Assembly: GCA_026770705.1 (NCBI GenBank)
Contig: JANJGN010000007.1
Span: 109,492,001-109,556,000 of the forward strand
DNA: 64,000 nt
Direction of reading: 5' to 3'
From: Isurus oxyrinchus
Taxonomy: Eukaryota
Shown piece by piece: positions 1-64,000 of the stretch (position 1 is its first letter; each line of letters opens with the position of its first letter). The translations under genes and the position numbers were made by a program. Below the pieces are notes generated by a model. That model ran no database searches. It was not told the DNA's origin and saw only the letters and a program-made list of their open reading frames with translations.

Positions 1-2279
1 ACTTCCATGTTACCTCGTTGCGCCTGCTACTTTTTTTTATTTCTTTCGTTATTTCCTTTCTGGTGTTAGGTGGGCTAAGAACTGCTGCTGACTGCTGCTT
101 CGGTTGGTAATTAGATTTTAGACTAAAGAAGAGAGTTCTTGGCTGTGCGACTATCGCTTCCTGTGCTTCTGAAAAATTTCTGACATTTTATTTTTGACAT
201 GTTAAAATAATACAGATGAGATGTCTGGAGGCTGCATGTTTGCTTTAGAATTCAACGATTTTGAAGATTTTGCAAAAAGTAAGATGAGTAAAGAGCTTCT
301 AGATCGGTCCAATGCGAATACTGCAGCTTGTATAACAGACCACTTAAATTTCATCTGGTATCTAATCAGCTCATTCTCGTGTTTTACTTCCCTCGCGCAC
401 ACACTTACCAGTGCACATGCAGTCTGACTTACCTTTGACATTGTTCCCTAGGAACCAAGAAAACAACCTCCTGTGATGTAGGATTACGATCGCTGGGGGA
501 AGGCCGTTCATCGAATTCAACAGTTTGGACTGACTAGTGGATCTGGATGGCTACTTAGTTCATGTCGGTATCTGCCCAGAATATATTTAAATTGCAACTA
601 AATACTAATCTCAACCTTATGCACCCACCAACCCCACCGCTGAGAATTTGAACTTTCCGTCAGACGGGCTTCGTGAGTTTAAATATGAACTACTGAAACT
701 TGATCGGGGGCTCCATTGACCCTGAACTCAATAAATTGTATTAGTGAGCCTCGGTCAGATACTATTGGAGGCGTTGCGTGATCTAATGTAGATTTCATTT
801 TCCAACAAGGCAAGATGAGTTCATGCAACTTAATTTCATGCAAATGTAATGCAGATAAGTTTTGTCTGGTTTATGCGATTGCGCACTGTACATACTCAAA
901 ATATATGAATACATTACAGAGACGTTAGCCGGAAGCAAATGGACCATAGGCCAGAGCTTGCATTCCCTGGTTGGGCAGTTTACAAACAGGCTCCCCACTA
1001 GCGGTCGGCGCCTTAGCTAGGGTTCTGCCTTATGGCATGGTTTGCATCCTTCTCCATCTCTGTTCCACAAAGCATTATTAGTGATTTTATGCACCAAATA
1101 TTATCAACATGTTCTCGATGTTCTCAATACTGAAATTTCAGAAGTCGTCCTTGTGTTTGTTTCAGTAATTTGCAATTATTTGCAATTGTTATGTTTCCAG
1201 CAGTTCTTATTGCTGGACAAGTCATTTCCCAGAATTGAACCAGACTTAATAGATCACTATTTTATTTAAATTTTTGCAAAGTCGTGAAGTGTAGATCATT
1301 TACTGAACCGGTTCACTGGGCTGCTGTTGATTTTTTTTAACAAAAGGATGAAACAGTTACTAAACAAGAATTATTAACTCTATCACACTATATACCAGAT
1401 AGGTTGGAAAGATTTTCAATACAGACATCAAGGGAACAAATGATTCAAACTCACTCTTGCTGTCACCCCAGCAGTAACTTATACAGACCCAATACTCCAG
1501 GGAACTGCAGTCATAATTATGCACCAAGGGTAGAGCTGATTCAGTTGTAAATACTTTTTATCGCGGCAGACTACTGAACGATTTGGTATCTGCCTTGAGA
1601 TCCAAAACTCACTTGACATTCACCGCTACTTTACCTCAGAACAACTCACATAAGATTCTTAAACATATTTACTCACTATTCTGATGGAATTACCCAGCTA
1701 GAAAGAGATATTTAAACGGTTGTCTTCACCTGTGGCATGACCAGAGCAGCTGAACTCAAAACTACTTTCTGTTTATCCCTAAACCGCTGTGTGCCCCCTT
1801 CCCGTCGCTAAGCAACTGCATCGTTTTTTCTATAATTTGTTTTAAAACCCCGGCACTAATCACCGCTTGATAACCCACCTCTTTATAACAAGAGCCATAA
1901 AACCTCATTACAATGCAAGTATACAAACAAACCCACAGACTTGCAGGCAACATTCTTAAGTGAAACCAACCCAGGTTTCTCCTTTCTTAACACAAGCACA
2001 GAAAATATAAATACAACTTAAACTTAAAACCAAAACTTAAACTTATAGCTAAAGCATAGTCCGAACACGTATAAATACACATACAACTTGCGTAACCTAT
2101 CTATAGTACCTAACACCACAATATTTCCTCTAAATTCAAATTGAAGTAATCAACTGCAAACGCGTATATTTCGCCTTCTCTATCCGCTATAATGACAGAC
2201 AAAGTCTGATCGAGTCCTCGTGATGCAAGCCAGGAGCCCAAAACTAGGTGCTGTAATGCACATACACAGCAGTGCCCGT

Positions 2280-2635
2280 CAATTTGTGGGTGCACTTCAG
2301 CCCCAACGCTGCTGACCTTTGGTCACCCGGTGCTTGTGGGCCTGGCCAATGTGGCTCAGGCAGCGGGCGGTCGAGGGGATCATACGAGCCGACTGTCTGC
2401 CGCTCTACCGCGGCAATGTTCGAGGCCTGGTGGCCCTGGAGAGGGAAGACGCGCTAGAGGCCTTCGCGATCGGTGTGCACCGGGAGCTGGGGTGCATCGT
2501 CACCTCCGTAAATGGCATTTTGATTTAATTTTGTAAGCTTCCTTTCACATTTTTTTCTTTTAGCTACAGTATCCCACCAAAGGTTGTCACCCCCTACTCA
2601 TTTATCAATTTTTAATTTAATTTTGTTTCTCAAAA
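2280..2635 (+). mobile_element. Tx1/L1-clade LINE 3' fragment
   Basis: Degenerate C-terminal peptide (WVHFSP..FGHP; RQRAVEG..DCLPLYRGNVRGLVALERE..ILI*) followed by a T-rich 3' end. Confidence 0.6.
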
Positions 2636-4484
2636 GAGTACACCCTCAGCAGTTCAGCAGCGCCACCAGGAGAGGAGCTGATGGCTGGAGCTGAACACGA
2701 TGAATGAGGGCCCATTGATAGCCATGCGTTCTCGAAGACAGGTAAGTGGAGCCTGGGAATCGCTTCGAGATATCTCTTAGGCCAGGCAGAGCTGAAGCTT
2801 CGGAGCCCGCTGCAAAACCGTCAGTGTTAACCTGCTGGTCTCCTCACGCGGCCGGAGAGACTACGGTTAGGGGAGAAAAGTATTGGAGGCGTGAAGTAGA
2901 GCTTTGGGGCTCAGTTGGGCTCTCCCGGCGCTGGCAAAATGACACGCCATCGCGAAAAGAACAACGCTTCACCGATATCATCCCGTGCCATTTTACCAGC
3001 CTTCACGCACCCTGCATCTTCCCAAAAGCTCACTTCCGAGATATTCATAAAGGGAGAAAGGTGCTTGAGAAGGCATTTCCCGTTCTTTGATGACAGTTGC
3101 GCATTCACAGGCTTTTCCACTTGATAAAACTATCACCAGCAATTGTGAGCAAGTGGAAGCCAAGAACGTTACTGACTGTGCATACGCATGTAAAATAACC
3201 ATAGAGAGAAAGCGAATTAAAATAATGAATGCAGATGCAAAAATAAAGATCACAGTTGATTGGTTCAGGCAAAAATGTTAACAGCTACTTACAATAGTTT
3301 ACGTGATTAGTAGTTCTGAAAGAAAGTAGAGTAACATCAACGCTGCATTGGCAACCAATTCACCAGTGAAGTAGAAAACTCGCACACATTTTAAAAAGTT
3401 AAAGTCAAATTGATCGCTTACCGTAAATAAATTTCTCGGCGACCTCAGTAAAGGACACAGGTTTGCAGTTCGGTTGACGAATTGAAGTGACGTGTGACAC
3501 ACAGGGCTTGATTTTTAGTCCTCCCCGAGTCCAGGGGCGGAGGCAGTTGAGCAATAATACCAGTGCTGCCAGTGGGCGCGCTAGTTCCGAAGCTCTATTC
3601 CCGTTAGCATGAATTACATGGAGACATTATTTGCAGGAGGTTTGGGTGGGCGGCGTGGGGGAAGGGGAGGGGAGGGGTGCGGCGAGGCTATGATATTGTT
3701 ATCTTCAGGTCGGTAACACGATATTGCTAATAGATTGTGGCTGTAAGGAACACGCCTTTGCATCTAAATGGAATGGAGGGTCCACCAAAATCAGGTAATC
3801 AGTTGACCTCACTCAGGGTGCTGGGCAGAAGTATAAAGCAAAGTAACAAGTGTCAATCAGCTGAAGGTAGCAGCCTAACAATTATGTTCAAAATATCGAT
3901 ATTTACAAGTGCTATGCTTGAAGTTGTATACGGAAGTAGAACCGAAAATGTAATATGGACAGCACCCATTGCTCGCACTGAAATTCGAAATAGGGAAAGT
4001 TGTTCGTGGGACGGTGGTGGGTGGTGGTGGGGGGTGGGGGCGCCTGACTGCGAATCAATCAATAACAAATCAAGCAGCCAATGCAAATCTTGACCAGCCA
4101 CGACTCGACTAGGACTACACATTGGGGACAGGAAGTATATGGGCTGTGCGCTGTATAAAACCATACCAACGACTTACTCGCTCCCAGGAGGATTCCTATT
4201 GTAGCCAATGTGTATGCGTTTATGGGAGCTGGCCTTTGCGGAGCCGCCACGATTGCATTTGTTAGGATGATCTCGAAATAAATACGGGCCTGAATTAAAT
4301 CTCACAAAGTGATGAAGCAAAGCGAACTAGAATTTCGCATTCCCAGAAAGAATACTGACAAAAAGAATGCTGAAGAATCTCTGCTTTGGGAATAGAACCT
4401 CCCCTATATCATATGTTTGTTAACGTCAGAAGGCTTCAAATAGTGGAATGTCTCCCATCACAATGGCCCCTGTCACAAATTTTA

Positions 4485-5030
4485 TTCAGTCAAGGAATGT
4501 GGACGTCAGTGGACAGGCCAGCATTTTTCCCGCCTCCTATTGCCCTTGAGAAGATGGTGGTGAGCTGCCTTCTTGAACCGCAGCATTCCTTGTTGTGTAC
4601 ATACACTGACATTGTTGTTGGGGAGGGAGTTACGGGATTTTGACCCAGCGACAGTGATGGAACGGCGATATATTTCCAAGTCAGTGTGGCGAGTGTCTTG
4701 GAGCGGAACATTCATGTGTCTACTGCCCTTGCCGTTCTGGGAAGTAGCGGCCGCAGGTTTGGAAGGTGCTCCCTAGGGAGCGTTGGCGAGTTCCTTCAGT
4801 GGATCATGCAGCTGGCACTCCACTGGTTGCTGCCACTGTGCTCTGGTGGTGGACGGAACAAATGTTTGTGGATGGGATGCCAATCAGTGGCTGCTTTGTC
4901 CTAAATGGTGTCAAGATTATATAATGTTGTTGGAGCTGCATTCATCGAGGTAAGTGGGGAGTATTCCATCACACTCCTGACTTGTGCCTTGTAGATGGTG
5001 GACAGGATTTAGGGAGTCAGGGAGTGAATT
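4485..5030 (-). mobile_element. 3' fragment of the CR1/L2-group LINE family seen at 12-15 kb
   Basis: Reverse complement matches ~14400-14950. Confidence 0.85.
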
Positions 5031-8000
5031 GCTCATTGCAACTCACACATATGCTCACATCTCCATCTGGCCTCATCTCTTCTGGCAACAGCGTCCTCAT
5101 CCTGTCCATTGTTGCACTCAGCACACAAGCACGTCTGCCATCCTTCTCATTTGGTTTGGTATGCGTCCTGCTCATACTCCTCTCATCTGTCTTTATGCAG
5201 GACAAGATCACGCACAATCACCAGGATAGGTCCTAGACCAGCGATGGAGTAATCAACATCATGGTCCTCACTCCCTTTGAGATGTAAGCATAGAAGCTGA
5301 CCACAGAGGGCGCCGACCATTCCTGTGATGATGGTCAGTTCAGTGGCAAGCACCCACATATGGATCCTGCACCATATGATCCCTCAGTCAACGCTGCTCT
5401 GAGTCTACTTCTTTGTGTTCAACGTGGCTGCCAAACACTAATAATATCCACCTTCCGTCCAATGCACATCTGACATGGTGCCTTCAGGCAACCTTGAGCC
5501 TGACACCAACCCAGAGTCCACCTTGTATTAGGGACCTGAGGGATGCACCACTGAAGACCAATCATGGCGCTGACCCACACACTTTGACAGCAGCAGCGAC
5601 ACACACCACACACCTCAGTTGGGCCTAGAAATAGAGTAGCCTCAGGTTCATAATCTGGAGAGCATACCACACATTCTGTTCCACAGCAGGCAGAGACAGG
5701 GACATCCTTGGTCGCCGGCACCTGGAGGACTGCTGGAGGCAAGGAACCTGCTGGGTCCAAGTCAGGTGATGAGTCTCCGGACTCAGACCTCAATCAATTT
5801 GCAGAACTGCAAAGCCGGAACATCAGGAAGGAAAGTCTGGTGCACTGTATTGATTGCCAAGGGATGATGAAGGAGTCTGGCTGCCTTCAATCCAAGATGA
5901 TAGCATTGGCATCGAGGACAACACGGCAGGGTATCATCTGCCATGAATACTTAGGTCCAGGACATCCGTCCTGCACAGCTGCGGGATCTGCACTCCAACG
6001 CTGATCCCATAATTGTCCTCCAACAATCTCAATGTGAGAGGGATGGGGGGCAGCTTGATCTCACTCCAGCTTCTCCTGCAGTCATCACAGACAGGGCATA
6101 GAAGTGATCAGGCTGCCCCTACCTCCACTGCGGTGGCTGGGGATGTAGCAGCAGAGTTAGGAAGGTTAAGAAGATGCAGTTTCACTGCCTGGCACGGATG
6201 TACATAATGTGTACACTTGTACATAATGTTCACAATTTTAAATGAACTCCCCAGAATGTTTCCTTGCCTATCTTCCCCTGTTCTGATGAGCACTGTTCGT
6301 GTCAATCAGATGGTTCCTGCACAAGATAAAGACAGGTGCCTCAGGCAAGGGTCTCTTCACTATGCAGTGTTTAACCTTCAGACCACAGTGATGCTCCAGC
6401 TTAGCACTTACAGGACACATTAGTGATGCCTGCACCACGATGGTGCTTGTCATTGCTGCCAGAATGTCATAAGCAGGCGACACAGAGTTCTGTCATTTCC
6501 TCTGTGTGCTGTCAGCAGCTTTGAGGTGGGGCTGGCCCCCATCACTTCAGCATCTGTGACCAGTGATGGTGTGCTCCTGTGTGTTCAAGGCTCACAAATG
6601 AACAGGGTCATTTAAAGTTTCACAGCAGTGTCTCCATGATATGAATCGGATCACAGAGCACAGGCAAGCTTCCCTCACCCAGACAGGAGTCAGACATTTA
6701 CAGGGGCAATGTGAAGAACTATGGAGTGTCCTTATTGCACGTCCTCATCATCCTCCTGGAAACTAGTGACTGTTAGGACTAGTTGTATCGCCATGACAAG
6801 AGCCTGAGCACTGAGGGTATGTACGCTGCCATCAGCTACATAGGAGTCAAATGTTCATAGATGCAAGGTATCAGGATTTTCCTCACTGCATCTCGTCATC
6901 ATTCTCCATGAATTTTGTGGCTCTGAAGGCCTCCCGAGCGTGCCTGCCTCGCCTGGCCAGTGCGATGGCCTCCTTGTCAGCATCCTTGCTTTTGAGGACC
7001 TCATCACCATCATCCCATTCTAAGTCATCCTCATCGGAGGGGGCGTGCAGCTCTTCCTTCTCCTCCTCAGTCAATTCCTCCCCTCATGACAGCTCTTCCT
7101 TCTCCTCCTCAGTCAATTCCTCCCCCCATGGCAGTGCTAGGCAGTGTAGCACACAACAAGCTACAATGATGCACAACACCCTCTAGAGAGTGCATTGTAG
7201 TGCTCCACCACACCTATCAATGCGCCAGAACCTCATTATCAAGATTCTCATCGTTCCACCAAAGTCTGGGTCACGCCATGAGCCTCATGATGCTTTTGCT
7301 CTGCCTGTAATCTGAGGTCACCACATGAGTATCATGAGCCATGCCCTCTGAAGGTAGCCCTTGCCCCCGAGAACCCAACACTGCAGCCTTTCTGGATACT
7401 GGAAGCAGTCAGTGACTTGAAACCACTAAGTATGGAGGAGTCGTGGACGATCCCTGGGAATCATGTGCAGACCTGTAAGATGCATTTGTAGCGATCGCAC
7501 ACCAGCTGAACATTTTGCGAGTGGAAGCCCTTGCGATTGAGGTAGTTGACTGCTTTCATGGAGGTCTGAGCACCTTGTGAATGCAGCCGCTGGCACCTTG
7601 CACCTGTGGGAAAACTGAGATCTGTGCAAATCCCAGTATTCATGATTTATGGCTTTCCCAGCCCCAGGTGAAATGCACAAAGCTCTGAGCCTCTGCGAAG
7701 ATGGTGTTCCTGACCTCCTGGATACGCTCTTGTGTAGAGGCTTGTGAGATCCTGCATAAGTACCTGTGGAGCACAGGGAGGAGTCACTGGCATAATAATT
7801 GAGTGCCACGGTCAGTTTCATGGCCACTGGCAGTGCATGCCCTCCATGTCCATGTCGCCAAATCCGGCAGTAGGTGGCATATGTGACCAACCAATTCCCT
7901 AGATATGCAACATCTTCAGCAACAGTTCACAGCCATTTGCATGAATGACAAGTGCAGGCCATAGACCTTGGGTCAAGCAAGGCTTCTACTATTGACGGCT

Positions 8001-8930
8001 TTCCATGAATCTTCAGCTGTGTGCACAGCAGGCCATGCTCCCCCGTCATCTTTGGGGAGATGTTCCATCTTTTGCCTAGCCAGGCGCCTCCACCACATTC
8101 TCCTCCTTATTCTGCGCTGCTCAATGCAAGCCACCAGTCATGCTGCTATATCACATGGCTCCATGATCCTATATTCACCTCCTGCAGAATCAAAGAGAAA
8201 GATGCCTGGGCTGTCACATTTGTCCAAAGGACTTCTCATGGTTAAGTTTGAAGACCCCTCCATGCATTCAGGAGAGTGTTGGCCACCACTTGAATGGTCA
8301 GTGTATAATGCAACTGGTGGCAGTCCGAAACTGCACCCACCTCCACCCCACTTCACTTGACTGATTGGTGGTAGCTTCGGCCATGGGACTGCATTCTCTG
8401 CTGGGGGCTCAATTGCAGGGGTTCTCCCTTTCAACAGTGCAACACTGCGCTGTTACCTTGAATGATGAGGGATACTGCTCCAAACCTTTAGAAATGCACA
8501 GTGATTCCGCCATGGTCACCTTTCGCAAGGGGATTCTACACCTTGCCCAGTTGGCCAATTGTTCTGCTGCCCCCTGAAGTACATATTAAGTTGTGGCCAA
8601 GGCCCGAGGTCAGAAACATTCTGCAGCATTGGTGGCACCTTCATGTTTTTGTGCTGGCACCTGAGAGTGTTTTGCCACTCACCATGCTTTCATAAGGTCT
8701 TGAATCGTGGCAGCCCATGGTTTACATTATGGCCGCACTGCTGCTGATCTCTTCCTCAACTGTTTTGATCCATTTCTGCTTTGCTGAAGCAGCAACCATC
8801 ACCCTCCTGACCATATGAGAGCTCACCCCTCTACCACTCCTAATTCATCTCCTCTGGACCTGCAGGAAAGTGTGGGAGACCTGGAAGCCAGCTTTTCCAA
8901 GTCCACTCACTATTGCTGTGAGTGTGGTAT
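5030..8930. mobile_element. Decayed PIF/Harbinger DNA transposon (transposase on the minus strand ~6850-8050; possible Myb/SANT partner remnants on either side)
   Basis: HARBI1-type motifs HALPVAMKLTVALNYYAS, YLNRKGFHSQNVQLVCD, IIVACCVLH and an acidic tail ending ARRGRHAREAF; many frameshifts; boundaries approximate. Confidence 0.75.
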
Positions 8931-9609
8931 CCTGAAAAAGAAACGAGAGCTGATGAGTTTCTATGGAATAATTAGGAGATTAAGAAAAAAACTCTTTTAC
9001 CCAAATAGTGCAGAGGATATGAAACATACCACCACAGATATTGACCGAAGCAAGTAGTGAAGATGTATTTAAGGGGAATCTAGACAACAACCTGACGAGG
9101 CAGAGAATAAAGGCCACAATGATAGATTTAGATAGGTAGTAGTTCAGAGGATGTTCGACTGGGGCCCCAACAGGACCCTAATCAAGATCATGAATTATAA
9201 TATGAGCGATTTTGACCAAGTTGTAGAACTTCAGATTGTTTGAGTTCTCAACTTCTCTGTAACATTTGCCATGATCAACGAAACCACCATTTTCCACTGA
9301 TTCTGCTTCATTTTGTACCTGGCTACTTGACAGGAAACAAAAGTGACTCCGAGCTTTATTTATTTCTGCAATTAACTTTCAAATAGTTTTTCTTTCACCA
9401 TTCTGTCCATAACATATATCCTAGCAATTGAATAAGCCCAGAAGTTACAAAACATAACTAAATTAAAAAAGCCTATTTTAGAAACCCGCAGTTACAAGAC
9501 GTCAAACGTCCTTGCGAAGCATCTTCTTGAAAATGACTGCAAGCTATTTATTGGCAGTTGCGAACGTACAGTTATTGTAGCGAGGGGTTAGTTGAATCAG
9601 TTGCTCAGA

Positions 9610-9664
9610 ATGTCAGCGCGCATGGTTCTTCAGTACCTGACTCTCTAAGGGGTCATTTACACAG
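9610..9664 (+). CDS. Gene A leader exon MSARMVLQYLTL*GVIYT (in-frame stop)
   Basis: 55 nt with phase-1 donor G|gtacct; aligns with the gene B leader MTTRAVLQSMHLIWIIFI, which has the same length. Confidence 0.8.
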
Positions 9665-9837
9665 GTACCTTTCTATTGATTGCCCCAAGCACCTTAAATT
9701 TATGAAATGTTTCCGATCCAACGTGCACATTAATTTAGTGAACTGTAATTATGCTTTGTAGATTATATCTTTCTCTATTTACTTCCCCATGTCGCGCCTC
9801 GTGCAACTAGCCTGTAACTGACTATATTTTCTGACAG

Positions 9838-10158
9838 TTGCTGACCACGTTTCATTCAGAGTGTCCCAGAAGCCCAAACAAGAGATTGTATCCAAAGGAG
9901 GAAACATCACTTTCTCCTGCACGTTCTCCAACTTCCAGGGCGATTCCTGTGTCACAGTGAATTGGTGGAAACGGGGTGAGACTGAATTCCTGCGAGAAAG
10001 CGACAACGATAGAAAACGATTTAGCCTGAATAACAAATGTTTCAGTACCTTCCAGTTGTTGAACGCAAATTTCCAAGATTCTGGAGTCTATCACTGCGCA
10101 ATGATGTATTAAGGACTTGTAAGAGGAAATGATACCGGGTCACAGCTAATCCTTTACG
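9838..10158 (+). CDS. Gene A V exon (VJ-type Ig V domain, internal stop)
   Basis: ag|..VSQKP..NITFSC..VNWWK..DSGVYHCAMMY*GLVRGNDTGSQLILY|gtaagt; 321 nt, phase 1/1. Confidence 0.92.
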
Positions 10159-10705
10159 GTAAGTCTGAAAGAGGAGAGTGGAATAATCGTTAACATATTG
10201 AACATAAACGGGGACATCCCGTGATTGTTTTATTGCACTGATTTGCCACTTTAAACACGACAATTAATACACTTCATGACAAGTTGTATATAGTCGTGTT
10301 CTCTGAATAGAAGTGCTACTTAGAAATTCAATGTCACTCTTAGAATATTGTAATATGATTCAATTAGACTTGAGTTCCAAAAGCAAGTTATTCCCCTGTT
10401 GTCTGATAGAGGATGTTCGGAATGAATTCCAAACATGAGACTGAATGAAATCACCTATTTAGTGCACATCTTCCAGCGCATACAGGGCTCTTAGCCAATT
10501 TTTGAAGCACAGAATGTCATCTCACACACCGCCAATAACTATACTTACAGGGGGAGGGTATTGCTGAACCCCCTGCGGTTTATGAATATCATTTATTTCA
10601 CCAGTTGTCTTGCTTCCACAATGCAATTTGTCCCATGTGGATCAAGTCCTTGCTTTTAACAGCAGAATATTCGTCACTCTATACCACATATGGAGCGCGC
10701 CAATC

Positions 10706-10781
10706 CCACCCCCCCCACCCCCCACCCCCACCCCCACCTCCTCCCCTCCCCCCCCCCCCCCCCCCCCCCCCCCCCTTCCCC
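10706..10781. repeat. C-rich/poly-C tract in a gene A intron
   Basis: (CCCCCA)n followed by ~28 C; the Pro-rich ORFs here are artefacts. Confidence 0.9.
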
Positions 10782-11085
10782 GGCAAGGTTTACTTAGTTT
10801 TTTTCAACACGAATATTAAGTATTGAATATTAAACAGTCGGGGCTTGTCTGCTGAGTAATTGGAGTCTTGGACTTGATAACTCAAGTAAAAATGAACAGA
10901 TGCAAGTGTCTCTGAGATATCTGGATGAGATATGTGCAGATGATCGGCAGAACATTACAAGGACAGGAGATTGCGCTTTCGAATAGCGCTATTATCATTA
11001 AACGAACCGAATCTAAAGCAGGCTCAGGTTTAACTTCTCCCAGTGGTGCCTGGTGAATCCAATTGTTTTATTTTCTATTTGACAG

Positions 11086-11397
11086 TGCCCCCAACCCCAC
11101 TGAAGATTGTCTCCAAACCACCTGAATTGAATTCAGATGCTTCTTTGACTCTTATGTGTGAAACAGCTGCATTTTACCCGGAGAATTTCACCCTAACGTG
11201 GTATAAAAATGGCATAGAAATTACATTAGGCATACACAACATCAAAGTTCAGAACACCGAGGAACTGTACGAAGTTTCAAGCTTTTTGTCTCTGGTGGAA
11301 CCTGTTCCAAGCGAAACCAATTTTAGCTGCTCAGTAACTCATGCTTCTCTCCAGGCTCCAACTTTTGTCACTCATATTATTTCAAAATCTAACCAAG
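11086..11397 (+). CDS. Gene A C1-set Ig domain exon
   Basis: LTLMCETAAFYPENFTLTWYKNG...FSCSVTHASL is the C1 signature (CxxxxFYP, W, CxVxH); 312 nt, phase 1/1. Confidence 0.95.
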
Positions 11398-11984
11398 GTA
11401 CGAGGTAGACGAACCAAGAAGGTGAAACAGGTACTGTTCAATCCGTGAAGTATTATAACGTAAGCTTTGTACATGCTAGTACTCCTGAAGTTACTTCACT
11501 GCATTATCATTGTAATTATTAAAGAAATCATTAATTTACTAATTTTGACTTTAAATAATATAAACGAACACTATGTGTGCTAAAAACAAGTCATGTCATA
11601 TGGCAAGTAAATATTCTCCGTCAACAGTATTTATTTCCAATTTATTTCATTTGATGCATAACAATTATAATCAGGAGTTCATATTTTCTATTCCACTATA
11701 TTGCCGCACTTGTTTATAATTCAAGTATTTCAGTTTTTTGTTTCTGTGCTAAAATAGGTTTATTCATTGCCTGTGCTTGTTCGTCTTCACATTGCTTACG
11801 CTCGAAATCCATCCAGTGTAGATTCCGATCTTCAACATTTCCCCTAACGCCGTACCTTCCCTTCATACACCATCCCCATCCCCACGCCACTTCTTTTGCA
11901 GATTTCTGAAATTATCCCCCTCCCTAACTTTTGCACCAACCCCTCCAACCCTACAATCTAGTTTTCTCATACTCTTTAGGAAAG

Positions 11985-14960
11985 AATATTTGCCGTCCTC
12001 ATCTGGCCTGGTCTACATGTGACTTCAGGTCCGTAGGAATGTTGTTGACTCTTTGGCCTGGCAAGCCACTCAGTTGTATCAAACCTCTAAAAAGTCAATA
12101 AAGAGGGAACAAACTGGTCGGACCATCCGGCATTGACCGAGGGACCGGAAACGACCACGAGAATTCCAGCCCTGTAGTCCCTGCAAAGTCCTCTTACTTA
12201 ACATCTGCAGGCTTGTAGCAAAAATTGGGAGAGATGCCTCACTGACTTGTCTGGCAACAGCCTAACATGGTGATACTTACGGAATACCTTACAGATCACG
12301 TCCGAGACACACGATCATAGTGATATCCCACTGGCAGGACTGACCCAGCAGAAGAGGCGACACAATGGTGTACCATCAAGAGGGAATTACCTTTGGAGTC
12401 CTAAACATGGATTTCAGAACCCATGATGTTTCATGGCATCAGGTCCAGCGTGGGCAAGAAAAAATCCTTCTGATTACCACGTACTTTCCACCTCCACATT
12501 TCATCCACTCCTACTCAACTGATGAACCAGTGCTCCTCCTTGTGGAACACCACTTTGAGGAAGCATTGAGTGTGGTAAGGGTGCCCAATGTACTCTAGGT
12601 GAGAGACTTAAATGTCCACCGCCAAGAGTGGATCGGTAGCACTAATGCTGACCGGTCTTGCCGAGTTCTAAAGGACATAGCTGCTAGACTGGGTTTGCGC
12701 CAGATGCTGAGGAATCCAACAAGAGGAGAAAACGCATTTCACCTCATCCTCACCAACCTGCCTGCCGCAGACGCATCTATCCATGACAGTATCGGTAGGA
12801 GTGGCGACCGCACAGTCCTTGTAGAGATGACGTCCCATCTTCCCATTGAGGATATGCTCCATCATGTTGTGTGGCACAATCAATGTGCCACAGGGGATGG
12901 ATTTCGATCAGGTGTAGCAACTCAAGAGCGGGCATTCATGAAGCGCTGTGTACATCAGCAGCAGCCGAATTGTACTCAACCACAATCTGTAACCTCATGG
13001 CCCAGCTCATCCCCCACTCTATCATTGCCACAAATGCAGGGGATCAACTCTGGTTCAATGAAGAGAGCAAGCAGATACGCCAGGACTAGCACCAGGCACA
13101 CCCAAAAATTAGGTGTCCACCTGATTAAGCTATAACACAGGGCTATTTGCGGCCAAACAGTATAAGCTGCAAGTGATAGACAGGGCTCAGCCGTTCCACA
13201 ACTACAGATCAGGCATAAGCTCTACAGTTCTGCCACATCCAGCCATGGAGGGTGATGGACAATTTAACAACTCGTTGAAGGACGAGACTCCACAAATGTA
13301 CTGATACTCAATGATGGATGAGCCAGTGTAGAAGATAAGGATGATCCATCACGACCTGCGTAGGAGGACCCCATCGTGTCAAATGCTAGTTTTCTGCCAG
13401 TTTGACTCACCGCACGTGATATCAAGTAATGGCAGAAGGCGCTCGATCCAGCAAAGCCTATGGGCCCTGAAAATATTCCGGCAATTGTACTGAAGGCTTG
13501 TGCTCCAGAACTTGCTGCACCACTTGCCAAGCTGTTCCAATACAGCCACAACAGTGGCATCTACTCACCAATGTGAGAAATTGTCCAACTTTGTCCTGTA
13601 CACAAAAAGCTGGAAAAATTCAACCCACCAATTACCGCCCCATCAGTCTACTGTCAGCCATCAATAAAGAAATGGAAGGGGTCATCAACACTATTATCAA
13701 GCGGTGCTTGCTCAGCAATAACCTGCTTCTGGATGCTGAAATGGGTTCCATCATGGTCAATCAGAATCTGACCTCCTACAGGCTTGGTTCAAACATGGAC
13801 AAAAGAGCTGAACTCTCGAGGTGATGGGAGAGTGACTGCCCTTCATATCAAGGCAGCATTTGACAGAGTGCAACATCAAGGAGCTCTTGCAAAACTGGAG
13901 TCAATGGAAATCAAGGGGAAAATTCTTTGCTGGTTGGAGTCATACCTAGCACAAAGGAAGATGGTTGTGGTTGTTGGAGGTCAATTATCTCAGTTCCAGT
14001 GCATCACTGCAGGAGTTCCTCAGGGTAGTGTGCTGGTCCCAACCATCTTCAGTTACTTCCTCAGTGACCAGCCTTCCAAAATAAGGTCAGAAGTGAAGAT
14101 GTTTGCTGATGATTGCACAGCGTTCAGCCCTATTCCAGACCCTCAAATACTGAAGCATACATGTCCAAATGCAACAAGACATGTGGCAAGTAACATTTGT
14201 GCCACACAAGTGTCAGGCAATGGCCATCTCCAACAAGAGAGAATCCAACCATCGCCCCTTGAAGTTCAATGGCATTAGCATCACTGAATCCCTTTCTACC
14301 AACCTTCCAGGGGTTATTATTGACCAGAAACTGAAGTGGACAAGCCATATAAATACTATGGCTGCAAGAATTGGTCAGAGGCTAGGAATCCTGCAGTGAG
14401 TAACTCACCTCATGACTCCCCAAAGCATGTCCCATGATCTACAAGGCACAAATTCGGGCGTGTGATGGAATACTCTCCACTTGCCTCGATGAGTGCAGAT
14501 CCAGCAACACTCAAGGAGTTTGACATCGTCCAGGGCAAAGCAGTCCACATGAAAGGCACCCCTTCCACAAACAGTCACTACCTCCATCACCCACGCACAG
14601 TAGCAGCAGTGTGTGCCATCTTCAAGATGCACTGCAGAAACTCACCAAGACTCCCACCCACGATCCCTGCATCTAGATGAACGAGGACAACAGATGCATG
14701 GGAACGCCAATACCTACAATTTGCCCTCCAAGCCACTTACCATCTTGACTTCGAATTATATGACCGTTCCTTCACTGACGCTGGGTCAAAGTCCTGGAAT
14801 CCTGGAATTTTCTCCCTAACAGCACTGTGGGTGTATCGACACCACAGGAACTGCAACAGTTCAAGAAGGAAGCTCACCATCACCTTCTCAAGGGAAATTA
14901 GGGATGGGCAGTAAATGCTGAGCTAGCCAGCGACGCCCACATCCTATAAATAACGAAAAA
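11985..14960 (+). mobile_element. CR1/L2-group non-LTR retrotransposon, near-complete decayed ORF2 (APE endonuclease + RT), in a gene A intron
   Basis: DLNVH and PTRGEN..LILTN (endonuclease); NYRPISLLS, KAAFDRV, GVPQGSVL and FADD (RT); A-rich 3' end. Confidence 0.93.
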
Positions 14961-15502
14961 AGGCAGCCTGGCTACAGTAAAGCCTGCTCAATGCATCATG
15001 CTGTTAATTCTTTCCCTGAGCGGAAAAGAAATAGTCCATCACTCGTTAATTTCTTTCACTATTCAATGACATTCTTACTTTAGTAAACGCAGAACATAAA
15101 ATTGCAAGGTTACCTTTATTCAATTACTGCAATCCAGAATTTTGCTGTGTCAATGAACAAATTCTTGTGAAAATGTCGCCAAATTCCTATTATTAAGTAA
15201 GGAACGTAAAGAACAAAAACACGCTTAATGACCATGGAAATTTGATCGCTTTCTCATTCTAATTCTCCTGAAACTGTGCTCTGAGATCCTCAAATTCCGC
15301 ACCGCTGAACAATCCAAAATGTTCAATCTATTCTTGGATGTTACTTCAAATATTATATCACATAACCCCTATTTAAACTTTGTTGTTGCTATCCTATAAC
15401 ACTGAGTTACTGAAATCACCATTCTAGCTGAAGCAATAAACTATAATGGGGCCTATTGTCGGCCAACGTCCGTCCTCATTAATGTTCGTATTAATCTTGC
15501 AG

Positions 15503-15616
15503 TTAGTCTTGTTAATTCACCTTACTTCTTGGTTGCCGGGTGTGCCATTATTGGATTGGGCGCTTTGGTGCTAATGATTGCTATTCGATTGTGGTACCGA
15601 GTGCAGAATAATGAAG
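15503..15616 (+). CDS. Gene A transmembrane exon
   Basis: VSLVNSPYFLVAGCAIIGLGALVLMIAIRLWYRVQNNE; acceptor ttaatcttgcag is identical to the gene C TM acceptor; donor G|gcaagg. Confidence 0.85.
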
Positions 15617-16304
15617 GCAAGGTCCACTGTAAGAAGTTGATTTTAGTACAAAACCTCAGAGCGATTGTCCGCTTCGAGTAACACGGGCGAAGGAGAGCTC
15701 GATCAGGACTTCAAGTTGAAAACAATATTTTAGCTGTTTTCAGAAACGGCCGATTGTTTGTAATGCATGTAACAAAATACAAATGCTCACAGGCTCATAA
15801 TAAAAGTTGAGATAATTTGCTAGATTTTGCAGCGGAAATTTTGCCTCTGCAGCGTGATTAATGAAATGCACCTTGGCACGCAATCATTTGCCCAATCATT
15901 CTTTTGTGGAGGAGCAACTAGTTTCAATGAAAGTGTGTGAACCTCCGACTGGGCAATCGATGTGCACTTGAGTGACAGATCTCGGCCGTAGGGACTCTTG
16001 AGCCTGCTTCCTGTACAAATAGAACATTGCTTTTCTTTCTTCCACAACTGAAGTTTTCAGCCCCATCCCCTTATTGTTGAATCCGTCAGTGTCCAAAACG
16101 ATTCCCTTTATTTCCGAAACAAAAATCAAAAATAGTGCACCAGTCCTGATCGCGACAATGGCTGACATTTCAAAAGCTATTGGTACAATGCAGACTGAGG
16201 AACATTTTCGGCTTTGTTTTGACTCTAAAAAAATGGCTTCGCAATCACGGGAACTGAGTAAATATATCAATTTTTCACCATCATTAAATCTCATTCCTTT
16301 CTAG

Positions 16305-16348
16305 ATAAAGAAGAATGTGCAACTGGATCAAACCACTGCGAAGAAGTT
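16305..16348 (+). CDS. Gene A 44-nt cytoplasmic linker exon DKEECATGSNHCEEV
   Basis: tag|...|gtatgt; same length and phase (1/0) as the gene B and C equivalents. Confidence 0.8.
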
Positions 16349-16704
16349 GTATGTTTATTCACTGAGTCTGACATATATGTGAAACGTCAAGAAAGATTGA
16401 TATAATGGAAAGGTTATATCATGATCACGTCAAAGCAGTTGAACTCCAATTACTAAAATAGTTTGTTCGATCATAATGTTTCCTTCAAATCGTGATTAGA
16501 AGTGTGTTGGGCAGTCGGCGCATTGCTGGTAAAAGACAAGTTATCTGGCAGAAAAGAAAACGACCTATTTCGTTCAAAGTGCGGCTGGTAAGAACTGCCT
16601 ATAGATTCAATTATTATTTGGACTTGAGAAATCTTAACAAAAACCGGAAGCTTGTCTTACCATTTCTGTAGAGTGCACAGAGACAGGTTTAACTATTAGT
16701 TTTA

Positions 16705-17465
16705 GCAGGAACATAGGACTTAGGAGCAGAAGTAGGGCATTCAGCCGCGCAAACCTGCTCCGCCATTCAACAAGATCAAAGCTGATCTGGTTTTGATGCC
16801 AACTCCGCTTTTCTGCCTGCCCTAATAACCCAGGATCCCGTTGTATATCAAAAATGTCTTCCTCTGCCTTGAATAAATTCATTGATCCAGCCTCCACTTC
16901 TCTCTGGAAAAGAGAATTCCACTTACCAACGACCTCCTGAGAGAAAAGAGCTCTCCTGATCACTGCCGTAAAAGGGAGCCCTCTAATCGTTAAATATTGT
17001 CCCCTAACTCTAGACTCCCCCACAAGTGGAAACATCATCCGCACATCTACCCTGTCAAGTCAACTCAGGATCTTACATCTCTCCGTAAGATCGCCTCTCA
17101 TCTTTCTAAGCTACAATGTGCCCAACCTGTTCAAAATTTCTCCATAAGCCCCTCATCCCAGGAATGAGTGGAATGAACATTCTCTGAACGACTTCTAACG
17201 CAATTACATATTTTTGTTCAGATATGAGACCAAATCTGCACACAGTATTCTGGATTTGGTGTCATCAATGTGCTCTACAGCTGCAGTAAAAGTTGCGTAC
17301 ATTTATGTTCCATTCACCTTTCAATAAAAGCCAACATTCGATTTGCCTTCCGAATCACTTGCGGTATCTGCATGCCAACTTTTTGTGAATCATTTGCCAA
17401 GACACCCAGATCCCTCTGTACCACCGAGTTTTGCAACTCCTCCATTTAAACAGCATGCTGCTATG
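16705..17465 (-). mobile_element. CR1 LINE 3' fragment
   Basis: MFPLVGESRVRG...FSQEVVGKWNSL C-terminal motif and CR1-type 3' UTR. Confidence 0.85.
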
Positions 17466-17635
17466 ATATAGTGAAGACAGTGTGCTAATAGAGGCGTTTA
17501 TGCAAATCAAAATAAGTTATTGTTTGTGCAATTGTTTTCCAGATCAACTTGCCCAATGTTTGGTCAGTGGTACGTATCCTAGCGAAGACAATGAACTGGT
17601 TGCATAACCAAATAATTTCTTTCTCACCTATGCAG

Positions 17636-17737
17636 GGAGCAACAGCAGAGGTAATACATTATGCTGCATTAGATTTCAGCAGAACCAGAAAAGCTCCAAG
17701 ACGTGACTATACAGATGAGAGAACCATCTACGCTCAG
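17636..17737 (+). CDS. Gene A cytoplasmic exon with ITIM IHYAAL and TIYAQ
   Basis: 102 nt, phase 0/0, cag|GGA...CAG|gtagga; homologous to gene C 43636-43737. Confidence 0.88.
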
Positions 17738-17941
17738 GTAGGACTGAGTCACGGAAAGAAAACATAGATCAGGAGTTTAGCAATAGCTATAATGCGAGAA
17801 CGAAGGGCATATATTTCATCTGACTTAGGTTGTGCGTTATATTAAAACTATTTTGCGACCTTCTGACGATTGTTTGAGCAGTAGCCCATAGGACTTGTAA
17901 AACTGCCAAAGTCACTTTATTTCTAAACATTAATATTACAG

Positions 17942-18073
17942 ACTGAACAAGAAATAGCCCGAAACGAGCTCACGTACGCGACTCTTGAAATTGCTAGTTC
18001 AGAGAAAAAGGGGAAGTACAGCAAAAACGAAATGAACACAGAGTATGTACAGCTGCAGAGAGAGAAAAAGTGA
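17942..18073 (+). CDS. Gene A terminal exon with ITIM LTYATL and ITSM-like TEYVQL
   Basis: tacag|TEQEIARNELTYATLEIASSEKKGKYSKNEMNTEYVQLQREKK*. Confidence 0.88.
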   Translation, partial: TEQEIARNELTYATLEIASSEKKGKYSKNEMNTEYVQLQREKK

Positions 18074-19419
18074 AAAAACAGAGACTTCCTTTAAAGAACC
18101 AAGAATCAATTAGCAGTCCTCTGCTATATCACTCCAGGCGTGTATGTACCGCGCGATACCATCCTTCCAAGATGGAAGATAATTTCAATAATAGTTCAGA
18201 TAATGCAATCGATCGCTATTACTTAATGTTTAGTTGATTGATGAAGTTGATTTTAATTACCTGGAAACAAAATAGCTATTCTGGCATATTCTATGGTTAT
18301 ATCTGTTGGATTTATTTGATTGCAAATTTCTACTCTTTAAATTGCAATGATACGCGAATCACTTCGCTATACCTAAATAGCAGCATTTATAAGGTCAGGA
18401 AAATATATACAATTTGTGCCCATTTTGGCGATTAATGCTGTAAAACCTGTCTCGAGATTTACGTCTGGCGTTACTGCATTATGACTTCCAGTCAATGAAC
18501 GCTGCTGGTGAGAAACGGGTGCAGCTCAATTTGGTGAATGCGCCCATCAAAGTATTGAAAGTAGCTTCCAGTTGTCCCATGTCACCCAAAGCCACATCTA
18601 CCCAGGTGGCCGCGTAAAACCATACAAATTTACATCACGAAAGAAATCCATGAAGCCCATTGTGGCCGGGTCGACATTTTGATAGAGCGTGATAATGACT
18701 CCCACTTGTGCACTCTTCCCCATATCTCTGCCATTTTTATTTTCCTTTTCAAGTATATATCCAATTCCGTTTTGCAAGTTCCCAATGATTCTTCTTCCAA
18801 GAGGCAACATCCTATGGTGTCACGTTTTAAAATAACTGGATATATCCTCAGCTACAACATTACCTTCACCTTTTCTCTCCGCCGTTTCTTCAAATAAGCG
18901 TACAAGGAAATCAAGCATAATCTGTCTTTTTCTGAATCGCTGCATTTTTGACTTAATTGGCCCAGTTTTCTACAAGAACGTATATCTCGAATGATAAAGG
19001 CCTGCAAAATGCAAGTAAATATACATCAATTTACTTATCTAATATCTAAAAACAATTTGTTGCTTCAAAATTGAGACAAAGTAGTCTAAGTTATTTTGAT
19101 AAATAATTAACCAAAACAGTGTAGTGTCGTACAAGTATTCAAAGACGAATAGTTTAGTGATCCGTTAGTTCTGAAAAAGCGTGAAATTTTGCATGGGTGT
19201 TTTAACATTGTGTCTTTAGCTACACTAACCTGTTGCTAACTGTTGACAGAGGCGAATTGCTTGCTCAAATTAATTAAATGTGGTTCAACTGCTCTGCTCG
19301 AGGCAGCAACACATCTAGTTCTACATTTAACTCTGTTGACTACAAAATGCTGAAAGCCAACATTGTGTTGCACAGCAGCATCACGGCGTAATTGAAACAA
19401 AACTTCATGTTCATATTCA

Positions 19420-19997
19420 ACATATATTCTATTCCACATTTTTCAGCCAGAAGTGCCGAGAGTATGATCCATATCGGCCCCCATCTGAGGTCCCCAGCAT
19501 TGTAAGTGTCAGTCTTCAGCCAACTCCATTCACCCAAGAAGCAGCTGAAAACATTGGATACTGCAAAGGCTATAAGGCCCTGAAAATATTCCGACAATTG
19601 TACTGACGTCTTGTGCTCCAGAACTTGTCATGCCCTTCCCAAGATGTTCCAGTACAGCTACAGCACCGGCATCTACCCGGCTATGTGGAAAATTGCCCAG
19701 GTATGCCCTGTACACAGCAAGTAGGACAAACCCAACCCGGCCAATTACTGTCCCGTCAGTCTACTCTTGAACATCATTAAAGTGATGGAAGGGGCCATGA
19801 GCTGTGTTATGAAATGGCACTTCATAGCATGCTCCCTGATACTTAGTTTGGGTTCCACCAAGATCACTGAGTTCGGGACAGAATTACAGCCTTTGGCCCG
19901 AAGATGGACAAAAGAGGTGAACTCCAGAGATGAGCTGAGCGTGACTGTACTTGACACCAACGCAGCATTTGGCCGCATTGGCATCAAGGAGCCCTGA
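19420..19997 (+). mobile_element. Internal RT fragment of the 12-15 kb LINE family, truncated at the Penelope junction
   Basis: Aligns with ~13330-13890. Confidence 0.85.
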
Positions 19998-22690
19998 AAA
20001 AGTAAAGGGGCAGTTGTTGCGCCTTCTGTGGATCCATGGAAAGCTGCACTGGGAGGGGTTTGAGGTGTAGGGGGTGATGGAGAAGTGGACCAGGGTGATC
20101 CGGAGAGAACGATCCCTATGGAATGCCGACAGGGGGTCTGAATGGAAGATGTGTTTGGTGGTGGCATCATGTTGGAGTTGGCGGAAACTGTGGAGGATGA
20201 TCCTTCGAATGTGGAAGCTGGTGGGGTGATAAGTGAGGACAAGGGGGACCCTATCATGGTTCTGGGAGGAAGTGGAAGGTGTGAGGGCAGATATGTGGGA
20301 GATGGGCCGGACTCAATTGAGGGCCCTTTCAACTACTGTGGGTGCAAAACCTCGGATAAGGAAGAAGGAAGACATGCTGTTTTGGAAAGTGGCATCATCA
20401 GAATAGATGCAACGGAGGCGAAGGACCTGGGGGAATTGGATGGAGTGCTTACAGGAAGCAGTGTGTGAGGAGCTGTAGTCGAGGTAGCTGTGGGAGTCGG
20501 TAGGCTTGCAATGAATATTAGTGGACAGTCTATTACCAGATATTGAGACAGAGAGGTCAAGGAAGGGAAGGGAAGTGTCAGTGATGGACCATGTGAAAAT
20601 TATGGAAGGGTGGAAATTGGAACCAAAATTAATACGTTTTTCCATGGCCAGATGACAGCATGAAGCAGGACCGAAGCAGTCACCAATGCACCAGAGAAAG
20701 AATTGTGGGAGTGGGCCTGAGTAGGAATGGAACAAGGGATTTTCCACGTGCCCCAGAGACAGGCATAACTGGCGCCCATGAGGGTACCCATAGCCACACC
20801 TTTTATTTGGAGGAAATGAGACGAGTTTAAGGAGACATTGTTCAGTGAAAGAACAGTTTCAGCCGGACGGAAGTGAATGGTGGTGGATGGAGATTGTCTG
20901 GGCTTCTGTTCGAGGAAGAAGCAGAGAGCCCTCAGACCATCCCGGTAGGGGATGGAGTTGTAGAGGGATTGGACGTCCATGGTGAAGAGAAGGCAGTTAG
21001 TGCCAGAGAACTCGAAACTGTTGATATGATGTAGGGCGACAGAGGAATCACGGATGTACATGGAAAGGGACTAGACAAGGGGAGAGAGAGTGGAGTCAAG
21101 ATAGCAAGAAATGAATTCGTGGGGCGGGAACAGGCTGACACAATCGGTCTGCCAGGAAAGCCCTGTTTGTGGATTTTGGATAGGAGGTAGAAGAGGGCCG
21201 TTCATGGTTGGGAGACAATGAGGTTCGAAGCAGTGGAGGGAAGATTTCCAGACGAGATGAGGTCAGTGACAGTCCTGGAAACAATGGCTTGATATTCAGT
21301 GGTCGGGTCATGGCCCAGGTGGAGGTAGAAGGAAGTGTCTACGAGTTGACACTCAGCCTCTGTGAGGTAGGGGTCAGTGCACCAGATAAGAACAGAACCA
21401 CCCTTGTCAACTGGTTTGATGACGAAATGAAGGTTGGACCTGAGAGGACAAAATGCAGCAAGTTCAGAAAGAGACACGTTGGAGTGGGTGAGAGGAGCAG
21501 AGAAATTTAGCTAACTGATGTCACGCTGACAGTTCTCAATGAAATGATCAAGAGCAGTTAAGAGTCCCGAGGTAGGGGTCCAGGTGGAGCGAGAATATAG
21601 GAGGCAGGTAAAAAGATCAATTGAACGGGGAGAGGACTCCTGCCCAAAGAAGAGATCTTGGAGATGAAGGCGGGGGAAGAAGAGTTCAGCATCGTGCCAA
21701 GCCCGATATTCATTGAGGTGAGGGCGTAAGGGTATGAAATTGAGGCATTTGCTGAGCACTGAACATTTAGCATAAGAGAGGGGAAGGTCAGAGGGTATGG
21801 TGAATACACGGCCAGGGCTGGATTGGAAGATGGAATAGGGTAGAGGGACAGGCAGGCGTAGAGGGTCCTGGAAGGGCATTAGTGTTGATGGTTTGTTGGA
21901 GCTTGCGTTCTTTTGCACCAGAAAGAAAGAGACAAAGTTTCCTGTAAAGGTGTCGGATGAGATGAATAATTAAATGAAACTGGAGGCAAGGAGAGCTTAG
22001 AGATAGGTGAGTCGGTGTTGCTGGAGGGAAAGGTCGAGTGTGTTCATATGATGGCCCATGGCACTCAGTGTGGATCTCAGGATACAACAAGAACAGCAGT
22101 CCAAAGAACGATGTATGTCCCGGAGTTACCTGTAATCCTGGGTGGGTTCAAAACATGAGAGATGGAACTTCAGTTGGAATCCACATGGGGTAAGTCAGAG
22201 ACTGAGTCAGTCATGAAGGAAGGAAATATGGCTGTGAAAGCGAAGTTTTGTAAACACCTTGTCAAACACCAGGAGAGAAATGGAAAGCAATGTTGGTGAA
22301 CAGGGCATAAGAGACAAGTGGAAATCCTGTCGGAGAGAAAAGCAGTACTTCTTCAACGTTGTCATTCCTGGAAGAGAAGTGACAGTCAATTAAACACTAA
22401 GATAAAGAGCAAAATACAACGGATGCTGAAAATCTGAAACAAAAACAAAAATAGCTGGAAAAACTCCATAGGTCTGACAACATCTGCGGAGAGGAATACA
22501 GTTGACGTTTCGAGCTCATATGACTCTTCATCAGAAATAAGGAAAAATAGAAATGAGGTGAAATATAATCTGTTTAAGGGGGTTGGGACAGGTAGAGCTG
22601 GATAGAGGGCCAGTGATAGGTGGAGGCAAAGAAGAGATTGCCAAAGATGTCATAGACAAAAGAACAAAGGGGTGTTGACGGTGGTAAAGT
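19998..22690 (-). mobile_element. Penelope-like element copy 1 (terminal repeat + RT, truncated near the GIY-YIG region)
   Basis: FVIKPVDKGG, FTMDVQSLY, FLQIKGVAMGT, LPFLDL; inverted homolog of the copy at 23040-25250. Confidence 0.92.
22500..22538 (-). ncRNA. Minimal hammerhead-ribozyme motif in a Penelope terminal repeat
   Basis: CTGATGA-AGAGTCATATGAGCTC-GAAAC-GTC on the minus strand. Confidence 0.65.
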
Positions 22691-22694
22691 TAGA

Positions 22695-25600
22695 TTTTTT
22701 AATACATTTTTAATATATTTTTCTTTTCCTACCTATTTCTATTATTTTTAAATTTATTCCAATCCATTGTTTTATCTCTACACTTTCGATCCCTTCCCCT
22801 CACCGCACCTCCACTAGGGTCATCTGTCACTTGTTCGTCCTTAAGTCTACCCTTAATGTCACCATTCACACATTCCTTAGCTAGTATCACCATCGTCAAC
22901 ACCCCTTTGTCCTTTTATCTATGACATATTTAGCAATCTTTTCTTTGCCTCCACCTTTCACTGGCCCCCTATCCAGCTCTACCTGTCCCAACCCCCTCAA
23001 ACAGCTTATAATTCACCTCATTTCTATTTTCCTCAGTTCTGTTAGTGTTTAACTGCTTACCACTTCACTTCCAGGAATGCTTAACTTGAAGAAGTATTGC
23101 TCTTCTCTTCGACAGGATTTCTGCTTGTCTCATTTGCCCTGTTCACCTTCATTGCTTTCCAATTCTCTCCTGATGTTTGCCAAAGTGTTTACTAAAACTC
23201 ACTTTCACAGCCATATTTCCTTCCTCGCTGACTGTCTCCATCTCCACATTACCCCTCGTGGATTCCAATTGAAATTCCATCCCTCATGTTTCGAACCCAT
23301 CCAGGATTACAGGTATCTCCGGGAGATACAATGATCCTCGGACTGCTATCCTTGTCGCATCCTGAGATCCACACTCAGTGCCATGCACCACCACATGAAC
23401 ACACTTGACCTCTCCTTCCAGCAGCACCGACTCAACCTATTTCTAAGCTGCTCTTGCCTCCAGTTTCATTTTATTCTTTGTCTCAGCCGACATCTCAACA
23501 AGAAACGTTGTCTCTGTCTTTCAGGTGCAAAGGAATGCAAGCTCCAACAACCGATCAACACCAATGCACATCCAGGGCCCTCCAACGGTGCCTGTCCGTC
23601 TGACTCCCTCCTGTCTACCAAGCCCAGCCCTGGCCATGTATTCACCATGCCGCCTGACCTTCCCCTCTCTGATGCTGAACGTTCAGTGCTCAGCAAAGGA
23701 CTCAGTTTCAAACCATTACGCCCTCACCTCAATGAATATCGGGCTCAGCACGATGCTGAACTCTTCTTCCACCGTCTTCGTCTCCGGGCTCACTTCTTTG
23801 GGCAGGAGTCCTCTCCCCGTTCAATGGATCCTTTTAACCACCTCCAATATTCTCCCTCCACCTGGACCCCTACCTCGGGATTCTAACCTGCTCTTGATCT
23901 TTTCATTGAGAACTGCTGTCATGACATCGATCCTTTCAATTTCTCTGCTCCACCCACTCAGCGCAACCTGCCTCTTTCTGAACTTGCTGCAATCCATTCT
24001 CTCAGGCCCAACCCTGACCTTGTCATCAAACCTGCTGACAAGGGTGGTGTTGTTGCTATCTGATGCACTTACCTCTACCTCACAGAGGCTGAGCGTCAAC
24101 TCGCAGACACTTCCTCCTTCCTCCTCCTGGACCATGACCGCACCACTGAATATCAAGCCATTTTTTCCAGGACTGTCACTGACTTCATCTCCTCTGGAGT
24201 TCTTCCCTCCACAGCTTCCAACCTCATAGTCTTCCAACGTCGGACGGCCCGCTTCTACCTCCTACCCAAAATCCACAAATAGGGCTGTCCTGGCACACCG
24301 ATCATGTCAGCCTGTTCCTGCCCAGCAGAACTCACTTCTTGCTCTCTTGACTCTTTTCTCTCCATCCTTGTCCAGTCCCTTCCCACCTGCATCCACGATT
24401 TCTCTGACACCCTACATCATATCAACAATTTCCAATTCCCTGGCCACAACCACTTCCTCTTCACCATGGACATCCAATCCATCTACACGTCCATCCACCA
24501 CCTGGATGGTCTAAGGGCTCCCTGCTTCTTCCTTAAACAGAGGCCTGAACATGGAATAATGTACTTATTTTGCTTGCCATTACACCCCTCCTTCATTTTC
24601 ACATGTTTCATCACTGACACTTCCCTTCCCTTCCTTGACCACTCTCAGTATCTGTTGATAGACTATCCACCAATATTCATTACAAGCCTATCGACTCCCA
24701 CAGCTACCTCGACTACAGCTCCTCACACCTTGCATCCTGCTTTCTATCCCATTCTCTCAGCTCCTTCTCCTCCATCACACCTGCCCCGATGATGCCACTT
24801 TCCAAAACAGTTCCTTAACATGTCTTCTTTCTTCCTTAACTGCAGTTTTCCACCCACGGTGGTTGGCAGGACCCACAACCACGTCTAGCCCATCTCCTGC
24901 ACATCTGCCCTCATGCCTTCCTCTCCCTCCTGAAAGCATGATAGCCCCCCCCCCCCCCCCCCCTTGGCCTCAGTTAGCACCGCTAGCACCCCACCAGCCT
25001 CCACATTCAAAGGATCATCCTCCAACATTTCCGCCAAGTCCAGCATGCTGCCACCACCAAACACATCTCTCCTTCACCGCACCCCCCTCCCCCCCCCGTC
25101 AGCATTCAGGACGGACCATTCCCTCCTGGACACTCTGGTCCACTTCTCCATCACCCCCTACACCTCAACCCCCTCCCAGTGCACCTTCCCATGCAACCAC
25201 AGAGGGTGCAAAGCCTGCCCCTTTACTACTACCCTCCTCACCGTCCCAGGGCCCAAACACTCCTTGCATTCACTTGCACTTCCCTAAATTTAGTCTACTG
25301 CATGCACTGCTCCTAATGCAGTCTCCTCTACATTGGAGATACCAAATGCAGACTGGGCTAATGCTTTGCACAATACCTTTGGTCTGTCTGCAAGCATCAC
25401 GCAGACCTCCCTGTCACTTGCCATTTCAACACATCACCGTGCTCTCAGCCCCATATGTCCGACCTTGGCAGGCTGCAATGTTACAGTAAAGCTCAATGCA
25501 AACTGGAGGAACAGCAACTCCTCTTCCAATCAGTCACTTTACAGCCTTCTGGACTTAACATTGAGTTCAACAACTTCAGATCATGAACTCTGCCCTCCAT

Positions 25601-26127
25601 CCCCACCCACTTTTCCGATCCCCCTTTTTTTCCAATATTTTTAATACATTTTTTAAATATATTTTTCTTTTCCTACCTATTTCTATTATTTTACAATTTA
25701 TTTCAATGCATTGTTTTATCTCAAACTTTTAGCCTATTTCGAACCCTTCCCCCACTCCACCCCCACAAGGGCCATCTGTCATCTGTTCGACCTGCGTTCT
25801 ACCCTTAATGTCACCATTAGCACATTCCTTATCTTATATCACAACCGTCATCACCCCTTTGTCCTTTTGTCTACCACATCTTTTGCAATCTCTTCTTTGC
25901 CTCTATCTATTACTGGCCCTCTATCCAGCTCTACCTGTCCCAAACCCCGCAAACAGCTTCTATTTGACCTCATTTCTATGTTTCCTTCTTTCTGAGGAAG
26001 AGTCATACGGACTCGAAACGTTAACTTTATTCCTCTCCGCAGATAGTGTCAGATCTGCTAAATTTTTCCAGCTATTTTTGTTTTTTTCTTCAGATTACCA
26101 GCATCCGCAGTATTTTGCTTTTATTAT
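22695..26127 (+). mobile_element. Penelope-like element copy 2 with direct terminal repeats (~22695-23040 and ~25640-25990), RT and GIY-YIG endonuclease
   Basis: SVLSKGLSF, IKPADKGG, YLLPKIHK, FTMDIQSIY and LVYCMHCS*CSLLYIGDT; internal deletion of the RT core near 24550; multiple stops. Confidence 0.93.
25988..26027 (+). ncRNA. Minimal hammerhead-ribozyme motif in a Penelope terminal repeat
   Basis: CTGAGGA-A-GAGTC(ATACG)GACTC-GAAAC-GTTA; perfect 5-bp stem II. Confidence 0.65.
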
Positions 26128-29100
26128 AAAGGAGAAAGGGGGCCGGTGAGCCAGGTGAACGATTGGATGCTGAGCGTTCAGCTTGGCGCACAACGATGAC
26201 GTCAGATGCACATTGTCCTAGGTGGTGGATTTGTTCCGAACTCCTTTTCGCGGCACACAATAATGGCGTCAGCGGTGCCGGCTTCCTGTTGGTACGAATC
26301 GTTTTAATTGAGGTAAGTCAGGGAGGACGTGGAACGAAATCTTGCTGCAGAAAAACTGACCCTTTTGCTGCCACCCAGTTAATTAAAAATCCAACGCTTG
26401 TTAATTAACATGTCTCCGCATTGGACAAGGCAATATAGAGATGCTTATTTTTCAAATGTTACCCATAAGTTTTCTAAGGCAGCAAGCAGAAGCGATAAGT
26501 ATACCTAGCTTGAGACACCGATCATCTGATACCTGCAGACTTACAAGTTCAGTCACCTACACTCATGCAAACCTGCAGCGACTTCCACTTCTGCAAATGG
26601 AAGTATAATTATACCTTCTTTCACAAACATCTAGCAAGCAGACTTTTGTTACAAATACACACTGATAAATATCTGAGCAAGTCCTTTCTCTACGCTCTTC
26701 AGACTATTTTGCCAGTTGAATATTTTACCGTAAGTCATCAACTGCAACAGATTCTATTTTTAATCTCAGAAAAGCACAGCATTTTCCAATGGTCTCTGTA
26801 ACTTGCTTGTAGCTCAGTTGACAAGTGGTCCCCCAAAGAGCATTACTGAGTCATGCAGCGGTTACTTTATTCCAATCTCTGGCTCTGTTGAAATTCTACC
26901 CAGGTACTCGGGCTAGACAGCCGATCTCAATTCTCGTGGCCTTCGATTCATGCAGGAGATCAAACGGAGAGGTAATTGATCCTACAATCTGATCATCAAT
27001 TAGGGGATTTGAGAGAGGAAAATGTAATCAATGTAGCCAAAATTTTGCCTTTCTTGGGGACTAATTCAATCGCTGAGATTGTTGAAGTCATTTGTTAGTT
27101 CGTCTGTCTATGATTCCACGAATGACGTCGATACAAGCAATTGTTATGTTTTGGGTGATTTCATTCTTTTTAACTTTCTTTATTCCTTGCTTAAATTTTC
27201 TCTCCTCTCTAATTCGATTACGTGTTCTCAGTTGGGTCTCTAACCCTCTAAGGCTTCTCCTGTTCAGTTTGCAGATGGATTCGATCTGACAGCTCTATGG
27301 TTGATGGGGTATCGATATGATTCTAGGAGGTTAAAACAGCTCGCCTGTGCTGCTAAAAATAGAGTACGATTAGGCGAATTCGCTGTCACATACGCAATTC
27401 CAGAAAACATTCTCATTGTCGGCTCTTGACCTTCCAAATGGTTCAGTTATTGGAAGAGTTTTGTCCAATACAGAATATCGGCGGCGCACAGCTGTCTCCC
27501 GGGCCTGACTGTTACGAGGAGTTCGCCAAGCAACAGCAGCATGACTCTGGCTGGCCGAATCAAAACCACGATAAGGTACTTAATTAAAGATTCGATTAGA
27601 TACGAATTGTGACCGATTACCCTTTATTGGTTATGCAGCCAAGGTCAACATAAAGTAGCATAGCACGACATAACGCTACGATCCCAAAAAGATCAGATAT
27701 CCGCCATTGCGGTACTGGACATAATAGCGTGCGTTGTCTGCTTCATCTTGCTCACCTCTCCTAGCCAGAGGGCCTTAGATACCTGCCAGCATTGTCTCCA
27801 CCAATGCAAGCCAATGTGTCCCTCCCTTTTACTCTGTATCTGACTGTTAAAATCGCTCTTCTTATATGACGCGAAGTGATAGTCTTCAGACTAGAACACA
27901 ATGTTTTCCCCAGAACAGTTCAAATTCAGGTTTCCTGACTACCAGGAAGTTTATGTTTCCAGCCTTAATTGACAATGGGCAATCATGCCCCTTATCAATA
28001 ACTTGCAGAGGTATCCCCTTTGATCTGGACCAATAATCATCCAATTGTCAGTTTAGTTCATTGATCTTTTACAGACAATAGTGCTAGTTGATGTGGCTCA
28101 CAAGTTTCAGTTGGTCTCTTATGAGAAACATTTCTTACACCTACCGTTCTGTGTGTATAGAAATGACTGTGCAAACATGGGGTTTACATTTTAGAATTAT
28201 TAAGATTACTGAACTGTCAAATGCACAGCCCTAACCTTACAACATTAAACGGGCAAATTAATCAGTAAACAAGTATTAGTAAATTAATCCATGATAATCG
28301 TGTACTACAGCTACTGGTAGCTACTGCTAAATAGGTAGCAAGATAATGAACATTTTAATTGAATACAATCTTTAATTTTTATTTATACCTTCGACTGAGC
28401 ATCCAACATGGCGATAGCTTGCAAATAAATTTAAACATTTGGAATATTTAGTTGATAGTAGATGCAAATCACACAATGTATGGAACACAAACGCCCACAG
28501 CATGACTTTTAAACAGTGCTCAAAACGTTACGCATCTTTGTTTATCTGAAATAAACATCTGAAGCTGCATAATTTGGGAATTGTAAGACATGTGAGACCT
28601 GCATGGTAAAATTAAATTCATAATTGCAGGCGTGTTGTAATCTACTGTAGGACGCGCCTTGTCATTGGAATGTGTTATCGCAGGACGCTGCGTATTCTGC
28701 CGTCAGCACCAAAGTAATGGTCCTTCCCTTTGAACTCGAAGAATGCTGTCCAAAAATATGCAACAATTCCTTTTGCATCCTTCTCTTTCCGATGGTGCTT
28801 TAAATCTAACGTCGTCAACGAGCTGCCTTGGCCTGTATCATTGGTGATGCCAGCAAGCGGGTAAGCAACTAAGCACATTGAAGTATTCACACACAGCAAA
28901 CGATGAAATTAAAACCACTTTCATTTTGCATTTACATTTTCAGATATTAAAATTAGTTATTATGATTGGGTTTAGATAGACGCAAATATATCACTAAAAG
29001 CAGATGGTAAAATGACTTAAAATATATTGTATTTTTAACATAATGGAGAACTTTCAGATTTCACAAATATAAGATTAGCTTTTCAGGGTGAGCCAAGGTA

Positions 29101-29623
29101 TTTCGCAGTAACGATGAAGTTAGTACGCTGTTTTAAAATATAACAAGTTACTTCTCAATCACCGAGGCGTATTTTTTCCAAAGACTTTTATAAACAGGCT
29201 AACAGCCCAAAAGAGGAGGGTGGTCCCGTCAAATTTTAATTGTATAGGAAATTGCAGTCCGTGGTGACCTCCATAGCCCACGTTAAACAGAACCAGATGT
29301 TCGTTGACATCAACTTTTTGTTTTCCGCTTTGTTCTGCGCATGTTTGGACTCTTAAAGTAGTTGTCGGTGTCAGGGGAAAATGACGGCGATATCTGACAG
29401 TTTCGTTGTTATTACAACCACAAAATTCCGGCCAGTTGTAAAGCTTTAGCTATAACATTGGACTGAACTTAATCTGGTTGATAACAGGGCCTGACGTTGA
29501 TGAAAATAGAGGGCATCCTATGTGGATTTTCTGGTCATGTGAGGCAGGAAAAGGCGCCTACAGCTAGCATTGGCGTCATTTGAAATTTGATCCTGTGTGG
29601 TCTATCGACGTTTATGTGCCTTT

Positions 29624-29713
29624 TTATTTCCTTCTAGGTTTTCCATTTTTATTGGAACTAAATAGTTCGACTGCTGCGTAAGTCGGCGGGTTTTCAATTG
29701 CTTCTTGCAAGGT
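29624..29713 (-). CDS. Gene B terminal exon TLQEAIENPPTYAAVELFSSNKNGKPRRK*
   Basis: Homologous to gene A 17942-18073; stops before the last Tyr motif. Confidence 0.78.
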   Translation of the reverse strand, partial: TLQEAIENPPTYAAVELFSSNKNGKPRRK

Positions 29714-32700
29714 CTATAAATGCAATGATTTGTAAAATTAGTTCTTAACTTCATTAATCTATAGATTACATCATAAAACAGAATCGTCATCATAGTATTT
29801 GGATCGTCTTTAGGTTAGCATATTTACATTATTGAGTCACCTAATTATCTCGGGTAATTTCATTTAATTAATGGGGGTGGGCATAACCACCTATTCATTT
29901 AACTAATATCCAATCCCCTGAAATATGCCTTCAAATAAATCATCCCAAATTCACCGTGGCTGTTAATTTAGCTTAAAATTCATTAGAAAATTTCCCAGAT
30001 GCACTATATGTAATGGTAATTGCATCCACTGTTTCACAAATCACCTATTTGATATAATGCTGGGTTCGTAGAATTGTTCATACTTGTCCTTGTGCTAGTT
30101 TCTAGAACAGAGTACCCATTTAGTCTCATACGCCTGTCTCTTCCCCTACACCGAATTATTTATTTTCTTTTTGAAATAGGTATTGCCCCTTTTTGTAAAT
30201 ATTATATAGATTTTGCTTCCAGTTTTCCGGTATGGAATTCCACGTTCCAACAACCCTCTCGCTGAGAAACATTCTCCTTTGATGATAATATTAGATTTAC
30301 ACCCTCAAGTTACCTACTCATTGTCAGTGGAAATCATTTCCCCCAGTTATTTTCCAAGCTCCTTCAAAATGTGAATACTTCACTCGAGTCTTCATTAGTT
30401 TACATTAAAGTGTCTCCAGTTGATCCTCAAAACTGAAATCTCCGACCACAGTTAACAATCTAGCGGCATAAGTATTAGTGAGGCCGATAAACCTAAACTT
30501 AATTCCAAGCGATGAGCAACATTTCCAGGCAGAAATTAATCAAATAAAGAAAATTACTTATTTGCTGAGCATGTTTCACGGTCTCAGCCCGTCCAAATGA
30601 ACAGTCAATGATTCCCTACAAAACAGGGTCACCATCGTAATAGAGGAAATATTGCAAATGCCCATCCAGGTGAAGTAGTTTCGGGTGAAGGTCAACACAA
30701 AAGATCGAATTTAACACCGAGGACCAGGCTGAAACTCTGAAATGCTAACGTTACATGTGCCTCCAGGACGTGGACAGAATTAACTTTGAGTATCCAAAGC
30801 GTGTAACTTAAATCTAAAACTACCATTATGTGTGTCCCTAACGAGATTCACATGAAGCATAAAAAAAGCAAACTGGTAAATGTTGCAACTCATTTCGTTG
30901 TCATTGGCCCCGGCAATTGCTCTATGGCAACAGCTTCGAATTTTCTTGTATGGCTCCAAACTGGTTTCCATTTTACTTAGGAGCTCGCCGGGCGGAATGG
31001 CCAGAAAATCCTAGCTGTTGCAGGGCTGCGCCAAACTGAAACTAAACTTCCAATCTCAGGAAAAAGGGTATGAAGGCTTAAAAATAAAACACCAAACGTT
31101 GAATTTCGTTTGAAGTTTATTTTCCAGATCTTTGCCTAATGAAATGATTTGTCTTTGGGGATATTGGTTAGGAAAACAATGACATTGATTCATTACGCGG
31201 GTCCAATCCCGTGTAATTTTGGGTTTTGACAGCTGCAGTAGCTGCAGCCCGATATAGTCATGAAGGTTAGGAGGGACAGGGAAGAGCTGTTTTTGCCTGC
31301 TTTCTGTAGGAATAACTTTCGATATCTAAATGCTGACAAGCAACGTGAATATGGTGTTTGCGCCATGATCCGCCCTCTTCTCCAATGAGACGGCCGTAAA
31401 AGTCTCGCATTAAAATAAGCAGAACACTAAAAGTTAAGTTGGACCCAAATTGCCCAATCATTCTCCAGCCTTCAAAGCCTGCTTGTTGCTATTCTCAGAG
31501 CCCTGCTTCAAGGAGCCTCGCTCAAATTTTGTCCCATTCCAACCCGGCACAATGCGTTCTCATGGAGCCGGCCTATACTGGGGATGCTCCTAGACTGTAT
31601 ACTGGTCCTGTCAAAAAAATACTCTATCCCTGGGCCTGGACTATCTTGGTATATGTAATGCCTGCGCAAATGATTTTGGTCTGAATTCGGCGCCAACCTC
31701 GTCTTGTGAGTGTTTTTTACTGACAAGTATTGATGTCCCAGTTTGATATGGGTAAACTAGAGAAGCATGCAAGTTTACATTAATACTAAGCATGCAAAAA
31801 TGTTACACAAATCTAACATAGATTTGAAATTTTCTCAACTCAACGCAAAATTTCCACATTGCATTTGAAACATCAGTCGAAGGAATGACATTAACTTACA
31901 GATTCACCGCAATTGTTGGCTTCATCTTGTTTCAGTCTGCTTACTAAGACACAAAATTCAAATCGCCTTTGTTAATAAAGCAGGATATGGCTCAGCAAGT
32001 ACAGCGAATGTCAATTTACCGTGAAGACTGAGTAGGAAAGCACCATCAAACTCCGCAACCTGTGATTACGCCGTAGGTTGTTGGGTGGTAAATAGTAATA
32101 CAACATTGTTCACTGCAAGAAAAAAACGCCTGAACGATGGAGAAAATAATTTTGGATAAATTCTTCTCCGACTATACTTAATTTCATGGATCCGAGAGAG
32201 GAGATTTTCGAATCGGCGTGCGTTAGGAGGTGGCGTACCGAAAACACGATCCATCTTTAAGCTCCTACCAATCTAAAATAAATGCTGTAATCAAAGCCAC
32301 AGGCCTATTTCAAAAGCCAACAACCAGCAGAACTCAATTCCAGCGGCAACAGAAAATTGCGTTCAAGCTGGGATCAATCTTTTCTCGCCGCTGACTGGCC
32401 GCTTCTTGTTCGTTGTGATTTGTATTTTAATTAAATGATAGTGTGATCTTACCTTTATAGTTGTTGAATATGAACAACATTCTAATGATGGTCACCAACA
32501 CCAAAAATATCAATACGAACCCTGCGCACCCAAAGATCGGTAAATAAGATGAGAACGTAGGACTGTCACGACCTGAAAGATTAATTTAACTTTCACATAC
32601 TGAGCTGTACATTGTGGAGGGTGTCATCTGCAGCCACAGCCATAAAGAAAATCTTACATTGAAGAATTGTTTGATCAGTTTAGCATGGGTAATAAAATGT

Positions 32701-35700
32701 TAGTTGATGGAAATGCATTTACCGCTGTTTAAAACTAAACCAAGAGTGATAGGGGTGCAGAAGTGACACATCGCATCTTTTGATCTGCAGAAGCCGATAA
32801 GGTAATCATGAGAAGTGCAAAAACGGGCTGCTGACTCTTTCTACGGCCCATTTGTGCTATCACTCTGGGCGAACAGCAGCACTTTTCAATTCTAGGCTCA
32901 CTAATACTTAGTCTCGGTATCCTTTTTCACACTGGGGGACAGGAGCGGTTTTTATTGATGCGATGAAAAAAATATTTTTGCTTTAAGGAGTTAATAAATT
33001 GAAGTATTAATTCCCCCCAGCACCATGTGGAGTTATATCCTTGTGAAGTTTTACTCTGTTAGTTATGTCTAGACATATTCTTTTTCACTGCAGAATATGA
33101 TAGTAAAATTTCTTCCAAGACCCATTTGTATCACCAACACTCTACTAATTCTACACAATGTGGTTGCCATTATCTCAAGAAAATGCTCGAAATGCGGCAA
33201 GTATATGATAGCCAGCAGAGTATAACTTAATACCAATTCCCGAACCTATGAGAAACCACGAGCACAGGTGATGTTCAGAGATATATTTGCCATAGAGCTG
33301 TCAGGAATTCGTTCCCATTTGCCACTTCCGAGTGAAGAACTTCAATACATGCCTCAGACTTGCTCTGGTCTAAAGAAATCCACTTAACGTTACAATCTTG
33401 ATGCACTAACTCAGTGATTATCTACTTGAAACTTGACAGATTGTGAGCCAGTTTGACTAAATTGACCAGTGGGGAAAATTAATTTTGTTTTTTAGAAGAA
33501 GTGTTTTCTGGGTTTCGATGTTTACTGAGCTGCAGAGATGTATTTGCATTAAGCGCATTTCCAACCTCGGCCGTGGGAAAACAGCATGTGGAAAGCCAAA
33601 TCTGGCCGTAAGGCTCAAGCGCGCCAACCTACGCCGATAGTTTCACGCCCGGCCGAAGTTTGAAGTTCCCTCCATTTCAAAAGTTGTTATTATTCCGGAG
33701 TAGCTGGTAAGTCAGAAACTGGAAGCCTAATTACACTGGAAAAAATGTTAAGTTGCAACATTCGTAATATTGATCTGATTTTACAAGCATACTTTGTACC
33801 TTATTTCTATTGTCTGTTAGTGAATTGGAATTCAATAACGGAAGAAAAAGTTCTTACTGTGTCAAATGTTTTGTGTTCTATGAAAAGTAACATCATACCT
33901 GAGTTACAATTGGGAACCATGTAGCTTGCCATGGCTGGAATCTGGAGAGTCACATGAGAAACCAGACAGACATAGACAGTTCCCCCCTGGATAGGTTGTG
34001 CCTCTTCAATATAGCTCGAAGCTTCATACATTCCTGCTCTGCTGAGTTGTTTGGTGGTATGTATTCCAGTTTCAATGCTTCCATTATTTTTGTACCAAGT
34101 GATAGTCAGCCCCGCCGGGTAAAATGAAGCCATTTCGCACACGAGAGTCAACGAGCCGGGTACATTACTTCCAGATGCGTGAGAAACAATCTTCACTGGA
34201 GTTGGGGGTGCTGGTGAAAGGCCGAAGAAGAAAGTTAATACCCCGTCTATTCTAGAACATGGAGTAGAATTCACTTTTATGACGGACTTTTCCCAATCGC
34301 GAGGTTTGATTTCAAGTCGGCTATAACCATAAAAGAGCTATCAATTTGTGAGTCAATGCTGAAGTGAAAACATTACCGTATAATTATCGTAAGTTATAGA
34401 ATCATAGAGTACGATTACGAAAAATGTCAGTCGGCTCGTCGTGCCTGTTTCGGCTCTTTGGAAGAACAGCGAAAAACGTTTCACAGCTCGATTCTTCCCC
34501 CGAGCTCGACAAGAGTTCCCCTTCAAGATCTTATCTAATTCCTTTTGAAGTTTCTATTGAACCTGCTTCTAACACCCTTTCAGGCAGTGCATTCCAGGTC
34601 AAACAATTCGGTACAATTAAATTGTTCCATGTGTAAACTCACAAAACCCGACTTTCCTGTATTACCTAGATAGGTCGAAGAATTCGAAAGCACGGATGAA
34701 ACATTGGTGATGACTTTGTAGTGAATAGAAGTGTGTTTGTGAAAAGTTTAAATGCTTTCTATTTGCGACCCAGCGAAACTTCCAGGGTGACCTCAGACTG
34801 TGTCGCTACTTAAAATGAGCAGAGGAATTGTAATTCCACACCCTTCTTGTTGCTTACCGTAATCCGAGAAATAAAAAGGGTCGACATAGTATCATCGAGG
34901 GTGGTTTATAATAAACAAACAAAATGGCAATCAGGGACTTAACAAAGGCTAAACTTTCACGGGTTACTTCAACGTATGAAATACATCAGGGCATTGAGAA
35001 CTGCAGTGAATGGAGTTTGCACAACTCGTGAATAAATTCATCAAATTCTTTACCGATGACATATGCGTTTTTGAGGGGATCTCAGATGATTCAAATTCTT
35101 GAGTTAATCAGTCAGAAACTGACCAAAGCCACTGAATGAAGAACAGAAGTGAAAATAAAGCATCTGAGAGTCTTGGAGCTTACAATACTCTCTATAGCTC
35201 AATGGCAGCACCCTTAACTCTGAGAAAGTCATGAGTTCCATGTTCGACTCCCGGGATTTGCGCACATAATCAAGTCTAGCTCTTCAGCATAATATGGAGA
35301 GAGCGTTGCAATCTAATAAGTGTCGCGTTTCGGATGAGATAAACCCCTCCTGATATATACTATCCTCCGGCATTGTTCAGAGAAAAGCATTGAAATAATG
35401 CCATGGCCATTAATTATCCCCCAAACACGGTCACTAATTGCTTGGCAAGTGTCTCATTTCTGTTTGTAGAACGTTGCTGTGTGCAAATCGGCTGCACATT
35501 AAAACATAACGACATTTGAAAAGTACTTTATCGTTTATAAAACTCTTAGAGACACTAGAAGCTCTATATATTCGATTTAGCGCAGGAAGAGAGGGGTTCG
35601 TGTTCAGATTGACATTAGACTCAATAGGAACACTGTTAGCATGGTATTTATTTTTTGCTGATCAGGAAACCGCATTTTAACTGCTCAAAATATTATTTAC

Positions 35701-36477
35701 ACTGAAACCCCTTCATGTTATTTCACAATCTGCATCCGCACTTGAATTACATGAAAACGTTTCCTGTGCAAGTTAGAATGCATGACAGAACAGAAATAAT
35801 TATTAATGAAGCAAGTAAGATGTTGAAAAATAAAGAGCATCTGTATTTCAGACCTCAAGTTTTCCCATTGGACCATTTGATTGCTAATGTGAATGTTAAA
35901 GGAAAGCGCAAGGGAGCACGGAAGGGATTTTATTCCTTATTATTAATTTGAATAACTGTGAGACTGTGAGACAGCCTAGCCTCTTTGCAATTCTTTTACC
36001 ACTGACGACGAGCCTTGATCCACTTCCATTTGCGACCCTGTTTCCCAGAATTGTTACTCCGCAGTAATACACTCCAGAGTCCTCGACACCGGTACTCAGG
36101 AGTTGGAAGGAGGCTCTTCCTTTCTCAGTTACAAATCGTCTCCTGCTGTCTGATCCTGGCTGCATCAATTCTTTTTCGCCAAGTTTCCACCAATAAATGT
36201 TCATATCTGAATCCTCTTGAAAAGTAGAAAATGTGCAGCTGAATGAAATATTTGCACCAGTGATCGAATAGGTATTTTCAGGGGTCTGGGTCACTTCAAG
36301 CAGAGCATCGGCAGCAACTATTAAAGAAAATGAACATTGGTTTTAGTTATAAAACACAGGGAGACGGATAGAGAGAAAGCGAGAGACAAACATAAAGGCA
36401 AAGAGCGAACTATGGAATGTACCAATGAAGATAATCCATATGAGGTGCATGCTCTGAAGCACAGCCCTCGTAGTCAT
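29624..36477 (-). CDS. Gene B: intact V(J)-C1-TM receptor, 312 aa, with a reduced tail (single PTYAAV)
   Basis: Exons 36477-36423, 36317-36000, 34210-33899, 32572-32453, 31943-31900 and 29713-29624 are all GT-AG and in frame (939 nt). No counterpart of the 102-nt ITIM exon was found. Confidence 0.85.
31900..31943 (-). CDS. Gene B 44-nt linker exon VSRLKQDEANNCGES
   Basis: ttag|...|gtaagt, 44 nt; NNCGES matches gene A NHCEEV. Confidence 0.8.
32453..32572 (-). CDS. Gene B transmembrane exon
   Basis: GRDSPTFSSYLPIFGCAGFVLIFLVLVTIIRMLFIFNNYK; tttcag|...G|gtaaga. Confidence 0.88.
33899..34210 (-). CDS. Gene B C1 exon
   Basis: LTLVCEMASFYPAGLTITWYKN...YVCLVSHVTL...PNCNS; 312 nt. Confidence 0.95.
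36000..36317 (-). CDS. Gene B V exon
   Basis: VTQTP..NISFSC..IYWWK..EDSGVYYCGVTILGNRVANGSGSRLVVS; 318 nt. Confidence 0.95.
36423..36477 (-). CDS. Gene B leader exon MTTRAVLQSMHLIWIIFI
   Basis: Hydrophobic signal peptide, phase-1 donor G|gtacat. Confidence 0.85.
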
Positions 36478-38047
36478 TTCAGCGATTGTTCCTGGACGTT
36501 TGAAGATAACACGAAAGTCTCATTCTGAGGCGAAATAACACAGTGCATAACCTGATGAGAAGTATGAGGCGATGACGTATGTGACGAGATGCCTACGAAT
36601 GTGGTGCCAACGGGCGTGCTTAAAGAATGGAAGCGTATGCTTCATGCAGATAAAATCCTCATCACACCACCCAATGTTAACTCAAGGCAACATCAGGCTT
36701 ATGTAAGTCTTTTGAAAGGTATCATTAAAGTTTCAAAATGCTGTCTACTTGATCAAATAATTTGTCGAATTGTTTGAGCTTTCCAATGCAACAGATGTGT
36801 TTTATGGGCGTCTGTAATTGTGACAGGTGGGGCCGCAGTGTTCAAACTCAATGCCGCATACACCCTGCATTGTAATTTCAGTTACATTCAGAAGCTGCAG
36901 TGTACAGGAGCTTTCAGCGTTAGGGTTGCAAGGCGTAAGCTGAAAAAAGATAAATCACGGGACAGTTAGTATTAATAGTAATTCGAGATTTAGGGAAAAA
37001 AACCCTGCGAGTATAAGAAAAAGCGAAGAATGGGCATGGCTTGGAAGACTGCAGAAGGAACAAGTCTTAAATCCAACTGTCTGCAGAAGTTAGGTAGAGC
37101 GTCCTGGTTAATATATTCACAGCAGAAGGTGAAAAGGGGAAACCATTCGGGACAGCGCTAACAGTAACGCGATAGTATAGGAAATTAATGGTGTAAGGGG
37201 CAAAGAGACGGGGAATGAGAATAAAAATAATTGTTAGTAAGAAGCCATTTCTGTTGTTCTGGCTATCTGTACCCAAGAGGTCGGAATCGCTCAAGCTCTA
37301 TGGTCATTGTCAATTATTGACGTCCTTGGACTTGACAGACAGTTAAGAGCTGTTAATGGGTAAATAATACTTCGGCGGGAAAGTTAGCTTGGACGTTTTG
37401 AATACAATTAATTATTGTGATATTTGTCACCCATGAAAATCGTTGCCACCAATATATTTTTCTAAAATCATTTCGTGAAAACTTAACTTAGTAATATTAC
37501 AACTTGAACACTTAAAATTGCCATTTAATAACATTTGTGTCGACACAATTCGAAGTGTTAAGGCCTAGACATTTAATATCGTTGTGTTCTGAAATAACAT
37601 GTTGTTGTCAAAAGTGACCCATGCTATATTATTCATGATGTTATTATTAAGGCAATTGAATACACGCTGTGCTCACATACCTTACCGTTCGCAAATTATG
37701 GAGTTTCGGGTGTTTATTTCAAAGGAACGAAAATATAGACTGGAGTGAAATTTCAGGCTGATCGTCTAAAAGCCGTACTGTTAGCTGGGTTGTACCAGCC
37801 ACTGTGAAACACGCATTATGATGCAAATTCAGAGCAGTATCCGGCTTCAGCACGCAAGCCACTTTAGAACTTATATAGGGACGATCTTATGGGGTGATAA
37901 ATCACAACAGTTCGATCCTCACCAACGAGCAGGATGAGAATAGCAACGTCAAGACAGCTCAATCACCTCCAAGTGCTCCTGTTAAGTCTCACACCATGTT
38001 GACGTGGAGAAACGTTCCCTTCATCATCTTCGAGTCAATATCCTAGT

Positions 38048-38142
38048 CAAAAACAGAATTACCTGGAAAAACTCAGCAGGTCTGGCAGCATCGGCGGAGA
38101 AGAAAAGAGTTGACGTTTCGAGTCCTCATGACCCTTCGACAG
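38048..38142 (-). mobile_element. 95-bp Penelope terminal-repeat mini-insertion with a 10-bp TSD
   Basis: ATATCCTAGT at 38038-38047 and 38143-38152; near-identical to ~43158-43252. Confidence 0.85.
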
Positions 38143-41100
38143 ATATCCTAGTGTTGTGTATGTGTTGTGTTTACCTAACCATTCAATAAAGACTCTAATA
38201 TATCTAGAAAATGCGCATCACTAATTTGTATGGCCTTGCAATGCCAGCTAGAGGCCAGGGGCAAAATAAGAAAAGAATTTCGTAACACAGAGTCTGATCC
38301 ACAATGGAAGAAGGTTTCAGGCACCTAAATGCAAACAACACTGAAATCATTGAAGAGGCAAATGGATGCTGTAACAGAGAAACTGTAGATTTCTAGCTGG
38401 AAGAACTGGGATCATCAAGTGTTTTTTTTTCCAGGTAAAGCTACTTGTTCATAAGGCTTAGAATTACCTGCGCCTGAACTTCGCACTTGCCCTAAAATTG
38501 AAGCCATCCATAAAAATTAGAGAAAAGATTTATTATATTGAGAAGATATTTTTGTTAAAAAAAACATTTGTGCTTCAGCTCCCGATCTTTTGGTTATGTC
38601 AGGTCAGCAAGTCAGAGCCGCGTTTATATTGCGTGATCATCGATTGGAAACAATAAGATCCAAGAGTGAACTGGGTTCCGCGTCAATACCTTGTTGGGCA
38701 ATGAGACCTCCGGCAAATAAATCATTCGAATATTCAAGAAGTGTGACAAGGAGAAACCCCTCCCCTTTAAATATCCGCACTGCGTGCAATAAGATTGATA
38801 CTGCTCGAAATTTGCATCGACCGCGTATCAAAACCAAGTAACCTGAGGGTTCATTTACACCCTGTTGGTAGTATTGAGGATGAACACTTCTTTCATTTGT
38901 GATGAACAATAGCGCTGTCAATCTGAATCCATCTGCAGACCCAACAATAGAACCTCTGCGTGTTTGGAGTCCCAACTGAGATCACGGACTGCGACTAAGG
39001 AGGGAAAAAGTGAAACGGATAGAAAGGAAGAGTAGAAAGGGTAAAATAACCCAAATCATAGTAATCGTTTCATGTCGACATATCTTGTAATGTTAACAGA
39101 GGTACTGTTCAATGATTTATTTCATTTTACGCACAACACAATCAGCCATTAGAGGCGGGAGTTTTAGGTACAAAGTTGACATTTTGCTCTCCCTCGTCCA
39201 TCAGTGCATAATCAGATCTACCACATAACCAATTGATCTTCTCTATGCACGAATTTCAAGCTAAGTTCACGACATCTGAGGAGGACTGACAATCCTCACT
39301 GCGTAAACATTATTTCAATGGACAATAGGGCTTAGAAAATAATGACTTCCCTATGCCGCGTTGTTTATCGTTGCAATTTGGGAGTCATTTGTTTCATGAG
39401 CCGCCAGCGAGTTAGAGAAATATTTGAAAGACCCGTGCTTCCTCTGAGGTTGAAACGACCATCTGGTATAGCTGGTCACAGTATCAAGAGACACCCTTCT
39501 TCTATCTTAGGTAAAAACCTCAAATGGTAAAATAGTTAATAGGTCACAGAGAAAGAAATTGGTCAGGTAATTATTAGGGTGCACGTGTATCAAAAGTGCG
39601 TGTTCCTGAATATTTCTGAAATAAGGCAGAAACTGCCTTTTCTTTGCTAAGCTTGTAACCGTTGCAGATGTACTTGACTGTAGATGATTGAACATGTACA
39701 TCTGCGTGTATCTAACTGTCTGTGGTGGCAAGCTTAATTTTCATTCAGCTTCGTTTCTGCCTTAGTAGACAGGAGAAAGTTAATTTCCCGCGGCTAGAAG
39801 CATCTCTGTATCTTGGCTATAAATGCCATCGCCTTAACGCTAGGCCGGATGCAGACATTGTTTCCATTATTTGCGAAGTATACATTCTGTAAATGTCACG
39901 CTATCTTTATACACTAAAATCTCCACCGGAGGTACTACAGTTAGGGCCACGCCGATTACTCCGGATGACGCTGTCAGTGAGATACACAGCTGTTTATTTG
40001 GAGCCGGAGACCTAATTCTTATGTCTGCAATGTATTGTATATAACTGAGAGCCCACCTTGTTGTCTCTCACACATGTAGCCATGGTGCAAAATTCATGAA
40101 GCGCCGTGCTCATGGAATTGTGAACAATGGGATCGTGATTGGTAACAAGGAGTTGGCTGTGCGTTAGGGTGCAGGTAGCGAAATGATTAATTTTACCCCT
40201 GCTGAGCCTTCCAAGACTGTTCTAATTGATATGTTGACCTTTTAAAGAATGCAAGTATTTTAATGCTGCAAATTAAATGCCATTTCATAGGGTAGGCTCA
40301 GACACTCTGATTTTGGCTTGAGTGCTTGTGTCCCCGTCAAGCGTACGTGTTCGGCAGTATTCAGGCTTCTGTTTGTGGTCTCTAACTTTTCCATTGTCTT
40401 GAATGCAATAAAATGCAATATGTTCTTGAACGGAAAGTACAATTTTCCAACATATCCAAGTGGTATGCAAAGAATCACCATGTGGATGAAGCTGAATAGC
40501 AACATATCCCATAACAAATCCTTTACAAACTATGGTGCTGGGATAACATTAATTGCCAGCTCTGCTCTGAAAATTGCTACAATTAAAAGGCAATTAAATA
40601 AAATTTCCATTACTTTAACTAAATCATTTTGACATTTTAGAAATCTGTTCACAACTTACAAATTGGATGCCATGTGATAAATTCTGATAGCATTACAGTA
40701 CGTTAAATTCAACCACGTGCATAGGCAGGCTTAGCGGACTGAAACTTGTGTGTAGATAAATAAACGACCTGAAATAGTATTTAGGCAAATGTTGCAACTA
40801 CCTCTCTCTCGTCGTTCCCCAAAGCGAAGAGGACGTTTGATACGAAGTACAGACCGTATCAGGAATCTGCGCTTGTTGTCCTTTAAAGTAAGGAGGCTAT
40901 CGCGCTGCAGCTATTGCACGCTCCTGGCTGACCAGGAGACTCACCCGCTCCTGCCATAGGCAGGGTTTTCAGATTGATAATCATCCTGTTTGACCGCGTT
41001 ATGAACGCAGCTACTGGGGCCATCAAATCGGGGAGTGGGACACAACCCGGGAGTTTATGGCTCAGAGGTAGAGACACCAGCAATGATCTAGTATAGCATG

Positions 41101-41659
41101 GGAAAGTGAAAAAAAAATGAAACAATTCAGCCACCTTAAGGTGGCGCAATGGCAGATTCAATTTCAAATGAGTTTGGAAAGTTTACAATGGAAAATATCA
41201 AATATAATCTCCGCTTCAAGTAAACATTGTCTGTCTCTGCAATTGCACTGAACCGTGTGACGCAATGACCGTTGCTACGTAGCACCAGAAACATTTTTAG
41301 AGTGCTGCAATTAACACCTAAATTTAAAACTTGCACTGCTGCAGCGGAGATAAGCTATCGAGCAGTGTCTAGTTTTAGAAACCCGAACGCCGGTGTCAAT
41401 GTTTCGCAATATCTCTAAATATTGCAAAACCACAAGGCGGAATGCTTAGCTAATCGCTCGCACACATTAACTTTTTCACTGCTCACGAACTTGTCATGCT
41501 TCATTATCTCGTCATCAAAATAACGGTGCAACACATGCTGTTATTACACGAGAAAACCGAATGCGACAATAATTTGAAACATAATCGTAGTTAACCAGCA
41601 GTTGATCATTTAGTTACAGTTAATGGGCCCTCTATCACTCTAGACAAAATTTGCCACAC

Positions 41660-42350
41660 ATTTGTAGAAAAACAAATTCATCAAGACCAACGAACGGTAG
41701 ATTGTGCTTGTTTTCTCTTAGAGAACTTAGAAGAAATAACAGATGGAAAATACAAAGTGAAGTTTGTGGATGTGATTTGCATGGGTTTTCGGAAGGCTTT
41801 TGAAAATAAATCATGAAAGAGACTTCACCCCAAGGAAGTAAGTTGAAGCTGGTCACAAGGACAGCAATGTGCCTGCAGGTAGAAAGCAAAGCGCAATTGC
41901 AAAAGCAAGCTCCCAGAAATGGAAATGTTTGATGACTGATGTTACACAGCCGCCTGATTTGGTGCTGTTCTTCTTTACGAGGCGTATAAGTTACCGGTTC
42001 ACCAGAATTTTTGGAATAACAGCCAAATTTGAAGCAATTATCCAATGGGAAGGGGTGTATGGTGAATGTGAAATCCCACAGAGGAACAGATAGACATTGC
42101 AGTTCGGCCGGTTAAGCAACAAATGTAGGAATTTGAAAAAGGTTTGCACTTTTGCTTGGAGATAAACGCCAAGAACCTTAAATAGTTGGATTTCAAATTG
42201 TGTAGTAGAGCATTGGCCTTGCGGTGTAGATGCATAAGCCTTTGAAGATGTTATCACAAAATGCCACATGGAGTGTATTTTTGCGTCGAGGCCTAAATAG
42301 AATAACAGGTGGAGTTAATGTTGTACTTGACTTTATTAGACTGTAATTGA
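41660..42350 (+). mobile_element. Old CR1 RT remnant
   Basis: VDVICMGFRKAF resembles the CR1 motif VDVVYLDFQKAF; highly diverged. Confidence 0.5.
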
Positions 42351-42933
42351 TTTGTTAAGCCATGAACGTCCTTTTAAAGAAGCATACGGAAAAGTATGTA
42401 AGTAGATGTAAGAAATCCATTTATATACATGATAATAAGATAGCTACAGCATGACGATAAGCATGTCAAGCATATCTTGTAACTTACGGCAGTATGTAAT
42501 AGTTATATTTCAGATAATAGAAAGTTAACATGAAAATTATTTTCATTACATGAATATATTTCCGACTAATTATCTTCAAATCATTAAAGAGCCAAAGTGG
42601 CTATTTTATATACTGTGATATTAGAATGTGTCACGTCCCAGTGATTGGATAATAAAGTTATACACGCGCATGGGGATAACTTGCCCCTTCACTGCTTAAG
42701 CGGTAAACTGTGGCATCGGATCCCGGCTCTTTCCAACCCGCCATATTCATCTTCAGTGAAATTGATATGGATGCGGGGCACATTAGTCTACAACAGCAGC
42801 CGATTTCTGCGTCCAAAACTGTTTTTCCGTAAACCTTTGTGTTTTCGTCTGTAACTCAGCATACCTTGTGCTTCTTTTATCATTTCTACATTATCTCCTG
42901 TCTCCAATCCAAACAATTCTAGAGCTGCACATG

Positions 42934-42963
42934 TTATCTTGTCCGGGCCATCCCTTGTTTTAT
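42934..42963 (-). CDS. Gene C terminal exon coding part IKQGMARTR* (frameshifted relative to gene A)
   Basis: tttcag|ATAAAACAAGGGATGGCCCGG aligns to gene A ACTGAACAAGAAATAGCCCGA; out-of-frame remnants ITCAAL and TRYAEL follow. Confidence 0.75.
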   Translation of the reverse strand: MKQGMARTR

Positions 42964-45900
42964 CTGAAAATACAACATTTGAATATGTCGTTGATTGGTC
43001 GTTTTTACCAGTATGCAGTTTCTATTCAAGGCAGAGTCATCAGAATATTATACAAACAGGTTTAGAGACAACACACAGTAAAAGTCACAGTTACGTCAAA
43101 TACTCGGCCACTTCAATAGCGATGACACTTCACAAGTAATCGATATTTCTCTCACAACAAAAACAGAATTACCTGGAAAAACTCAGTAAGTCTGGCAGCA
43201 TCGGCGGAGAAGAAAAGAGTTGATGTTTCAAGTCCTCATGACCCTTCAACAGAACTCGAAACAAGAGGGATGGAATTTCAGTTGAAATCCACGTGGGGTA
43301 AGTCGGAGACGGAGACAGTCACTGAGAAAGGAGATATGCTGTGAAAGCGGGTTTTAGTAAACACCTTGTCAAACACCAGGAGAGAAATGGAAGGTGAACA
43401 AGGCAAAAGAGAGATACGGAAATCTTGTCGCAGCGACGAACAAAACTTCTTCAACGTAGGCATTAGAGCTCTGTTGAAGGGTCATGAGGACTCGAAACGT
43501 CAACTCTTTTCTTCTCCGCCGATGCGGCCAGACCTGCTGAGTTTTTCCAGGTGATTCTGTTTTTGTTTTGGATTTCCAGCATCCGTAGTTTTTTGTTTTA
43601 TCTCGATATTTCTCTCACCTACTTCTCAGACCCACCTGAGCATACGCTGTCACCTCCTGTTCACCTTTTTGTCTTGGAGTTTTAGTGGACTTTTTCAAGG
43701 CTACTGCAGCATATGTCAGGACCTTGTCCTCAGCTCTCTGCATGAGACAGAAAGAAAATATTTTGTTATCCTGTTAGTTAATTGGTGTCACCAGTTTACA
43801 AATTTTTTATACGTTTAGACAAGTGACAGTTTCAGCATGTTGGGCCTGTAATCTCAGCTCTCAAAGACTGGCTGTATTTAAGATTATTACATAGCTGTGT
43901 GTTAATGAAGCAACTAATTTCAATTTTCATCTTTCTTTACCCACCTTCAGCAGCATCCCAACAAATGTCAAATAATTTTCAAAACGCGATTTTAATGACA
44001 AATCCATAGAGGCAACAGTTTTTGCGAAATAGTTTGTGACGAAGTACCTCGATTATAACAAGATTTTTATAAATTAGAATCCTGTTCCTGGATCAACAAT
44101 TTGAACTTACCAGCTCTTCACTGGGGTTCATTATTGTTACACTTTCTTCTTTGCCTGGAAAATAATGTAATTTAATTACTTTCAATGATTACAATATTTA
44201 GTCACTTTCTATATTTGTACTTTCAAAAGTACTTTTAGAGGCTAGGTAAAGTTTGACGCAAACACGCACACGCACACATACACACACGTTTATATATATA
44301 TATATATATATATGCCAGGTCAGTGCTGCAGCTGGGATGAAAAAAACAAACTCTATGGATTTTATTTAAATAACTAAAGGGGGCAACCGAAAAAGACCAA
44401 GGGTTTAGTTGACTGAACGCAATAATTCAACGTAGAGCAGCAATGAGAAAACTAATAAAGAGGGGTAACATTGATTATGAAAGTAATTTGGCAAGAAATA
44501 TTAAAAAAAAACAAACAGGAAGAGCCTCTACGAATATAGAAAAAGAGAGTAGCTAAGGTGAACATGGGGCCCTTGGAGGATGAGACTTCAGATTTGATAA
44601 CTGGGAACAGGGAAATGGCAGATAATTTAAACCAATATTTTTCACTGGCCTTCGTGATGATTTCAAAGATAAGCAAGGAGCTAATGGGAGGAATGATCAT
44701 GTAGCAGTCTCTATCACGAAGGACAAAGTATTTGAGAAACCATTGCGGATAAAGGCATAAAAGTCGCCAGGACCTGATGGCCTGCATCCAAGGGTTTTAA
44801 AGGAAGTGGCTGCAGATATAGTGGAGGCATTGGTCGAAATATTCCAGAACTCTCTGGATTCCGGAAAGGTCCCAGGAGATTGGAAAACTGCTAATGTGAC
44901 GACCCTGTCCAAGAAGGGAGGGAGACAAAAAGCAGGAAACTATAGGCAAGTCAGCCTAACATCTGTCATTGGGAAAATGCTAGAGTCTATTATTAAGGAA
45001 GAAATTGCAGGACATTTAGAAAAGCTTAACACAATCAAATAGAGTCAACATGGCTTTCTTAAAGGGAAATCATGTTTGACAAACTTGCTAGAATTCTTTG
45101 AGGATATAACAAGCAGAGCTGATAAATAGGAACTGGTAGATGTAGTGGCTTTGGATTCCCAGGAGATATTCGATAAGGTGCCATGTTAAAGGTTATTGCA
45201 CAAGATAAGAGATCACTGTATTTGGGGCAATGCATTAGCATGAATTGAGGATTGGTTAACTCACAGAAGACAGAGAGTCAAATTAATGGGTCGCTTTCAG
45301 GTTGGAAATACGTAACTACTGGAGCGCCACAACAATCAGCCCTAGAGCCTAAATTATTTACTATCGGTATTGATGATTTGGAGGAGGGGCAGAGTGTAAT
45401 ATATCCAAATTTGCTGAAGATGCAAAAATAGAGGAGAGGACATGTTGTGATGAGGACATAAGAAATCTTCGTGGGGATATAGACAGGTAGAGTGAGTGGG
45501 CAAAAACTTGGCAGGTGAAGTTTAATGTGAGAAAGTATGTGGTCATGCACTTTTGTAGGAAAAATCAAAAGGCAGGCAATTATTTAAATGGAAAGAGACT
45601 CCAAAGAAGTGCAGCACAAAGGGATCTGTGTGTGAGCATGAAACTCAAATAGTTAGCATGCAGGTGCAGCTGGTAATTAAGAAAGCAAATGGAATGTTGG
45701 CCTGTATTGCTAGGTGGTTGGAGTTTAAAAATAGGGAAGTCTTGTTACAACTGTACAACTGGTGAGGCCGCAACTGGAGTACTGTGTACAGTTTTGATCC
45801 CCGTATTTAAGAGAGGATACACTTGCATTAGAAGCTGTTCAAAAGAGATTCACTAGGCTGATTCCTAGCATGAAGGGGTTGACTGATCAAGAACGGCTGA

Positions 45901-48900
45901 AAAGGTTAAGCCTTTATTCTTTAGAGAATGAGGAGCGATCTTATTGAAACGTACACGATTCTGAGGGGCTTTACAGGGTAGATGCTCAGAAGATGTTTCT
46001 ACTAGTGGGGGAATCTCGAACTAGGGGACATAATTAAAGAATAAAGGGACACTCATTTAAAAATGAGATGCGAAGGAATTTCTTCTCTCAGAGGATAGTG
46101 AATGTCTATAATTCTCTACTCAGAGAGTTGTGGAGGCTAGGTCACTGCAAGCATTTAAAGAGGAGGTGGATAGGTTTTTGGAATATCAGGGAGTTGAGGG
46201 CTATGAGGAGCAGGCATGAAAGAGGAGTTGAAGCCTGGCGCAAAACAGCCATGATCTTATTGAATGGTGGAGCAGGTTTGAGGGGCCTAATGGCCTAATC
46301 CTGCTCAGATTTCTTATATCATTCTGTTCTTATAAGACATTAAACTACACAGACAAGAAAATGTAATGCAAGTCATACGAGGGAACGATCAACCTGCAAA
46401 GTGCTCTAGTCAGCCGGACCACTGAACACTGTAACCAATTTTGATCATTAATGATCGCTCAAAGAGCTACCGGCTAGTGGGTTATGTGGGCACTTGGAAT
46501 AAATTTGACCCATGAGCCTGCAAAGGAAGCGGCTGCACCCTGCCTTTTGTAATGTAAATTCACGAGAACACTAAGCGTGCAGAAAAGCCGAACCATCATA
46601 TTGTTTAATTTATTGGCAGGAAGTGGGTGTCCACTTGTACTTGTCCTTAGCTAGAAACAACTAGACGACTTGCGTGACCACTTCACAGGCTATTTAAGAA
46701 CTGAGCTTACTGATGCAGAACTGGAGTCAAATGTAGTTCAGGCCGCATTGAACCGCTGAGATTCCGCCTGGAAAGGACTTTAATCAGTTACTTGGCATTT
46801 TGTGACAGCCCTCAAATTAATTGTACTGACTTTGTCTTTTTTTAAAATGAATCAAAAAACCTTCCCCATCTACTCAGGATTATCAATCCAGGCCTTTGTA
46901 TTACTCGTGCAGTAACATATGCACTACAGTGCCATACCCATATATTACCACATGTAACTTTGGAGGCTGAACAGTTAACAGAGGTAATATCATAAAGTCA
47001 GAAGTGGGAATGTTCGCTGATGCTTGTACATTGTACTGCACAATTCGTGACTCCTCAGATACTGAAGCAGTTCATGTCCAAATGCAGAGACACCTGGACA
47101 ATATCCAAGTCTTGGGCTGACAAGTGGCAAGTAACAGTGCAGCCAAGCAAGTGCCAGGCAATGACCATCTCCAACAAGAGAGAATTTAACCATCACCCCT
47201 TGATGTTCAATCGTATTACCATCACTGAATCCCCCACTATCAACATCCTGGGGTTTATCATGGACCAGAAACTAAACTGGAATAGCCATATAAATGCTGT
47301 GACTATAGGAGCACGTCAGAGGCTAGGAATCCTGCGACGAGGAACTCACCCCCTGACTCCCCAAATCCTGTCCACTATCTACAAGGCACAAGTCAGGAGT
47401 GTGATGGGATACTCCCCACTTGCCTGGATAAGTGCATTACCCACAACACTCAAGAAGCTTGACACCAGCCAGGACAAAGCAACCGGCTAAATTGACAACA
47501 CATCCTCAAACATTCCATCACTCCTCCACCGATGCACTGTAGCAGCAGTGTGTACCGTCTACAAACGCACTGCAGGGCTTCACTAAGGCTCGTTAGACAT
47601 CACCATCCAAACCCACGACCACATTGATCTAGAAGGACAGGGGCAACAGGCACATGCGAACACCACCACCTGGAAGTTCCCCTCCAAGTCACTCACCATC
47701 CTGACTTGGAATTATATCGCCGTACCTTCACTGAATCCCCCACTATCAACATCCTGGGGTTTATCATGGACCAGAAACTAAACTGGAATAGCCATATAAA
47801 TGCTGTGACTATAGGAGCAAAATCCTGGAACTCCGTCCCTAACAGCACTGAGGGTGTACCTACACAAGTGGACTGCAGTGGTTCAAAAAGGCAGCTCAAC
47901 ACCACATTCTCAAGAGCAACCAGGGATGAAGAATAAATGCTCGCTCAGCCAGCGAAGCCCACACCCCGTGAATGAATCAAAACAATGATAATTCTTTCCC
48001 ACACGGAGAACAATGTCAGGAATAAACTTGCATTTGCACCAAATCAGTAAAGCTTCCTCAGAGCACTTAACAAATGTTTGGATTTTGCATTAAACATTCC
48101 ACATTTCTGGGATGGAGCAAGTAGCTTTCCTGTCTTCACTTCTTATGGTAACCTAAATTTTCTGGAGATTGTTCAAAACCCGAATCCACGAAGTCATTAG
48201 TAAGAAGAATAGCGAGAGGACACTGGCAACATTTGTCATGTACCCGAATGTGGACATTTCCCTTGGTAATACAAAAAACAATCAGGTTCTTTCCAGTCTA
48301 ATTCTGTGAGAGATCTTACATTATAAGATTATGAATTCAATCCCGTTTTGCAGCACACGATTTCAGTTTCTGTTGCATCAAATAAGTAGCAATTGCGCTA
48401 TACTTATGCAGTGCCTCCTAGCATGATTTTTCTGTAACCCCTGAAGATTGGCATTGAAATCAAACGATTAAAGTAATACTCACCTCTCTTCTTCAAACAG
48501 AATCTCGTCCCAATGATGATCATGAATACCAGAATAGCCAGTCCACCCACCGCACATCCAGAAATCCATTGTTTGCCGTCAGGATCTGCAAGATTAAAAT
48601 AATTGGTGCTGGGTTCTAATCTATTTCGGTCACTAATTAAAAAGAGACATCGAAATAATCTGTTGGTTAAACTACTCGGCATATTTTCTGCAACTAGGCC
48701 GTATCTCCGGAGGAGAGCGATATTTCAAAATATTCTTAATTTATCTGTCTAGATCTTATGGCAAAACGAACTTCTTCTCACAAAGGATAACACAAGACCG
48801 GAATGATGTGCGAGGGGGAGCACTCGTTTTGGGTGTTCTAAGCATTGATATGCGGGTTAAAATTCTGCTGAGTACATTTCCATGTAGCGAAAGATTTGTT

Positions 48901-51229
48901 CTTGCACTTTTCCTTTGCTCTTACAGTATTGTTTGGTAAAATCGTAGCGATTTCGTGACACGTGACTCACCATTGTTAAGAAAAAAATGTGGAATGTATT
49001 AATTCGATTAATATGTTAACGCAATTGTGTGCAGCATATTAACTGAAGCAAGACCCTCCCTGAAAATGGCGGGAAACCAAACGCACGATTATTTGCTAAG
49101 TACATAAAGTGAATATTAACAAACAGAGGTGTTGCAACCAGTTATTCTACATGTCTGGGCTGCAATCCAAATGAAACATTTGAAACACGTTCCCTCTGGA
49201 TCACTGAAAGTTGGCATTGAGGCCTGCCAACAAGACTGACCTATCTATAATGATGCCAAATCAACATACTGTCACTCTTGGTTCTGCAGCTCATGTGAGG
49301 AAAACTGATAACAGAAAATGCAAAATCCATTGGAGAAGTGTTTTATAATAAGAACGATAGGTAAAATAATTGACTGGAAGAGATAACCCGCTTGTTCATT
49401 TTTCTTTTTCCAATTTGGAAACTGCCGAGCCTCCACAGACAAGTTGACGGCGAGAATATTATTTCGGTTTGAGAACAGGTTTGGGTCAATAATATTTTAC
49501 TTACAAAGATTATATTTTCCGGTAGTTTATTTTAAAACTATTTATATGATTATGAATGTCAATAAACACTAAGAAATGTCCTTATCTGAATTTTACAGAT
49601 TGCTAACCTCACTTCTTGGCCTGTTGGCCTCGTACCTGAGCAGGAATTGGTAACAGTGTGAATGGCAATAGCGGGGTTCCGGAGAGAGATGTGAGTTACC
49701 AAACAGATGTAAACAGCTTCGTTCTGCATTGGCTGGGGCTCTTCCAAAGAGCTGGAGACTTCATACAGTCCTTCAGAGTTCTGCCGTTTAATCGGATTTA
49801 TCTCAGTTGAGATATTGATGCCATTTTTATACCAAACGAGTGTGAATTCGCCCGGGTAAAACGCAGCCGTTTGACACACAAGAGTCAGAGACGTAGATGA
49901 ATTGATTGCGGGAGGCTTAGGAAAAATCTTTAATGGAGCTGGGGCAGCTACGAACAGAAAATTAGGAAAATCGGGTTAGTGGAGAGATATTGAGCATAAG
50001 AAATAGGAAAGAAATGGCAGCCTTGCTGGCTCCTGTTTGTTAGTAACAATAGTTCTACCTACTTGTCTCCCCAAGAGATAAAAAAAATCTGTCCAACACT
50101 AAAAATAAAAGGAGGGTTTTAGTGGAAATAGGATAGCTCGCACAGGCGGAGTGTGGCAACTTTAGAAATTTACAAGGTTGAAAGTTCATTTCATTGGAAC
50201 TGAATGTGCTTGAGAAGGTAGATAAGGATATGCTGTTTCCCCGCTGGGAAATCAATAATATGAGGTTCGGGAGGGAAAGGCCCTGGAATAAGAAGTCTCG
50301 TGTAAAAACTACGTTTTGAGATAAACCTGTTACATTCTACTGAAATAAAGTCATATATCTGAGGCGGTATCTCCTCCTCCCTCTCCGCACACACTCCCTG
50401 ACTTTGCTGAGTATTTCCAGCATTTCGTGGTTATACTTCAGATTTCCAGAATCAGCATTACATCGCCTTTGTAATAAGTTTTGTGTTTTATACAACACAG
50501 CAAATGAAATGTCAGATTCCACCGCATAATTAATATTTGTGTACAGAGTTTCACTGTAAACGCATAAAGTTACTTGATAATATCAGAGACAACATAATAA
50601 AATAATGACAACACAGAGCCTTTGACGTTCCCACTCAATTCGGTCACTTACTGCAGACAATTAACCGGGATCCTGTTCCATTTCCACTATATTTTCCCTG
50701 ACGGATCATTGCACAGTGATAGGTTCCTGAGTCCTCGAAAGTCGCATTTTGCAGCTCAAGGAAACCACCTCCTTTAGCATTCATACCAAAGCGTGTTCTC
50801 TTATCGGCTCCTTTTTGCAGATATTCATCCCCACCCTGTTTCCACCAACGTACTTCGACCTCTGCATTGTCATGAGAAAGTGGGATTATGCAGTAGAAGG
50901 TGATGTCTGATCCCCTTAATGTAGTTACCTCTGTGGGACTTTGAGACACGCTGATCGAGGTTCCTGGGGCACCTGTTATAAAATATATTTAAGGTTTGTA
51001 TTAATTAATTGCATTTCAATGCGAAACCAGGCATTTTAGTACACATTTTTTGCGTGGAAATGCAAACGAGTTTGCAGAAGGATGAAGTATATTGAATTCA
51101 ACTGATGTGGTAACTATGAAAGATTTGCTTTGTATAATGGAACAGCTGGGTAAAGAATATTCCGGTACCTGTTGAAGTGATCCTCAGGCGGGACAGTAAC
51201 ATGAACAGAAACATCACATTCGACAACAT
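42934..51229 (-). CDS. Gene C: intact V(J)-C1-TM inhibitory-type receptor, 323 aa (ITIM LTYAAV + ITSM TAYAQI)
   Basis: Exons 51229-51169, 50972-50652, 49947-49636, 48585-48484, 44154-44111, 43737-43636 and 42963-42934 are all GT-AG and in frame (972 nt). Confidence 0.9.
43156..43602. mobile_element. Short Penelope insertion with inverted ends and a 16-bp TSD in the last intron of gene C
   Basis: TCGATATTTCTCTCAC at 43140-43155 and 43603-43618; ~100-bp inverted arms flank a minus-strand 5' ORF piece ([15 protein letters not shown]). Confidence 0.9.
43636..43737 (-). CDS. Gene C ITIM exon [34 protein letters not shown]
   Basis: 102 nt, phase 0/0. Confidence 0.9.
44111..44154 (-). CDS. Gene C 44-nt linker exon [15 protein letters not shown]
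   Basis: ttccag|...|gtaagt; KEE...EE matches gene A. Confidence 0.85.
44262..44313. repeat. (CA)n/(TA)n microsatellite
   Basis: Seen directly. Confidence 0.9.
44430..46335 (+). mobile_element. CR1 LINE (3' ~1.9 kb), antisense within a gene C intron
   Basis: [46 protein letters not shown]. Confidence 0.93.
46610..46940 (-). mobile_element. Diverged tRNA-derived SINE
   Basis: Resembles 51600-51955. Confidence 0.5.
46990..47982 (+). mobile_element. 3' fragment of the 12-15 kb LINE family with an internal 92-bp duplication
   Basis: Aligns with ~14080-14955; 47222-47313 is identical to 47728-47819. Confidence 0.92.
48484..48585 (-). CDS. Gene C transmembrane exon
   Basis: [34 protein letters not shown]; G|gtgagt. 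Confidence 0.9.
49636..49947 (-). CDS. Gene C C1 exon
   Basis: [23 protein letters not shown]...[10 protein letters not shown]...TNSCS; 312 nt. Confidence 0.95.
50652..50972 (-). CDS. Gene C V exon
   Basis: [45 protein letters not shown]; 321 nt. Confidence 0.95.
51169..51229 (-). CDS. Gene C leader exon [20 protein letters not shown]
   Basis: Hydrophobic, 61 nt, ACAG|gtacc donor as in gene A. Confidence 0.85.
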
Positions 51230-51599
51230 TCCGAAAAAGAGGTTCAACTTATATCTAAATGAACTGACGGCGTGGTTTCCACTGTGTGAACTGTTTGCTG
51301 AATACTTAATCTGTAAACGATCAGCTGACGCTTCACATCCTATGCCTGTTGGTTTAAAAATGGGTCTCGTTTGCAACCGTTCTGCTCTTCGGCAGCTTCC
51401 GGAAACCCCTTTAACAAGCCCAACAAAAAATAAGAGTTAAAACAACTGAATTTCTAACCGAACATTTTACAACACCAGCTTCTTATTTTATCGTGCCTTT
51501 GACGCAATAAAATGTTCTAAGGTGCTTATTACGAGCGTTATAAAGTAAAAAATGAACCGAACCACATAAGAAGATACCCTGGGCGATAAAACTTGTTTT

Positions 51600-51955
51600 G
51601 TTTTATCCGTTGATGGGAAGGCGAGTTTCACTGGAAAGGTCAGCATTTATTGCCCATCACTGTTTGCCCTTTATTGAGGGCTGTTAAGAGTCAACCACAC
51701 TGTGGGTCCAGTGTCACATGTCGGCCAGACGAGGTAAGAGCGGCAGATTTTCTTCCTTAAAGGACGTCAGTGAACCAGACAGGTTTTACAACAATCGGTG
51801 ATAGTTTCATGGTTACCATGACTGACGCGAGCGTTATATACTAGATTTATTAACTGAATTCAAATTCCATCAGCTGCTGTAGTGGGATTTGAACCCATGT
51901 CGCCAGGGCATTAGCTGGGGCTCTGCATTATTAGTCCCATGACGTCACCACTACA
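51600..51955 (-). mobile_element. tRNA-derived SINE sharing its 3' tail with the 12-15 kb LINE
   Basis: B-box GGTTCAAATCCC on the minus strand near 51885-51896; tail GGGCAATAAATGCTG. Confidence 0.75.
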
Positions 51956-51959
51956 CCTC

Positions 51960-52790
51960 ATAGGTAGATTTTAAGGAGCATCTTAAAAGAGGAGAGAGTA
52001 GTGGAAAGGCGGAGAGGTTTAGGGAGGGAATTGCAGATGTTTGCCAGTTGAACGCACGGTTGCCAGTGGTGGAGTGATCAAAATTGGGGATGTTCATGAG
52101 ATCGGAATTAGAGGAGCACGGAGACGTCCGACAGTTTTGTGGTTGAAGGAGATTACTGAGGTAGAGAGGGGGCAGGTTATGAAAACAAAGTTGAGGATTT
52201 TAAAGGGCATTGTTTTGTTTGGCAGTAAACGTAGATCCGCGAACACACAGGTGATGGATGAGGGGACTTGAGAGTTAAAAAATGGGCAGCAGACTGTTAG
52301 ATGACCTCATGTTCACACAGGGTACAGCGAAGGAGACTGGTCAGAAGTGAATAGAAATAGTCAACCCGAGAGGGCGGTGCTGCAAATGCGAACGCGGACT
52401 GTTTGGGCACTGATGCAGATATATGCTCAGCATACCCTCTCGGAGTCGGACATAGCACCAAGGTTGCAAACACTCTGATTCACTCCAGACAGTTGCCAAG
52501 GAGAGTCATGGGACCAACAGTTAGGAAATGAGTTGCGATGCAGAGACCAAAGACAATGTCTTCCTTCTCCCAATATACAATTGCAATAAATTTCCACTCA
52601 TCACTGGAATTCAGAAAGCAGTCTGAAAACTTAGAGAGAGAGCAAGAATCGAGAGAGGTTTTGTAAGTTACAGCTGAGTGTCATCAAGGAAATTGAAGCT
52701 GTATGTTTCGATGTTGTTGCTAAGGGGCAACGTGTGCAAGTGAAATAGGGCAGAGGACGCCAGTGGTAAAATCGTGGGAGCCGGAAGAGA
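51960..52790 (-). mobile_element. Old L2-like LINE 3' fragment
   Basis: Composition and 3'-end resemblance only; heavily decayed. Confidence 0.45.
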
Positions 52791-53149
52791 AGCCATTGCC
52801 ACCTATCATAAATTACCAGTTGCCACCAGTCGCTGAGACAATATGTAATTATCCTAAATAAGCTGTCATAGCTAGTACAATAATGTTATGTTATTTGACG
52901 AGTAATGTAGACCTCAGAAACGAGCAGCAGTAAGAGCAGGCTTGCAATTCTCTGCGCAAACTGGGTGAAAGAAGGTTTCCGATGCGGTGATTTCTGCTCT
53001 TGTCTTTTGCAATTGCTTTCTGCTGACAGAGTGATATCGCTGGAAAGCATTGTCATAGTAAATTCATAGAGGGGTGAAAGTTCCTATTGGGTTCAGAATC
53101 TAATGCAAACACTGCAAAATCAACTGCGCTGCTTTTCAATACATTCATG

Positions 53150-53455
53150 GGATTTTTTTTATTCATAGGATGCGGGCCTCGTTGGCTAGGTCAGCATTTA
53201 TTGCCCATCCATAACTGCCCTTGTTCAGAGGGCATTTGACAGCCAATCACGTTTCTGTGGGCCGGGATTCACGTGTAGGCCAGGCCAGGTAAGGACAACA
53301 GATTTTCTTCCCTAAAGGGCATTCGTGGCCCAGATGGGTTTTTAACAACAAATCGACAATGGTGTGATCACATTCACTAATGCTGTAGCGGGATTCCGAC
53401 CTGAGAATTACACTGGGCCTCTAGCCTAGCGACGACGCCATCGTATCTCCCCTAA
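53150..53455 (-). mobile_element. tRNA-derived SINE, same family as 51600-51955
   Basis: Direct similarity between the two copies. Confidence 0.7.
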
Positions 53456-55049
53456 TTTTTAAGTATCGCTGACAAGGTTGGCATCTCTAAATCTCTTTGA
53501 GAAGGTAATGTGTTGTGTTCTTGAACCGTTACATTCCTTGTGGTGAAGGTGCTCCCATAGTGGTTTGAGGGGTCCTCGGGATTTTGAACTAGCGACGATG
53601 AGGCTTTATATCTGACCCTCCTTCAGTACTGGGAAAATTATAATCGTAATAATGGAGTGATAAACTGAGTTAAAATTTCAGATCAATGACCTGCTGAGTA
53701 GTTCCGGCATTTTCTGTTTTAATTTCAGATTTCCGCATCCGGAGCATTTTACGTTTGTAGAAGTGTAATAGGTTTTAAGCAATTGAAAGAAAAGTGGGGG
53801 AAAAACAAAAGGGATGGAATAGAGTGGAAGACTATGGATTGTATGTTAACGTTTCTAATTTGCACAGTGTTTCGTCAAAGTTTCTAATTGACAGGATAAA
53901 CTCTGAAATTTATACCTTCCGTATTGAAGAGAATGATAGAATGCTAACTTAGTCATGCAACGCAAAGGATAAGGAAAAAGTGACAGATTTTGAACTAGGA
54001 AGGCCGAATAGTGGAGTGCCTTTGAATTTGGTCACATGTCTTCCATTTATCTAAATAACTTGAGCACATCCATCTTCACCTAACCACTTTCTCTGAGTCT
54101 TGAAGCCATTCTTATGACCAATCTTTTTAGCAATGTGTTTCTCCCTCTTAGTTTCTTTGCATTTCTCCCTTCAGAATCCTGGCAAAATACCCCAATTATT
54201 TCCCACCATCTGCTTAGGATAATCTTAACATTCGTAAAACATTCCTCTGATCTAGCACCATGCCCTTCGGTTTTGGATGTACGGCTTACTCGTGGAGGAA
54301 ACGGTATTGAGTGGATTCTAAGAAATTTTACTTATTTTGAATGGAATCGATTCTTCTATCTCAGGCTGCCTTGAGATTGTCCACGCGACCGATTATGAAC
54401 TGCAAACATTACCTATAAATCCCACTTTTCTGTGAGGAATTCGTTAAAATTTTCGCTGTTCGCTATATCTGACTGAATAGAATCTTCAGCATGCATTATG
54501 TCTGTCGCCGCACAGGGCAAGAAAAGCTGTCAATCCCGCTCTTTCCGGAACCCATTTTACTGACAGTCACCTGAGAAACAAGCAGAATTACCAGATCAGC
54601 AGCCGCAACTTTGCTTTCTCGGGAAGTCAGCTCTAACAACCAGGGGAAGTTCAGGGCTGATTCAGCGATCGTGCGCTCCAGCGCGGAAATGAGCTGATAG
54701 GGAGAGCTAGTTCAACCTTATTTTCAGTCCATTCACTTGAACATGTTCATCTGCATATATATTTGTGGTTTCAACCTAAATGGATACCCAGTTTCTACTT
54801 ACTGCACTAGCTAACAGATATTTAACAAATGAAAGGCTGGTTATTCAGATTTTGACTTCATATCAATTGGATAATGCAGGTGGATTTGAGATGCTGCTAT
54901 TCAGGGATATTTTGTCTTGGGTGGCAAGCTTCTTTTTTTCAAAGAGGCATTAGGAATGGCTGTGTAGCCCCGAATAACAACTGACTGCATTAGACCAGGG
55001 ATACAGTAAGCCACAGAATCTCTTTACAACCAAATTGATTTATTGCCGC

Positions 55050-55360
55050 TAAAGACCATAAGACCATAAGGCGCAGGAACAGAAGTAGGTCATTCGGCCC
55101 ATCGAGTCTGCTCCACCATTCAATGAGATCATGGCTGATCTGATAATCATCAACTCCAATTTCCTGCATTTTCCCCATAACCTTTGATCCCTTGCTAATT
55201 TAAAACCTGTCTATCTCAGCCTCTTGGTAAAGGATTCCACAGATTAACTATCCTCTGAGGGATGACCCCTCACTCTGAGATTATGCCCTCTGGTCCTAGA
55301 CTCTCTGACAAGGGAAAGCAACCTCTCAGCATCTATCCCGTCAAGCCCCCTGAGAATCTA
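55050..55360 (-). mobile_element. CR1 3' end fragment
   Basis: (AGACCATA)2 terminal repeat and similarity to 16705-17090. Confidence 0.8.
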
Positions 55361-56169
55361 AAAAAGTCATTTTTAAATTAAAATTTCTAAAAGCATATTT
55401 TTAATTAATTAGAAGTTCCTCTGTGGAACAGTGGAATTCCTTATGGAAAACAATAATACATTTTCGAAATCAGTAGGAATTTCTGAGTCTTGAGAAAGTC
55501 CCCTGGGATTCTCGAACTCGGCGTGGTCTATTGGTAATTATATGCAAAGCCACAAAATTAATTGTCTTCAACTTTTACTTCCATGTTAAGTCATTTAAGT
55601 TTCTCAGCGATATAGTAATTGCAGCATGAATTAAGATCATGGCTTGACCTTTCATAGAATCATATAATGGTTACCGCACAGCTAAAGATCCTAACTGTGC
55701 CGAGCATCTGCAAGAGTAAATAATCCAGTCCCATTCGCCGTACTACTCCCCAAAGCCATGCAATATTTTTTACCTTTTCACATAATTATCCAATTCCCTT
55801 TTGAATGACTCAATTGAATCTGCCTCCAATGCTTTCAAATTCTGCGTCATTCTTAATTTTTGAATTTGCCCCCTATGCAATATAAGGCAAATGCAGGGGC
55901 CTTACTACCAACCTCTGGGAAACCCCTTCATAAACCTTCCTCCGGTACGATAAACAACCATCCACCACTACCTTCTATTTTCTGTCACTGGGTTAATTCC
56001 GTATTCCATGCTGCCATTATCGCTTTTGTTCCATGAGCTCTAACTTTGTTCACAAGCCCGTTGTGCAGCACTTTATCAAGTTCCCTTTGGAATTCCATGC
56101 ATACCACACCGTATGATCCTTATCAACCGCTACTGTTACTTCAAAATTTTCATGCAAATCTCAAGAACA

Positions 56170-59100
56170 TTCAAATTAAGAGCAGGAGTAGGTCACTCAG
56201 CCCCTCGAGCCTGCTCCACCATTCAATAAGGCCGTAGTTGGTCTGCTTTTTACCTCAACTCCACATTCCTTCTTACCCACGACAACCTTTCTCCCTCTTG
56301 CTTATCAAGAATTTATCTACCTCTGCCTTAAAGATATTCAAGGACTCTGCATCAGCCATCTTTTGAGGAAGTGAATTCCAATGTCTTGCAAACATCTGAG
56401 AGAATGGTTTTCCTAATCTCTGTCCAAAATGGGCGACACCTTATTTTGAAACAGTGAGCCCGGGTTCTCCAAGAGGAAGCATCCCATCCACGTGCACCCT
56501 GTCAATACCCCTCAAAATCTTACATGTTTCAATCAAGTCGCCTCTTACTCTTCTAAACTCCAGAGGATACAAGCCTAGCCTGCCCAGCCTTTCCTCATAA
56601 GACAACCCACCCATTCGAAGTAGTAATCTAGTACACCTTCTCTGAACTGCTTCAAATGCATTTACATCTTTCCTTAAATAAGCAGACGAACTTTGTACAC
56701 AGTAATCCAGATGTGATCTCAGCAATGCCATGTATAATTGAAGCTTAACTTCATTCCTCTTGCATTCAATTCCCCTTGCAATAAACGATAACATTCTATC
56801 AACTCTGCTAATTACCTGCCGCACCTGCATGCTAATTCCTTGTGATTCATGTACCAGGATATCCAGATATTTCTGCATCTCAGAGCTCTGCAATCTCGCA
56901 CCATTTACATAATATGCCTCTTCTTTATTCGTCCTTCCAAAATAGACAACCTCACATTTTCACACATTATACACCATTTGTCAGATATTTGCCCACTCGC
57001 CTGATCTATCCATATCCTTTTGTAGCCTTCTTGTGTCCTCTTCACAACTTACGCCCCTACATATCTTTGTGTCATCAGCAAATTTAGCAACCATACTATT
57101 GGCCCCTTCATCCAAATTGTTTATGTAAATTGTAAAGGGTTAAGGCACAATCACTGGTCCCTGTGGAACGCCATTCGTTACATCCTGCCAACCAGAACAT
57201 GAACCATTTATGCTACCCTCTGTTTCTTGTTAGCTAGCCAAGCTTCTATCCATGCGAATGTTATCCCCTACATCATGAGCTTTTATTTTCCACAATGACC
57301 TTTTATGGTGCACCTTCCCAAATCCCTTCTGAAAATGTTAGTACAGTACATCCACCGGTTCCCCTTTATCCACAGCATTTGTTACTTCTTCAAAGAGCTC
57401 CAACAAATTGATTTTAAAAGATTTCCCTTTTATGAAACCAGTTTAACCATGCCTGATTATCTTCATTTTTGTCTAAGTGCCCTCTTATAACATGTTTAAT
57501 AATAGCTCCTAATATTTTCCCTATGACAGATATAAAACTAACTGGCATATAACCTACTTTCTGTCTCACTCTCTTCTAAAATAAATAGGTTACATTTGCT
57601 ATTCTCCAACTTAATGGAACCTTCCTCGAATCTAGTGATTTTTGTTTAGAAAATTAAAACCAAAGCATCAGCTATCCCAAGAGCCACTTATTTTAACAGT
57701 CAAGGTAGAAATCCAACAAGACCCGAAGACTTGTCAAACTGCAGTCCCAACAATTTGCTAAGCAGCACTTCCCTGGTGATTGTAATTTTCTTGAGCTCTT
57801 TTCTGTTCCAATTCCTGATTTATAGCCATTTCTGGGATGAAATAAGTGAAATAAGATTAAATGAAATAAATGAAACTTAGTTAAAAATGCTTTGCATTTC
57901 TTAATTAATCTGTGTTTCCTAAGTGACTGTTAATTCTGTTCCAAATTATCATTTCTAAAAGCTTCCCCAAAACCAAGTTTAAATTGACTGGCCAGTGGTT
58001 GCAGGACAGAAAATTGCACCGTTTTTCGAATAAAGTTATTTTTAATATTTTCAATTCTCCAGCCCTCTTGCACTACCGCTGTACACCTGAGGAGGCTTGG
58101 AAAATTATGGCCAGTACTTCCACAATTTCCAGCTTACTTCCTTCAGTGTGCTTGAATGCACCCCATCCAGGGCCCATGACTTATTAACCTTTAGCATAGC
58201 TAGTCTATCTAATACCTCCTCTTTATTCACTTTCTAGCTTATCAAATGTTTCAACTTCTTTACCTTTCACTGTGGCTTGGGTAGCAGCTTCTCTCTTGGT
58301 AAAGACAGAAGCAAAGTATTCATTTAATGCCTCAGTCATGCTCCTGCCTCCATTTTTAGTTCCATTATCGGCTCCTTTCCTTCACTTATCAACCTTTTTC
58401 TGTTTATATGCCTATAGAAAACTCTTGATTAACTTTTATGCTAGTTACCAGTCTTTTCTCATATTCTACCTGCCTCTATTACTCTTTGTCACTTCCCCTC
58501 TGAAACATCTGCATTAAATCTGGTTTATAATTGTATTGTCCACCTGACATTTGTCATCTGCTCACTTTTCCTGCTTCATCTTACTCTCCATTTCGTTCAT
58601 CATCCAAGAAGCCCTGGATCTGTTTGCCCCACCATTCTCCAAATGCAAATGTACCTGAACTGTCTCCTCTTTAAAGATTTGTTGTTCGACGACAGCTTTG
58701 TCTGCCGATATTTGATTCAAATTTATTTTGGTCAGAACCCTTCTTGCCCCATAGAATTGGGCCTCCCACAATGAACTAGATTACTTACTTCCCTTTTCCA
58801 AAGATAACCTAAACGTTAGAATCAGATAACCTAACCGGATAACGTAAACCTTAGAACCAGGCCCAGCAATGCCTCCTTCGTCGTAAAAATTCTCCCTGAA
58901 CACAGTCTAGCAACGGTTTTACATCTCTGCTCTTTACACCGTTACTATCCCATTGTATATTAGGATAACGTCCCCCATTATAACCACGGAATAATTATTG
59001 CATCTCTCTAATTTCTTCGCAGTTGTGTTTCTCTATAGCTTTTTCTCTAGTTAGCGGCCTACAGAACACACCAAACAATGTAATGCTACCTCCATTGCTT

Positions 59101-60200
59101 CCTAGCTCTAAGCAAATACATTATGTCATTGACACCTCTGAGACATCCTCTCTCTCTCTCTCTCTCTCGCTCTCTAGTACTACAAAGTTCTCCCTACACT
59201 GATATTCTTCTACCTTTCTTTCCTTCCCCAGATTTTCAGAACAGCTTGTATACTGGAATACTTAATGCCTAGTAACCCAGAATCATTCTTTGGACCACGC
59301 CTCCACTATTGCCACATCACATTGCTATCTGTGCCTGCATCACACCAGCCTCAATTTCCATACTCCACGCGTTCACATACACGCACGGTAAGCTTTACTT
59401 AGCCCTTATTTCCGGCCCTCCCGCCCTGGCCACACATAATATATTAATATTTCCTACTCTATTTTTATCTGTCTGTTTCAATTCTCTGTGCATTTTTGCT
59501 TCCCTCTCTAATATTACATGGTGGTGCATACCCCTTGCTAAGTCAGTTTAAATAGCCTCCTACAATAGTATCAAATGGCCCCAGAAGGACATTGTTCCCA
59601 ATTATGTTCAGGCGCAATTCGTCCAACCTGCACATGTCCCATCTCCCCCAAAAGTCGTCCCAATTTCACAGCAGTTTAACGCTATTTCTTCTGCATCATC
59701 TTTCCAGTCACACATTGACCTGACCTACCCTATTTCTTTGCTCACTTGGATCCAGAGATTACCACCTTTGATGTCCTAGTTGCCAGTTTCGTTCCTAGCT
59801 CGGGGAGGCAGCAAACTATCCGGAATTCACGGCTGCGACAACACAAACGTCTATCTGTTCCTTTAACGATACAATCCCCTATCAATATTGCTTTTCCATT
59901 CTTCCACCTGCTCTCCCACTACCGCCCCCACCCCCCCCCCCCCCCCACCCCCCAACCCCGTATAACGAAGGCAGCCAAGGTGAGGTGCCGCAGACTTGAC
60001 TCTGGCTGCACTTGCTCAAAAGAAACTTCCCCCTAACCAGTACAGTTGCACTCAGAATTAAATACTAGTTGCAGAGTCAAATGCACTCAGGGGACTTCTG
60101 TATTGCCTGCCTGTTCGTTCTTGAGAGCCTAACGTTCACCTTTTTCCTCTGTTCTCCCATACCCTTAAGCCGGGAGTTGACCATAACTATAAATGTGCTA
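56170..60200 (-). mobile_element. CR1 LINE fragments (younger 3' part ~56170-57840, older 5' part beyond)
   Basis: LQLYMALLRSHLDYCVQ...LEFRRVRGDLIETCKIL; reverse-complement similarity to 44.4-46.3 kb. Confidence 0.8.
59148..59175. repeat. (CT)n microsatellite
   Basis: Seen directly. Confidence 0.85.
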
Positions 60201-61029
60201 CGCATTGATTATGGAAAGGTTTCTGCCGTTGGGCTGGCGTTCAATGGGGCGCTGAGACTAGCAACATTTTGATGAAAAATTTATTTTAAACAGGTTCCTA
60301 ATGTATTCTTTGCACTATTAGTTGCGCCCACAATTTTACTGACCTACATCAGCACTTAGGTTGCAAGCTAAAAAAAGATCGCGGCTGCAGGTGCAATCTT
60401 CATACTGTCCGCCACGACACCACTATCATAACCAGGTTCTTATTGTTTTAAACAACTTTTACGTGATTCAAGTATAGAATTACACGAAGATAGCTGCAGC
60501 CCCTTCTTCCAAGTCAATGAATTACTGTAGCGAAATCGGCTATAACGAAGAAGCCGCTTGACCGCATGAAATCAGATTCTAATCGGCGAAAACCAGTTGC
60601 TGCATATAACAGAAAACCCATTTTCCCTGATTAAGAATTGCAGTTGTCATCTGGAGCAGACGATTCATACAGATTTGGCAAAGTACAAACCAGCTTGCTT
60701 GGGAGAGTTGTGGTGGTGAGAAGGTAAAATATCTCATATTGTGTTACAATAAAGACCACGAACATACTTTTAAAAGGCAATTGTAATCTGCCCTTAACTG
60801 GGTTTTCCAGTCTCATCACTCATTATTGCATTAAACTACTCATCATTTACAGTACTGAAACAGACCATTCGACTCACAAGCTTCTTCTCAACCTAAGCCA
60901 ACAAATTCTTTCAACATATCATCAAACTTTGTCCTTGTATGTATCCAATGATCTGGTAACATAAACCGAAATTATTTGTTTATAGCAATGATTGCTTTAG
61001 CATTAAGGCAACATCAAAAGCAAATTCCC

Positions 61030-62243
61030 CTTCACAATCTCTCTTCACCTCAATCCCCTAGCAGGGCGATTTGAGGGTTCTCTGCTTCTTCTTTGAACAG
61101 AGGTACAACGGATCACGATCCAGCACTGCCTTCCTCCACCTAGCCAATTTTGTTCTTTTATTGAACAGCTTCTCTTTTATCTCATATCACTGCCTCCAAG
61201 TAAAAGGTGTCGCTATGCTTATCTCCAACAGTCCTAGCTATGCCTGTCTTCCTGTGGAGTATATGAAACATTCCTTGTTCTTATTCTGGCCCCTCCCTCG
61301 TCTTTTTATTCCCGCCCATTGACGAGGTGCCGTTTCCTGCTCTCACCCTGGATTGTAAAATGTCATCAACTTTGCTCCCAATTTCCACCCGTCTTCACGT
61401 TGTCCATCTCAGAGTCTTCCCTTCCTCCATGTCTCTCCCTATTTCTGGGGTAAGACTACCAACAAATGATAATTAGAAACCCATTGATTCCAACAGTTAC
61501 TTTGACTGCATTTTCTCACACCCTGCTCTCTATAAGGTTTCCATCCCATTCTTCTGATTTCTTCATCTCTGTAACATCTGTTTTGATGCAACTATCTATG
61601 CCAGCACCTCTGACATGCCCTCCTTTTCCCTCAAACTAGCATTCCCCACAACGGTGATCCACAGGGCCATCAAATATGTCCGGCCCATTTCCCACATTTC
61701 TGTTCTCACCTCTCCCTCTCCTTTCCAGAAGCATGATAGCATTCCCCTTATGCTCGCCTTCCCTCCTTTCAGCCTCTGTTTTCAAAGGGTCATCCATTGC
61801 CTTTTGCACCATCTCCAGCATGATACCACCACCAAACACAGCTTCCCTTCCCTTTTCAGAATTCTGAAGGAACTACACCCTCAAAGACATCCTGCTCCAC
61901 TCCTCATCACCCCATCCTCTTTCCTCGGCACCTTTCCATGTAAGAACAGGAGATGTCACACCTACTCTTCTATCTCCCCTCTCTTCACCATCCAAGATCT
62001 CAAAAACATTTTCCAGGTGAAGCAGAGGTTTACGTGTATTAATTTCAATTCGATTTACGTGAACTTATTTTCATTTTTCCTGCTCACACCTTGAGTTTCT
62101 CTACACTGGCGAGAACAAATGCAGACTGGGTGACCACTTTGCCGAATAGCTCCACTGCATGTGCAAGAATCACCCTGGTCTTCCAGTGGCTTGCCATTTT
62201 AATTTTCACCTTGCTCTGACACTGACATCCCTGTCCTTGGCCT
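61030..62243 (+). mobile_element. Penelope-like element 3' fragment (RT C-terminus + GIY-YIG)
   Basis: CLQVKGVAM, FQVKQRFTC, YTGENKCRLGDHFAE. Confidence 0.85.
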
Positions 62244-62244
62244 A

Positions 62245-63090
62245 TTTTTTTCATATTCGTACATGGGATGTGGGCATCGCTAGCTAGGCCAGCATTTATT
62301 GCCCATCCTTAATTGCCCTTGAGAAGGTGGTGGTGAGCTGCCTACTTGAACCAATGCAGCCCATGTGGTGTAGTTACATTCATGGTACTGTTAGGGAGTG
62401 AGTTCCAGGATTTTGACCCCAGTGATAGTGATGAAACGGTGATATAATTCCAAATCAGGATGGTATGTGGCTTAGAAGTGAACTTTCAGGTTATGATGCA
62501 TCCATGCATCTGGTGCCCTTGTCCTTCTAGATGCCAGTTCTCGTGGGTTTGGATGGTGCTGTCTTAGGAGCCTTGGTAAGCTCCTGCAGCGCATCTTGTA
62601 GATGGTACACACTGCTGCCACTGCGCGTCAGTGTTAGGGGAGGTGGATATTTGTGGAGGTGAGCCAGAAAAGTGGCTGCTTTGCCCAGGATGATGTCAAG
62701 CTTCTTGAGCGTTGTTGGAGCTGCACTCATTCAGGCAAGTGGAGAGCATTCCATCACAATCCTGACGTGTGCTTTGTAGATAGACAGCTTTTGGGAGTCA
62801 GGAGGTGAGTTACTCGCCACAGGATTCTTAGCCTCCGACCTGCTCTTGTAGCCACAGTATTTATATAGCTAGTCCTGTTCAGTTTCTGGTCAATGGTTAC
62901 CCCCAGTATGTTGATAGTGGGGGATTCAGGGATGATTATGCCAGTGAATGTCAAGGGGCAATGATTAGATTCCTTGTTGTTGGAGATGGTCATTCCCTGG
63001 CACTTGTGTGGTTTGAATGTTACGTGCTACCTGCCAGCCCAAGCTGGGATATTGCCCAAGTCTTGCTGCATTTGCACATGGACTGCTTCT
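62245..63090 (-). mobile_element. 3' fragment of the 12-15 kb LINE family
   Basis: MTISNNKESNHCPLTF..ILGVTIDQKL. Confidence 0.9.
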
Positions 63091-64000
63091 TTGCAATCCA
63101 TGTCGAAATGCAATGCCCCAATGTCTGCAGTGTACCAGTGAAGCTTAACACAAAATCAAAGAACAGCACATTATCCTTCGATTTGGCATATTACTGATCT
63201 TTGGACTGTGCTGGACAATTTCAGACTTAATCTCTGCCACCTCGCCTATTGTGTCTACTTTTATTTTCAAGTTTCATTTTAACCTCGTTCATCTCTTTTT
63301 TGCTTTGAGATGGCAACTGTTCATTTTTCTGTGAGTTGCACGTCCTCTGGGCCGTTCTTCTGTTTCTGTGCTTGTTCCATTATTGGGCCCTTCGGCTATT
63401 CCCACCAATTGTTTTATTATTTGATGTCTGCCCTATCACAGACCTTCCCGTTTATTTTATTCACACGCCCTCATCTCCCCACCCATGCCCCCCACCCTCA
63501 CCTTAAAGGCATGTCTAATTGTTTCCTCGTTTTGACGAAAGGTTACCACCTGAACCTTTAATTCTGCTTTTTCTCTCCACAGAGAGTGCAAGGCCTGCTG
63601 AGTATTATCAGCGGTTTCTCTTTCTATTATAGCAAAGATAATTATTTTCAAATCTACATGGATGGGCAAAGCCGAGCAGTCCTCCAATTGACACTCTTAA
63701 GTTTGATACTTTACTAATAATCCACAGCTACTATGAATTTAGGATAACATAGAGTCATAGAGTTATACAGCACAGAAACAGGCCATTCGGCCTATCGTGT
63801 CTGTGCCGGCCATCAAGATGTGCTGGTGGTGTTTATACTTGTGTATATTTATATCTACTACCCACGTTAACATTTGAACCATCTTGTACATGACTCCAGA
63901 GAGCGTGTTCGCTAAGCAGCGGAGGTTTCTGACCTATCCTTTATTCTTTCATCGAAAGTAGAATACTGCGAATGTTGTGAATCCGAAATCCGAACAGAAG

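Follow-up and report, generated by a model that had tools for sequence, protein, structure and literature searches.

Three paralogues of a putative germline-joined VJ-C1 receptor family, SIRP-like in design, in the genome of the shark Isurus oxyrinchus

The 64-kb stretch of Isurus oxyrinchus DNA analyzed here, which we call the window (assembly GCA_026770705.1, contig JANJGN010000007.1), probably contains three anciently diverged members of a multigene family of germline-joined VJ-C1 type I membrane receptors that are SIRP-like in design; of the three, g3 would be inhibitory by the mechanism proposed below. The genes lie at 9610-18073 on the + strand (g1), 36477-29624 on the - strand (g2) and 51229-42934 on the - strand (g3), and the span of 9610-51229 given in the initial annotation is correct for the outer ATGs. 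A tblastn search inside the window found V and C1 three times each and no more, and no other conserved genes were found within the 64 kb. Homology searches were run exon by exon; full-length work used database relatives rather than joined g1-g3 models. The features are as follows.

9610..9664, + strand: g1 leader exon, 55 nt, in-frame TAA at 9646-9648
9838..10158, + strand: g1 V exon, 321 nt, J-like NDTGSQLIL, in-frame TAA at 10110-10112
11086..11397, + strand: g1 C1-set exon, 312 nt
15503..15616, + strand: g1 TM exon, 114 nt; donor GC, not GT
16305..16348, + strand: g1 44-nt cytoplasmic exon
17636..17737, + strand: g1 102-nt tail exon, IHYAAL ... TIYAQ
17942..18073, + strand: g1 last coding exon, LTYATL ... 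TEYVQL, TGA
36423..36477, - strand: g2 leader exon, 55 nt
36000..36317, - strand: g2 V exon, 318 nt, J-like NGSGSRLVV; 36000 is spliced to 34210 in an RNA-derived contig
33899..34210, - strand: g2 C1-set exon, 312 nt
32453..32572, - strand: g2 TM exon, 120 nt; 32453 is spliced to 31943 in RNA-derived contigs
31900..31943, - strand: g2 44-nt cytoplasmic exon
29624..29713, - strand: g2 last coding exon, ...PTYAAV...RRK, TAA; placed by homology to the Chiloscyllium relative P0174, not by reads
51169..51229, - strand: g3 leader exon, 61 nt
50652..50972, - strand: g3 V exon, 321 nt, J-like NGTGSRLIV
49636..49947, - strand: g3 C1-set exon, 312 nt, ends NSCS with a membrane-proximal Cys
48484..48585, - strand: g3 TM exon, 102 nt
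44111..44154, - strand: g3 44-nt cytoplasmic exon
43636..43737, - strand: g3 102-nt tail exon, ITIM LTYAAV; TAYAQ, the next exon completing ITSM TAYAQI
42934..42963, - strand: g3 last coding stretch, ends IKQGMARTR*
42800..42933, - strand: g3 out-of-frame relic of the ancestral distal tail, ITCAAL for LTYATL; STRYAELQTKTQR

All three paralogues carry a split leader, one V exon (321, 318 and 321 nt in g1, g2 and g3), one C1-set exon (312 nt in each), a TM exon and, directly 3' of it, a 44-nt exon. The phases are identical: the leader ends in phase 1, the V, C1 and TM exons are 1-1, and the 44-nt exon is 1-0. Splice sites are GT-AG throughout, the GC donor of the g1 TM exon being the sole exception. 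Every V and C1 exon scores over the curated Pfam cut-off (V-set 30-48 bits against a cut-off of 26; C1-set 45-48 bits against 21), and the V-set match spans profile positions 1-108 of 109. Each V exon ends in a J-like motif, NG[TS]GSxLxV (NDTGSQLIL in g1), that corresponds to FGxGTxLxV and runs straight into the splice donor. The number of RSS-like sites (heptamer, spacer of 12 or 23, nonamer) in the whole 64 kb is zero, where 0.8 would be expected. The TM exons encode an uncharged hydrophobic core followed by a stop-transfer Arg at an equivalent position in all three genes, and none of the cores has charged residues for CD3/CD79 assembly. These results uphold the initial annotation in its claims of three paralogues with a common exon plan, down to the exon lengths and phases, of a single-exon V with a J-like G strand whose GxG motif reaches the splice donor, of one true C1 domain per gene, and of the absence of RSS.

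The most complete tail belongs to a dead gene. g1 is a pseudogene, since stop codons interrupt both its leader and its V exon and one of its donors is GC, and it alone among the three keeps the four-tyrosine tail (IHYAAL, TIYAQT, LTYATL, TEYVQL) that is also present in many relatives.

The reading frame of g2 is open, and RNA-derived contigs match its modelled splicing exactly at two of its five junctions. The joints from 36000 to 34210 and from 32453 to 31943 are crossed by contigs with no mismatches in runs X1 and X8, have GT..AG ends on the gene strand, and are missing from DNA run X2; at the first of them the germline V exon is spliced straight to C1. Among the three genes, read support extends to these two g2 junctions only. 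The tail is trimmed: g2 has no 102-nt ITIM exon, and its last exon has only PTYAAV, which fails the ITIM consensus (Pro at -2), before a premature TAA. A different last exon at 31680-31624 (...ITYTKIVQAQG*) was rejected because the contigs that run past the 44-nt exon extend for 28-40 nt that match nowhere in 30700-36600. An adaptor-pairing role for the Arg of the g2 TM segment was also rejected, since g1 and g3 have their stop-transfer Arg at the aligned position.

g3 is open as well, and its tail combines an ITIM (LTYAAV) with an ITSM (TAYAQI), the two tyrosines lying 23 residues apart, which fits the pattern [SIVL]xYxx[IVL] followed about 20-30 residues downstream by TxYxx[VI]. Beyond these two motifs a frameshift has removed what remained of the ancestral tail, whose third motif has also lost its tyrosine to cysteine. 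An alternative acceptor near 43013 was set aside in favor of the one at 42963, which is preferred by homology rather than by reads, on account of the family-conserved IKQG.

A profile search recovered 431 proteins at E<=1e-10. Relatives at 40-79% identity came exclusively from sharks, rays and chimaera, and the annotations of at least 15 cartilaginous-fish genomes include the family. Word-based protein searches, with limited sensitivity and a length window, found no close bony-vertebrate relative, and their scores fall from 152 to 92 bits with no bony-vertebrate protein in the gap. The family appears, so far, to be known from cartilaginous fish only. Its members are likewise V-C1, with the exception of a skate protein, P0014, that has a tandem duplicate. 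Automatic names are inconsistent (SHPS-1/SIRP-like, SIRPβ1-like, tapasin-related-like, NCR3LG1-like, CD276-like, Ig-lambda-like); the commonest is 'tyrosine-protein phosphatase non-receptor type substrate 1-like', which is the SIRPα name. The initial annotation had proposed a family of several genes for V(J)-C1 receptors that do not rearrange and had guessed that it might be only auto-annotated, as 'SIRP-like'; both proposals are supported, the receptors being of type I and the family standing in public annotation under automatic names only. The family is already in public annotation, hence not new, and the window adds one dead and two short-tailed copies. The literature searchable to us yielded nothing specific on shark SIRP or VJ-C1 receptors and no paper describing the family.

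In a quick-mode, unrooted tree of 103 columns that contains no bona fide SIRPs, the C1 domains of the family come out as a single clade (SH-aLRT 99, 81 rows). In the C1 and V trees alike, each of the three genes joins its own set of orthologues from other orders, which is evidence that g1, g2 and g3 belong to three old subfamilies. Terminal branches in the two trees are short for g2 and g3 (0.11-0.18) relative to g1 (0.30-0.43). The cluster would be evolving by birth and death.

The tail pattern of the family is xTYAxL ... TVYAQ(T/I)KQG ... LTYAxL ... TEYAxL. The ancestral design would have joined an N-terminal V domain that includes its J motif to a single C1-set domain, followed by an uncharged TM segment and two ITIM/ITSM-type tyrosine pairs, and the ITIM/ITSM type first proposed for the tail is supported for this ancestral state. 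The claim of SIRP-type tyrosine tails in the cluster holds for g1 and fails for g3, with two motifs, and for g2, with one non-canonical motif; only two of the three genes are open, and neither of those has a four-tyrosine tail of the SIRPα type. The mechanism that we propose is that the V domain would bind a ligand, that Src-family kinases would phosphorylate the tail tyrosines, and that the tandem SH2 domains of SHP-1/SHP-2 would dock on the tail and damp activation. g3 would then act as an inhibitory receptor and g2 as a weakened or signalling-poor variant. Both local copies may be signalling-poor, because g2 has no canonical ITIM and g3 is without half of the ancestral tail. These losses, together with the two stops and GC donor of g1, the exon and ITSM missing from g2 and the frameshifted distal tail of g3, might be read as a sign that the cluster has lost its function and consists of three decaying copies, the working genes of the family lying elsewhere. 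We consider this quite improbable: in g2 and g3 the exons for the ectodomain, the TM segment and the proximal tail are all open and their splice sites intact, g2 gives rise to correctly spliced transcripts, the terminal branches of g2 and g3 are short where that of g1 is long, and a two-tyrosine or short-tail state is common to the orthologues P0174 and P0178-P0180.

The best PDB match of a full-length relative, P0070, is human SIRPα (2wng, 52.5 bits), followed by UrIg2 (51.1) and Ig L chains (48.5). With the family profile SIRPα scores 112.9 bits over three domains versus 85-92 for two-domain λ chains, values at which these V-C chains are about level with SIRPα d1-d2. By sequence comparison the ectodomain seems to lie at much the same distance from SIRPα, from Ig λ light chains and from UrIg2, with SIRP nominally closest and the margins within noise, and the TCR/light-chain-like character first ascribed to it stands, at a closeness to Ig λ and UrIg2 that equals that to SIRPα. 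The family shares with SIRP a non-rearranging V with a J-like motif in one exon, followed by C1-set, in a type I membrane protein, and an ancestral four-tyrosine tail in ITIM-type pairs, which we take to follow the SIRPα tail pattern. ITIM-plus-ITSM tails occur in many unrelated IgSF receptors, so likeness of tails is weak evidence of kinship. Direct orthology of these genes to tetrapod SIRPα/β, under which the proteins would bind CD47 and one C1 domain would have been lost or never duplicated, is suggested by the NCBI automatic names, by the four-tyrosine tail, which would follow the SIRPα pattern, by the top PDB match of P0070, and by the window C1 profile, with which SIRPα/γ score at least as high per C1 domain as Ig chains. 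We nonetheless regard such orthology as unlikely. The lead of SIRP over UrIg2 and Ig λ is only about 1-4 bits; SIRP V is missing among the best 60 PDB matches of the g3 V exon, so that the shark V has no detectable closeness to it; SIRPs are V-C1-C1, with two C1 domains, whereas each of g1-g3 has a single C1 exon; and no bony-vertebrate protein bridges the drop in score from 152 to 92 bits. The trees contain no bona fide SIRP sequences. Turtle, frog and lungfish 'SIRP' matches of the profile search were rejected as true SIRP, being multi-C1 or mis-fused models. The family also differs from SIRP in its large size, in its spread across cartilaginous fish, in its division into at least three old subfamilies, and in that the open genes g2 and g3 have one and two tyrosine motifs where SIRP has four, of the ITIM type that recruits SHP-1/2.

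A second reading moves the family away from SIRP and closer to Ig light chains and UrIg, as an independent surviving branch of non-rearranging VJ-C1 antigen-receptor precursors that forms disulfide-linked dimers. The C1 tree puts the family on the side of pig Ig λ C and a UrIg2-like white-shark protein, and away from the multi-C1 'SIRP-like' proteins of lungfish, frog and turtle (branch support 91), although this tree is short, quick-mode and unrooted and has no real SIRPs in it. Foldseek matches the two-domain model best to Fab light chains and TCR β chains, and one member is auto-named 'immunoglobulin lambda-1 light chain-like'. With Ig λ and TCR chains the family has in common a V(J)-C1 ectodomain, a split leader, phase-1 exon boundaries and, in g3-type genes, a membrane-proximal Cys; it differs in having no RSS, V and J in a single exon, an uncharged TM segment and its own ITIM/ITSM tail. 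This Cys (NSC, after C1) is kept in g3 and in its Mustelus, Scyliorhinus and Heterodontus relatives, and is missing in the Chiloscyllium, Pristis and Mobula members of the g3 subfamily and in g2 relatives. A predicted homodimer of the Mustelus relative P0178 (residues 21-239) scored 0.50, with 0.00 as the best value among three controls; at least 81% of contacts recur between runs, the pLDDT of the partner is 80 or more, and Cys230 faces Cys230. The mark used for homodimers is reached by 21 of 30 solved homodimers and by none of 23 solved single chains, yet the pass may reflect memory of Ig-like dimers, and the predicted interface is the C-F-G face, whereas classical C1 pairs use the A-B-E-D face. 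The TM segment, moreover, has no charged residues for adaptor assembly. UrIg and UrIg2 (Flajnik et al. 2023, 2025; PMC12227049; PDB 9dmx) also have a non-rearranging shark VJ exon, a split leader and C1, and UrIg2 is the second-best PDB match; they are shown to be homodimeric, where a dimer of the present family is only predicted. In both, VJ is followed by at least three C1 domains, as opposed to one C1 exon in each of g1-g3; UrIg2 has at least nine, and ITIMs are nowhere mentioned in the paper cited (PMC12227049). The C domains of the UrIg2-like protein P0001 fall outside the family C1 clade (SH-aLRT 99), and UrIg lies in linkage with the MHC and UrIg2 with the Ig/TCR complex, neither of which is seen for the cluster in the window. 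PRARP (Fu et al. 2019, J Immunol), taken here from its citation in PMC10751288, is also counted among the closest known systems. On balance a precursor branch of this kind is unlikely. The bolder form of the idea, to which we give similarly little credence, is that the family is not SIRP at all and represents an ancient non-rearranging VJ-C1 line that predates the shark/ray-chimaera split, is sister to Ig light chains and UrIg, forms Cys-linked C1 dimers in its g3 type, and signals through ITIM/ITSM. If that were true, the family would be a living example of a possible antigen-receptor precursor on innate cells. The resemblance of a V-C1 receptor with ITIMs to a pre-RAG antigen-receptor precursor, suggested in the initial annotation, had already been put forward in print for SIRP (Hatherley 2009, PMC2785349). 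It is far less probable still, to the point of being very hard to credit, that the genes encode ligands of the B7/butyrophilin type rather than receptors. The best rigid two-domain structural matches are indeed B7-H6 (Z 15.2, rmsd 3.1, 191 aligned), B7-H3 and butyrophilins, and some members are auto-named CD276 homolog or NCR3LG1-like. SIRPγ, nectins and Neph nevertheless lie within 2 Z units, so that only the extended V-C arrangement is reflected, and fold searches as a whole (Foldseek and rigid structural comparison) did not discriminate between candidate families. Pfam gives C1-set 45-48 bits versus 22.7 for the CD80-like C2-set (C2-set_2, in g1 only), no B7 family member appears in the sequence matches, and the genes studied here belong to a family marked by a J-like GxG motif and ITIM/ITSM tails, where B7-H6 has neither J motif nor ITIM tail and is not prominent as a sequence match. 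NKp30 (NCR3), whose ligand is B7-H6, shares the VJ-type non-rearranging V domain and differs in having no C domain; it too is not a prominent sequence match.

The preferred reading therefore remains that of germline-joined VJ-C1 receptors, SIRP-like in design. To our knowledge, C1-set domains scarcely occur outside the antigen-recognition machinery. The view that SIRP is related to the precursor of antigen receptors has a long history (PMC2785349). The window contributes exact gene models, g2 splicing confirmed by reads, evidence for three old subfamilies and for birth-and-death evolution, and a testable dimer hypothesis for the g3 type. A large cartilaginous-fish family that combines V(J)-C1 with an inhibitory tail would be in the right tree position to inform the debate on antigen-receptor precursors.

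We modelled three V-C1 receptor genes in the window; the sequence was read and each boundary was checked by script:

9610-18073, + strand, g1
36477-29624, - strand, g2
51229-42934, - strand, g3

Searches with the exon translations (tblastn) found exactly three V and exactly three C1 copies inside the window, with identities among the genes of 35-42% for V and 46-55% for C1. All three begin with a split leader that ends in phase 1. The V (321, 318 and 321 nt in g1, g2 and g3), C1 (312 nt) and TM (114, 120 and 102 nt) exons that follow are all phase 1-1, and after them comes a 44-nt exon of phase 1-0. In g1 and g3 a 102-nt exon (phase 0-0) and the last exon follow; in g2 the 44-nt exon leads directly to the last exon, without the 102-nt exon. 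All splice sites are GT-AG except the g1 TM donor, which is GC.

The three genes differ in integrity and in their tails. g1 is a pseudogene: a TAA at codon 13 (9646-9648) closes the leader, and a second TAA (10110-10112) breaks V after the F-strand Cys and before the J-like motif. In both C1 and V trees its terminal branches are 2-3 times the length of the g2 and g3 branches, and its tail is still the complete ancestral one (IHYAAL, TIYAQ|T, LTYATL, TEYVQL). The g3 frame is open from leader through tail. Its 102-nt exon encodes LTYAAV (an ITIM) and TAYAQ, which the last exon extends with its first codon to TAYAQI (an ITSM). The frame ends in IKQGMARTR and a stop, 3' of which lie the relics ITCAAL (for LTYATL) and STRYAELQTKTQR, in two other frames. 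The g2 frame is also open, with a last exon (29713-29624) that reads TLQEAIENPPTYAAVELFSSNKNGKPRRK and a stop, at a point where its Chiloscyllium relative P0174 runs on with …EKGTEYAEIR. The single tyrosine motif in the g2 tail has Pro at -2 and is therefore outside the ITIM consensus. The scripted check upheld the exon sizes and phases of the initial annotation in all three genes. The cluster it described is real, but it overstated the uniformity of genes and tails: the SIRP-type tyrosine tail applies to g1, with four motifs, but g3 has only the ITIM and ITSM and g2 one non-ITIM motif.

Contigs from four public runs were aligned to 30700-36600, the g2 region, so that the junction evidence comes from g2 only. 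A 241-nt contig of run X1 (organism A, RNA type guessed) joins 36000 to 34210 with 0 mismatches, and a 157-nt X1 contig and a 192-nt contig of run X8 carry the joint 32453 to 31943. The skipped segments read CT..AC on the + strand, that is, GT..AG on the gene strand, and the joints coincide exactly with the modelled V to C1 and TM to 44-nt boundaries. The g2 splice joints are absent from DNA-like run X2, which covers 30700-36600 in full; run X9 contains the g2 V exon. The g2 RNA contigs extend 28-40 nt past 31900, and this extension, which matches nowhere in 30700-36600, fits the predicted next exon at 29713. RSS-like sites numbered 0 within the 64-kb window, against 0.8 expected. Because the germline V exon is spliced straight to C1 and RSS-like sites are absent, the window's V-C1 genes are confirmed not to rearrange, as had been proposed from the sequence.

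Other features were noted in the window. Another X1 contig (159 nt, 0 mismatches, no joint) lies at 32686-32841 (- strand) inside the g2 C1-TM intron; possible readings are intron retention, an alternative exon or pre-mRNA. The DNA-like runs X2-X7 (organism B), compared with 30700-36600, contain only about 40% of the sampled words; the contigs carry many substitutions and small indels, most aligned pieces being 90-95% alike, and their source is a related species or divergent population rather than the assembled individual. The g2 V-C1 intron holds very high-copy short repeats (34543-34597 and 35460-35495), with a summed X2 contig depth of about 17,000 versus 20-50 elsewhere; many unrelated RNA contigs contain these repeats as well. 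The g1 V-C1 intron has a CCN-rich low-complexity run (10690-10800; poly-Pro or poly-Gly in several frames), and the 4.1-kb C1-TM intron of g1 holds a LINE-type retroelement fragment (12599-14400, +) whose ORF at 13784-14275 matches Pfam RVT_1 (56.6 bits). The g1-g2 interval carries a ~2.4-kb repeat element as an inverted, head-to-head pair (20000-22400 and 23040-25230). Its arms are 81-90% complementary, GC skew is mirrored (+0.41 at 20-22 kb, -0.49 at 24-26 kb), and its ORFs have no Pfam domains.

The window genes are three further members of a SIRP-like VJ-C1 family that is annotated but unstudied. A profile built from the C1 exons of all three genes was searched against 1.84 billion representatives and matched 431 proteins at E<=1e-10. 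The matches with a single C1 and a length of 200-400 aa have the plan V-C1-TM and come from many cartilaginous fishes: sharks (Heterodontus, Chiloscyllium, Mustelus, Scyliorhinus, Carcharodon, Heptranchias, Stegostoma), rays and skates (Amblyraja, Leucoraja, Mobula, Hypanus, Hemitrygon, Pristis) and a chimaera (Callorhinchus). Word-based protein searches gave no strong matches outside cartilaginous fish, and profile scores drop from 152 to 92 bits between cartilaginous-fish proteins and teleost multi-Ig proteins. Automatic names are inconsistent (among them SHPS-1-like, SIRPβ1-like, tapasin-related-like, NCR3LG1-like, CD276 homolog, Ig λ-1 light chain-like, MHC class I- or II-like), and a literature search found no publication on the family. 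The initial annotation had suggested that the family may be uncharacterised or only auto-annotated as 'SIRP-like'; its interpretation of the genes was partly right, and the family was already in the databases.

The family forms one clade in the C1 tree (SH-aLRT 99, 81 rows), where, as in the V tree, no bona fide SIRP sequence was included. In both trees g1, g2 and g3 each fall in a different subfamily. g3 groups with Mustelus P0178 (72% V, 79% C1), Scyliorhinus P0179, Heterodontus P0017 and Chiloscyllium P0032, and g2 with P0174; relatives of both types come from several shark orders. g1 groups with Heterodontus P0166, Heptranchias, Mustelus, Scyliorhinus and the ray Hypanus, and its subfamily is therefore older than the shark-ray split. 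Ten relatives from other sharks and the chimaera (P0021, P0024, P0066, P0101, P0113, P0132, P0167, P0184, P0185, P0187) have a short tail with the TM end II(V/F)(D/E/N)H, a type seen in 0 of the 3 window genes; they may be a second signalling type, partner of the ITIM-tailed members. The skate member P0014 (Amblyraja radiata) has two near-identical tandem C1 domains (V-C1-C1), so domain number in the family can shift by exon duplication.

Window-gene searches were run one exon at a time, not as joined spliced proteins. Every V and C1 exon matched Pfam (V-set 30-48 bits; C1-set 45-48 bits, cut-off 21). The V exons carry the G-strand motif NG[TS]GSxLxV (NDTGSQLIL in g1), the counterpart of the J motif FGxGTxLxV, with an N-glycosylation sequon in the position of the J Phe/Trp. 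An AlphaFold2 model of P0032, built from a 44-row alignment, has two β-sandwich domains (mean pLDDT 87, pTM 0.78). Foldseek matched it best to Fab light chains and TCR β chains (E ~1e-13); rigid two-domain alignment returned B7-H6, B7-H3, butyrophilins, Neph/Rst and SIRPγ (Z 15.2-13.1), and since these lie within about 2 Z units the fold singles out no family.

SIRP is the nominal best match by sequence. Chimaera P0070 scored 52.5 bits with SIRPα (2wng), 51.1 with UrIg2 (9dmx, a non-rearranging shark Ig-like protein), up to 48.5 with Ig light chains and 45.4 with SIRPγ in the PDB. Against the 44-sequence family profile, SIRPα reached 112.9 bits with three domains and λ chains 85-92 with two, and the window C1 profile placed SIRPα/γ (two C1) at 58-60 bits, level with IgG heavy chains (three C1). 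No SIRP V was among the best 60 matches of the g3 V exon. Given these near-equal scores and the g3 V result, the ectodomain is in effect as close to Ig λ and UrIg2 as to SIRP. The family tail, with two TYAxL…xYAxx pairs, presumably resembles that of SIRPα; such motifs recur among many inhibitory IgSF receptors. UrIg and UrIg2 have many C domains (PMC12227049), whereas each window gene has one C1 exon. The view of V-C1 SIRPs near the antigen-receptor precursor dates from 2005-2009 (PMC2785349).

Structure prediction supports dimerisation of the g3-type ectodomain. The P0178 homodimer (residues 21-239) scored 0.50 versus 0.00 for the best of three controls, with at least 81% of contacts common to three runs and partner pLDDT of at least 80. 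Among solved structures, 21 of 30 homodimers and 0 of 23 single chains attain this mark. This pass may instead be memory of Ig-like dimers. In the predicted dimer the chains meet through the C-F-G face of C1, and Cys230 faces Cys230; g3 and its Mustelus, Scyliorhinus and Heterodontus relatives retain this Cys (in NSC), which is absent in other members.

We propose that g3 would be an inhibitory receptor whose V domain would bind a ligand and whose ITIM and ITSM, once phosphorylated, would recruit SHP-1/SHP-2. The tyrosines of the two motifs are 23 residues apart, and other tandem-SH2 docking sites have similar spacing. g2 would be a transcribed variant with little or no capacity for SHP-1/SHP-2 recruitment.
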